From Candidatus Thorarchaeota archaeon (GTDB lineage Archaea; Asgardarchaeota; Thorarchaeia; Thorarchaeales; Thorarchaeaceae), in the NCBI GenBank assembly GCA_048882485.1, contig JBHLRP010000026.1, forward strand, positions 1 through 46,360: a stretch of 46,360 bases of DNA, in the 5' to 3' direction. The position numbers and the translations under genes are program-made. This document shows positions 1 to 46,360 of the stretch, in pieces. The number at the start of each line of letters is the position of its first letter. Positions within the stretch are counted from its first letter, which is position 1. Below the pieces are notes generated by a model. That model ran no database searches. It was not told where the DNA came from and was given only the letters and a program-made list of their open reading frames with translations.

Positions 1-23
1 AAAACCAGCGTCTTAAGAAGAAG

Positions 24-132
24 TGGAGCCCCAGGCGAGATTCGAACTCGCGACCTGCTGATTACAAGTCAGCCGCATTAGCTGTTAAGGTGATCAATCA
101 CAATCACTATAGCCGGGCTATGCTACTGGGGC
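24..132 (-). tRNA. tRNA-Thr(TGT) with ~31-nt intron in the D-arm (~79..109); CCA encoded
   Basis: Reverse complement folds: acceptor GCCCCAG/CTGGGGC, anticodon arm GCTGA-CTTGTAA-TCAGC, T-loop TTCGAAT, 3' TCCA. Extra ~31 nt between the D-loop GG and the 3' D-stem ATGC; exact junctions ambiguous. Confidence 0.93.
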
Positions 133-160
133 ATTGCTGAGTCCGTGGAACAGCATATTT

Positions 161-170
161 GTTTTAAAAG
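161..170 (-). promoter_or_regulatory. Putative TATA box of tRNA-Thr (CTTTTAAAAC)
   Basis: AT-rich box ~30 nt upstream of the tRNA 5' end. Confidence 0.5.
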
Positions 171-1736
171 CTACTCTTGCGAACCACTAACTCTGAGTGA
201 CTTGGAATGTAAGTTGGATTCAATGGATTCCCAACTCATATCAAGTTGTTTCATAAGCCAGTGAGTCCCATTATGGCATCTTACACATAGCATAACCCAC
301 TCATTTGCGTCCGCATAACTTACAAACTTGCGTGTCCATGTAGATTTTCTATGATGCTTAGTACCGTCTTTTCTATGCAGAATAAGCTTTGAGTCATCAG
401 CATGTCGACCACAGATTCCACATTCATCTCCAAATATGTCGAATCTAAGTTGTCTAATCTCACCCTTCCTTATTCTGAACTCTATTTCACTACTATAGTC
501 TGTGAGAGATTTGTTGGAATCAATCTGACGACTATTAGCATTGATATCTCGATTTGCCAATCTTTCAATTACATCCCATTCCATGGCAAGGAACTTCATC
601 GCCCAATGTGTTGCATGGTGACAATGCGGGCAGAGAAGAGACCAATCACTATAATTTAGGGTCTTCAGGATTTCAGGATTCCAAAGATCTTCCGTGGTGT
701 GTGGTGTTCCATCTTTTCGGTGAACCGAGAGCATCCTTTTTTCACTTGATGCGTTACAGATGTTACACTCAGTTCCAAAAACCTTCTCTCTAAGCATCCT
801 GCCCTCTATTCTGTACGCGTTGCTACCATGCTTATTTCTTGATGAACTTGTTCCACTGAGCTCATATCCAGTATCCCAATCAACATCTTTGATTAGTTTC
901 TCTATCCTTCCACATGAAACTCCAACTCTCCTAGCAATCTCGATTGTATCCAGCTCGTCTATGAAACGAAGCTGGAGGACTTCATCTATGTCCAGAATTG
1001 CTCCTCTAGGGCCCGCTCTCCATCCAAGCTCCTTGAATTTCCGCCGAATATATTTCAGAGAGAATCCCAAATGGTCTGCAACTGCTTGCTGCGACATTCC
1101 ATCCTCATAGTAAAGCTGGTGCAATTCATCAACATCAATTGAAACACTCTCGGATCCCTTTCTTTTCCATCCGAGTTCCCTCATTCTATCAGAAATCATA
1201 GACTGACTCACTCCAAGTTTCTCGGCGACAGCATCTTGTGACAGCCCTTCTATGCAATACAGCCGATGAGCGGTTTCTAAATCAATATCCATTTGTCTAG
1301 ATTTCCGAGTGTAATTGGACCCACGGTGTTCTCGCAGGGTCTTGTAGATGTATGATCTTGAAACACCCAACTTCGTTGCGATTTCCTGCTGAGTCATCTG
1401 TTCTTTATCATATAGCCTACAAACTTCATCAGGGTCTATTATCTTCTCAACATGCCGTCCTGTCCAGCCCATCTTCCTGAATACATTCTGAACTTTCCCC
1501 CTAGACAACCCGAGCGCGTCTGCCACCTCTCTCTGAGTCAATCCTCCCTCATAATACAATTCGTGAATTCTATCAGCTAAATCTTCACTCGGGTTTGCTT
1601 CTAAATCTGCAATCAGCCTCTGGACAACGATGTCGCATTCCCTTGGAGTCCAGCGTCTTTTTCCAATTACACTTATGATGTCGTCGAAGTCTTCCAACTC
1701 CTCCTCATAAATCTCCCAATTCTCGATTTCCCTCAT
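171..1736 (-). CDS. Protein with five tandem HTH repeats and two C-terminal HNH-like Zn-binding domains
   Basis: Five LY-x4-(T/S)Q-x2-(V/I)A-x2-LGxS-like repeats; two C-x2-C...HRKDG...LC-x2-CH-x3-H modules. Confidence 0.75.
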   Translation of the reverse strand: MREIENWEIYEEELEDFDDIISVIGKRRWTPRECDIVVQRLIADLEANPSEDLADRIHELYYEGGLTQREVADALGLSRGKVQNVFRKMGWTGRHVEKIIDPDEVCRLYDKEQMTQQEIATKLGVSRSYIYKTLREHRGSNYTRKSRQMDIDLETAHRLYCIEGLSQDAVAEKLGVSQSMISDRMRELGWKRKGSESVSIDVDELHQLYYEDGMSQQAVADHLGFSLKYIRRKFKELGWRAGPRGAILDIDEVLQLRFIDELDTIEIARRVGVSCGRIEKLIKDVDWDTGYELSGTSSSRNKHGSNAYRIEGRMLREKVFGTECNICNASSEKRMLSVHRKDGTPHTTEDLWNPEILKTLNYSDWSLLCPHCHHATHWAMKFLAMEWDVIERLANRDINANSRQIDSNKSLTDYSSEIEFRIRKGEIRQLRFDIFGDECGICGRHADDSKLILHRKDGTKHHRKSTWTRKFVSYADANEWVMLCVRCHNGTHWLMKQLDMSWESIESNLHSKSLRVSGSQE

Positions 1737-1997
1737 AGTATCTCCTCCTCTAATTCAGATATGAAGTCCTATTTTACAATTCCAGTCTTCATATCCATGG
1801 TATTAGGAGAAACTCCCATATTGTATACATAAGGCTACGGAAGTTCAAAGTGACGATTTTCATGCCTCACTGTGGGAATTTTGTACCATTAGATTCTATA
1901 AGGTATGATAATCGCACCAAAATCCGCCACGTCTGCTGCGCTGGGAGAAGAGTATAACTATCTGCTTGGACAATCCTCGTCCACTGGAGACTACATA

Positions 1998-3233
1998 GTG
2001 TCGATTGAAACTCAAAGACTTCAATATGTTGACAAGCTGAGGCTTATTGGCCGAGATGCCCGTCTGACCATTATAGCTTGGGCATTCTGGGCCTTTGGCT
2101 ATGGTATCAATGACGTGCTTTTCAATCTCTACCTACTCGAGGCGGGATTCGGAGAAGACTTTCTTGGCATGTTCCTGTCAATCTCCATATTCTTGTCAGG
2201 CGGACTTGCAATTCTAGCTGGAATGGTAGCAGATAGACATTCTCGGAAGAAGATTCTCCTTGTAGGATACATTGCTGTCTTCATTGGCACTTACATGCAG
2301 TACTCCACACTCTTTCCACCCCTTCTCTTGCTCTCCCAGATTCTCTACGGTGTTGGCTATGGTTTCACCGGAGTATGTTGGCAACCATATACAGTAAGTA
2401 TCACAACCCAGGAAGAACGAGTTCATGTGTTTAGTGTTCGTTTTGCTTTCTTTCTGCTTGCTAGTCTATTGGGTTCATTGACCGGCGGTTTCTTACCAAC
2501 CATTTGGACCAATCTGGGCATTGCGGTTGATCTACTGACAGCCTACAGATTCTCACTCTGGATAGCCCTGATTCCTCTAGCGCTAGCAGTTCTAACGATA
2601 GTACCTATGAGAAACGATGATGTTCCACAACAGAGAGGGAGTTTCAACTTTGGCAACGTAAGAAATCGAGGATTCATCGGAAGATATGCCCTAGCTTGGA
2701 CAATATCTGGTCTTGGTGCTGGCTTGTTTATTCAATTTTTCAACGTGTTCTTCAGTCTAGCCTTTCAAGCTGATGCTACCACTATCGGTATTATATTTGC
2801 CATCAATACAGTGGTTTTGGCAGGTGGTAACTTTGCTTCACCGGCAATTGTAGATCGTTTTGGCAAGCTTGGTACTATAATCTGGTCCCAAGTCCTATCT
2901 ATTCCATTTTTCCTGATACTCTCTTGGTCACCAGTGCTTTACATAGCAATCGTTGGATTTGTGGGACGTGCATTGTTCATGAATATTGCCTGGCCGGTGA
3001 TGGATGTCTTCTATATGGAGGGCTGTTCGCAGGAGGAACGCTCAACAGCAATGGGAGTAATTAACACGGGCGACTCGATTGCTCGAGGAATCGGTCTGAA
3101 TATTGGTGGTTGGCTTCTGGCTATGGGTTTCTTGAGAGTGCCATTTCTAATAGCCGTGATATTCTATGGATTGAGCATAGTTCTGTTCTACGTCTTCTTC
3201 GGACGGGACGAATCAGTCCAACCCGACTCGTGA
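1998..3233 (+). CDS. MFS transporter (probable GTG start at 1998)
   Basis: About 12 hydrophobic segments, motif A GMVADRHSRKK and IVDRFGK; GGAG upstream of the GTG. Confidence 0.85.
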   Translation: MSIETQRLQYVDKLRLIGRDARLTIIAWAFWAFGYGINDVLFNLYLLEAGFGEDFLGMFLSISIFLSGGLAILAGMVADRHSRKKILLVGYIAVFIGTYMQYSTLFPPLLLLSQILYGVGYGFTGVCWQPYTVSITTQEERVHVFSVRFAFFLLASLLGSLTGGFLPTIWTNLGIAVDLLTAYRFSLWIALIPLALAVLTIVPMRNDDVPQQRGSFNFGNVRNRGFIGRYALAWTISGLGAGLFIQFFNVFFSLAFQADATTIGIIFAINTVVLAGGNFASPAIVDRFGKLGTIIWSQVLSIPFFLILSWSPVLYIAIVGFVGRALFMNIAWPVMDVFYMEGCSQEERSTAMGVINTGDSIARGIGLNIGGWLLAMGFLRVPFLIAVIFYGLSIVLFYVFFGRDESVQPDS

Positions 3234-3256
3234 CTTCCAAATTTCCTGAGTTCAAT

Positions 3257-3799
3257 CTACTTGTCATGATAGACGTTGTCTATTATGATGGCATATGACA
3301 AGAGCATCAACCGATCAGCTTCTAGGTCTTCAATCTTAATCACATATCGGTCCTTGAAGTTGAACGCTGGTGCAAAGACATCACGCCACCTGTCTGCCTT
3401 CTTGATTTCTGCATAGACCTTCTTCTTGTCTTTCGGGTCTGTGATTTGAAAGTTCCACTTCGTTACACCACCCTGAGCTTTGTAGATATGCTCTTCTTGA
3501 GGTGTATAGAAATCGACTGAGCCACGGAATGCGATCATGGGTCTCTTACCCCTACCCACCAGACTCCCATCAGGACGCTTGACCTCATAGATGGGTCTGG
3601 CAGCCATCAGCTTCTTGTTGATGGTACAGAGCAGGGTGCCGTCAGGATCGAGGAGTGATATCTCAGCTCGCATCGACAGGAGTTTCCTTTTCATGGAACC
3701 AACCTGGATCCCTTCCTGATCGTAGATTTCACCACCGCCAAACTTCCAAGCTTTCTCATGGAGTACGTAGAATGTAATTGTTGGATCGAGAAGACTCAT
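3257..3799 (-). CDS. LURP-one/Tubby-like (scramblase-related) protein
   Basis: Repeated 'IYDQEG..VGSMKRKLLS' / 'YEVKRPDGSLVG' beta-hairpins and C-terminal 'DRY.I...LLSYAIIID'; likely ATG at 3799. Confidence 0.7.
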   Translation of the reverse strand: MSLLDPTITFYVLHEKAWKFGGGEIYDQEGIQVGSMKRKLLSMRAEISLLDPDGTLLCTINKKLMAARPIYEVKRPDGSLVGRGKRPMIAFRGSVDFYTPQEEHIYKAQGGVTKWNFQITDPKDKKKVYAEIKKADRWRDVFAPAFNFKDRYVIKIEDLEADRLMLLSYAIIIDNVYHDK

Positions 3800-4124
3800 C
3801 AAAATCACCTTGACCCATGTATCCGCGGCATTTGATTTAAGCAAATGTCGGTTGAAATCTGCCGTAATTCGCCATTTTCTGGTACAGTATTGTATCCCAC
3901 TTTCCACTTAGCTCAAAAAATCAAGCGAGAATGCCTTTCCAATGCACGTCCATCACGGACATGTTTATGAGGCAACAATCTCATAAAATCCTGTCCGGAA
4001 GGCTCCAATTCTTGCACTTCCTTATGACACGTACGTGATACAAAGGAACAAGACCCACAAGAAAAGTAAAATAACCGCAAGAAGTTGATGCCAATACGCC
4101 TCGACGTACTATAGGTGATGCCAG

Positions 4125-5144
4125 TTGCAATTCGCACAACCAGAATATATGGACACATTCTTCCAGTACATTTTCGGCTTCTTTGATCAACTCTTCTCAA
4201 CACCTCTCCAGCCATGGATTCCATGGGGTCCAGGAGACTGGTACTTTACAATCTCGACCACATTCTTTGTTGTTATGATTCTGTTCTTAGTACGTCGACT
4301 ACGAAAGAGCGGAAGTGGCTCAATAGCTGATGGTGTGCGAAGAATCATTGCATCAACCGGTGATGTATCCGCAGGTATGGCAGGGGCCAAGAAGGTCGAC
4401 TTCATTTCAAAGGACCCCTCTGACGCTCTAGTATTCCTCAAAATCGAGGAGAATGCAATACAGCAAGCCCTCACAGCAGCTGATTACTTTGCTGAAAAGG
4501 GCGAGATAAGCGATTCCATCAAGCTTAAGCTTGCAGCCCTCTATCAGCATCGACTTGAGGTTGTTCGTCAAGCAATCTCATCAGATGAGCAACTCAAGTC
4601 AATTGTCGCCACCTCCGATGAAATTGGCAAGGCACGATCAGACTATCTCAGAAAACTAGCAGCAATGTCTGGTACTGCAGTCGAAGCTGAGGCTGATGCA
4701 GGCCCTCCAAGTGTTGGGATGCCCACAGCAGTTCCAGCCGCAGCGGCGCCTCCTGCTCAAGCTCCTGCTGCAGCACCTCCGAGTGCCGGTCCACCCAGTG
4801 GTCCTCCCGCAGGTGGCCCTCCAAGCGGCGGCCCACCAAGTGGTGGTCCTCCATCGGGCGGCCCTCCCGCAGGTGGTCCTCCAGGTGGTGCAGCTCCGGC
4901 AGCTGGTCCCCCAAGCGGTGCAGCTCCGGCAGCTGGCCCTCCAGGTGGTGCAGCTCCGGCAGCAGCTCCTCCAAGCGGCGCAGCTCCAACAGCTACCCCA
5001 CCAGGCGGCGCAGCTCCGGGCGGAGCTCCTCCAGGTGGAGCAGCGCCAAGCGCGGACGCTCCAGCAGCAGGCGGCAAAAGTTCACTACAATCCGAGATGC
5101 TCCGGGAGATGGAGCGTCTAAAGGCATTGATGGGCGGGGATTAG
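4125..5144 (+). CDS. Single-pass membrane protein with helical domain, Gly/Pro/Ala-rich repeat linker and C-terminal amphipathic helix
   Basis: TM segment YFTISTTFFVVMILFLV followed by RRLRK; GGPPS and GGAAPAAGPP repeats; GGTGA SD before the TTG start. Confidence 0.8.
   Translation: MQFAQPEYMDTFFQYIFGFFDQLFSTPLQPWIPWGPGDWYFTISTTFFVVMILFLVRRLRKSGSGSIADGVRRIIASTGDVSAGMAGAKKVDFISKDPSDALVFLKIEENAIQQALTAADYFAEKGEISDSIKLKLAALYQHRLEVVRQAISSDEQLKSIVATSDEIGKARSDYLRKLAAMSGTAVEAEADAGPPSVGMPTAVPAAAAPPAQAPAAAPPSAGPPSGPPAGGPPSGGPPSGGPPSGGPPAGGPPGGAAPAAGPPSGAAPAAGPPGGAAPAAAPPSGAAPTATPPGGAAPGGAPPGGAAPSADAPAAGGKSSLQSEMLREMERLKALMGGD
4780..5050 (+). repeat. Intragenic tandem repeats: 15-bp units (GGPPS/A), then 30-bp units (GGAAPAAGPP)
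   Basis: Recurrent ggtggtcctcca / ggcggcccacca and ggtgcagctccggcagctgg units with synonymous variation. Confidence 0.85.
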
Positions 5145-5254
5145 TCCTCTCCCTATTGCATTTCTTTTCTACAACTAGTAGAAACTAGGTATCTCGGAAG
5201 CCTTTTTGGGGAGCCCGACTGGCTGTTGAAACATTCCTCCATGGAGACCGTGAC

Positions 5255-5935
5255 ATGTCAAACGCCAAACTGAATGCAGCTAAAAGTGCGGCTAAGCAGA
5301 TACCAAAAAGCGGTGCAATAGGACTTGGGAGTGGCTCTACAGTTGCCATATTTGCCGAAGAACTAGGAAAGAGAATAGCCGCAAAGAAGGTGAACGTCAG
5401 AGTTGTTCCTAGCTCATACCAAGCATATCAGATAGCGGTTGAGTTTAAGATTCCGCTCACGAATCTTGACTTGGACCCTGAGCTTGAACTGACAGTGGAT
5501 GGTGCTGATGAAGTTGACAAGGATCTCAACCTGACAAAGGGCGGTGGAGGAGCCCTGTTCCAGGAGAAAGTTGTCGCCTCGGCATCAAAGAAACTAATCA
5601 TAATTGTAGACGAGTCCAAGATCGTGGACAAGTTGGCCAGTCGATTCGAGATTCCCATCGAAGTGTTGCCGTTTTCCCTTGGTGTTGTCCTGAGGAAGGT
5701 TCAGGCAATGGGTATTGCACCCACTGTGAGACAGGCCCAGAAGAAGATGGGTCCTGTCGTGACCGACAATGGCAACTTCATTCTTGACCTCAAATTTCCA
5801 GAGCCACTCAGTGACCCCGCGAAGACTGCGATTGACCTGAAGATGATTCCGGGGGTGGTTGAAACCGGCCTGTTCATTGGTATGACTGATGAGGTCCATG
5901 TGGGCAAAGAGGACGGAGTCTACGTCTTGAGGTAG
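5255..5935 (+). CDS. rpiA: Ribose-5-phosphate isomerase A
   Basis: GLGSGST, DGADEVD, KGGGGAL..EK, VVTDNGNFILD and IPGVVETGLF motifs. Confidence 0.97.
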   Translation: MSNAKLNAAKSAAKQIPKSGAIGLGSGSTVAIFAEELGKRIAAKKVNVRVVPSSYQAYQIAVEFKIPLTNLDLDPELELTVDGADEVDKDLNLTKGGGGALFQEKVVASASKKLIIIVDESKIVDKLASRFEIPIEVLPFSLGVVLRKVQAMGIAPTVRQAQKKMGPVVTDNGNFILDLKFPEPLSDPAKTAIDLKMIPGVVETGLFIGMTDEVHVGKEDGVYVLR

Positions 5936-5937
5936 GT

Positions 5938-7044
5938 CTACTGATACATCGACCAGAATCTACGAAACTTCTCCGTATATGAAAGCACATCCGTTGAGTC
6001 AACATACTGGTCAATGCCACCCAGATATTTTGGCAGTCGTTTCACCTCATCATCCTCAATCTTTGCATGTATCGCGTCGGCAAAATCATCAGCCTGAATT
6101 ATCATGAATGGACGATTGTGAAACCGCGAAACCTGAGTTTTCAGAGGTTCAGTGATTCCAAGCTCATTATGCATCTTGGCTATTTGCTCATAGGCCTTTG
6201 TCAAATGGTCCTGTCGTGCTCTCCAGGTTTTGGTATCCATAATCTGTATGAAGACTGGCGTGAGAGCTTGCGCAATCTTCAACTTGCAAAAAGCTGTGCC
6301 AAACCACTTGATGTAAGGCGCATACTTCCGTTCCATCAAGAAGCAGAGCCTCATTATGTCGCGAATCAATCGTGTGGCAACAATCCGCGATCCTAGTTCA
6401 TCGCCAACCTGGCCACATCGTCCCATAAAGGCCTCTTCCTGAGCTATCCTTTCCCATTGATTTGACAACAGATACAACCACAGATCATGGGGATAGTATT
6501 CTAACTTAGCCACTATGGGTTCCAGCTTTCCTAGCCCATCATGAAAGACTCGTCCATTTGCGATGCTCAGAAGCATCTGTTGTGGGAGCACAAGCCAATC
6601 TATATTCCGCAGGTCCTCAGTCGGGTTGAACCCGAGGTACTCGATGAAGAATCCACTTACTGTTTTAATCTGGACTCCATGGTTGACTGGCCCATTGTCG
6701 ATGGGGGTCATATTAGTTGTACCGTCCTCATGATATCCAAAGTTAGTCGGAAATCCGCGTATCTCATATGGTAGATTCTGACGCAGGACATCGTTTACTT
6801 CTTCATTGAGAGAATCAAAGTCTGATTCAGCCAAGAATATCTGCAGTTTTGGCCCCCAGTCATGATCCATCGACTGTGGTGTATCAAATCCCAACACGTC
6901 TGATCCAGAACCTATTCTGGCTGCTGAATATACCATTTCGGGAAAGTGTTTGTCCAAGACAGGCTTCACAGCCTCCTTGTAGAAGGCTTCACTCAGGTCT
7001 AGCCCGGGTAAGAAATCATAGGGCGGGTGATCTTCATCACTCAT
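5938..7044 (-). CDS. DUF4037-family nucleotidyltransferase-like protein (start at MSDED, 7044)
   Basis: GSGSDVLGFD...DHDWGP motif and YAPYxKW; the ORF-track extension to 7152 runs through a tRNA. Confidence 0.75.
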   Translation of the reverse strand: MSDEDHPPYDFLPGLDLSEAFYKEAVKPVLDKHFPEMVYSAARIGSGSDVLGFDTPQSMDHDWGPKLQIFLAESDFDSLNEEVNDVLRQNLPYEIRGFPTNFGYHEDGTTNMTPIDNGPVNHGVQIKTVSGFFIEYLGFNPTEDLRNIDWLVLPQQMLLSIANGRVFHDGLGKLEPIVAKLEYYPHDLWLYLLSNQWERIAQEEAFMGRCGQVGDELGSRIVATRLIRDIMRLCFLMERKYAPYIKWFGTAFCKLKIAQALTPVFIQIMDTKTWRARQDHLTKAYEQIAKMHNELGITEPLKTQVSRFHNRPFMIIQADDFADAIHAKIEDDEVKRLPKYLGGIDQYVDSTDVLSYTEKFRRFWSMYQ

Positions 7045-7103
7045 CCAATTATCTCCATTTCTGGCAGTAACATCATAGGATTTGGATATTGCGGAATGAG
7101 AAG

Positions 7104-7181
7104 TGGCGGGCCCGCCAGGATTTGAACCTGGGACGCCTTGCTTAGGAGGCAAGTGCCCTATCCATACTAGGCCACGGGCCC
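7104..7181 (-). tRNA. tRNA-Arg(CCT), intronless, CCA encoded
   Basis: Acceptor GGGCCCG/CGGGCCC, anticodon arm CTTGC-CTCCTAA-GCAAG, T-loop TTCAAAT, 3' GCCA. Confidence 0.95.
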
Positions 7182-7231
7182 TTGAAAGGGTTCGAGTGCT
7201 AGGTTAGTTGTTAAAGCTTTTGCAGCAAGAA

Positions 7232-8509
7232 TCACTCTGCAACCTTTGCTGTTATTTTTGCACCCTCTTCGAGCGCGTCTACAATCGACTTGCCTTGGCG
7301 TGTCTTGATACGAATAGCACTCTCCCCATTGCGACCAATGACTGTGGTTAGGAGATAGATGTCATCAGCAAATACCTCTACTCTCTGTTTTGCATACTTG
7401 CGTCCTGCAACAAGTGTCACTTTCTTTTTGCTATAGCTGACTGAAACAGGCACAGATTCTCCAGGTCTTCCACGCGAAATTCTTTCGCCTCTGAGCATGG
7501 GGGCCATAGCCCCTCTAACCGGGACTACTACTTTCTCTCCACCAAACGAGAACATTTCATACTCCAACACGCCCTGTTCGAAGTCTCGGACTTCCACCAC
7601 AGGTCTTGCAAGGTCTCTTTGAGAACTACTCATGCCGGTTGGCAGTTTCACCTTCAGCGTGAGTGAGGAAACCTTTGAAACACTACCATCTTCGATGTGA
7701 ACAACAGTGTCAACTGTGCTTGGGACCTGTCCTAGTTCGACTCTACCACCAAGTATCAACCTTTGAAGTGCATCAATTGCTGATCCTGCGTGTACAACCC
7801 CTACCATCCCAACACCTGCTGATCTGAGATCGGAATAGGCTTGGAAATCACTGTTCTTCCTGAGCTCATCATAAACAACGTAGTCGGGGCGTACTAGCAA
7901 GAGGACGTCTGCCGCCTTTTCCATGCTGCCGTCCAAAGGAGAATACTGTACTATCGCTTCTTCGACCTGTAGGTCTCTTGGCTGTTCAAGTGTCTTGACG
8001 ACATTCCCTTTGCTGCTATAGAACTCGGCTAACGCAGCTGCAAATGTACTCTTTCCAGATCCAGGCGAACCTGATATCAAAATACCCTCTGCCCTAGTTT
8101 CCAGTCTATTCATCAGTTTAGTGTTGAGCTTGTAGTCTTCAAGGCTCAGTTTTACAATGGGACGAATTGCTGAAATCTCCATCTTGTCGGCAAAGGGCCT
8201 TCGAGCGATTGCTATCCTCAAGTTCCTAAGTTGTACAACCGCCGCTCCATGTTCTTCTATCTCAATGAATGACTTTCTATCATTCTGGGCTGTTTCAATG
8301 ATAGCTTCTGCAAGCACATCCAGTTCTTCGTAAGTCAGCAACCTTTCTGAGAGTTCCACCAGCTCCCAATTCCCTGGAGCTCCTCTCTTTGCTCTTGGGG
8401 GATTGTTTTCAACTAGATGAACGCTCATAGTACGTTCATCAAAGAATGCCTCTAGTGTCAGAATTTCTTCTGCCAGTTCCTCTTCATCGTTGTACCATTC
8501 TTCGCTCAA
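7232..8509 (-). CDS. PINA/COG1855-like PilT-family ATPase lacking the N-terminal PIN domain
   Basis: FFD..TMSVHL, Walker A GSPGSGKST, KTLEQPRDLQ, LLLVRPDYVVYDELRK, GVGMVGVVHA; TTG start overlaps the upstream stop. Confidence 0.85.
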   Translation of the reverse strand: MSEEWYNDEEELAEEILTLEAFFDERTMSVHLVENNPPRAKRGAPGNWELVELSERLLTYEELDVLAEAIIETAQNDRKSFIEIEEHGAAVVQLRNLRIAIARRPFADKMEISAIRPIVKLSLEDYKLNTKLMNRLETRAEGILISGSPGSGKSTFAAALAEFYSSKGNVVKTLEQPRDLQVEEAIVQYSPLDGSMEKAADVLLLVRPDYVVYDELRKNSDFQAYSDLRSAGVGMVGVVHAGSAIDALQRLILGGRVELGQVPSTVDTVVHIEDGSVSKVSSLTLKVKLPTGMSSSQRDLARPVVEVRDFEQGVLEYEMFSFGGEKVVVPVRGAMAPMLRGERISRGRPGESVPVSVSYSKKKVTLVAGRKYAKQRVEVFADDIYLLTTVIGRNGESAIRIKTRQGKSIVDALEEGAKITAKVAE

Positions 8510-9144
8510 CTGGTTTCACCACTTCGATCTTGGAGGGTGGCTTGAGCCACTCGATAGTAATTGACTTCACCGTTTTGGTCAACTAGTCCGAATACTAGCT
8601 TCTTCCTAGAGGCTGATGCAGTTTCGGTCACCCTGTCTAAATCATGGAGAGAAATTGCTTCTCCCTCCCTCAAGACGTAAATCAACTGTTTGGCTGTTGC
8701 ATCCCCGGGTCTTTCGCCTCTAGCATAGACTCTAAAACCGATACCACCACCAAACCCCTGGCGCACAGCATAACCTCTACTTCTCAGGTCTCTAAAGACT
8801 AAATACCTAATCCAGAGGTCTGGATCAGTATCCCGAAGACCGTTCACTATGTCCTTGGCACCAATAGGATCGCCAGCAGACGTCTTGACAGTAATTCGCT
8901 TTCGCTCAAACAGATGTAGAATCTCTACTGGTTCAAGTTCCAACCTACCGTCATCAAGACGAGTGCCATAGAATCCGTGCTGGAATATTCTGTCTGCCTC
9001 TTCTTTAGCAACATACCCCTTCCCATTGGTGAAAATGGTATCAGCTGGTTCCTCTTCTTCTGGCTCTTCTACAATGTCTTCTTCCTCAAGGTCTTCTGGT
9101 TCTAGGAAATCTGGGGTTTCATTCTCATCCGACAAGTTGTTCAC
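8506..9144 (-). CDS. endA: tRNA splicing endonuclease subunit, probably the structural (non-catalytic) beta subunit; GTG start ~9144
   Basis: GFYG, LELEPVEILHL, YLVFRDLRSRGY, FRVYARGERPG, RKKLVFGLVD..GEVNYY; catalytic Tyr and His positions substituted. Confidence 0.85.
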   Translation of the reverse strand: MNNLSDENETPDFLEPEDLEEEDIVEEPEEEEPADTIFTNGKGYVAKEEADRIFQHGFYGTRLDDGRLELEPVEILHLFERKRITVKTSAGDPIGAKDIVNGLRDTDPDLWIRYLVFRDLRSRGYAVRQGFGGGIGFRVYARGERPGDATAKQLIYVLREGEAISLHDLDRVTETASASRKKLVFGLVDQNGEVNYYRVAQATLQDRSGETS

Positions 9145-9223
9145 GTCTAAGGACTCTTCCCGTTTCAGAAGGGAGAAAAGACTTTCGACAGGACATACGG
9201 TAAGAACTATAGCATAGACATCT

Positions 9224-9757
9224 GTGGAAACGGATGTGACCGATCTGAGAATACAGGATGACCTTGTCAAATTCATTGCTGATGCCAAGAAGATTGCAGT
9301 ACTAGGGGTTGGTAATGATTTGAGGTCAGACGACGGTCTAGGTCTGGTCATAGTAGATGGACTGAAACACATGCAAGGTCCAAATCTCTTAGTTGAGAAT
9401 GTCGGATCGGTGCCGGAAGCTTTTGCAAGCAATCTAACAGACTTTGGTGCTGAAAAAGTCATCATGGTGGATGCGGCTGATATGCTCAGACTCCCAGGTC
9501 ATATCGAACTCATAACAAAAGATCGAATCGGAGGTATTACAATCAGTACTCACCGGATGCCATTATCGCTTCTGATGCAGTATTTGGAGGACCGAACAGG
9601 TGCACAGACTCTCCTGTTAGGAGTACAACCGAAAAACATAGAGTTCGGTGAGGGTCTTTCCCCTGAAATTCAAACGGTTACTGAGAAGATTATTAGCACC
9701 CTAGAGACTATGCTGAAACAACACTTGAGAGGAGTAAAAGATGGAAAGGACGATTGA
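9224..9757 (+). CDS. hycI: Hydrogenase maturation protease (HycI-like)
   Basis: VLGVGNDLRSDDGLG, VDAAD, STH.MPL, GVQP...FGEGLS. Confidence 0.9.
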   Translation: METDVTDLRIQDDLVKFIADAKKIAVLGVGNDLRSDDGLGLVIVDGLKHMQGPNLLVENVGSVPEAFASNLTDFGAEKVIMVDAADMLRLPGHIELITKDRIGGITISTHRMPLSLLMQYLEDRTGAQTLLLGVQPKNIEFGEGLSPEIQTVTEKIISTLETMLKQHLRGVKDGKDD

Positions 9758-10778
9758 ATGGCTAGATGACACGAACGAGGTCAAACTCATAGATCAAACA
9801 AAGTTGCCACTCGAGAAGTCACATATTGTTACTTCCAGCCATGAACGAATGGCGCGCGTGATCAAGGTAATGGAGATTCGTGGAGCACCAGCCATCGGTG
9901 CGGCTGCTGGGATGGGAATGACGCTTGCAGCTATCGAGAGTAAAGCCAAGACAAAAGAAGAACTTGTGGACTATCTGGAGAAAGCAGCAGTTACACTAAA
10001 CACTCGACCCACTGCAGTGAATCTTACTTGGGCCACAGCCAGGATGTTGAGGGTGGCAAATGAAACCAAAGGCAGTGCAGATGACATAATCAAGAGGTTG
10101 ATAGCAGAGGGCAAAGAGATTGCCGAAGAAGACGTCCGGATGAGCAGAAGTATGGGTGAGCAAGCCCTTTCTGTAATAAAGCCTGGTTTCACTATCCAGA
10201 CCATTTGCAATGCAGGTTCTCTCGCGACTGTACATCTAGGCACAGTCGGTGCAGTAGTCAGAGTGGCTCACGAGAAGTATAATGGTAACATCAAGGTCTA
10301 TGCAGCGGAAACTCGTCCAAGACAACAGGGTGCTAAGCTCACTGTGTTCGAGTTCATGGAGGACAATATCAACACAACTCTCATCACAGACGGAATGATT
10401 GGCACTGTGTTCAGAGAGGGTCGTGTTGACTGCTGTGTGGTTGGTGCTGATCGAATCGTTAGAACGGGTCATGTGATCAACAAGATTGGTACCTACACAA
10501 TGGCAATCACTGCGAAATACCACAATATTCCATTCTATTCCGTAGTGCCCATGTCAACAATTGATTGGGAAACCAATGTTGAGGATGTTGTGATAGAAGA
10601 ACGTGATCCAGATGAGATCAGAATTATCAACGGGCAGTACATCACAGTTCCGGATGCAAAGGTCTACAACCCTGCATTCGATGTGACTCCACCAGAGTTA
10701 GTCACGGCAATAATCACAGACAAGGGTGTCGTTCAGAATCCAACAGAGGAAAAGATGCTAAAACTGAGAGATTTGTAG
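9741..10778 (+). CDS. mtnA: Methylthioribose-1-phosphate isomerase (eIF2B-like family)
   Basis: LIDQTKLP, IRGAPAIG, TRPTAVNL, TICNAGSLATV, ETRP, GADRI, NKIGTY, NPAFDVTP. Confidence 0.9.
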   Translation: MERTIEWLDDTNEVKLIDQTKLPLEKSHIVTSSHERMARVIKVMEIRGAPAIGAAAGMGMTLAAIESKAKTKEELVDYLEKAAVTLNTRPTAVNLTWATARMLRVANETKGSADDIIKRLIAEGKEIAEEDVRMSRSMGEQALSVIKPGFTIQTICNAGSLATVHLGTVGAVVRVAHEKYNGNIKVYAAETRPRQQGAKLTVFEFMEDNINTTLITDGMIGTVFREGRVDCCVVGADRIVRTGHVINKIGTYTMAITAKYHNIPFYSVVPMSTIDWETNVEDVVIEERDPDEIRIINGQYITVPDAKVYNPAFDVTPPELVTAIITDKGVVQNPTEEKMLKLRDL

Positions 10779-10806
10779 CAGCAGGCATGGGGAAGATTTT
10801 GTAGAT

Positions 10807-11682
10807 ATGATTCGCTTGGAATATACTTCATCCGAGAATCGACTAGCCCATTTCAAGATAGATTCAGCTGAAAGAGTACTGGACTTTCGAGAAAATGACA
10901 TAAAATTCGTCGATTTAGCACCTTTGAACACGTGTTCTAAGCTTGAAAAGCTCATTTTTGCACGAAATCAGATGGAATATCTAGATTTGAGTCCCGTAGC
11001 CGAAATCCCATCATTAAGGTGGCTTGATCTCAGTCACAATCAATTGAGGCAAGTGGATCTCTCCCAGCTAGGCAAATGTTCGAATCTGGAACGTTTATCT
11101 CTTTCATATAATCCTCTTGTCCAAATCGACCTTAATTTCCTTGAGCAGTGCTCATCGCTACAAACTCTTAGACTGACCAATACTCTACTCCGAAGTATTG
11201 ATCTGAAACCACTGACCAAATGCTCTGGTCTTGAACAATTATCAGTGGCATTCAATGAACTAGACATGATTGACTTGACACCCATCGCCAACTGCACCGA
11301 ACTACAAATCCTCTCATTAAACAGAAATCGGTTTGCCACCATAGACCTAAATCCCCTCTCCTCATGCGTGAAATTGAAAACACTCAATCTCAGTGACAGC
11401 CAGCTCAAAGAAGTGGAACTCTATCCTTTAGGCGCATGTTTCAATCTATTCTCATTGATTCTGGGCAAAAACCAGCTAAAGGAAGTCGATTTAGCACCCA
11501 TTGGGTCACTTCGGAATCTGCGGGGTCTTGATTTGAGTGAGAATCAATTGAAGAGGGTAGATCTCAGACCGCTCAAGTATTGTAATGATATCGAGATCAA
11601 GCTATATGGAAACCCTCTCCAAAAAACCATTCATCCTAATCCGCCCTGTGCTAGTCTGGTTCTTGATTCACCGCCGAAATGA
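10807..11682 (+). CDS. Leucine-rich repeat protein (~11 repeats of 22 aa)
   Basis: Periodic LxxLxLxxNxLxxIDLxPLxxC. Confidence 0.9.
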   Translation: MIRLEYTSSENRLAHFKIDSAERVLDFRENDIKFVDLAPLNTCSKLEKLIFARNQMEYLDLSPVAEIPSLRWLDLSHNQLRQVDLSQLGKCSNLERLSLSYNPLVQIDLNFLEQCSSLQTLRLTNTLLRSIDLKPLTKCSGLEQLSVAFNELDMIDLTPIANCTELQILSLNRNRFATIDLNPLSSCVKLKTLNLSDSQLKEVELYPLGACFNLFSLILGKNQLKEVDLAPIGSLRNLRGLDLSENQLKRVDLRPLKYCNDIEIKLYGNPLQKTIHPNPPCASLVLDSPPK

Positions 11683-11735
11683 GATATTGCAGGAACTTTA
11701 TCTGTTGAACAGAAACTAAGGCTTCGGAGATTCTG

Positions 11736-12269
11736 ATGGCAAACTATGTCTACATAGCCACGAGTTTGGATGGTTTCATTGCAACGAGTGACGGAGGGCT
11801 CGATTGGCTTGACGAGATTCCTAATCCAGAAGATAGCGACTTCGGGTATGCCGATTTCATGAATGGTATAGATGCAATAGTAATGGGGCGAAAAACATTC
11901 GAGAAAGTCCTGACATTTGATTCTTGGCCGTATGATAGGCCCGTCTATGTCCTGAATAGAAGCAAGGTCAAAGTGCCAAAGGAGTTGAAAGACAAAGCCA
12001 AAACCATCACAGGGAACCCGAAGGAGCTGGTTGATCAGCTGAAAGAGTTAGGACACCAGAATCTGTATATTGATGGTGGCATTACGATTCAGGGCTTTCT
12101 TGAAGAGGATCTAATAGATGAGATGATAGTAACAAGAGTTCCAGTCCTCCTTGGAAACGGCATTCCTCTCTTTGGAAAGCTCAGCAAGAAGCTATATTTC
12201 CGTCATGAGAGGACTGAATCCCTTACCGAGATGCTGACAAAGAGCTACTACAGGCGGGTAAGGGAGTGA
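11736..12269 (+). CDS. Dihydrofolate reductase / RibD C-terminal family protein
   Basis: YIATSLDGFIA, IVMGRKTF, YIDGG, LIDEM...PVLLGNGIPLF. Confidence 0.9.
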   Translation: MANYVYIATSLDGFIATSDGGLDWLDEIPNPEDSDFGYADFMNGIDAIVMGRKTFEKVLTFDSWPYDRPVYVLNRSKVKVPKELKDKAKTITGNPKELVDQLKELGHQNLYIDGGITIQGFLEEDLIDEMIVTRVPVLLGNGIPLFGKLSKKLYFRHERTESLTEMLTKSYYRRVRE

Positions 12270-12351
12270 GCTGCGCCAATACATGGATAGCTTGAGTCAA
12301 GGTCCTGCAATACAGAAGTGCTTAAGAGGAAAATGGAATCGATGATGACTG

Positions 12352-12429
12352 GGGCGCGTAGTCTAGTCTGGATAAGGCACCAGCCTTCGGAGCTGGGTAT
12401 CCCAGGTTCGAATCCTGGCGCGCCCGCCA
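12352..12429 (+). tRNA. tRNA-Arg(TCG), intronless, CCA encoded
   Basis: Acceptor GGGCGCG/CGCGCCC, anticodon arm CCAGC-CTTCGGA-GCTGG, T-loop TTCGAAT, 3' GCCA. Confidence 0.95.
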
Positions 12430-12433
12430 CTGT

Positions 12434-12664
12434 TTATTGCTTTTGGAATTTCTCGCCTACAATTGCTAATAGACCTAAGAGCGCAATGAATCCAGCTGAT
12501 ACTGTCACTATCAAGAAGAATAACCCATCAAGAACCCAAAGAGGTTCTCCTGGGTCTCTTTGGTATACCTCATTTACCAAGTAGTCAAAGCGAAGACCTA
12601 TCAGAATAAACCACGTGAAAAGACTGGCAATGATTGCAAAGAGTCCGAGATGCGATTGTTTCAT
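12434..12664 (-). CDS. Small two-TM membrane protein (76 aa), sole cargo between tRNA-Arg and its 3' repeat
   Basis: Two hydrophobic helices; stop lies 5 nt from the tRNA CCA. Confidence 0.6.
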   Translation of the reverse strand: MKQSHLGLFAIIASLFTWFILIGLRFDYLVNEVYQRDPGEPLWVLDGLFFLIVTVSAGFIALLGLLAIVGEKFQKQ

Positions 12665-12713
12665 GATAAGCGAATCCCTTCTGTCCCAAAGTCATGAACC
12701 CGTTTAGTTCTTT

Positions 12714-12754
12714 GGGCATTCCAAGCTCGAATCCTGGCACGCTCGCCACTGTTT
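12714..12754 (+). repeat. Degenerate direct repeat of the tRNA-Arg(TCG) 3' end (att-like)
   Basis: gggcattccaagctcgaatcctggcacgctcgccactgttt versus gggtatcccaggttcgaatcctggcgcgcccgccactgttt, including the post-CCA ctgttt. Confidence 0.85.
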
Positions 12755-12858
12755 CATGAAGAAAGGGCTTCTTGCTTGGTTAAATGAAGCTACTGCTGAC
12801 ACCGAAGCTGTTATTAATCAATTTAACTATTGTTAATAGGAGCAATGGAGAGGATAAA

Positions 12859-13308
12859 ATGAAAAAGAAGAACTTTGCTCTGATGCTAGGAACAATAGGA
12901 CTGGTCTTAGCATTAGCGGTGCCAATGGTAACAGCGGCACCAGCAGCCCGAGGCGAAGAGGCCATATGGGCTGATGGTACAATCTGGGACACTATAGACA
13001 CAGGAGCGTTTTTCAAAGCCCCGAAGAACCCCAATTCAGTTGATAAGATCTACGTGTTTATGAACCTTAACGGACAAAGACCTGTCGCCGAAGCCGCCCC
13101 TTATGAGAGAGACTACAATGGTGGCCGTTGGTGGGTACAAGCTGTTGTATTCACAGCAGCCGGTCTAGCAGTTCATGATCCCGATAATGACGGTGTTGCG
13201 AACTTTGAACTGACCAGTGATGATGCTGTGCTTCATCATATGGCATTAGGGCATCTAACAATTGCACCCACTGGAATATACTTTGTATGTCCCCTTATCC
13301 GCGCCTAA
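12859..13308 (+). CDS. Secreted hypothetical protein
   Basis: Signal peptide MKKKNFALMLGTIGLVLALAVPMVTA; GGAG upstream; T-rich tract downstream. Confidence 0.75.
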   Translation: MKKKNFALMLGTIGLVLALAVPMVTAAPAARGEEAIWADGTIWDTIDTGAFFKAPKNPNSVDKIYVFMNLNGQRPVAEAAPYERDYNGGRWWVQAVVFTAAGLAVHDPDNDGVANFELTSDDAVLHHMALGHLTIAPTGIYFVCPLIRA

Positions 13309-13334
13309 AGGTTTGAGTAGGAACATCCTACCAA

Positions 13335-13362
13335 ACCCTTCCCCTCTTTTTTTCTTCTTCAT
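13335..13362 (+). terminator. Pyrimidine/oligo-T archaeal terminator-like tract
   Basis: cccttcccctctttttttcttcttc just after the stop at 13308. Confidence 0.45.
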
Positions 13363-13383
13363 TCAAAACTATAGAGGGCTTTC

Positions 13384-13602
13384 CTAGTTCTTGTTCATTT
13401 TCTTGTTCCACACATCAAGGAAGTACTCGAGCGACCTATCATACGTCCGTTCTGCTTCCGGTGGGAAAAGGCAACCTGGCAGCTCCTTATGCTTCCAGTG
13501 ATATTGAAGACAATCACAGCAATACCCCTGTCTAGAACAGCCTGGATAGCTGCATCCACAACGTTCCTTGTTTCTTTCTACATTGCATATTCGGCCCGAC
13601 AT
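13384..13602 (-). CDS. Small Cys-rich protein (DUF6485-like)
   Basis: C...CxCSYPGCSRQGYCCDC..YH....ELPGCLFP..E.TYDRS pattern. Confidence 0.75.
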   Translation of the reverse strand: MSGRICNVERNKERCGCSYPGCSRQGYCCDCLQYHWKHKELPGCLFPPEAERTYDRSLEYFLDVWNKKMNKN

Positions 13603-13634
13603 TGCAATCTCAATTGGTCACGAAGAAGTCGGTG

Positions 13635-15794
13635 TTAAAATCTGTTTGGTGCGGACAGGTCCTCAGAATCAAAAGCAGCTCTGATAGAGTCCAAGGCTTC
13701 TCGTACTTCCACTCTTCTCTTTCCATCCATCACATTTGGATAGTGTTTCGAGTAGTGTTCCAAGCATTTGCCAAGCGCCATCACATATGTATCGAGTTCA
13801 CTCGGCCTCTCCCCGTTCTCAATAAGATGTTCGACCGTCTTCTTGGTGGACCTACTAATCCGTTTCTTGATTTCATTCCACGGCCTTGTTGGAGCAGTTT
13901 TCGAGCGTTTTCTACACACAATGACCATGTCATAGACAATATTCTCCATATCGTGGAGATGAGTCGATGCCCTCATTTCACTCCTGACCGGATAGATTGA
14001 TGTTACATAGAAGCCCGAGTCCAATATAGCTTGCAAGACAGCACCCCAGGCTTCTTCCTTCTTGTGATGGAAAGTGAAAACTAGAACTCCATCTTTCTTT
14101 AAGATTCGATTTGATTCGGAGAACACTTTCGTGAGACCTGTGAGGAACTCCTTCTCCCCCTTCTCCTGTACTCTATTCTGAATGATTTCGTTTTTCCAAG
14201 GGACAAATTCATCCTCGAATTGAGCATATCTATTCTGGAGAGCAATTCTGAGCCAGACATAGAAAAAGTTCGAGAGTTCGGAGTACATGACATTGCCATA
14301 GTAGGGTGGATCCGTCACCACAGCATCTACAATCTCACTCGGCACCCCAATCGATTCAGATGAACCACATTGCAGGAATACCTTCCTTCCCTCATCTAGG
14401 TCGCTATAGCTTTCTGTAATTTCTGTAGATATTGGGAAACCTGATTGAACTTTCACCATAGATTCGTTCTTGATTATCCGCTCAAATGGCTGTCTACAAT
14501 ATTCCTTTCCTTCAATCACAAGGTTGACAAAGGCTGTGAACGCTCCCCTTCCTCTTGGAGTGTCATAGCAATTGGCTTCAACGGGTGCCATTGAGGGGGA
14601 ATAAGAGTGTGTACGGAATATGTCCGTGATGAATCCACGTGTAGCGTTATATTTGGCAAACATATTGTTATACTTCAGAGAGTTCGAAAATGCCAGAACC
14701 AAGAATTCTTTGAGGTCCCAGTCTTTAAGATTCATAATCCACCTGTAGATCTTGCCAAGATTCAGCAACTGTCTCTCATTAAACAGGTCTCTGAATCTTC
14801 TGTAGCCATGGTTTAATGCTCGTCTGGTTTCAACTCCTATTGGGATGAGAGACTCTGGAATAGGGAGTTGCCTCCCGACTTCTGCATATTCATCCTTTGC
14901 CTGTTTTAGAAGTGCCAAATCCGAAGCGTCTGCTCTCTTATAGCCACGACCATTCTTCAAGTTAGGATTTCTACTCCCCTCACATGTCTTGCAGTGAAAC
15001 TCGATTGCATACATCTTCTCCTCAGGTCGCCCGTTAGTCTGAATCCAGTCAACAATGGTCCCAGCACGGCAGTCATTGTCACCACAGTAGTACTTTCTGC
15101 CATCCGTAAAGGATGTAGATTTGGGATTAAACCTCATTTTGCATTCTGGACATGTGACACGATGAGGTGCAGAATTTGTATCAAAAACCATGTAACATTG
15201 AGGACAAATTACTACTCTTCCATCATTTTTGAGAGATTTTGCCAGAATATAGTCCCGCATGAGAGGAATCTCTTTTGCGCAATCGGGACAGGTGACCGTT
15301 TTGTGATAGAAATAGTAGATTCCCTCAGCTTCGTTCCCACATTCGGGACATTTTGTGCGATAATATTGCCTCAGTTCTATTCCCATTTCATTCTCCAGCT
15401 TGAGTACGGCACGACGGAGTTTCTCAGGGTCAATGTCCTCGACTTCTTTCTTCACAATGAACCATGATACAGGGTTGAGGTCTCCAGCTATGACCTTGCA
15501 ACCAAATCTCAGCGCTTCCACCACAGTTGTTCCGCCCCCCATCATGGGGTCAAGAACGAGCTTGCCTGACAGGTCAACTTCTTTGGAGTACAAGTCCCAA
15601 AGAGAGTCTGAACGACTATCACTCAAAGTGTACAGCAAAATTGACCGGAATATTGACCCAAGTCTACGTGCCCACCACTTATGCATAACATATACTGGTC
15701 TATAGTGCCGCCTGCCAAATCCAGTGGACTCCTTCTCCGCTATCCTGTTAATCTCCGCTATCGGGAACCTGATTTCTATTGGCCGCTTTGGCAG
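13635..15794 (-). CDS. DUF1156-type adenine-specific DNA methyltransferase with Zn ribbons; probable CTG start at 15794
   Basis: MHKWWARRLG, DPMMGGGTT (SAM binding), TDPPYY (catalytic) and several CxxC. The frame stays open upstream (FPIAEINRIAEKE) to a CTG preceded by AGGAGG. Confidence 0.88.
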   Translation of the reverse strand: MPKRPIEIRFPIAEINRIAEKESTGFGRRHYRPVYVMHKWWARRLGSIFRSILLYTLSDSRSDSLWDLYSKEVDLSGKLVLDPMMGGGTTVVEALRFGCKVIAGDLNPVSWFIVKKEVEDIDPEKLRRAVLKLENEMGIELRQYYRTKCPECGNEAEGIYYFYHKTVTCPDCAKEIPLMRDYILAKSLKNDGRVVICPQCYMVFDTNSAPHRVTCPECKMRFNPKSTSFTDGRKYYCGDNDCRAGTIVDWIQTNGRPEEKMYAIEFHCKTCEGSRNPNLKNGRGYKRADASDLALLKQAKDEYAEVGRQLPIPESLIPIGVETRRALNHGYRRFRDLFNERQLLNLGKIYRWIMNLKDWDLKEFLVLAFSNSLKYNNMFAKYNATRGFITDIFRTHSYSPSMAPVEANCYDTPRGRGAFTAFVNLVIEGKEYCRQPFERIIKNESMVKVQSGFPISTEITESYSDLDEGRKVFLQCGSSESIGVPSEIVDAVVTDPPYYGNVMYSELSNFFYVWLRIALQNRYAQFEDEFVPWKNEIIQNRVQEKGEKEFLTGLTKVFSESNRILKKDGVLVFTFHHKKEEAWGAVLQAILDSGFYVTSIYPVRSEMRASTHLHDMENIVYDMVIVCRKRSKTAPTRPWNEIKKRISRSTKKTVEHLIENGERPSELDTYVMALGKCLEHYSKHYPNVMDGKRRVEVREALDSIRAAFDSEDLSAPNRF

Positions 15795-15865
15795 GTTGCG
15801 TCCTCCTAGTATCAGTGGTAAAACTGCTGTGCACGGACCCCTTTCAACATTCCGAGAATTCCAAT

Positions 15866-16651
15866 CTACTCGGAAACCTTTCCTACAGGTGCCAGATAGA
15901 CAGTCATCTCTTCTTCTCCATCAACACCAATGACCTCATCCACTGACTTCTGATCATAAGCTGCTATTGCACAAGTCCCAGCACCTATCGCCTCACAAGC
16001 CAGATATAGGTTCTGACAGATGTGACCCGCTTCAATTAAGATGTCCTTGTAGCTGATAATGCTATATCTCCACTCAGTCTTGTAGGGGATTGCAGCCCAC
16101 ACGAAGATGACCGGCGCGTTTCCAATAAAGTCCTGCCACCATGCCTTCCCATTAAGGTCAGACGCATCAGGAAGCTCCTTAGAAAGGACAAGAAGCTTAT
16201 GTTCGATTGGAAGATAGCGATAAACCGCTCTCTCAAGCTCGTCTACCCCATTCACAATGAGATATGTTTCAAAGGGTTGACGTCCCCCTCCCGATGGCAC
16301 AGCACGTTTTGTCCATACATTGTTCTTGTCGATTTCTCGAACGTGCTGCGTCGCCCACAACAGAAATGACAGTTCCCCAAATGAGAGGGACTCATCGGTA
16401 TACACACGCCGACTCCTACGGTTGGTCAGTGCATCGAACAAAGACGCTTTGACAAAACCCCCAAATTCATTGGAACTGACCAAGTCAATCAACTCGGCCG
16501 TTTCATCGTAGGGTTTCTCTAGAGGCGGAGGTGAAACACCGAGTCTTTGGTGAGGCATCCACCAATCTTCAGATGGAACTTCATCATAATCATGTGCCTT
16601 CAGTAATTCTCTTCTCTGTCTGATGACCTCATCATAATCCAAACGTAACAC
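15866..16651 (-). CDS. SagB/ThcOx-type nitroreductase-family flavoprotein
   Basis: RRSRRVY, LSFLLWATQ, RAVPSGGGRQPFETY, EAGHICQNLYL. Confidence 0.88.
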   Translation of the reverse strand: MLRLDYDEVIRQRRELLKAHDYDEVPSEDWWMPHQRLGVSPPPLEKPYDETAELIDLVSSNEFGGFVKASLFDALTNRRSRRVYTDESLSFGELSFLLWATQHVREIDKNNVWTKRAVPSGGGRQPFETYLIVNGVDELERAVYRYLPIEHKLLVLSKELPDASDLNGKAWWQDFIGNAPVIFVWAAIPYKTEWRYSIISYKDILIEAGHICQNLYLACEAIGAGTCAIAAYDQKSVDEVIGVDGEEEMTVYLAPVGKVSE

Positions 16652-16788
16652 CTCAGATAGCCATCTTGTCTGGCCACGGTCAAGTGTGCCATTTGATAAG
16701 AGTCCCTATTCACGTTTATACGTTATACCGCTTTGTCGACTACTGAGTAATCCTTTTATTGAAAGCTGGAAGGAAAACGAACAATAAT

Positions 16789-16895
16789 CGGGACGTAGCT
16801 CAAAAGAGCGTCGTTTCGACGAGCTCTGAGGAATCTGGCAGAGCAATGGACTGTAGATCCATCGGTTGCCGGTTCAAATCCGGCCGTCCCGACCA
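16789..16895 (+). tRNA. tRNA-Tyr(GTA) with ~30-nt D-loop intron (~15/16; 16804..16833), CCA encoded
   Basis: C1-G72 and A73 identity elements, arm ATGGA-CTGTAGA-TCCAT; insert has an AGAGC/GCTCT hairpin and a relaxed BHB. Confidence 0.93.
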
Positions 16896-16970
16896 TCTAC
16901 TTCTTTCAACCACATTGAGGATAGGGCTTTTGCATTTCCTTTGGAAGCCCTAAACAGGCAAACCAGGTTG

Positions 16971-18833
16971 TCAAGCTCTTCTATTTCTAAGCCAAATGAG
17001 TGCACTGACGATAGTAGCTACAACGAAGACTGAAACATACACAATCCACTGTGTCTGAATTCGAAATCCTGCAGAACCGTCGATACCAGATGGGTATCTA
17101 TCAACACTCCCTGCCGAACCTGGAATATTGTACACTCCCACTCCAACATAGTCCCCCCAAAAGTTGCCCATGCCAACTCCATCATCCCACTGATTGTTTG
17201 TTCCATTATCGTGCGCATTGCCTTCAGCATTTCCACTTAGCCTATTGTAATAGATCGTCACATTGCTTGATGACATTCTAATACCATAGCCAGAGTTGTC
17301 GAGTAATGTGTTATTAATCACTAAAGAGTGGTCGCTAGAGGCTAGATAGATGGCGGAGCTCCCACAATTTGTGACATAATTCTCTTCAATCACAAGGCTA
17401 TCAGAGTGATGACTGTAAATTCCTTGATGCTCCACTTCGAATATGCGATTCTTGCTGATAGTTGAGAAACTGCAGCGAAATAGCCAGATTCCTATATACT
17501 TGCCGTGAATTGTATTATTCCTTATCACTGCCTTCGGTGATAAATCAAGATAAATTCCCAGAGAATAGATTCCTAAGGAGCTTCCTTCAATCTCGAAGTT
17601 CTCTACACGACAATCATTGGAGTTGAGCATGCCTATCCTTGAACACCGTCCATTTACTACAGCAGAATTAGAGCAATAGTAGAATTCAATGCTCCTGCGA
17701 AATCCTTCCACTATACTATTTCTAATCTCAGTGTCACTACAATTAACGAGAATTATCTGCCCTGTCCTCTCAGCCTCAACGGTACTAGATGTTTCACCCA
17801 CAAGATACAGAAGAGGCAGACCATCAATGGTGTTGTTTGAAACTGCATGGGACACCTCATCCAGATGCTGAACATAGGGGAACCTTAAGCTTCCGTCGAT
17901 GAACTGGTTATCAACTATTGTAGCTGCCGTTACATCGTGCATCTCAAGAGAACCAGTTATACTGTTTCCTGAAATCATAGATCTATCCGCATGATGCAGA
18001 GTAATTCCGTTGTCGTTTTCATGTATTTCATTGCCAGTTATCACGAGATCCAGAGAATTGACGACCCTCAGAGCGTCACCAATGTTCTCAATGATTCTAT
18101 TTTCAGAAACAACACAACCATTTCCACTACCAATTATGATTCCTCCGCCAATTGGTGCATATTCCTGCAGAGGTCTCAGTCCCGACGGATTAATAGCTGC
18201 AATTCTATTCATCGATGTAATTACCGTCGTTACTGCCAGCAGGTATCCATTTCCCTTTACTACATTCCGACTCAACACACAATTGTCAGAAACTGCGAAA
18301 CGAACGCCAAATTCACTCTGAATGCCTGGGCTGATAATATTGTTTGAAACGTTGATTAAGTCTGACTCGCTGACATAAATCAATGCGTCAGCTAAGCTCT
18401 CTGGAGAGATTGTATTGTTCAATATTATGCAGTCATGACTCCATTCTAAATCTACTATGCCAAACACCAGGCTGTCTTCTAAGTCCCCATTTACAACATT
18501 AGAAAATCTTACCGAACCGCTCAATCTGCAGTTCTTCATTACAAAATGGGCATCTGTGTTCTCCACACTAATACAATAGTCATAACCGCTTTCTTCAATG
18601 CTCAGATTCTCTATCACATAGGGATTCACTCTAGTTCCACTGCCGGGCCAACCCTGCGCAACGAAATCCTGATTGTCGGTAATACTGATTGGACCATGGG
18701 GAATATACCCGTCAGATCGTACTGAGGAAAAGAATGGATAAAGCACATTTAGATAAAGCATCGTAGCTAGTAAAGCAGCAATAACAAGACAGAGAATCTG
18801 ACGAGATCTTTCCAATAGACCAAACACTCCCAA
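16971..18833 (-). CDS. NosD/CASH parallel beta-helix cell-surface protein with N- and C-terminal TM helices
   Basis: GWPGSGT..NPYVIEN, many Asn-ladder repeats, NQWDDG..GNFWGDY...DRYP. Confidence 0.85.
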   Translation of the reverse strand: MGVFGLLERSRQILCLVIAALLATMLYLNVLYPFFSSVRSDGYIPHGPISITDNQDFVAQGWPGSGTRVNPYVIENLSIEESGYDYCISVENTDAHFVMKNCRLSGSVRFSNVVNGDLEDSLVFGIVDLEWSHDCIILNNTISPESLADALIYVSESDLINVSNNIISPGIQSEFGVRFAVSDNCVLSRNVVKGNGYLLAVTTVITSMNRIAAINPSGLRPLQEYAPIGGGIIIGSGNGCVVSENRIIENIGDALRVVNSLDLVITGNEIHENDNGITLHHADRSMISGNSITGSLEMHDVTAATIVDNQFIDGSLRFPYVQHLDEVSHAVSNNTIDGLPLLYLVGETSSTVEAERTGQIILVNCSDTEIRNSIVEGFRRSIEFYYCSNSAVVNGRCSRIGMLNSNDCRVENFEIEGSSLGIYSLGIYLDLSPKAVIRNNTIHGKYIGIWLFRCSFSTISKNRIFEVEHQGIYSHHSDSLVIEENYVTNCGSSAIYLASSDHSLVINNTLLDNSGYGIRMSSSNVTIYYNRLSGNAEGNAHDNGTNNQWDDGVGMGNFWGDYVGVGVYNIPGSAGSVDRYPSGIDGSAGFRIQTQWIVYVSVFVVATIVSALIWLRNRRA

Positions 18834-18949
18834 TAAATGGACAACAGGTATGTACGATTTCTACCTTGGCAAGAACGTCCATATGCTCTCCTTATGATGA
18901 ATAGTGATACTAGTTAGTATAAATCTAATTCTCGAAAAGGCTAATCACA

Positions 18950-18997
18950 GACTGTAGATCCATCGGTTGCCGGTTCAAATCCGGCCGTCCCGACCAT
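18950..18997 (+). repeat. Perfect 48-bp copy of the tRNA-Tyr 3' half (att-like repeat 1)
   Basis: Identical to 16849..16896, starting in the anticodon stem. Confidence 0.95.
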
Positions 18998-19209
18998 TTT
19001 TCATTCTCCATATGAATTTTGCATCGACAATTGCCGATTTTCGCAAATCTAATAAAAGCATCCGCCAAATAGATGTGGAAGAGTGTCATAAATCAGCAGC
19101 GATGAGCGAATATTCCTTGGGCCTTCTAGAACAGATTGGTCCGGCTTTGGGTGTACTTGTTCACCGGGGCCACTGATGAAGTCCAAGATTGCGAGTTGGC
19201 TAATGAGGC

Positions 19210-20403
19210 ATGAACGTCATGCCATGGAGAGAATCGGAAAATCATACCCTAGACCCTACGAGGGTTGCCGTCCTGGGCGCAGGACATGCTGGCAGAGGCC
19301 TTGCCAGTTATCTCTCATTGCATGGATTAGATGTTTCTCTTTACAACCGTACAAAAGATCATGTCAAGGGAATCCTAGAAGCAAATGGAATCCATATGCA
19401 AGGCATTGTCGAAGCCTTTGCACCACTTCAGCTAATCACTGATGACATGGCCTATGCGATTGATGGCAGAAAGCTTCTCATTGTCACTGTTCCAGCCCAG
19501 GCACATACATTCTTTGCTGAAACCATGGGTCCACACCTAGAGGAAGGTCAAACAGTGCTTCTAATGCCAGGTCGAACTGGTGGCGCTCTTGAGTTTGCAA
19601 AAGTCTTGAGTGATAATTCGTACGGGGACGGCATTCTGTTGGGAGAGGCTCAGACGTTCAGTCTTGTGTCCAGAACCACTGGCCCGGATTCTGTGCTAGT
19701 TTCTAAGGTCAAGAATTATGTTGAAGTAAGTGCATTTCCAGCGAGTCACAATCGTCAGCTTGTGAATGCTTTCAATCGGCTTCCACTCACATTTCAGATG
19801 GTTGACGATGTCATGGACACCAGCCTCAACAATATAGGTGCAATGTTGCACCCGACTCCCACCATTCTCTGTGCTGGTCTCCTAGAGTCAAAGAAAGGCG
19901 GATACAACCATTATCATGATGCAATCTCAAAGACTGTAGGTAAACTGGTAGAACGAATGGATGCTGAAAGAATCAAGGTGTCACAACAGTTTGTGTCCCA
20001 ACCCATGCCCCTTCTGGAATGGCTAAGAAACACTTACGATGCTGAAGGGAGCACACTGTGTGAATGTATCCGAAGCATTGACACCTATGACGAAGTGGGC
20101 AGTCCTTCATCCCTGGACCATCGTTATGTATTGGAGGATGTGCCCACAGGTCTTGTACCCATCTCTCACTTCGGTAAATTAGCTGGAGTTGAAACTCCTG
20201 CCATAGATGCAGTAATCGACATGGCCTGCCAGCTCTATGAGGTTGATTTCTGGGGGAGTGGAAGAAATCTTGAAACCCTGGGTTTGGAAGGACTGAGCCC
20301 TACTGAGGTTCGAGAATATGTCAGGACTGGGACCATACCTGATTCATATCCTAGCTTTCCTGACCATTGGGACCTTTACGGGTTGGAGGTGGACGAGACA
20401 TGA
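19210..20403 (+). CDS. NAD/NADP octopine/nopaline (opine) dehydrogenase family protein
   Basis: VAVLGAGHAG Rossmann motif, PGRTGGALEF, NNIGAMLHP, HRYVLEDVPTGLVP. Confidence 0.9.
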   Translation: MNVMPWRESENHTLDPTRVAVLGAGHAGRGLASYLSLHGLDVSLYNRTKDHVKGILEANGIHMQGIVEAFAPLQLITDDMAYAIDGRKLLIVTVPAQAHTFFAETMGPHLEEGQTVLLMPGRTGGALEFAKVLSDNSYGDGILLGEAQTFSLVSRTTGPDSVLVSKVKNYVEVSAFPASHNRQLVNAFNRLPLTFQMVDDVMDTSLNNIGAMLHPTPTILCAGLLESKKGGYNHYHDAISKTVGKLVERMDAERIKVSQQFVSQPMPLLEWLRNTYDAEGSTLCECIRSIDTYDEVGSPSSLDHRYVLEDVPTGLVPISHFGKLAGVETPAIDAVIDMACQLYEVDFWGSGRNLETLGLEGLSPTEVREYVRTGTIPDSYPSFPDHWDLYGLEVDET

Positions 20404-22073
20404 GAATCTTGGGCGCTGCCATTGGAAGCTGTGTCCATGTAGCAGGTGTTCTTAGATTCTTATCACTTGCAGAAAAAGAAGGACATGAAACTATCTTCTT
20501 AGGACCCACAATCCAAATTGAGAATCTAATAGACCAGACCAAGAGATACGACCCTGATGTTATTGGGGTGAGCTACCGACTCACCGCAGATAGCGCTGTG
20601 GGCCTTCTCGAGAACATGAAAAAGGCTGTAATAGAAAGCGGTCTGGAAAGGAAGAGATGGATTCTAGGTTGCACAGCACCTGTCAAGTCCATTGCGGAAC
20701 GAACTGGACTGTTTGAAGCAATATTCACTGGCTTTTCTACTGATGAAGATTCACTAGCCTTTCTCAGAGGCCACTCGCACATGGAAACAGACGAGAAGCA
20801 CCCTCAAGACGTGATGACACGAATCGCCATGAAGAGCCCAATACCCCTTATCCGGCACCATTTCGGTCTACCATCACTAGAAGAAACAGTTGATGGGGTG
20901 GCAAGGATAGCAGAGGCTTCAGTTCTGGATGTGATCTCAATTGGTCCAGATCAGAATGCCCAAGAGTCCTTCTTCCGTCCAGATGAGATGAATGGAATCC
21001 TAGAAGGTGATGGAGGTGTTCCACTTAGGGAAGTCGAAGACCTACAGAAACTCTTCCAGGCCTCTCGAAGAGGCAATTTCCCGCTCTTGAGATGCTACAG
21101 TGGCACTCGTGATCTGCTATCCTGGGCAAAGATGCTAAAGGACACCATAAGCAATGCTTGGTGTGCCACACCTCTGATGTGGTATAGCGAACTAGATGGA
21201 AGAAGCAAAAGACACCTTGAACAAGCAATTCGAGAGAACCAAGAGAATCATAGATGGCACGCAAAACATGATATCCCTCTCGAAATCAACGAGTCCCACC
21301 ACTGGAGCTTGAGAAATGCCCATGATACAATTGCAGTTGCGATGGCATTTCTGTCAGCCTATAATGCTAAATCAGTCGGCATTAGACACTATGTTTCACA
21401 GTACATGTTAAACACCCCGCTTGGAACTTCTCCGAAGATGGACCTTGCCAAGATGCTTGCGAAGATAGAGCTGATTGAGTCATTACATGATCACAGTTTT
21501 CTTTCACTAAGGCAAGTCAGACCAGGCCTCTTTTCATATCCCCCAGACCTAGACTCAGGCAAGGGCCAACTTGCATCTTCAATCTATACAGGAATGATGT
21601 TGAAACCCCATATAGTACATGTAGTCGGATTCTGTGAGGCAGACCACGTTGCGACTGCAGAAGAGATCGTTGAAAGCTGCAAGATTGCACGACGGGTCAT
21701 TCATGACTGTCTTCTTGGGACCATGAGTCCATTAGATGACAAAGAAGTCCTAAGAAGAAAGAACGAACTCGTAGAGGAAGCCAAAGTGCTTATCGCCGCT
21801 ATCAATTCACTTGGTGATACATCCTCATCCACCCCTCTAGTTGAACCCTTAACATACGTGCGGGCAGTCGAGATAGGTGTATTGGATGCCCCACACCTGA
21901 GAAACAATCCCATTGCAAAGGGACAGCTCAGAACCAAAATGATTCATGGTGCATGTTTTGCCATAGACCCTAATTCAGGGGTTCCAATTGATGAGAATAC
22001 TAGACTAAGACAACTTGGCCTTGAAATAGAACTTAAGCGTGCATTGAGCCTACCTTATTTCAACAAATTATGA
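20400..22073 (+). CDS. Cobalamin-binding-domain protein with large uncharacterised catalytic domain
   Basis: N-terminal B12 Rossmann domain (GSCVHVAG...FLG...IGVSYRL); ATGA overlap with the opine dehydrogenase stop. Confidence 0.8.
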   Translation: MRILGAAIGSCVHVAGVLRFLSLAEKEGHETIFLGPTIQIENLIDQTKRYDPDVIGVSYRLTADSAVGLLENMKKAVIESGLERKRWILGCTAPVKSIAERTGLFEAIFTGFSTDEDSLAFLRGHSHMETDEKHPQDVMTRIAMKSPIPLIRHHFGLPSLEETVDGVARIAEASVLDVISIGPDQNAQESFFRPDEMNGILEGDGGVPLREVEDLQKLFQASRRGNFPLLRCYSGTRDLLSWAKMLKDTISNAWCATPLMWYSELDGRSKRHLEQAIRENQENHRWHAKHDIPLEINESHHWSLRNAHDTIAVAMAFLSAYNAKSVGIRHYVSQYMLNTPLGTSPKMDLAKMLAKIELIESLHDHSFLSLRQVRPGLFSYPPDLDSGKGQLASSIYTGMMLKPHIVHVVGFCEADHVATAEEIVESCKIARRVIHDCLLGTMSPLDDKEVLRRKNELVEEAKVLIAAINSLGDTSSSTPLVEPLTYVRAVEIGVLDAPHLRNNPIAKGQLRTKMIHGACFAIDPNSGVPIDENTRLRQLGLEIELKRALSLPYFNKL

Positions 22074-22111
22074 TACTCATATTTGCATCATATGAAGACA
22101 AGTAGCTTCTC

Positions 22112-22163
22112 TGGACTGTAGATCCATCAGTTGCCGGTTTAAATCCAGCTGTCCCGACCATCT
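22112..22163 (+). repeat. Second copy of the tRNA-Tyr 3' half (48/52 identical)
   Basis: tggactgtagatccatcagttgccggtttaaatccagctgtcccgaccatct versus 16847..16898. Confidence 0.93.
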
Positions 22164-22237
22164 CTCGTTTCTAAATCTCTTTTACAAACCTCATTTGTTA
22201 TAAGGAGGTATACTATCGTTAATATCGAGAGAGCAGA

Positions 22238-23428
22238 ATGAAGCCTGTTGAGATTGTAAAGGATGTCTACTGGGTTGGTGCAATTGACTATGATATACGA
22301 AACTTCCATGGATTTAGCTATACCACGCATCATGGGACCACGTACAATGCTTACCTCATAGTTGACAAGAAAGTCGCGCTTGTCGATACAGTTCTTAGTT
22401 CCTTCTCTGAAGAAATGCTCTCCAGAGTATCAGAGGTCATCGACCCTGAGAAAATCGACTATATGGTCTCAAATCATACAGAGATGGACCACTCCGGTGC
22501 TATACCTGATGCCCTGAAGGTCATGAAGAATGCAAGGCTCGTCTGTACCCCCAAAGCTGTTGATGAGTTCAAGAAGCACTACGCTGATGGATGGGACATT
22601 CACACTGTGAAGACTGGGGACGAGATAGACCTCGGAAGAAAAACGCTCAGATTTTACGAGGCTCCCATGTTACATTGGCCTGAGTCTATGTTCACCTACT
22701 ACGTAGAAGAGGAAGTACTCCTGCCGAACGATGCCTTCGGGCAGCACTATGCCACTGACAAACGATTTGCTGATGAGGTCGACCAGTATACTCTTTGGAA
22801 AGAGGCTGAGAAATACTATGCAAACATCCTATGGCCATTGAGTCGAATGGTACAACGAAAGATCGAAGAAGTGATTGAGCTTGGTCTTCCAATCAAAATC
22901 ATCGCTCCCTCCCATGGACTAATCTGGCGAAAGGATCCACTGCAAATTGCCACTAGGTACCTGGAGTGGGCCAAGGGAGAGCGATTACAAGACAAAGTAG
23001 TGATTACCTGGGACACAATGTGGCAAAGCACAACAAAGCTAGCCCGTGCAATTGCAGAAGGGATTAGTAGTCAGGGACTAACCCCCCTGCTGAAACTCAT
23101 ACCGCATAGTGATAGGAGCGATATAATGGCAGAGCTTCTAGAGGCAAGAGGGATAATTGTAGGAAGCTCCACCCTTCATAATGATATTCTGCCCACTGTG
23201 GCTCCGATTCTCTCAGATTTTGAGGTATTGAAACCCAGAGGAAAGAAGGCAGCTGCATTTGGGTCCTTCGGATGGGCCGGTGGTGCCGTGAAGAGAATCC
23301 AAGAAGCAATGGAAAAAGGAAAGATGGAAATTGTAATGGACCCTTTCACTGTGAAATGGGTGCCTACAGAAGCGGAACTCAACCAAGCGGTCCAATATGG
23401 AGTGGATTTCGCGAAGAAGGTGAAATAG
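22238..23428 (+). CDS. fprA: Flavodiiron protein (FprA / A-type flavoprotein)
   Basis: GTTYNAYL, NHTEMDHSG, LHWP, DAFGQH, APSHG, plus a C-terminal flavodoxin domain (FGSFGW). Confidence 0.93.
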   Translation: MKPVEIVKDVYWVGAIDYDIRNFHGFSYTTHHGTTYNAYLIVDKKVALVDTVLSSFSEEMLSRVSEVIDPEKIDYMVSNHTEMDHSGAIPDALKVMKNARLVCTPKAVDEFKKHYADGWDIHTVKTGDEIDLGRKTLRFYEAPMLHWPESMFTYYVEEEVLLPNDAFGQHYATDKRFADEVDQYTLWKEAEKYYANILWPLSRMVQRKIEEVIELGLPIKIIAPSHGLIWRKDPLQIATRYLEWAKGERLQDKVVITWDTMWQSTTKLARAIAEGISSQGLTPLLKLIPHSDRSDIMAELLEARGIIVGSSTLHNDILPTVAPILSDFEVLKPRGKKAAAFGSFGWAGGAVKRIQEAMEKGKMEIVMDPFTVKWVPTEAELNQAVQYGVDFAKKVK

Positions 23429-23431
23429 AAT

Positions 23432-24367
23432 TTGACTGATACAGAAATGGAATATGATGTCTCTATTGTTGGAGGAGGTCCTGCAGGACTGTCTGCAGGA
23501 ATCATAGCTGCATACAAGGGCCTCAAGACAATTGTTTTTGAAGGTGGCACTTGGGGCGGTCTTTTGTCCACAATCTACCCATACAAGCATGTGTTTAACT
23601 ACCCTGGCACACCGAGAGTATTAGCCACGCATCTGGTCGCCGAATGGGTCCGTCAAGCCGCGGATTTAGGAGTTCTCCTTGTCAAAGAACGTGTCACCGA
23701 GATTACCAAGGATCGTAATATAGTCACAACTGAGGGTGAATACAAATCGAAAGTTGTGATCATCGCAACTGGTATGCGTCCAAACATTTTGGGAATCCCT
23801 GGTGAGATTGAATTCTCTAGAAAGGGCCGGGGTGTGTTTCCGTATTTGTCAGACCCCGAACTCTTTCGTGATAAGAAGGTGTTAATCATAGGGGGTGGTG
23901 ATACAGCACTGGATGCTGTTGTAGATGCACACGAAGTGACTGATGAGATTTGGATTGCACACAGAAAAGATGAGTTTAGGGCGGCGGAAACAACAGTTGA
24001 TAAGATTCTGACTGAGAAGATGGCTGAGGTTCTTTACAACACTGAACTTCAGGAGATTAGAGGCGACTCAGAGGTTGAAGAAGTCACTCTTCTCAATAAT
24101 CAGACTGGAAAGAAGTATGACATGGCTATAGATCGCGTCATAATCGCTGTTGGTCTAGTCCCGAACACAGAAGTGTTTGAACATTTAGGTCTGAAAATGA
24201 ATGGCCGCTATGTTGTCGTTGACCATGAAATGAGAACAAGCGTGGAAGGCATTTTTGCTGCGGGAGATATCATTTCAGTATACCAGTTAGCCTCAGTGGC
24301 TGCAGCTCAGGGAGCACTTGCTGCCCACAATGCCTACAAGTATATTCGAAAACCGTACTGGTCATGA
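23432..24367 (+). CDS. TrxB-fold NAD(P)/FAD oxidoreductase without CxxC (ferredoxin/flavodoxin-NADP reductase-like)
   Basis: GGGPAG, IIATG, GGGDTA, HRKDEFRA, TSVEGIFAAGD; GVFPYLSD occupies the CxxC site. Confidence 0.85.
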   Translation: MTDTEMEYDVSIVGGGPAGLSAGIIAAYKGLKTIVFEGGTWGGLLSTIYPYKHVFNYPGTPRVLATHLVAEWVRQAADLGVLLVKERVTEITKDRNIVTTEGEYKSKVVIIATGMRPNILGIPGEIEFSRKGRGVFPYLSDPELFRDKKVLIIGGGDTALDAVVDAHEVTDEIWIAHRKDEFRAAETTVDKILTEKMAEVLYNTELQEIRGDSEVEEVTLLNNQTGKKYDMAIDRVIIAVGLVPNTEVFEHLGLKMNGRYVVVDHEMRTSVEGIFAAGDIISVYQLASVAAAQGALAAHNAYKYIRKPYWS

Positions 24368-24380
24368 ATCTCATCGGTAT

Positions 24381-24515
24381 CTACTGCGGTACATTATTGG
24401 CTACACATGTTTCTGTCAATACATCACACTTGCATTTCTGACATTCACTCTCAAAGTCATCATGGTTTTCACGAATGTGTCTGCATTCACAAAGATCGAA
24501 CGAAACTCTAATCAT
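24381..24515 (-). CDS. 44-aa Cys/His mini zinc-finger protein, copy 1 (not in ORF track)
   Basis: MIRVSFDLCECRHIRENHDDFESECQKCKCDVLTETCVANNVPQ; ATGA overlap with the upstream ORF; paralog at 34041..34163. Confidence 0.65.
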   Translation of the reverse strand: MIRVSFDLCECRHIRENHDDFESECQKCKCDVLTETCVANNVPQ

Positions 24516-24694
24516 TTCATCATTTCTGCGGACTTATGATAGGAAAGAATCTCGTCTTTTAAGTTACGGATCTGATTCTTTTTCTTTGCCAAATTCTTTG
24601 ATAGCTCTTGGTGTAACATTCCTAGCATTCTATGTGGTCTATATCCTTTAATCACACGGCTTCTCTTATATCCGGTTTCAGAGTTTATCCCCAT
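24512..24694 (-). CDS. 60-aa microprotein, paralog of 34160..34348
   Basis: Shared INS..GY.R.RV..GY.PHR.L.ML.Q motif. Confidence 0.6.
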   Translation of the reverse strand: MGINSETGYKRSRVIKGYRPHRMLGMLHQELSKNLAKKKNQIRNLKDEILSYHKSAEMMK

Positions 24695-24734
24695 TTTTTC
24701 ATTCTTAATATTCTGTTCTTATTAGAATCATATC

Positions 24735-24883
24735 TTACAGACTGAATATGTGATTTCCGAAAAGCAGACATCCCAAATACTAGAAAATAGGTTCTGGTTT
24801 CAATCCCTTCTTTGCTAGCTTGTCTTTTCCATTCTCACTTTGTAGAAGATGCCACTTTCTTGCGGGTTAATAGAATCAGGTAT
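24735..24883 (-). pseudogene. Decayed copy of the 49-aa ORF at 34383..34532
   Basis: Aligns at DNA level but has ATG>ATA, a 1-nt frameshift and TGG>TAG. Confidence 0.55.
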
Positions 24884-25179
24884 TTGCCTTACCCCTTACT
24901 TGCTGTAGACTGATGTTTATATGCCCTCTCGAGATAATAGTGATGAAAGGGCGCACTAAATGACGATTATTCCGGGGAATACGGAACGCCGCATATGAGT
25001 TCGTTCTGGAGTTTGCTTAGTCTACCCTGTGGTAAGTGTATGATTTCGGAACTGACACCTTCAGAAGCAATTCCCGAAATTGGAAGTAAATATTCGGGAA
25101 TGATTGCGTGGCTTAGTCCTGACTCTAATCAAGTCTTGACGCATAGATATGCCTTAGTTCTATTCAAACACCAATTGTA

Positions 25180-26151
25180 ATGATGAGGAACAAAATAATG
25201 CCATCCAGCACAAATACAGAGAGCAAAGATCCACACAGTGATAATACTTCCTTCTCATGTCCCGAGTGTTCTGGAACCCATGTCATCCAGAGGAGAAGAA
25301 CTGGTGAGAGAGTGTGTGCCCAGTGTGGTCTCGTTGTAAGCGAGAAACAGATTGACTCAGGTCCTGAATGGAGGGCCTTCACCGCCGAGGAGCGACGTGC
25401 CCGGGCACGGACCGGGGCACCTACAAGGTATACAATCCATGACAAAGGGCTCTCAACTACAATTGACTGGCGGAACCGTGATTCCTCTGGGAGGAAACTG
25501 TCGGCAAAGAGAAGGTCTGAGATTCATCGTCTTAGAAAATGGCAGATTCGGAGTCGAATACATAGCTCAAATGAAAGAAACCTCATTCAAGCACTGACCG
25601 AACTGGATAGAATTGCATCACAGCTTGAACTGAAGAAGAGCATCAAGGATCTTGCCGCTATGATCTACAGGAAGGCCCTTATGCGCAGGGCAACACGTAC
25701 CAGACCAATTGATGCAATGGTTGCAGCTGTCATTTATGCGGCATGTCGACTTAGACATATTCCTCGATCCCTAAAAGAGATTGCAAAGCAGTCAAGAATT
25801 GACTGGAAGAAAATCGGACGGCATTATCGGCTTTTAGCAAAGAGAATGAATTTGAAGATGCCTGTACCTGACCCCTTGAATTATGTTCCAAAGATATTAT
25901 CAGAACTGAAGCTGCCGGGAAGCATGCAAGAAACAGTTTTTGAAATACTTCAGGAGGCAAAGGAGAATCCAAGTTTGGTCACTGGGAAGGATCCACGAGG
26001 TCTGGCCGCAGGTGCCATCTATATTGCGTCAATCTTGACAGATAACAGGGTGACGCAACGGAATATAGCTAGGGCCTCTGGTGTCACAGAGGTCACTGTT
26101 CGTAATCGTTACAAGGAACTTGTAAGAGAGCTTGAGATTGCCCCTGCATGA
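25180..26151 (+). CDS. tfb: Transcription initiation factor IIB, paralog 1
   Basis: CPEC...CAQCG Zn ribbon, GPEWRAF, HDKGLSTTIDW, two cyclin repeats, VTEVTVRNRYKEL. Confidence 0.96.
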   Translation: MMRNKIMPSSTNTESKDPHSDNTSFSCPECSGTHVIQRRRTGERVCAQCGLVVSEKQIDSGPEWRAFTAEERRARARTGAPTRYTIHDKGLSTTIDWRNRDSSGRKLSAKRRSEIHRLRKWQIRSRIHSSNERNLIQALTELDRIASQLELKKSIKDLAAMIYRKALMRRATRTRPIDAMVAAVIYAACRLRHIPRSLKEIAKQSRIDWKKIGRHYRLLAKRMNLKMPVPDPLNYVPKILSELKLPGSMQETVFEILQEAKENPSLVTGKDPRGLAAGAIYIASILTDNRVTQRNIARASGVTEVTVRNRYKELVRELEIAPA

Positions 26152-26196
26152 TGAGAAGATGGAATCAAAGATCACCTACATACGTTTCTCATTCTG

Positions 26197-26736
26197 CTAA
26201 TCTCCATAGCCCAAACTTCGTTTCAAATGAGAATCGATCTTGTCAAACACAATTCTACAAGGGGTTGGCAGCTTAGGTGCCGCTCTTTTCAAGGCAGTTC
26301 TTGCATGTTTGATGCCCTTCTCATTGCACCTTATTGATATGATAGGTTGCCTTGGTTTTATCCTAGCTGCTCGTCCGATGACCTTTCCAAATGCCAACCG
26401 CATACCATCCTGTACACGATCTGCACCCGCACCTGTAATCATCTTGTTCTCGCGAATGAAATGATGCGGCTTGACTCTTACTCTCAAATGATAACTCTGT
26501 CTACCAACACGTCTTGTCATATATCGATTGGAAGCGATACGCGCTGCCTCAAGTGCCTGATGTCTAATCTGACATCTTTCAAGTCCAATTAAGGACATCT
26601 TTACATCAAATTCGCCTGCCGTATTGCCCATATCGAAGCTTGTGATTTTGCTCGGCGGTCTACGATGTATATACTGCTCTCTTGTGTATGGAGGACGATC
26701 ACATTCCCTATAACAACTAGCTGGGCGCTTGCCCAT
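26197..26736 (-). CDS. rpl10e: Ribosomal protein L10e (uL16)
   Basis: MGKRPASCYR, ALEAARI, RENKMITGAGADRVQDGMRLAFGK, KLP. Confidence 0.97.
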   Translation of the reverse strand: MGKRPASCYRECDRPPYTREQYIHRRPPSKITSFDMGNTAGEFDVKMSLIGLERCQIRHQALEAARIASNRYMTRRVGRQSYHLRVRVKPHHFIRENKMITGAGADRVQDGMRLAFGKVIGRAARIKPRQPIISIRCNEKGIKHARTALKRAAPKLPTPCRIVFDKIDSHLKRSLGYGD

Positions 26737-26786
26737 GATTTATCAGTCCCAGTCTTGACAATCTAATGTCAATCGTAAGCATAGTA

Positions 26787-27890
26787 TCACTCTTTCAAGT
26801 CATCTAGCCAGGTTGCATCTTTGTCCAACTCTCGAGTGAATATTCTCTCTTGATCGCCAGAGTTCTTTGCTTGTTGATACTTGAAGAGAAATCTCCCATT
26901 CATTATTCCAAGAATCTCAATCTTACCAGTAGGGTGTGACATTATGTAGCGGAACCGTTTGCTATGACCATTGAGCAGTTTCTTTGCGTCCTCAATAATC
27001 CCGTGTCCGTCATAGAGTGGCACCTGAAATGTCTTCTTTACCCTTGCTACGGGACGACACTGAAACACATAGTATGGATTGACACGAATGCTGACAAGTT
27101 TGTTCTGAAGCCCAGCCAAAACAGCTGGGTTGTCATTGACTCCTTTTAGGAGCACAGTCTGATTATTTACAACTATCCCAGCTGACATAAGCCTGTTAAT
27201 GGCAGCGATTGATTCCTTTGTCACTTCTCTGGGATGATTGTATTGTGTTACCACAAACAGCCTTCTGGATTTTTCCGAATACTCCCTCAAAAGCTCAATG
27301 AGCTCATCATCATCTAGTATCCGCTTTGGATAGGTGACTGGCACTCGTGAACCAAACCTGATGAAGTCTAAATGAGGGATATCTGAAAGCGCTTCGAGAA
27401 GAGTTCCAATTCGAGTTGTATTGAGAGTGAAAGGGTCACCGCCAGTGATCAATACGTTGTTGATTTCTTCATGTTCCATGATATATGCAACAGCGGCATC
27501 AACGTCTCTCAGAACCTCTTGACTAGGCAGTCCTACTAACCTCTTTCTGAAACAATGACGGCAGTACATTGCACATTCAGCGGTGGCGAGAATTACTGCA
27601 GTCTGTTTGTACTTATGCTGCAAGCCAGGTTGAATCGTGTTGGAAAGCTCTCCGCTAGTGTCGTATGATCCTTCTGCAATTGATTCAGTGCTACTAGGAA
27701 GAGCCATTTTTCTTATTGGATCCTCTGGATCTTCTTCATCTATTAAGGAGAGATAATACTCAGGAACACGAATTGGATGTATCTCACTCAACCGCTCGAG
27801 AACTTTTTCCTCGGGTTCAGTAAGATCCAAGATTTCTCCGAGATCATGAGCGGAGGTGATTAGTTCACCTCGGTCTAGAGGATGGCTCAA
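26787..27890 (-). CDS. KamA-family radical SAM / PLP aminomutase-like protein
   Basis: GLQHKY, CAMYCRHCFRKR, ITGGDP, NQTVLLKGVND, PYYVFQC, SHPTGKIEI. Confidence 0.9.
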   Translation of the reverse strand: MSHPLDRGELITSAHDLGEILDLTEPEEKVLERLSEIHPIRVPEYYLSLIDEEDPEDPIRKMALPSSTESIAEGSYDTSGELSNTIQPGLQHKYKQTAVILATAECAMYCRHCFRKRLVGLPSQEVLRDVDAAVAYIMEHEEINNVLITGGDPFTLNTTRIGTLLEALSDIPHLDFIRFGSRVPVTYPKRILDDDELIELLREYSEKSRRLFVVTQYNHPREVTKESIAAINRLMSAGIVVNNQTVLLKGVNDNPAVLAGLQNKLVSIRVNPYYVFQCRPVARVKKTFQVPLYDGHGIIEDAKKLLNGHSKRFRYIMSHPTGKIEILGIMNGRFLFKYQQAKNSGDQERIFTRELDKDATWLDDLKE

Positions 27891-28060
27891 GAGCCTGCAC
27901 CCTCAATGGGTTCCCTTGCGGGTTCTGTAGACATCCTTGAGATAATCGCCATCTTTCGTTCGATATCATACCATTCAGTTATTGGTATCCTGGCTGCCAA
28001 TCTTTCTCTATCATCTACAGCAGGAGTTTCATCCTCCTCTTTTCTATCATCTTCTCTCAT
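27887..28060 (-). CDS. 57-aa microprotein with PITEWYDIER motif, coupled to the KamA gene (not in ORF track)
   Basis: MREDDRKEEDETPAVDDRERLAARIPITEWYDIERKMAIISRMSTEPAREPIEGAGS; its TGA overlaps the TTG start of KamA; paralog at 33548..33709. Confidence 0.7.
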   Translation of the reverse strand: MREDDRKEEDETPAVDDRERLAARIPITEWYDIERKMAIISRMSTEPAREPIEGAGS

Positions 28061-28465
28061 TTCATACCGCCTCTTTTGCAGGAATAATCGACATTACTTG
28101 GTCAATCAGGATGGGTTCGTTCTGTCGATTCTGCCTTTCCGTATGCTCTCATGATACAAGAGATTGACACTAGGCTTGGTTTTGCCTAACCTGCCAAAGG
28201 TTATTCCTACTTTTTCTTCAGTATTACACGTAAAGCTGCAAGACTGCTTAAAAATTCTGTGTTGCTTATAAGGCCTTAAAAGGTAAAATTAGATTCTATA
28301 AAACTCTCCGCGCCTTTTAAAGGATTATCCTGAGATTTATATGTTCTCCCTTGTACTAGTTAACTAAGTGTTGGATCAAAGAATGGTATTTCCTATGCAA
28401 ATTAGTTCTCGAGAACACGCCAAGTTATCAATTTCTTGCAAAATCCACTTTGTTCAACCAATGTG

Positions 28466-29008
28466 ATGCAAATGAATTCTGAAACAGACTCTTCGGAAGC
28501 AAAATCTGAAACAAGTAATGAGGTAAAAATCGCTGAACTGGAAACTAGAATGAGCAATATTGACACTAGTTTCAAGGTACTAGAAAAGGGCGATGTACGT
28601 GAAGTAACATCTAGACGAGATGGGAGCATCAATCGAGTAGCCAGTGCAATTGTAGGGGACGAAACCGGAATTGTGACACTTCCATTATGGAATGATATGA
28701 TAGAAGCAATCGAAGCTGGCAAAACCTATGTTTTGAAGAATGCACATACTGGTCTCTTTCGAGGAAATCTTAGACTGAAGATTAGTCGAGATAGTGAAAT
28801 CAGCGAGAGAGAGGAAGAGATCACTGACGTCAAAATGGACAATGACCTGTCCGAAGCTGACCATGGCAGACCGCGACGACGTCATTACTATCAAGGATAC
28901 TCCAATCGTTCCTATGGCTCCGACCGCGCTAGATATGGTGGAGGCTATAGAGGCCATTCATCTCGTGATAGAAGCGACTATCGTCGCCGAAGAAGACGAC
29001 GGTACTAG
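28466..29008 (+). CDS. Single OB-fold ssDNA-binding protein (SSB/RPA-like) with R/G/S/Y-rich tail
   Basis: VASAIVGDETG.V.L.LW, NAHTGLFRGNLRL; tail YGGGYRGHSSRDRSDYRRRRRRRY. Confidence 0.85.
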   Translation: MQMNSETDSSEAKSETSNEVKIAELETRMSNIDTSFKVLEKGDVREVTSRRDGSINRVASAIVGDETGIVTLPLWNDMIEAIEAGKTYVLKNAHTGLFRGNLRLKISRDSEISEREEEITDVKMDNDLSEADHGRPRRRHYYQGYSNRSYGSDRARYGGGYRGHSSRDRSDYRRRRRRRY

Positions 29009-29054
29009 TGCGGCTTTGAAAGATGATGAATATGGAAGAAGGAGGAATGAGTCG

Positions 29055-29297
29055 ATGGTAGAAGAGCTTGAAGGGTGTATCACTTCATCTCAAGTTGCTA
29101 AAATCGATAAGACAGACCGTGAGTATGGTTATATCGGAATTGAAACATCTGATAACAGATACCTGAAGCTCAAGGTAGACTTCTACACAGATTATGACAC
29201 TCTAGATCGTGGAGAAGATGTGATAGTAAAATATGAACCATACGGGTCTACTCATGTCTTTGTTGCTAAAGAAATCAGAAAGAAAACAGCGTCGTGA
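29055..29297 (+). CDS. 80-aa beta-rich (OB-fold-like) hypothetical protein
   Basis: GGAGG upstream of ATG 29055; the longer ORF-track version overlaps the SSB gene. Confidence 0.6.
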   Translation: MVEELEGCITSSQVAKIDKTDREYGYIGIETSDNRYLKLKVDFYTDYDTLDRGEDVIVKYEPYGSTHVFVAKEIRKKTAS

Positions 29298-29451
29298 AAG
29301 CATCTGGAATCAACACATCAACCGTACAATTTAAAGTGCCTGGAATTGAAACATGCTGTAGTCTATCTGATTATCGCTCTAAAACGATAGCAAGAGCAAT
29401 CCATTAGAGTCAATAGCCACGTAGAACAACACAATCTGGATTTGTTTACAA

Positions 29452-29946
29452 TTGACAGAACCGGCCAGAGAGATAGTAGTGGCGATTATAGGCGAGCCAC
29501 AAGTGGGCAAGACACAGCTCATCCAACTATTGAACGATGATGCTGAAAGCAATGGCATAACAACCAAACTGGAATCCAAAGACTCCATTTTTACATTTTG
29601 GGAGCTTCAGACATCAAGTTCTGCACCCGAAAAACTGGAGATATTTGCCCGGTCCTTCCTTCAGAATAGCAGACCATTTCATCGCTATCTACTAATCGTC
29701 ACTGATAGCACAAGCGAGGACGTGAATCGAATCAAATACTCCTTGAGGTTTCTTCGAGAGTCATTTCCAGACACGCGATTTTCTATTGTTGCAAATAAGC
29801 AGGATTTGGATGAGTCTCTAAACAAATCACGCATAGAGAAAATGATAAATCTACCCACTCTAGAGATTTCAGCAATAAATCCTGAGAATCGCATCAGACT
29901 CGTAAATTTCCTTTCTTATCTGATCGAATCAGATACAGGGCTCTAG
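29452..29946 (+). CDS. Degenerate Ras-superfamily small GTPase
   Basis: G1 GEPQVGKT, G4 NKQD, G5 SAI; G3 DxxG replaced by WELQTS. Confidence 0.75.
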   Translation: MTEPAREIVVAIIGEPQVGKTQLIQLLNDDAESNGITTKLESKDSIFTFWELQTSSSAPEKLEIFARSFLQNSRPFHRYLLIVTDSTSEDVNRIKYSLRFLRESFPDTRFSIVANKQDLDESLNKSRIEKMINLPTLEISAINPENRIRLVNFLSYLIESDTGL

Positions 29947-29959
29947 GACTCTAACCTAT

Positions 29960-30241
29960 TCAGCTATGGAAATGCTCCTTGAATGCAACCCATTTCTCCC
30001 CATTTTCATCGCTGAGGACAATCATCTTCAGGTTCAAGTCTTTGGCGTACTGTCTAAGTGTGTGATGGGTCAGCCCCATGTAACTCACAACGTCATCCAG
30101 ACTCATCGGCTCTCCAGTTTCATTATATTTCTTAATCAGTTTCTTGAACTTTGGGAAGTTACGTACTCTACCTCTACGATATCTTAATTCATCTTCTGAT
30201 TTAGTCCTTATTTCATCCAAATCCATCGTATTAAGCCTCAT
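29960..30241 (-). CDS. Small basic HTH-like protein
   Basis: SLDDVVSYMGLTHHTLRQYAKDL resembles a helix-turn-helix. Confidence 0.55.
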   Translation of the reverse strand: MRLNTMDLDEIRTKSEDELRYRRGRVRNFPKFKKLIKKYNETGEPMSLDDVVSYMGLTHHTLRQYAKDLNLKMIVLSDENGEKWVAFKEHFHS

Positions 30242-30378
30242 TATAATTCATGACATATTTACTAATATATCTTTATCATATAGCAATTATAATTCTCAAT
30301 TAATATTATCTCTATCGTATCTATATCATAATATTTATTATAGCTCAATCCATATGTATTACACTAAGTTGATGAATA

Positions 30379-31038
30379 ATGAGTAATGATGAAGAAATAA
30401 AGAAGAACATTGTAGATCTGCTATATTGGGACAGCAGAGTAGACGCATCAAATGTCAAAGTCGAAGTTGAGAAAGGAGAGGTTGCTCTTAGAGGTACAGT
30501 CCCTACCTATACAGCATCAGAGGCGGCACTATTCGACTCATGGAAGCCGAAAGGTGTTGTCAAAGTAGATAATCAGATTATGGTGAAGTCCTACGGCCAA
30601 AAGAAGCTTCCAAGCGACTCTGAGATTCAGAGTAGAATTGAAAACATGCTCTCCTGGAACCAGAGCATAAACAATCTGGACGTCACGGTTTCAGCTGCAT
30701 CAGGAACAGTATCTCTTGAGGGCTATGTGGATGCATATTGGAAGAAATTACGAGCTGAGCAACTTGCATCTGACGTCCTTGGTGTCCTAACGGTGAAGAA
30801 TAAGCTAATGATAGTCCCTACCAAGAGTGTGGTTGATGAAGCTATTGCAAAGGACATCAAATTGGCTATGGAGAAGACAGATGGTATCGATCCCAGTTCT
30901 ATTGATATTAGGGTCAAAGACGGAAAAGTAACACTCTCTGGAAATGTCAAAGGAGCAAGGGCATATCATGCAGCGCTCGAATGCGTTGTGAACACCTTCG
31001 GTGTCGTAGACATAGACAACAATCTGTCAGTAAAATAA
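30379..31038 (+). CDS. Triple BON-domain protein without signal peptide
   Basis: Three repeats of D..I...I...L.....V.V..G.V.L.G.V...GV..V.N.L. Confidence 0.88.
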   Translation: MSNDEEIKKNIVDLLYWDSRVDASNVKVEVEKGEVALRGTVPTYTASEAALFDSWKPKGVVKVDNQIMVKSYGQKKLPSDSEIQSRIENMLSWNQSINNLDVTVSAASGTVSLEGYVDAYWKKLRAEQLASDVLGVLTVKNKLMIVPTKSVVDEAIAKDIKLAMEKTDGIDPSSIDIRVKDGKVTLSGNVKGARAYHAALECVVNTFGVVDIDNNLSVK

Positions 31039-31105
31039 CAGAACAAGTTGGTGACATGACACCTGTCGTGTCCCTTTCATCCTTGTTCAAAGATAGATTC
31101 TGACC

Positions 31106-32047
31106 TTATGACTGCCAAATCACAATCCCGAGCAGCGCTATACTGAAGAACATACCCAATGCGTACGAGAGGTCGATATAGATTAACAGGTCGGCTAAAT
31201 TGACGAAGAGGAATAGGTATGTTGTGCTAAAGAAAACCACAAGCACGATGATCGTGAGCAGCGTCTTTTCAAGGCCTGAAAATGGTTTGTAGCTAAGAGA
31301 GAAGATACGAAACCATAACATCACACTGAGGAGGCCAAGGGGTGGAACGAGCATCAAGATTAATGCCATAGGCCATAGAAGAAACACACTGAGAATTGCT
31401 CTGATCTCATTCATTGTTTCACGGTATCTCTCGAACTCCGCGGAATAGACTCTTCCATAGTCCCTCCAAACGTAGGACTGATATCCCTTCCAAAGGGAAA
31501 ATCTCAGATTACCGATTCTCCCACCAACATTTTCCAAGATGCTCTTCCCAGCCTTAGGATTGTATATTCCCAGAGAGAGTGGTATAATGTAGACAAAGAG
31601 CATCAATGACCATATCCCATAGACCGCAGCCAAGTTCTCAAGGAATGTTAGACTTCGTGATAATACAACAGCATTCGCAAAGGTGTAGATCGCATAGCCA
31701 AGGACCGCGAGTATTGGAAGCATCAGCGCCGTCTTTAGAACAGTGAAACGCCTCCTATTTCCTCTCACTTGAATTGCTAGTACTCGAAATAGCAGGGAAC
31801 AAACTGACGCATAAGTCAGCATCACTCCAAATCCGCTGAGGAATTTCATACTAACGCCTGATACTGAAAGAAGCCAAATTGCTGAATCGTTCGCATATAG
31901 CGCTTGAAGATCAAAGCCACCATAAAGCAACATGATTACAAAGATTATCAATCCAGAAATGAATGCTATAAGATAGCCTCTATAGTGGTTCGCAAGCTCC
32001 TTACTGAATTGTCTAATTAAGGTGGACATGAACCTCTTTCCATTCAT
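31106..32047 (-). CDS. Multi-pass membrane protein of unknown function
   Basis: About 7-8 hydrophobic segments; directly downstream of tfb paralog 2. Confidence 0.7.
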   Translation of the reverse strand: MNGKRFMSTLIRQFSKELANHYRGYLIAFISGLIIFVIMLLYGGFDLQALYANDSAIWLLSVSGVSMKFLSGFGVMLTYASVCSLLFRVLAIQVRGNRRRFTVLKTALMLPILAVLGYAIYTFANAVVLSRSLTFLENLAAVYGIWSLMLFVYIIPLSLGIYNPKAGKSILENVGGRIGNLRFSLWKGYQSYVWRDYGRVYSAEFERYRETMNEIRAILSVFLLWPMALILMLVPPLGLLSVMLWFRIFSLSYKPFSGLEKTLLTIIVLVVFFSTTYLFLFVNLADLLIYIDLSYALGMFFSIALLGIVIWQS

Positions 32048-32071
32048 TAGAAGTCCTATTCATCTCTCCAA

Positions 32072-33022
32072 CTACGAATCAGTATCGAAAGAAATCCCAA
32101 GAGAACGAACAAGTTCCTTGTATCTGTTTCGAATCGTTACCTCTGTGACGCGCGAAGCTTTGGCTATCTCGCGCTGTGTACGCTTGTCCTCCTCAAGTAT
32201 ACCAGCTATGTATAATGCAGCTCCTGCAATTCCACCAGGGTCCTTTCCTATAGTTATTCGACCCTCCTTAGCCCTTCTGACTATCTCAGTGGCTTTTCTC
32301 ATGGTTTTTCCTTCAAGACCAAGATCAGAGGAAAGTCTTGGAATGAGGTCCTTCGCTGATGCAAGTGGCACATTAACATTAACTTGATAGATGACCAACC
32401 GTACAGCTTGACCCATCTGTTTTCTATCTATCTTTGCCTCAGCCACAACCTCATCCAGTCGTCTAGGAATCCGGTGAATCCGACAAGCAAGATAGATCGA
32501 TGCCGCAACAACGGCCTCAATGCTTCTTCCTCTGACCAATCGCTTTGCCAGAGCTTTTCTGTATATGAGAGCCGCAGTTTCTCTGGCCTCCCGTGGAATC
32601 CCGAGTTGTGAGGAGAGCCTCTCCATCTCGCTCATTGCAATACCAAGATTCCTAAGTTGAGAACTATGAACCCTACTTCTGATATGCCACTTTCTCATTC
32701 TGTATATTGCAGCACGCGTAGTACTCTTCAGTGCCCTGCCACTCGCATCCTTGTTCCGCCAGTCAATTGTAGTTGAGAGGCCTTTGTCAGCCATGCTGAG
32801 TCTCATTGGAGCACCCGTTCTCGCTTTTGCATCTCTCTCTTCTGCTGTGAAGGCTCTCCATTCAGGGCCTCTATCTGCAGAACGTTCTGATACAACCAAT
32901 CCACATGACGTACAGATACGTTCTGCACGAGCATAGTCCTTGGTGAATGAGGTTTCTCCACAACCTAAGCACGTTTCTGACTTGTCTAAACGAGTCCTCT
33001 TTCCTCTAGCTGAATTCGCCAT
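32072..33022 (-). CDS. tfb: Transcription initiation factor IIB, paralog 2
   Basis: CLGC...CTSCG, GPEWRAF, DKGLSTTIDW, VTEVTIRNRYKEL. Confidence 0.96.
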   Translation of the reverse strand: MANSARGKRTRLDKSETCLGCGETSFTKDYARAERICTSCGLVVSERSADRGPEWRAFTAEERDAKARTGAPMRLSMADKGLSTTIDWRNKDASGRALKSTTRAAIYRMRKWHIRSRVHSSQLRNLGIAMSEMERLSSQLGIPREARETAALIYRKALAKRLVRGRSIEAVVAASIYLACRIHRIPRRLDEVVAEAKIDRKQMGQAVRLVIYQVNVNVPLASAKDLIPRLSSDLGLEGKTMRKATEIVRRAKEGRITIGKDPGGIAGAALYIAGILEEDKRTQREIAKASRVTEVTIRNRYKELVRSLGISFDTDS

Positions 33023-33034
33023 TTTCGTCTACTC

Positions 33035-33547
33035 CTAGCGACCACCCGTCAACTGAAAGCTGTCAGTTAGTTTCTTGAAGATAGGATTCTCTGAAATTCT
33101 GACCTGCTTTCCACTTCCATTAGACCCTATATACAAACCAAACATCACAAGCAACCCATATGGACCACCATCAGGAGAAGGGATTATGATAGCCACCCAT
33201 TTCTTACGTGATAGCCCAGTTCCTGTCACAAACTCCCGCGCTCTGCGATCTATCTCTCCGACTCTAATTGTAGTCGTCTTCCCCATCTTCGCTGATGGGC
33301 CAATCTCAAGGGCGAAGTCATGAATTAGATTCCTCAGTGTGTTATGATTGTGTATCCCGTTTCTATATGACCTAACAACAAACTCCAACGAACCTCTTGG
33401 CGGTCGCAATAGTCTGAGATAACAGTCTGACTCAGGAAACTTCCTAACTGTCATGGCAGTTCCTGAATAATCCAATGAGAAGCCTATTGGTGGCAACCTC
33501 TGGTCCCAAGCTTCTGATGGCGTAGAAAGAACTCTAGTAACATTCAT
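33035..33547 (-). CDS. Hypothetical protein (170 aa) in operon with tfb paralog 2
   Basis: ATG directly follows the stop of the upstream microprotein; 12-nt gap to tfb. Confidence 0.65.
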   Translation of the reverse strand: MNVTRVLSTPSEAWDQRLPPIGFSLDYSGTAMTVRKFPESDCYLRLLRPPRGSLEFVVRSYRNGIHNHNTLRNLIHDFALEIGPSAKMGKTTTIRVGEIDRRAREFVTGTGLSRKKWVAIIIPSPDGGPYGLLVMFGLYIGSNGSGKQVRISENPIFKKLTDSFQLTGGR

Positions 33548-33709
33548 CTACAATTTCTCCTCTTCTTCGCTTTCATTTCGAGGAGATTCTGGGAGTCTTG
33601 TTGCTTCGAAGTAGGGTCTGTCTGCAGTCATTCGTGCTACTATGGCCATTCTTCTCTCAATATCATACCATTCTGTGATTGGTAATCCAGCGGCTAGTCC
33701 TTCGGTCAT
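33548..33709 (-). CDS. 53-aa microprotein with PITEWYDIER motif, copy 2 (not in ORF track)
   Basis: MTEGLAAGLPITEWYDIERRMAIVARMTADRPYFEATRLPESPRNESEEEEKL; TAG abuts the next ATG. Confidence 0.7.
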   Translation of the reverse strand: MTEGLAAGLPITEWYDIERRMAIVARMTADRPYFEATRLPESPRNESEEEEKL

Positions 33710-33740
33710 TTTGGTTCACTTCAATTACGGCTCAGAGCCA

Positions 33741-33882
33741 AAGTAGGACATTTCGGGCTTCGTACAATGAATGCAATATAACCGCATAATCGGTCACTAC
33801 AAGAATACAGCCGAACTTATTCTCTACTTATCTCTCAATCAATCCCCAATATCAAAGCATGCTTATAAAAGTGGGCTCTTTT
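33741..33882 (-). promoter_or_regulatory. Duplicated promoter/leader, copy A (TATA plus AGAATA-N10-TATTCT inverted repeat)
   Basis: Aligns with 35602..35750; TTTTATAAG at 33862..33870; inverted repeat at 33802..33823. Confidence 0.7.
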
Positions 33883-33992
33883 GTCTTATAAAGAGAAGAA
33901 TCCCTTTATTCTTGTCATTTTTCCACTTGTAAGGCTTATCAGAAGTATTTCGGAAAGTTCTTCTCAATGGCTTCACAGATATATTGTATACT

Positions 33993-34028
33993 CATCAATT
34001 GCCGGTTCAAGTCCGACTATGCCGCCTA
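33993..34028 (+). repeat. Third, eroded copy of the tRNA-Tyr 3' end (27/36 identical)
   Basis: catcaattgccggttcaagtccgactatgccgccta versus catcggttgccggttcaaatccggccgtcccgacca; ungapped, intergenic, same orientation. Confidence 0.65.
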
Positions 34029-34040
34029 TTCAAGAGCGAA

Positions 34041-34163
34041 TTATTGGCTGCGCATTCGTCTATAGAATACATCACACTTGCATTTCTGGCATTCACTTTC
34101 AAAATCATTATGATTTTCACGATTATGACCACATGTACAGAGGTCGAATGAACTTGTACTCAT
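34041..34163 (-). CDS. 40-aa Cys/His mini zinc-finger protein, copy 2 (not in ORF track)
   Basis: MSTSSFDLCTCGHNRENHNDFESECQKCKCDVFYRRMRSQ; ATGA overlap with 34160..34348. Confidence 0.7.
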   Translation of the reverse strand: MSTSSFDLCTCGHNRENHNDFESECQKCKCDVFYRRMRSQ

Positions 34164-34348
34164 TTCTTCACCTCTGTAGCTTTATAATGAGCAAGAGCGA
34201 TCTGCTCATCTATCTCATCACTCTCTCTATCAGCTGATATTCCCACCTTGGTCTGTTGTAGCATTTCCAATATTCTATGAGGTCCATATCCGCTCCTCAC
34301 TCGGGTTCTTCGATATCCAATCTTAGAATTGATTTTCATTTCTTCCAT
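34160..34348 (-). CDS. 62-aa microprotein, paralog of 24512..24694
   Basis: Shared GY.R.RV..GY.PHR.L.ML motif. Confidence 0.65.
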   Translation of the reverse strand: MEEMKINSKIGYRRTRVRSGYGPHRILEMLQQTKVGISADRESDEIDEQIALAHYKATEVKK

Positions 34349-34382
34349 TCTAAATATCCTGCTAACATGAGAACAATCTATC

Positions 34383-34532
34383 TCACAAACTGAATCTGTG
34401 ATTTCTGATAAACAGATACTCCAAATACCAGAGAAACGGGTCTGGTTTCAAAACATTCTTTGTTAACCTGTTTCTTCCATTCTCACTTTCTGCAACATAA
34501 CGACCCTCGTGAGGGTTAATAAACTTGGGCAT
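34383..34532 (-). CDS. 49-aa microprotein downstream of tfb paralog 3 (not in ORF track)
   Basis: MPKFINPHEGRYVAESENGRNRLTKNVLKPDPFLWYLEYLFIRNHRFSL; decayed copy at ~24735..24883. Confidence 0.5.
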   Translation of the reverse strand: MPKFINPHEGRYVAESENGRNRLTKNVLKPDPFLWYLEYLFIRNHRFSL

Positions 34533-34572
34533 TTGCGAATATCAGTCAATACTCTCAGGAAGTTGGCAAACT

Positions 34573-35529
34573 TCAAAGGTAAACATCAGTTTCCATTATG
34601 ATTCCAAGAGAACGGACAAGTTCCTTGTATCGATTACGAATCGTGACTTCCGTAACGTGTGAAACTTTTGCTATCTCTCTTTGTGTCCGCCTATCCTCTT
34701 CAAGTATACCAGCTATGTATAATGCAGCTCCTGCAATGCCCCCGGGGTCTTTTCCTACTGTTATTCGTCCTTCTTTGGCCCGTTGGATTATCTCAGTGGC
34801 TTTTCTCACAGTCCTTCCTTCGAGTCCTAAATCCGAAGATAATCTTGGTATGAGGTCTTTTGCAGAGGCAAGTGGCACTTTGACATTTACTTTAGAAAGA
34901 ACCAACCGTACAGCTTGGCTGATTTGCTTTCTATTCGTTCTCGCCTCAGTAACAATTTCATCAAGCCGTCTTGGAATTCGGTGAATCCTACAAGCAAGGT
35001 AGACTGATGCTGCAACCACAGAATCAATACTTCTTCCTCTTACTAGTTTCTTTGTCAGAGCCTTTCTATATATGAGAGCTGCAGTTTCCCTAGCCTCACG
35101 TGGGATTCCGAGTTGTGAGGAGAGTCTCTCCATCTCACTCATTGCAAATCCAAGGTTTCTGTGGTGAGAACTATGGACCCTGCTTCTGATATGCCACTTT
35201 CTCATTCTGTAAATGGCTGCACGTGTTTTAGTTGTTAGTGCCCTACCACTCGCATCCTTGTTTCGCCAATCAATTATGGTTGAGAGTCCCTTGTCTGCAA
35301 TGCTGAGTCTCATTGGCGCTCCAGTTCGTGCTTTTGCATCCCTTTCTTCTGAAGTGAATGCTCTCCATTCAGGCCCTCTATCAACATTCCGGTCTGAGGC
35401 CACAAGCCCGCATGAAGTACAAACGCTCTCCCCACGAGCATAATCCCTAGTAAACGAGTTCTCTCCACAGCCAATGCATACCTCTCTTTTGCTAATACGA
35501 GTCTTCTTGATTCCAACCAAATCCACCAT
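34573..35529 (-). CDS. tfb: Transcription initiation factor IIB, paralog 3 (close paralog of 32072..33022)
   Basis: CIGC...CTSCG, GPEWRAF, VTEVTIRNRYKEL; long stretches identical to paralog 2. Confidence 0.96.
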   Translation of the reverse strand: MVDLVGIKKTRISKREVCIGCGENSFTRDYARGESVCTSCGLVASDRNVDRGPEWRAFTSEERDAKARTGAPMRLSIADKGLSTIIDWRNKDASGRALTTKTRAAIYRMRKWHIRSRVHSSHHRNLGFAMSEMERLSSQLGIPREARETAALIYRKALTKKLVRGRSIDSVVAASVYLACRIHRIPRRLDEIVTEARTNRKQISQAVRLVLSKVNVKVPLASAKDLIPRLSSDLGLEGRTVRKATEIIQRAKEGRITVGKDPGGIAGAALYIAGILEEDRRTQREIAKVSHVTEVTIRNRYKELVRSLGIIMETDVYL

Positions 35530-35601
35530 GCCCTTCTACCCCTCTATGCTTGGCTTTTCTTCTATCATTCATATTCACTTTTCCAAATTTGACTTGGATC
35601 A

Positions 35602-35750
35602 AAAGCAGGACATTTCGGGATTCATACAGTGGTCTATCAAAGTAATATGGCAGACCAGTCGGTCACTAAAAGAATACAACCGAACATATTCTCTACTTAA
35701 TTTCTCAATCAAGGCTCACTATCATTCTATGCTTATAAGTGGGTTCTTTT
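35602..35750 (-). promoter_or_regulatory. Duplicated promoter/leader, copy B
   Basis: TTATAAG at 35732..35738; AGAATA-N10-TATTCT at 35671..35692; shared aggacatttcggg block. Confidence 0.7.
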
Positions 35751-35751
35751 C

Positions 35752-36291
35752 TTAGCTATGAAATTCCGCCACTTCATCAACAGACAATCTTCGTCTTGCT
35801 CCAGGCTTGACAGCTGGCCAACCCACTGTCAATGCAGCCAATAATTTCCATGGCTTTTTGAAATACTTCATAATTGCGTTATATGTGTAGAAGATATCGC
35901 CAATCCAACATGTTCCAAGACCCAAGGAGTGCGCTTTGAGAAGCAGGTTCTGAATGGCAGCTGCTACGCTATGAATTTCAGTTTCCCATCCAAACTCGTT
36001 TGTATTCCAGACGATAATTATCACAGGAGCTTCCTCCATTATCTCACAAGAACCAAAAGAAGACCCCACATCAAAGTCAATCTTCTCAAGCCTATCTCTG
36101 TATAGGTCTGTGAACCTGTCCTTTGAATCACCTCTCAATACAGTGAATCTCCACTGTTGTCCGTTCTTTGCGCTGGGTGCAAATGTTGCAGCTTCAATAA
36201 TCTGCCTGATTAACTCCTCAGGGACTTCGTCTTGCTTGTAGTCCCTGATGCTTCTCCTTCCCTTTATGGCATCGTCAATACTCATTGTCAT
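35752..36291 (-). CDS. Nitroreductase family protein
   Basis: RRSIRDY, APSAKNGQQWRF, QNLLLKAHSLGLGTCW. Confidence 0.92.
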   Translation of the reverse strand: MTMSIDDAIKGRRSIRDYKQDEVPEELIRQIIEAATFAPSAKNGQQWRFTVLRGDSKDRFTDLYRDRLEKIDFDVGSSFGSCEIMEEAPVIIIVWNTNEFGWETEIHSVAAAIQNLLLKAHSLGLGTCWIGDIFYTYNAIMKYFKKPWKLLAALTVGWPAVKPGARRRLSVDEVAEFHS

Positions 36292-36376
36292 TATATGTCC
36301 CCATTTGAAGGACCATCTTATCTAACTTAAACTCGGAATGCACGAGAAACTAGCAACAAATTCCTAGATTCACGCC

Positions 36377-37387
36377 TTAGGAATGTTCGACTTTATCCAC
36401 AACTTCCTTTGGTAACGGAATAGTAAATGTACACTCCATATCTCCTTTCAGAACTGACTTGACCATCTTCACTTCCAGTGGTTGGTCGAGTGCAACCTCC
36501 CATGGCTGTTTAGTAAACCCACCACTGCAATAACAGAAGGAAGAAGGGACATCTAGCTCATTATCTATGATTGCTTCTCTTGCCCATGCACAATGACATG
36601 CATAATACCTCTTCTTTCTCTCATCGGTTTCAGCAAGATACTCCTTGGTAAGGTACGGAATCTTAGTATGGACAATCTTATCACCATCACGCATTCCACT
36701 CAACATATCCGGTCGGCTCTTGACGAATTCGACCACCTCGTCAGTAACCTCTTGATTATAGAACAGTGTACCCTCGTCCCGGTGTTTTTCCAATTCTGCG
36801 ATGGCATCCTCTCTCTTCTTGACAATATATTCGTCAATGTCCTTGGCTGCCAAGAACTTCTCCCGTTCCTGCTTGTACCATTCTTTTGGGATTCCATGTG
36901 CAGTGCCAACAAGCGCTTTCTTGCAATCCTCAGGGTCGACTAGCTCCTTCATTCGATCTAGAACAGTCTTAGTGATCTTTGGCTTCTCAGTAGATGGCAT
37001 ACCGAGTGGTGCATCTATTCCCTCAAAGACCTCATCTCTCTTGGCTTCGCCTACTGCCTCTCCCAATCGTGCACGAAGCACATCCATGACCTCCGCCCCA
37101 TCAAGCAGTTCAAGGACTGCTAGGTAGAGGTCCAAGTTCTTCACAAAGTATCCATATCTGGACAATGCAACGTAGCTATCGTATGTGTTCAGTTTCTCAT
37201 CAATCAATATTCTAGAGAAATCGTTGACCTCAGAGGAGGTAGCGGTTTCCAGACTTTTCTCTGACTTCCTGATGAACTCCTCAAACCTCTCGACCATATC
37301 AATTGCCGGTCCAATCTTCTCCTCAGGGATTGGCTGTTCTCGGTCTGTTAGATATTTACGATACCCCTCTTTATCCAACTGGGTCAA
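36377..37387 (-). CDS. Hypothetical protein with C-terminal Cys-rich V4R/DUF6144-like domain
   Basis: YYACHCAWAR, FCYCSGGF, SVLKGDMECTF. Confidence 0.65.
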   Translation of the reverse strand: MTQLDKEGYRKYLTDREQPIPEEKIGPAIDMVERFEEFIRKSEKSLETATSSEVNDFSRILIDEKLNTYDSYVALSRYGYFVKNLDLYLAVLELLDGAEVMDVLRARLGEAVGEAKRDEVFEGIDAPLGMPSTEKPKITKTVLDRMKELVDPEDCKKALVGTAHGIPKEWYKQEREKFLAAKDIDEYIVKKREDAIAELEKHRDEGTLFYNQEVTDEVVEFVKSRPDMLSGMRDGDKIVHTKIPYLTKEYLAETDERKKRYYACHCAWAREAIIDNELDVPSSFCYCSGGFTKQPWEVALDQPLEVKMVKSVLKGDMECTFTIPLPKEVVDKVEHS

Positions 37388-37556
37388 CCTCCACTGTCGA
37401 AGCCCTTCATCATCCGGCTCTTTATGAAGAAGCCGACCAGCGCAATCTATTCAGAACCGAGTTCTACGTGATTTTGGCGCCGTTTGTGAGTATTACGAAG
37501 TTAATACAGGTGCTTTTGTACCCTAGTCCGGAACGAAATATCGGTGGATTGTCAAG

Positions 37557-37844
37557 ATGGACAAGTTAGAGGCCAAGATAAAACACGGTCTAGAAGACAA
37601 GGGGATTCCATGCCAGTCAGTTTACAGGATTCCGGATCCTGATGACCCTAGAGTCCTGATAGCCTTCAGTTCAAACGGGAATCATAGACTGACCACAATG
37701 AAAATAGAACGGGTCTTGAACTCGTTAGGGATTGGGGAGTTTCAAGTCCCTAGGGACTTTCAACGTCTGAGTGCCGCCTTTCTGCACCTAGAGGTTGCTA
37801 TGGGCGCAAGGACTGAGAAACCAACCACAGTCCGTGCAATGTGA
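37557..37844 (+). CDS. Hypothetical protein (95 aa)
   Basis: Clean ORF with GGTGG upstream; same strand as the downstream SDR. Confidence 0.6.
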   Translation: MDKLEAKIKHGLEDKGIPCQSVYRIPDPDDPRVLIAFSSNGNHRLTTMKIERVLNSLGIGEFQVPRDFQRLSAAFLHLEVAMGARTEKPTTVRAM

Positions 37845-37886
37845 TACGCCACGTTTCTTATCTGTAGATGCAGCTTATCCAGAAGT

Positions 37887-38642
37887 ATGGATCTTCAATT
37901 GAAAGATAAGACAATCCTAGTCACGGCTGCCTCTCGCGGTCTTGGCTTTGGTGCCGCAAATGCATTGGCACAGGAGGAAGCCAATGTAATCATCTGTGGC
38001 CGAAACGAGGCATCTCTGAAAGAGGCTGTTTCAAAGCTGGGCGACAGAGCTCAGTATGTCGTTGCAGATGTATCAAAGAAGGAAGACGTGAAGTCACTTC
38101 TTGAATATGTGAAGGAACGCAGCTCCACACTTGATGGATTGTTTGTCAATGCAGGCGGCCCACCACCTGGGACGTTTTCAAAAGTGTCTGACGAGGACTG
38201 GAAGAAAGGGTTTGACCTGACTCTGATGAGTGCAATATGGCTCACAAGGGAGTCACTACCACTCCTGAAGAAGGCTGAATCACCTGCGATACTCTACAGC
38301 ACATCAATTTCTGTGAAACAACCGATTGACAATTTACTTCTCTCAAATGCGATTCGTCCTGCAGTGATTGGAATGATGCGTACGCTGGCAGGTGAGATTG
38401 GTTCAGAAGGGGTTCGGGTCAATGCCATTCTTCCTGGATACATCTATACTGACAGAGTCGAGCAGCTCATGGCCAGTAACAAGGAAGCGATGAGTAGTCT
38501 AGAAGCACGAATTCCACTTGGAAGAATGGGCACTCCTGCCGAGTTTGGTGCAGTGTGCGCATTTCTTCTCAGCCCTCTTGCAAGCTATGTTCATGGAGCT
38601 CTTCTTCTAGTGGATGGCGGCCTCTATCAAGGGACAATGTGA
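37887..38642 (+). CDS. Short-chain dehydrogenase/reductase
   Basis: TAASRGLG, NAGGP, RVNAILPG, IPLGRMG, VDGG. Confidence 0.92.
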   Translation: MDLQLKDKTILVTAASRGLGFGAANALAQEEANVIICGRNEASLKEAVSKLGDRAQYVVADVSKKEDVKSLLEYVKERSSTLDGLFVNAGGPPPGTFSKVSDEDWKKGFDLTLMSAIWLTRESLPLLKKAESPAILYSTSISVKQPIDNLLLSNAIRPAVIGMMRTLAGEIGSEGVRVNAILPGYIYTDRVEQLMASNKEAMSSLEARIPLGRMGTPAEFGAVCAFLLSPLASYVHGALLLVDGGLYQGTM

Positions 38643-38648
38643 TACAAT

Positions 38649-39617
38649 TCATAGTCTGAGATCTGACGGGTCTATCTCGCCCAGACGAATCAGGGCTTTC
38701 TTGGCATAGTCTTGGACCTGTTCATCTACATCACTTATGAGTGTACGGAGGTTGGTGGCAGCAGGAGGATAGGGGGATACGCCCATCGCCCATGCAGCAA
38801 CGCGTCTGACATCTACATCATTTGACAGCAGAAGTTCAGCAATCGCCCTCAATATTATCTCGGAGCGCCTCTCAACGACCAGTCGGACAAATCGGACTTG
38901 TTCCTTTGGGGCACTCCTAGAGATAGCATCAGCTAATCCTTGGAGTGCTCTGGAGTCGTCCATATCACGAAGCGCTCTAATCGACCAATCACGGACCCCC
39001 TCGTCGTCATCTTCAAGGGCAGCCAACAAGCAACAGACTGACTCTGGTGCGTTCATGCTGCTCAGTGCCCATGCTCCAGAACGTCGAATCTCAATCTCAG
39101 GGTCTCCAAGGAGTGCACACAGGGCACCAACACTCTCATCGTCAAGGACCTTTGTGAGAGCATAGACCGCTTCCTTTCGAACTCGAATGTCATCTGAGGA
39201 GTTTCTTGCCAGCTTTCTGAGCACCTTTCCATAACTCTCAGGATCACTACTTCCTAAGATATGGACTGCCCATTTCCTGACCTCAAACTCTTCCTCTCTG
39301 TTCTCAAGTATCTCCAGGGCCTGCGAATTCAGTGACTCAACCCTCGTTCTGTACGCAGCCTGTAGTCCACGAACTCTTACTTTTGAATCCGCATCATTGA
39401 TGGCCCTCTCAAGAATTGGTATGGAGTATTTGTGCGGCAAGAAATCCACAACATCAAGGAATCGTTGTTTAAGGTTCAAAGCATCCTTTTGCTTATTGTT
39501 ACCAAACACTTCCGAGATAGCCTCTGTGAACTCCTCTGGATGTGTATTGATATAGTCTGCAACCTCTCGCAGGCGATTTGCCGCTCGAGGTTGTGAAAGG
39601 AGTTCAAGAATGGACAT
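38649..39617 (-). CDS. HEAT/PBS-lyase repeat protein
   Basis: Repeated L.D.D..VR..A..AL units. Confidence 0.88.
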   Translation of the reverse strand: MSILELLSQPRAANRLREVADYINTHPEEFTEAISEVFGNNKQKDALNLKQRFLDVVDFLPHKYSIPILERAINDADSKVRVRGLQAAYRTRVESLNSQALEILENREEEFEVRKWAVHILGSSDPESYGKVLRKLARNSSDDIRVRKEAVYALTKVLDDESVGALCALLGDPEIEIRRSGAWALSSMNAPESVCCLLAALEDDDEGVRDWSIRALRDMDDSRALQGLADAISRSAPKEQVRFVRLVVERRSEIILRAIAELLLSNDVDVRRVAAWAMGVSPYPPAATNLRTLISDVDEQVQDYAKKALIRLGEIDPSDLRL

Positions 39618-39668
39618 GATGAGTCACCGACCACCAATTCTGCTTGTTACGTTTTCGCATGGCGCACT

Positions 39669-40673
39669 TCAGTAGATTTTGAAGGCATCTACATTGGGCT
39701 TTCTCCAAAACTCCTTACCTGGGTCGTACTTCATGACATTGTAGTATGCCGCCATCTGTAGTGCAATTGAGTTTGCTATGACTTGCCCAAGCGGACTGGC
39801 AAGTCCGAGACTTTCAGGTGTATGGAGATGGAATGCTTTCATCTTTAGGGTATCAGTAAGGGCTTGGAAGTACCTTTCATCCTTCATGCCAATTGGACTA
39901 TCAGTCACCAAGAAGGCAGTGTCACCAGGATTCATAGTCAATACGTAATGGTGTTGGAAATCTTCCCAAAGAGCAGCATTACTCTGGATGACACCATACT
40001 CGTTGAACTTCATCATACCTATCAGAGCTGCAACATAGTTAGGTCCATGCGATATCATATACAATGGCTTGCCCGAGATTCCGACCTTCGAGCTTTCTTT
40101 TCCGACAGTTTCTGCCCATTCCAGTAGCTGCTTTCCGTTATCTTTCAACCTCTGCAGATCATTATACATTGGGCTTTTGGATGATTTTTGATGTTTTACT
40201 GCTAGCTTCAGGAGATATGCCATTGCAGTTGTTGTGACAGACGAAGGACTGATGTTATGAGTTCTCACACCGGAATGAGTCACCCAGAGATAGTCTGCAA
40301 GTGCCGATGCATTCCCACTCTCATTGTCAGTAAGCACAATAATCGTTGCGTTTGCAGACTTGGCTGTTTCCAGAGCTTCAATTGTGGCAAGACTTCTTCC
40401 TGAAGCCGTCACTCCAATAACAACATCGTTTTCTTTCAATTGAATCTTAGACATCTCTGTTGGTGAAAGTGATATCGCATTAAGCCCGACCCTTAGGAAC
40501 GCCCATTTTCCATATTCTCCAGCTGCATATGAGTCACCACACCCAGTTAGAACGATTAATCGTCTATCCTCGAGAATATCTGCACCTTTGTCATCTACCG
40601 AAGCAATTGTTTCGGATATTGAGGCCTCTTGCTTTTTGATAGCCTCATAGCATGCATCTAGGAATTCCGTCAT
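39669..40673 (-). CDS. SIS-domain sugar isomerase/deglycase-like protein
   Basis: LTGCGDSY and GVTASGRS.ATIEAL; two SIS halves. Confidence 0.85.
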   Translation of the reverse strand: MTEFLDACYEAIKKQEASISETIASVDDKGADILEDRRLIVLTGCGDSYAAGEYGKWAFLRVGLNAISLSPTEMSKIQLKENDVVIGVTASGRSLATIEALETAKSANATIIVLTDNESGNASALADYLWVTHSGVRTHNISPSSVTTTAMAYLLKLAVKHQKSSKSPMYNDLQRLKDNGKQLLEWAETVGKESSKVGISGKPLYMISHGPNYVAALIGMMKFNEYGVIQSNAALWEDFQHHYVLTMNPGDTAFLVTDSPIGMKDERYFQALTDTLKMKAFHLHTPESLGLASPLGQVIANSIALQMAAYYNVMKYDPGKEFWRKPNVDAFKIY

Positions 40674-40689
40674 TCTTGTTCAACCCCTC

Positions 40690-41190
40690 TCATAGCATAT
40701 CAACAACTGGTGGCGTATGCCCCATCTTTCTAATCAGTCCAACAATGAGACCGCGGTGATGAACTTCATGTGTCGCCAGATGGACAAGTGCTTTCTTGAC
40801 TGTGAAACTCACGGTTGCATCGGGCCATCTGACCCGTTTCACATGATGTAATTGGTCCTCGTCAAGTGCGATCATATATTCTCTAGTTTCTTTTTCAGTA
40901 TCCATCCAAGCTTTAGCTATGCTTTGTGAATCCGGGAAGTCATTTGGATCCAGCCAATCCATCTCTTCATCCTTGAGCACCGATATCCAATACTTCTCAG
41001 TATTGACAAGATGGATCAGGATGTCTCTGATTGAACCCCAACCTACTCCATGGTTTTTCGTAAAGTTCTCACTGGAGAGCTGTTTGACTGAGTCAAGAAT
41101 AGGCTCTCTGACTGTAAAGTTGTGTTCAAAGAGCATCTCGATGCAGGACATCATGGTTTCTTGACGGTTGGACTCCCTTATCTCAGTCAC
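40690..41190 (-). CDS. DinB/YfiT family protein
   Basis: SIRDILIHL...E.YW and H...HEVHHRG. Confidence 0.88.
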   Translation of the reverse strand: MTEIRESNRQETMMSCIEMLFEHNFTVREPILDSVKQLSSENFTKNHGVGWGSIRDILIHLVNTEKYWISVLKDEEMDWLDPNDFPDSQSIAKAWMDTEKETREYMIALDEDQLHHVKRVRWPDATVSFTVKKALVHLATHEVHHRGLIVGLIRKMGHTPPVVDML

Positions 41191-41221
41191 GATATGTGAC
41201 TAGACTGAATGGTTTGGTCAT

Positions 41222-42115
41222 CTAGGACGCTGTATGCTTGAGAATTGCTTGAAGTATCTGTGGAACCACTTCGGTTGGAAAACTATGCCCCATCCCTTCG
41301 ATAATAAGCAAATCCGCATTTGGTATACTCTTAGCTGTGTCTTTCCCACCTTCAACCGGAACCAACGGATCAGCATCTCCATGAATGACAAGGGTTGGAA
41401 TCTTCACTTTCCCTAATTCTTCATTTCGACTTCCTGATGCCAGAACAGCGGCCAACTGTCTCGTGAATCCCTGAGGGTTATAGCACCTGTCATAGGAGAT
41501 CTCCGAGTAGTTGCGGACATAATCCTCATCTAGCGGATAATGAGGTCCGTGTAGTATCTTTGCACCCATCAGAGAGTTCTTGATGTATTCATCTCGATTG
41601 GATGCAGGGGGAGCAAGTAAAGCTGCCATCGCATCGTCTGTCGGCTGCGGGAGCTTTGGATTGCCCGTTGAAGACATGATTGACGTCAGAGTTCGTACTC
41701 TGTCGGGGTAATGAATAGCCATTGTCTGGGCAATCATGCCTCCCATTGAAACACCCACAACATCGGCTTCCTTAATTCCCAGTGTGTCAAGCAGACCTAC
41801 TGCATCACCTGCCATATCTATCAGTTTGTAGGGAATATCGATTGTCTGTCCTCCAATAAGCGCCATGACATTAGGAACGCCAGCATCATCAAACTTCGAT
41901 GACAACCCCACATCACGATTATCAAATCGAATCACCCAACGTCCTTGGGATGCAAGTGCCTTGCAAAAGACTTCGTCCCATCGAATCATCTGTGCACCCA
42001 GTCCCATGACCAGTAGCATAGGCGGATCTGAGGGATCCCCAAAGGTGTCATAGGCAATCTCAATATCGCCCACCTTGACTGTTTCTTCTTCACTATATGC
42101 AATTTCTTTCAACAA
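41222..42115 (-). CDS. Alpha/beta hydrolase
   Basis: FDNRDVGLS, GVSMGG nucleophile elbow, HGDADPLV, GMGH. Confidence 0.92.
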   Translation of the reverse strand: MLKEIAYSEEETVKVGDIEIAYDTFGDPSDPPMLLVMGLGAQMIRWDEVFCKALASQGRWVIRFDNRDVGLSSKFDDAGVPNVMALIGGQTIDIPYKLIDMAGDAVGLLDTLGIKEADVVGVSMGGMIAQTMAIHYPDRVRTLTSIMSSTGNPKLPQPTDDAMAALLAPPASNRDEYIKNSLMGAKILHGPHYPLDEDYVRNYSEISYDRCYNPQGFTRQLAAVLASGSRNEELGKVKIPTLVIHGDADPLVPVEGGKDTAKSIPNADLLIIEGMGHSFPTEVVPQILQAILKHTAS

Positions 42116-42220
42116 TCATCTCCTCCAAATAGTACTGAATTTCTTGTTACTCTCTGTCCTATCTGTCTTTCTTTTCTGACTCATAGTTAGAGTGAAGCGG
42201 AGTTTGAGGTTCAAAAGAAG

Positions 42221-42248
42221 TGGTGCCCCTGCCGGGACTTGAACCCGG
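42221..42248 (-). repeat. Copy of the tRNA-Asp 3' end (26/28), distal att-like repeat
   Basis: tggtgcccctgccgggacttgaacccgg versus 44503..44530. Confidence 0.8.
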
Positions 42249-42343
42249 CCCGCATGAGTGAATTTTCCTTGCGCTATTTAGCACTTTTATTAATTCAGAG
42301 TCTAGCATTTCCAATCATCAGATAATTGGTAACGTGGTTTTGA

Positions 42344-43201
42344 ATGAATTTCATTAGAACAGGAGAGTATAGACCAGATGCACTTGGGCGCTTAGTCGAG
42401 ATTAATTCTCTTGAAGAAACACAGAAGCGATTGAAACGTATGAACTACCTACTAGGATTTGTCAAAGAACGGAATCCAGAAGTCTTTCCGGAATATGTGA
42501 GAAATCTTCTAGCCAAATATCAGGAAATTTCGAGGGACAATCAGACTGTTTCAAACCCATTTGACTTAGAAGTACTAGTATCCAGTAATCCGAATCTGAG
42601 AGAACATTTTGAGCTCGCAAAGGCTGTTCTAAACTACTATCTCAGGATACTCCAAATACCAGAAGATGCGACCTTAGAGAAAAGCAACGTCGTGAACAAG
42701 AACTTCCTACAATCTTTCCTGCACCCAGCCTACTACAATCTCCTGGTTCTGACCGAAACTCTCGGCAGAGAGAATGCAATTGCATTGTATAAGAAATTCG
42801 TCACACACTACATAATGGACAGAAGAGACCCCGAAAGAAGTACATATGACAATCTCGAAACTGTGTTCAAGGAAGCAATAAAGACTAGAGAAGAACCATC
42901 AGATTGGGTTTTAGTCCGAGGTATGATTGGTGATGGAAAATACGCCTATCGGAATGACAACTGCCTATGGGTTGATGCCATGGAAGATTTTCCGGACCCC
43001 GAGCTAAAATACTATGTCTGCTGTTACGGGGACTATGAGTCATCCAAGGTCTATCATGACAGCATTATCTTGACAATGGAGCATACCATTGCCCGAGGTG
43101 ATCCATACTGCTCTCGGGTCCTCCACGATACACGAGTTGACTGGGACTTGAAACACCCGCCAAAGGACTTCTGGGACAGCATGAAGCCTGAGAACGAATA
43201 G
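42344..43201 (+). CDS. Hypothetical protein with C-terminal ATC-hydrolase/V4R-like Cys motif domain
   Basis: NCLW...VCCYGDY...LTMEHTIARGDPYC pattern. Confidence 0.65.
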   Translation: MNFIRTGEYRPDALGRLVEINSLEETQKRLKRMNYLLGFVKERNPEVFPEYVRNLLAKYQEISRDNQTVSNPFDLEVLVSSNPNLREHFELAKAVLNYYLRILQIPEDATLEKSNVVNKNFLQSFLHPAYYNLLVLTETLGRENAIALYKKFVTHYIMDRRDPERSTYDNLETVFKEAIKTREEPSDWVLVRGMIGDGKYAYRNDNCLWVDAMEDFPDPELKYYVCCYGDYESSKVYHDSIILTMEHTIARGDPYCSRVLHDTRVDWDLKHPPKDFWDSMKPENE

Positions 43202-43207
43202 ATGAAG

Positions 43208-43256
43208 TGGCGTTCCCGCCGGGACTTGAATCCGGGTCGGACTACAAGTGATTCGA
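43208..43256 (-). repeat. Copy of the tRNA-Asp 3' end (28/31) joined to a D-arm/upstream remnant
   Basis: 43208..43238 matches 44503..44533; next come ggactaca (=44623..44630) and gattcga (=44643..44649). Confidence 0.8.
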
Positions 43257-43552
43257 GCATCTGTACCATGAGATACTGAAGATACTCTCACGACAGAGTC
43301 AGCTCTCAACCTTGGAAAAGACCAAATCGTAGACTACTGATACTACCAATGACCTCGCCATTGAATGGCAATAGGATGGACAGGTAAGCTGAAGCCCTTC
43401 TCCCTTTCCGTATTCAAGAATGAAATCTTGCCTTTGAAGACTAAAATGACTCCAGGTTTTTAGTACTCATTGTATTTTGGCCGTTTATATTGCAACTTGT
43501 GCCAATGGTTATATCACTAGCAGGTGAAGAAATACACGGGGGAATCAATATC

Positions 43553-44386
43553 ATGCAATTTGATCCCTATCTCATGTATTTTCAGTTTGGCCTGCCATTG
43601 CTGATTATTGGTATTCTTCTCACTGCTCTGAGAGTTGTTGCAGTGAAAAGATATCATGCTGAACGTTTGACCGCAGGCGAAACCACTGCTCTCGGCAAGT
43701 TGGGAAAGAACCTTGCAAATACACCCTTTCCTTCATTCAACATCTTCATGGCTGTCACGCTGTCACTAGGCATTGTCTATGTGCTGCTGTCCATCTTTCG
43801 ACAGCTTGGATTCGAGGACATGGTGCTACCGTTGGGAGTCACAGCTCTGGGACTGACAATAGTGATGAGTCTATTCTATACGGTCACTGTCAGAGGTCGA
43901 GCAACATGGTGGTTCGGAAAGATAATCAGAGACCATCAGCACTACAACCATCAAGAATGGGTTATTCAGAAACGCTTGGTAGAACTGATGACAGAGAAGG
44001 AGGGGTCTGATAATTTCCGGGCCGAGGTCGCTCGGCAGGTGTTTGAGAAACTGATGGTTCAAGAGGACATAACGGGGGATGCAGTCCGTAAGATCATGGC
44101 TAGTCCTGAGGGACCAATTGATAGATTTGAAGACAAGACCATTCCCAATCCACTCTGGGATTTCAAGTATTCGCTCTTATTGATGGCTTTCTGCTATGCT
44201 GCTATTCTTTTCATCTCATGGTGCTTTGGAGTTGGAATCATCTCAGACCTCGCCATCTACAGCGACGTAATCATGATCCTCATCGGGCTCACCTTACTGT
44301 CAGTTTGTGGTGTATTCATTGAGGGGCACATTGCTTCTAGGAAACGGCTTCGACTTCGGATTGAAATGGCTTCATCTGAAGATTGA
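43553..44386 (+). CDS. Five-TM membrane protein of unknown function
   Basis: Hydrophobic segments; probable ATG at 43553; sole cargo between tRNA-Asp and its first repeat. Confidence 0.7.
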   Translation: MQFDPYLMYFQFGLPLLIIGILLTALRVVAVKRYHAERLTAGETTALGKLGKNLANTPFPSFNIFMAVTLSLGIVYVLLSIFRQLGFEDMVLPLGVTALGLTIVMSLFYTVTVRGRATWWFGKIIRDHQHYNHQEWVIQKRLVELMTEKEGSDNFRAEVARQVFEKLMVQEDITGDAVRKIMASPEGPIDRFEDKTIPNPLWDFKYSLLLMAFCYAAILFISWCFGVGIISDLAIYSDVIMILIGLTLLSVCGVFIEGHIASRKRLRLRIEMASSED

Positions 44387-44502
44387 ATCACTGCATCTTC
44401 TTCAAACGCTCTATTTCTCAGTTGCCTGAGAAATAAAAAGGGGAAGTCATGGTAATTAGGCACAACTTGTCAATGATGATTCTCCTGATTCATAGAAGAA
44501 GG

Positions 44503-44640
44503 TGGCGCCCCCGCCGGGACTTGAACCCGGGTCTTTCTCTATCTCGCCCACGAATGAGAGAGATTCAAGAGGTCCGTTCCATCGGTCAACCCGACTGGAT
44601 TGACAGTCTTGAATGCTAGACCGGACTACACTACAGGGGC
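44503..44640 (-). tRNA. tRNA-Asp(GTC) with two introns: 37/38 (44572..44600, 29 nt) and variable loop ~44/45 (44534..44564, 31 nt)
   Basis: Acceptor GCCCCTG/CGGGGGC with G73-CCA. After removal: CAAGA-CTGTCAC-TCTTG and AGAC variable loop. First intron forms a strict BHB (CTGT/ACGG, TCCA/TGGA). Confidence 0.92.
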
Positions 44641-44763
44641 GCGATTCGACTGCACCACTTTCGGTTTTCTATTAAACTCATCGGTCGTGAACACCCGATT
44701 ATATCTGCAGTATGTCACCTGTCCATCAGTAGATGCAATTCTTCGAAAGAACAAGCATGAATG

Positions 44764-45207
44764 CTAAATAGAATCAATCTCTTTGATCTTGTTTCTGACA
44801 ATATCAGGAAGAGTCGTTCTCTTTGAAGACTTGTAATCATACACTACCATTTTAGATTCTCCAAGCGCAGCAATCCCCTTTGATTTGCTCTCGACAATAT
44901 ACTCCATAATGAATTGGGTTGGTTCAACAGAGGTTACACGAGTACCTACAGTTACTGTATCAGGATAAAACAGGGGTTTAATGAATTTAGCAGAGGTGCT
45001 AGCCAAAATTGGACCTATAGAATCCTTCTCCATGGTTTCAATGAACCCAATTTTCTCAAAATACTTGATACGTGCAGTTTCAAAGTATCTGAAGACTCTA
45101 GTGTTGTTCACATGTTTGAAAGAGTCCATATCTCCCCAAGCAACGGGAATCTCAACTTTAATGTTAAAATCATCTAATGACTTCATGTACAGCACTTCTG
45201 ATTTCAC
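44764..45207 (-). CDS. Acyl-CoA thioesterase (4HBT/YbgC hotdog fold)
   Basis: VAWGDMDSFKHVNN..FRYFETAR and KPLFYPD. Confidence 0.9.
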   Translation of the reverse strand: MKSEVLYMKSLDDFNIKVEIPVAWGDMDSFKHVNNTRVFRYFETARIKYFEKIGFIETMEKDSIGPILASTSAKFIKPLFYPDTVTVGTRVTSVEPTQFIMEYIVESKSKGIAALGESKMVVYDYKSSKRTTLPDIVRNKIKEIDSI

Positions 45208-45210
45208 TGT

Positions 45211-45240
45211 TTCAAGAGTGGCGTTCTTGAATGCTAGACC
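45211..45240 (-). repeat. Intron-less fragment resembling the tRNA-Asp D/anticodon arm
   Basis: GGTCTAGCATTCAAGA-acgccac-TCTTGAA versus spliced GGTCTAGCATTCAAGA-ctgtcac-TCTTGA. Confidence 0.7.
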
Positions 45241-45358
45241 TTGCTAATATTGCGTTAAACGTTGTTATATTATAACGGATTATTGATGATGAAATCTTGA
45301 GTATCTATCTTATCATCGATGGATGAAGGGTGTAGCTGGTTAGACGAGGCCATTTGAA

Positions 45359-46147
45359 ATGACAATGAAATCTTCAAAGAAAAAAGGTGCTGTCGTACTA
45401 ATTGTGGCTCTTTTTGCTATCGGATCTCTGACCCTTGTGTTCACATATCCAACAGGGATGGAAGGAGTCCGCGTAGCAGTCTATAATGATAGAGGTGCTC
45501 TGTCATCTAGTTCCACAGCATTGCTGAACATGTTTCGTTGGATGCATACAGAAGCCAACTATGTGAATTCAACTGAGATTCAACAGGGTGTGCTTGATGG
45601 ATATGACATTATTGTCTTTCCCGGTGGCTCGCCCTTTGATTATTATAACTACCTTGGAACCATAGGTAGGAATGCAGTCATAGACTTCATTGCAGGAGGA
45701 GGATCCTACTTCGGCATTTGTGGAGGTTCGGTATTCGGGACTACCAACTATCTTGGCCTCTTCAACGGTCATGCAAGCGGTGCTGTGAATGGTTCGGAAA
45801 CAAAGGTAATCCCAATGATTGTAAACACAAATTCGACAGGTCCAGACCTTTCTAATGAGCCTTCAACGTATGAAATTCTATACTGGAACTCCGGCTATTT
45901 TTACTCAAGTAATGCAACATATATGTCAACAGTGATTCCAATCATTCTCTATACACAAAACAATGAACCTGCTATGATTGCATTTAAGTTTGGAAACGGC
46001 ACTGTATTCCTCTCACATCCACACCCCGAATATGAGGAGAATGGTGTGCTTGATGGGGTTGACCAGTTTGACTATAACAACGATCCTGACTCTGAGTGGA
46101 ATCTTCTCTTGAAGGTATCATTATGGCTTGTACAAGCTTCAGAATAG
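45359..46147 (+). CDS. Membrane-anchored BPL_N / class I glutamine amidotransferase-like protein
   Basis: N-terminal TM; VAVYNDRG, IVFPGG, GGSYFGICGG, HPHPE. Confidence 0.8.
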   Translation: MTMKSSKKKGAVVLIVALFAIGSLTLVFTYPTGMEGVRVAVYNDRGALSSSSTALLNMFRWMHTEANYVNSTEIQQGVLDGYDIIVFPGGSPFDYYNYLGTIGRNAVIDFIAGGGSYFGICGGSVFGTTNYLGLFNGHASGAVNGSETKVIPMIVNTNSTGPDLSNEPSTYEILYWNSGYFYSSNATYMSTVIPIILYTQNNEPAMIAFKFGNGTVFLSHPHPEYEENGVLDGVDQFDYNNDPDSEWNLLLKVSLWLVQASE

Positions 46148-46360
46148 ACTCTTCTTAGATATAATAAGCAAGTGTAAATTCTGGAGGTCCCTAAATACGC
46201 CCGAGAGATGCCAGATAGCACGACTGTTTTCTTTGCTCAAATAAAGCGGTCTAAGGGAAAACAGGGAATGAGAACCATTTCAGCGCAATGCTTTTTACCG
46301 TGAAAGGCACTATAATGTTCAGCTCACCCAAGCTGGAATAGATGATACTCCATCTTTCGT

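Follow-up and report, generated by a model that had tools for sequence, protein, structure and literature searches.

A tRNA-Tyr-anchored cassette array in a Thorarchaeota genome that varies at copies of the tRNA 3' part

Asgard archaea are the closest known relatives of eukaryotes, and their genomes are large and gene-rich, the routes by which these genomes gain genes being poorly understood. The window analysed here, a whole stretch of 46,360 nucleotides of Candidatus Thorarchaeota archaeon DNA (contig JBHLRP010000026.1), contains a tRNA-Tyr gene that is followed by copies of its own 3' part with accessory genes between them. This locus raises the question whether a single tRNA gene gathers genes unit by unit and, if so, by what agent. 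The analysis indicates that the locus is a real, dynamic, tRNA-anchored cassette array. It is read here, with a probability of roughly one half, as a tRNA-Tyr-anchored accretion island, in which units enter in the tRNA gene through a recombinase supplied in trans and are later shuffled by homologous recombination. The source genome (G000) is a metagenome-assembled genome (MAG) of 3.96 Mb in 157 contigs, with 90.5% completeness and 5.8% contamination.

The tRNA-Tyr gene, its 3'-part copies and the units

Nearly all window ORFs of at least 110 aa were annotated with Pfam. The features of the array and its flanks are as follows.

13635-15686, minus strand: 683-aa DNA methylase-like gene, left flank (Pfam N6_N4_Mtase)
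15866-16651, minus strand: nitroreductase gene on the 5' side of tRNA-Tyr (Pfam, blastn gaps, junction sequences)
16789-16895, plus strand: tRNA-Tyr(GTA), head of the array, CCA encoded (partial Rfam match, ARAGORN after removal of the insertion, exon comparison)
16803-16832, plus strand: 30-nt D-loop insertion, intron-like hairpin (comparison with the G005 and G014 genes, fold)
16897-18949: unit 1, one gene (16971-18833, minus strand) for a beta-helix/NosD-like secreted protein (Pfam)
18950-18997, plus strand: copy 1 of the tRNA-Tyr 3' part, anticodon loop to CCA+T (48/48, blastn E 6e-21)
18998-22111, plus strand: unit 2, Octopine_DH-like gene (19210-20403) and B12-binding/MutE-like gene (20367-22073) (Pfam)
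22112-22162, plus strand: copy 2 (47/51, blastn E 3.5e-13)
22163-33981, both strands: third interval, a compound of older units (Pfam, unit boundaries of relatives)
22238-23428: FprA, after copy 2 (Pfam)
23432-24367: TrxB (Pfam)
24381-24875, minus strand: small genes (Pfam annotation)
25180-26151: TFB (Pfam)
26197-26736, minus strand: rpl10e paralogue (Pfam)
26787-27890, minus strand: radical SAM (Pfam)
28436-29008: SSB-like (Pfam)
29452-29946: GTPase (Pfam)
30379-31038: BON (Pfam)
31106-32047, minus strand: hyp313 (Pfam annotation)
32072-33022, minus strand: second TFB of the interval (Pfam)
33035-33547, minus strand: hyp170 (Pfam annotation)
33982-34029, plus strand: copy 3, decayed (34/48 in register, nhmmer E 3.6e-6)
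34041-35529, minus strand: last unit, three small genes (49, 62 and 40 aa) and a third TFB paralogue (ORF annotation)
35752-37387, minus strand: right flank, nitroreductase-2 and a 336-aa protein, p336 (annotation, position in other genera)

ARAGORN misses the intact tRNA-Tyr gene because of the 30-nt insertion in its D loop, and calls tRNA-Tyr(GTA) when this insertion (about 16803-16832) is taken out. Rfam gives a partial tRNA match at 16822-16884, and the exons agree with tRNA-Tyr genes of relatives that have no intron. The insertion folds at -12.1 kcal/mol, and its position is good to +/-2 nt only, because it is flanked by A residues. Its allele family is common to loci L096, L101, L113 and L090. 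In its D-loop intron G000 differs from its nearest relative, G005, and the promoter spacers of the two tRNA-Tyr genes are 78% identical, the flanks being 88-96% identical. Differences at these two places hint that recombination replaced a whole block, and make a simple crossover in the anticodon loop insufficient as an explanation. Introns of tRNA-Tyr occupy three variable positions among close relatives, an observation relevant to the long-standing proposal that such introns shield genes against integration.

The element that recurs between the units is the tRNA-Tyr 3' part, in register with the gene, and all copies have the orientation of tRNA-Tyr. Copies 1 and 2 begin two bases before the end of the anticodon-stem 5' strand (GA, then CTGTAGA). 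Copy 3 alone is at chance level in plain blastn (17-nt core, E 2.6), but is significant at 33982-34017 (E 3.6e-6) with an nhmmer profile built from 74 halves. Its orthologue in the sister genome G005 is clean (27/27, T arm to CCA) and lies in the equivalent place beside hyp170. The three co-oriented copies that the sequence-only reading had claimed are thus borne out by blastn and the profile, as are the 48/48 count at 18950 and the start of copies 1 and 2 in the anticodon stem. Its second copy is present, with the count corrected from 48/52 to 47/51, and its third copy, given as 27/36 at 33993, is real by profile with its extent and count revised. A search that it had proposed, of the 3' half against the whole 3.96-Mb genome by blastn, finds no further copy elsewhere.

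The left edge of copy 3 lies at the T stem in both G005 and G011. Across loci, left edges cluster in two places, the anticodon loop and the T stem/loop, and the copies end at CCA; the left edges vary over about 10 nt, and in one case (L113) nearly the whole tRNA is included. In the other arrays of the window genome the left edge is uniform at the T loop (TTCAAATCC) and the right edge is at CCA. The edges at the anticodon loop or T arm coincide with the classic integrase sublocations in tRNA genes; Williams is said to have described, in 2002, anticodon-loop and T-loop sublocations within tRNA genes for integrases. As in tRNA-targeted elements, direct repeats of the tRNA 3' part flank the inserts with the intact tRNA at one end, and the block of identity runs from the anticodon or T loop to the tRNA 3' end.

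The first two intervals are compact and hold only cargo, as had been proposed. Unit 1 comprises 2053 unique bp and is found in G000 only, among the genus genomes searched; the best genus match of its protein is 40% identical over part of the protein. Unit 2 comprises about 3114 bp. Its B12-binding gene is alternatively named a B12 mutase. FprA and TrxB, confirmed by Pfam, follow copy 2. The third interval is no simple cassette, as the earlier reading had cautioned with reference to rpl10e; it is a compound of older units, and its rpl10e is a second genomic copy, a 71%-identical one lying on contig C96. The 40-aa product of the last unit is Cys-rich. The gene directions are mixed: unit 1 is antisense to tRNA-Tyr, unit 2 is sense, and TFB-hyp170 and the small genes are antisense. 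Several units are multigene, and the genes seem to carry their own promoters. The units are of 0.66-3.1 kb, often with a single gene, and are compact, with 40-210 nt of flank and neither pseudogene debris nor integrase fragments. Chimeric assembly or binning, or chance similarity to the T-arm consensus, has a negligible probability as the source of the repeats and junctions: the MAG is in 157 contigs with 5.8% contamination and copy 3 is at chance level by blastn alone, but the architecture recurs in independent assemblies from many samples and species, a 2113-bp contig of the independent Logan assembly matches window 16867-18979 at 99.95% and reproduces unit 1 with both junctions, and the repeats have E-values of 1e-13 to 1e-21 (profile E 3.6e-6 for copy 3).

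Gain, loss and order of units at related loci

At about 80 related Thorarchaeota loci, modules (the beta-helix gene, opine dehydrogenase plus B12 mutase, FprA-TrxB, TFB-hyp170 and others) are present, absent or reordered exactly at the tRNA-Tyr 3'-part copies. G005 is 95.7% identical to the window, without gaps, over 18950-24365, and lacks exactly 2101 bp (unit 1 and one repeat), its tRNA lying directly before unit 2. FprA lies immediately behind the tRNA in G014, L117 and G023. These are the empty sites, and this is the gain and loss at the repeats, that the sequence-only reading had proposed to look for. Unit 2 occurs in at least six neighbourhoods and is joined at a tRNA-Tyr half every time; in relatives it lies behind the tRNA, hyp170 plus a half, a TFB unit, a CorA unit, a small-gene unit or a unit for a 223-aa membrane protein. 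TFB-hyp170 is a half-bounded unit in G013, L084, L088, L090 and L096, and separates a half from FprA in G013, whereas G007 has no such insertion. In L085 a truncated half of its own ends the FprA-TrxB unit, and the small-gene set of the last unit, alone, is the tRNA-proximal unit in L089. G005 lacks the 24.4-26.75 kb region and BON, and its identity to the window is a mosaic that breaks at a half and again where TrxB ends. On the 5' side, the nitroreductase gene lies within an 876-bp indel (15864-16739) that is absent in G005, G014 and G009.

The methylase-like gene is a conserved neighbour of tRNA-Tyr across the family, in most related loci, and in other genera tRNA-Tyr lies almost directly before nitroreductase-2/p336 (G018, G024, L094 and L098). 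The ancestral order is methylase, tRNA-Tyr, nitroreductase-2 and p336. The stretch from the tRNA to nitroreductase-2, about 19 kb in the window, entered as separate units, each of which now has a tRNA-Tyr 3'-part copy at its boundary; relatives differ in the presence and order of these units, with breakpoints exactly at the copies. Within the family, loci with several tRNA-Tyr ends belong mostly to two genera.

In the nine arrays that have two or more halves, the identity of the copies to the resident tRNA falls with distance in 8/9 and is tied in 1/9, the best-preserved copy always being nearest to the tRNA. This decay indicates that the newest unit is proximal. The proposal that units were added one after another is upheld by this decay and by the empty sites of relatives. 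As in a tRNA-targeted element, the newest insert lies beside the intact tRNA (unit 1 is confined to G000 among the genus genomes searched and has the 48/48 repeat; identity to the tRNA does not rise with distance in any of the nine arrays). The tRNA-Tyr-proximal units across loci encode beta-helix protein, membrane proteins, CorA, DUF3800, Mrr and small proteins. The window genome has similar arrays at tRNA-Gly, Ala, Asp, Leu, His and Phe.

The entering DNA would recombine within the tRNA gene, at the anticodon loop in the events that left copies 1 and 2 and at the T arm in other events. The newcomer would supply a new functional 3' part, at times a whole new tRNA allele, and the old 3' part would be pushed downstream. 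Recombination between co-oriented copies, presumably ordinary homologous recombination, would later delete units, return them to the head or exchange them between lineages. The locus does not encode the catalyst. The repeat boundaries coincide with the two classical tyrosine-integrase sublocations in tRNA genes, which makes a loop-specific site-specific recombinase the most likely agent, acting in trans from an element that these MAGs did not capture.

Recombination enzymes and alternative explanations

No integrase, serine recombinase, HUH enzyme, IS110 enzyme or reverse transcriptase is found in the locus, the MAG or the screened related tRNA-Tyr loci. The earlier statement that the window contains no integrase, transposase, replication or viral gene agrees with the Pfam annotation of its ORFs. 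At E<=0.01, the tyrosine recombinase family PF00589 has no match in the window or anywhere else in the MAG; a jackhmmer search of the MAG with integrases of the genus gives a best E of 0.041 and no integrase. A split SSV-type integrase was considered and rejected: no Int(N) or Int(C) fragments lie over the tRNA repeats, the ORFs that overlap them (18967-19176, 22139-22333 and 16759-16953) have no Pfam match even at E<=1, and PF16795 has no match in the genome. The stand-alone XerC/SSV-type integrase that had been suggested for a search is not found in the 90.5%-complete MAG with PF00589, PF16795 or jackhmmer. At related tRNA-Tyr loci, the screened ORFs of units and flanks include no tyrosine recombinase, integrase, integrase fragment, excisionase or replication gene; no integrase gene, whole or remnant, is seen in these elements. 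A tyrosine recombinase of any sort is present in 4/17 genus genomes and 16/41 family genomes; none of those checked is near a tRNA or half. No IMG/VR contig carries the tRNA-Tyr att sequence or those of two other arrays. For the recombinase acting in trans that the sequence-only reading had invoked, neither the genus and family genomes nor 41 metagenome loci and IMG/VR yield a tyrosine integrase or autonomous element with a tRNA-Tyr att site.

A homing-type replacement of the 3' end is an unlikely alternative, though one that does not require an integrase. An endonuclease, encoded elsewhere or formerly in the unit, would cut the intact tRNA-Tyr, and gene conversion from a donor consisting of tRNA, unit and half would bring in the unit with a fresh, at times intron-protected, tRNA part, leaving the old 3' end downstream. 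With each homing event, the WHO elements of Torulaspora and Lachancea yeasts give FBA1 a new 3' end, and clusters of its fragments build up (PMC7282813). Several observations fit such a process: the tRNA allele of G000 belongs to another family than that of its nearest relative, at the very place that gained unit 1 and the upstream nitroreductase; in L113 an old tRNA, nearly complete, persists downstream; the displaced halves of L118, L099 and L098 are intronless while the resident tRNAs carry an intron in the anticodon loop; and the acceptor allele of the L118 half does not pair with the resident 5' strand. The variable left edges and the mosaic identity to G005, with its breaks at a half and the TrxB end, fit as well. 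However, no homing endonuclease is recognised in the annotated tRNA-Tyr units, and the HNH, GIY-YIG and LAGLIDADG matches of the window genome lie off the array contigs. The other arrays, with their uniform edge at the T loop, are as compatible with an integrase as with a nuclease, and copies 0 and 1 are identical, so that no resistant tRNA allele is visible in the window. A PD-(D/E)XK protein was considered as the array nuclease and rejected: it occurs in two genus-g5 arrays, but is not array-specific, is absent from G000, and lies elsewhere in defence islands without tRNA repeats.

It is also improbable that the island is a fossil, whose halves are scars of a few ancient integrase-bearing integrations stripped to cargo, with the present variation arising from homologous recombination, deletion and exchange between lineages and nothing active today. 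Decayed distal copies, losses and reordering by direct-repeat recombination, mosaic identity through exchange between lineages, the sporadic occurrence of tyrosine recombinases in the family and the frequent failure of MAGs to capture mobile elements are all compatible with it. On the other hand, perfect or near-perfect proximal copies without an integrase (48/48 in G000, 47/48 in G016, and the preserved half before unit 2 in G001) point to recent events. Unit 1 has no close relative in the genus, which indicates that it was newly acquired rather than reshuffled. The compactness of the units, free of debris, and the many arrays per genome with uniform one-gene units also argue against a fossil.

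An accretion island with a recombinase supplied in trans is the main reading. A broader and more tentative proposal is that Thorarchaeota may have a hitherto undescribed, integrase-independent cassette exchange, in which tRNA 3' ends serve as sites for an unrecognised loop-specific recombinase or nuclease (host- or element-encoded) together with homologous recombination, the tRNA-Tyr array of the window being one active platform that gathers and reshuffles metabolic, surface, defence and TFB genes. In the window, accessory genes, among them TFB, rpl10e and SSB-like paralogues, collect behind a single Asgard tRNA gene as on a shelf that can grow and be reordered. Should no classical integrase take part in building the arrays, they would represent a new gene-capture mechanism, comparable to integrons in effect. 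If a hidden integrase does the work, the locus would provide a ready set of att sites, with natural empty and occupied alleles, for finding the enzyme.

Comparison with known systems

In WHO elements, as in the window array, the 3' end of one host gene is replaced repeatedly, displaced ends accumulate downstream among the inserted genes, the process can do without an integrase, and replacement can reach into the gene. In contrast, WHO units encode or once encoded an endonuclease, whereas tRNA-Tyr units are unrelated cargo in which none is recognised. The target being a tRNA gene, the replacement cannot differ in exon sequence, unlike that of WHO elements.

CIMEs are att-flanked remnants that are mobilised by a related ICE, according to the accretion-mobilisation model of the Streptococcus thermophilus ICESt elements. 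They resemble the array as att-flanked DNA that lacks its own recombination genes and lies in tandem series at a host gene's 3' end, but for the tRNA-Tyr units neither the genus and family genomes nor the metagenome loci and IMG/VR yield a related autonomous element with the att site.

Integrons have reportedly been found in Archaea (by Ghaly and colleagues, in 2022). Like the array, they are polarised, with small units that lack mobility genes and are individually gained, lost or reordered at the recombination sites of one anchor, the newest being proximal. The dedicated integron-like system proposed earlier is nevertheless not upheld: the array has no IntI at its anchor or anywhere in the genome, its repeats are tRNA gene fragments and not the imperfect palindromes of attC, no attI-Pc or common Pc promoter is present, genes run both ways, and several of the 'cassettes' are multigene.

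tRNA-linked genomic islands are the general case of tandem accretion at tRNA genes, and She and colleagues are said to have described, in 2001, 'gene capture' by integrated elements in Sulfolobus. The Thorarchaeota array differs from tRNA accretion islands in that its units and flanks, as screened, lack an integrase, integrase fragments, an excisionase and a replication gene, most genomes also lacking them; in that the units are very small (0.66-3.1 kb), compact and reshuffled among positions; and in that the tRNA 5' part and promoter sometimes change along with a unit. It shares with these islands inserts bounded by direct repeats of the tRNA 3' part, identity blocks from the anticodon or T loop to the tRNA 3' end, older units pushed from the tRNA by newcomers, and accessory-gene cargo with partial tRNAs scattered through the island. 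The tycheposon islands of Prochlorococcus follow the same push-down logic at tRNA genes (bioRxiv 10.1101/2020.12.28.424599). By this comparison, tandem accretion at tRNA genes, as in tycheposon islands, is the closest fit to the tRNA-Tyr array, which is integron-like by analogy only.

The tRNA-Tyr gene and its 3' copies

The window is the entire contig C26 of the metagenome-assembled genome G000 (3.96 Mb, 157 contigs, 90.5% completeness). The tRNA at 16789 is not called by ARAGORN in the unedited window, and Rfam gives a partial tRNA match at 16822-16884. Read from the sequence, the gene is complete. ARAGORN calls it tRNA-Tyr when an insertion in its D-loop is taken out; its exons are the same in close relatives without the insertion, the genes of which are called tRNA-Tyr by ARAGORN. 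The gene, its insertion and the copies of its 3' part (halves) are as follows.

16789-16895, tRNA-Tyr(GTA) with encoded CCA
~16803-16832, 30-nt hairpin insertion in the D-loop of tRNA-Tyr
18950-18997, same direction as tRNA-Tyr, copy 1, 48/48 identical, E 6e-21
22112-22162, same direction as tRNA-Tyr, copy 2, 47/51 identical, E 3.5e-13
33982-34029, same direction as tRNA-Tyr, copy 3, 34/48 identical, profile E 3.6e-6

Copies 1 and 2 run from the final two bases of the anticodon stem's 5' strand to one base past CCA. Copy 3 is at chance level by plain blastn, and reaches its E value in the window with a profile of 74 halves taken from related loci. The sister genome G005 contains, at the site orthologous to that of copy 3, a clean copy, 27/27 from T stem to CCA, that adjoins the gene hyp170. 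Given this orthologue and the profile score, all three copies are real. The sequence-only reading was thus right in describing three 3' repeats in the same orientation, but its figures of 48/52 and 27/36 for the second and third are not retained. Beyond these three, a comparison of the tRNA-Tyr 3' half with the whole genome reveals no other copy in G000.

Introns of tRNA-Tyr are located at three positions among close relatives (D-loop, ~position 20 and anticodon loop) in varying combinations (window 16803-16832; related loci L090, L096, L098, L099, L101, L105, L113 and L118). Each combination is paired with its own promoter-spacer allele, and the window allele differs from that of the nearest relative. 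A 319-aa tRNA-splicing endonuclease, EndA, with N- and C-terminal domains is encoded at 8506-9465 (minus strand), 7 kb from the intron-bearing tRNA-Tyr, and is probably a host core gene.

Gene units and their exchange at the halves

Unit 1 (16897-18949) consists of a single beta-helix/NosD gene on the minus strand, and unit 2 (18998-22111) of an Octopine_DH-like gene and a B12-binding/MutE-like gene; copy 2 is followed by FprA and TrxB. This Pfam annotation agrees with the initial description of the first two intervals as cargo only, with FprA/TrxB after the second repeat. As initially stated, no integrase, transposase, replication or viral gene is detected by Pfam in the submitted ORFs across the contig, nearly all of which are at least 110 aa. 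Unit 1, the best match of which in the genus is 40% over part of the protein, has no close relative there and is therefore a new acquisition. The beta-helix homologues on other contigs (57-60% identity) lack flanking tRNA ends. Two contigs were rejected as circles. The Logan contig L143 (2113 bp) is silent on circles, because its length, 2053 unique bp plus a 30-nt repeat at each end, exactly fits a k=31 unitig. The metagenome contig L091, with halves near both ends, has no terminal redundancy.

The locus was compared across 16 species of the genus, in additional genera of the family, in 41 metagenome contigs with the tRNA-Tyr T arm, and in 18 loci obtained via the B12 protein. The flanks are stable, with a methylase gene upstream and nitroreductase-2 and p336 downstream; the latter two lie almost directly behind tRNA-Tyr in other genera (G018, G024; also L094, L098). 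The whole stretch between the flanks varies, with tRNA-Tyr fragments as breakpoints.

Gene order at the tRNA-Tyr locus in related genomes (G) and in related loci or metagenome contigs (L)
G005: tRNA, unit 2, half, FprA-TrxB ... hyp170, half, TFB3
G014, L117, G023: tRNA, FprA
G009: tRNA, unit 2, half, FprA-TrxB, TFB
G001, G004: hyp170, half, unit 2
L084: tRNA, unit 2, half, TFB, half, nitroreductase-2
L090: tRNA, TFB, half, unit 2
L089: tRNA, small genes, half, unit 2
L101: tRNA, CorA, half, unit 2, half, TFB
G013: geneX, half, TFB-hyp170, half, FprA
G007 (compare G013): geneX, half, FprA
G081 (another genus): tRNA, distant (28%) beta-helix gene in opposite orientation, half, unit 2, half, TFB

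Behind its tRNA, G005 is missing precisely unit 1 and one repeat (2101 bp), and tRNA-Tyr stands directly before FprA in G014, L117 and G023; gain and loss of cassettes at the repeats, as had been predicted, is thus seen in relatives. In each of the nine arrays that contain at least two halves, no half matches the resident tRNA better than one lying closer to it (identity falls with distance in eight arrays and is tied in one). This result indicates that insertion occurs at the intact gene, and agrees with the proposal that the newest cassette is proximal. Arrays at tRNA-Tyr are found in genera g1 and g5, and a single copy in most other genera sampled. The architecture and dynamics of the tRNA-Tyr array are thereby demonstrated, and we are highly confident that the array is real, with units added at the tRNA and lost, moved or exchanged at the halves.

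The third interval (22163-33981) is, as had been cautioned, not a simple cassette; the rpl10e gene cited for this is one of two copies in G000 (26197-26736 in the array, the other on contig C96, 71% identity). Three of the eight TFB paralogues of G000 are located in the array (25180-26151, 32072-33022 and 34573-35529), two of them 83% identical. The presence of these paralogues and of the rpl10e copy inside the array means that information-processing paralogues travel as units. FprA-TrxB is closed by a truncated half in L085, the only clear case, and the third interval is for this reason a stack of older units with mostly decayed boundaries. A possible decayed half after TrxB in G000 (24368-24378) is not significant by profile.

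Three small genes occur together twice on the minus strand, at 24381-24875 and at 34041-34532 (71-86% identity). The members of this trio, of 49 aa, 60-62 aa (basic) and 40-44 aa (Cys-rich, C-x-C-x-H...C-x2-C-x-C), have no Pfam match, and the trio is the tRNA-proximal unit in the metagenome locus L089. It was rejected as general machinery, because in G000 it is confined to the window apart from one weak match on contig C125. The product of hyp170, which always adjoins a half, was rejected as a DNA enzyme and resembles a small protein that is secreted or in the membrane; a search for related loci with hyp170 returned none.

On the 5' side of tRNA-Tyr, G000, G016 and several metagenome loci have an 876-bp indel with a nitroreductase gene (15864-16739 in the window), which G005, G014 and G009 lack. 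This indel has no tRNA fragment at its bounds. The tRNA-Tyr arrays of G083 (L145, 5211-8143) and G087 (L144, 8000-10429), of another genus, carry defence-type cargo (Mrr restriction endonuclease, TIR protein and PD-(D/E)XK protein).

Search for the enzyme, and arrays at other tRNA genes

The sequence-only reading had suggested looking for a stand-alone integrase elsewhere. None turns up in G000: no protein of the 90.5%-complete assembly matches Phage_integrase, the SSV-type integrase family, Resolvase, Y1_Tnp, IS110 or RVT_1, and jackhmmer started from integrases of the genus gives no result in it. TnpB is encoded by only 3-4 genes, all on contigs other than the window's, and none of the HNH, GIY-YIG and LAGLIDADG matches in G000 lies on an array contig. 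A tyrosine recombinase is present in 4 of 17 genomes of the genus and 16 of 41 of the family, and none of those examined is located within ~8 kb of a tRNA or tRNA end. An XerA-type dimer-resolution enzyme seems to be missing from most family genomes, because most of them have no detectable tyrosine recombinase. Screening of unit and flanking ORFs at related tRNA-Tyr loci reveals no integrase; the cargo there includes membrane proteins, GNAT, CAAX protease, HhH-GPD, CorA, DUF3800, Mrr, TIR and methyltransferases. No IMG/VR contig contains the att sequence of tRNA-Tyr or those of two other arrays. A 290-aa PD-(D/E)XK (NucS_C-like) protein, common to two tRNA-Tyr arrays of genus g5 (74% identical), was rejected as the array enzyme; it is absent from G000, and elsewhere occurs in defence islands without tRNA repeats.

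Further arrays of tRNA 3'-end copies are spread over G000, on contigs C82, C103, C71, C20, C6, C63, C40 and C142. There are at least nine 3'-end copies for tRNA-Gly(CCC) (C103 and C82) and at least six for tRNA-Ala (C71), and others behind tRNA-Leu, His, Phe and two further Gly genes. At these tRNAs, each copy begins in the T loop and spans 23-26 nt. The arrays of G000 have only cargo proteins in common (luciferase-like oxidoreductases, TPR proteins and a membrane protein), which were rejected as machinery. In the window, the tRNA-Asp 3'-end sequence is found at 44528, 43233 and 42246 (minus strand); two T-loop-to-CCA copies of 23-26 nt, starting at 43233 and 42246, bound two one-gene units of a second array (42225-44640).

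44503-44640, minus strand, tRNA-Asp(GTC) with intron, head of the second array
43490-44386, minus strand, unit encoding a 298-aa protein with no Pfam match
42344-43201, minus strand, unit encoding a 285-aa ATC_hydrolase-like protein

The window starts with another tRNA (Rfam 27-91; ARAGORN 24-132, tRNA-Val with intron), the last 30 bases of which recur exactly on contig C155 (25-54), probably as an assembly overlap at the contig end.

Mechanism and comparison with known systems

The evidence on mechanism consists of two lines that point different ways. On the one hand, the copies have left edges that concentrate in the anticodon loop (~20 cases) or in the T stem/loop, and a right edge that is in every case CCA. 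These left-edge positions are the two sublocations of tRNA-targeting tyrosine integrases, as reportedly described by Williams (2002). The same push-down polarity has been described for tycheposons (bioRxiv 10.1101/2020.12.28.424599).

On the other hand, G000 and G005 are 95.7% identical without gaps over 5.4 kb from copy 1 to the TrxB end, versus 88.5% upstream, 78% in the 64 nt before tRNA-Tyr and 81.9% further downstream. Along 10341-37186, the identity to the G005 locus (L015) is, in order, 88-92%, 78%, 100%, 95.7%, 81.9% and 91.5%, and two break points of this mosaic are a tRNA half and the TrxB end. The promoter spacer and D-loop intron of G000 belong to the allele family of L096, L101, L113 and L090, which differs from that of G005, G014 and G009. 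L113 keeps, as its displaced copy, an old tRNA that is nearly whole and has two introns. The resident tRNA-Tyr of L118, L099 and L098 contains an anticodon-loop intron and the displaced half is intronless, and in L118 the acceptor allele of the half is unpaired with the resident 5' strand. These allele, intron and identity data favour block replacement through homologous repair over a clean crossover within the loop.

A loop-specific recombinase acting in trans together with homologous recombination is given, as a whole statement, a probability of about 0.5. Homing by a nuclease plus repair, for which the differing spacer/intron alleles of G000 and G005, the nearly whole displaced tRNA of L113 and the acceptor mismatch of L118 speak, is unlikely, however, with no endonuclease visible at the array. 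It is just as doubtful that the locus is a fossil island, reshuffled solely by homologous recombination. An artefact is barely conceivable; unit 1 and both its junctions are reproduced in a separate Logan assembly (run SRR30758835).

Integrase-free tRNA-fragment arrays in Archaea were not found described in the literature. A paper on an ANME-1 hotspot proved unrelated as a precedent, and on this matter Wu et al. 2022 go no further than reporting tRNA genes as integration sites of Asgard mobile elements. In WHO elements, the 3' end of FBA1 is replaced by endonuclease-triggered gene conversion (PMC7282813); the signs of allele and intron replacement at tRNA-Tyr are similar, but an endonuclease, as in WHO elements, is not visible there. 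The tRNA-Tyr locus differs from accreted tRNA islands in the recombinase, but works alike. The proposal of an integron-like system holds for stepwise addition, as seen from empty sites and polarity, but not for the recombinase, attC, gene orientation and Pc, in which the locus departs from an integron while resembling it in effect.
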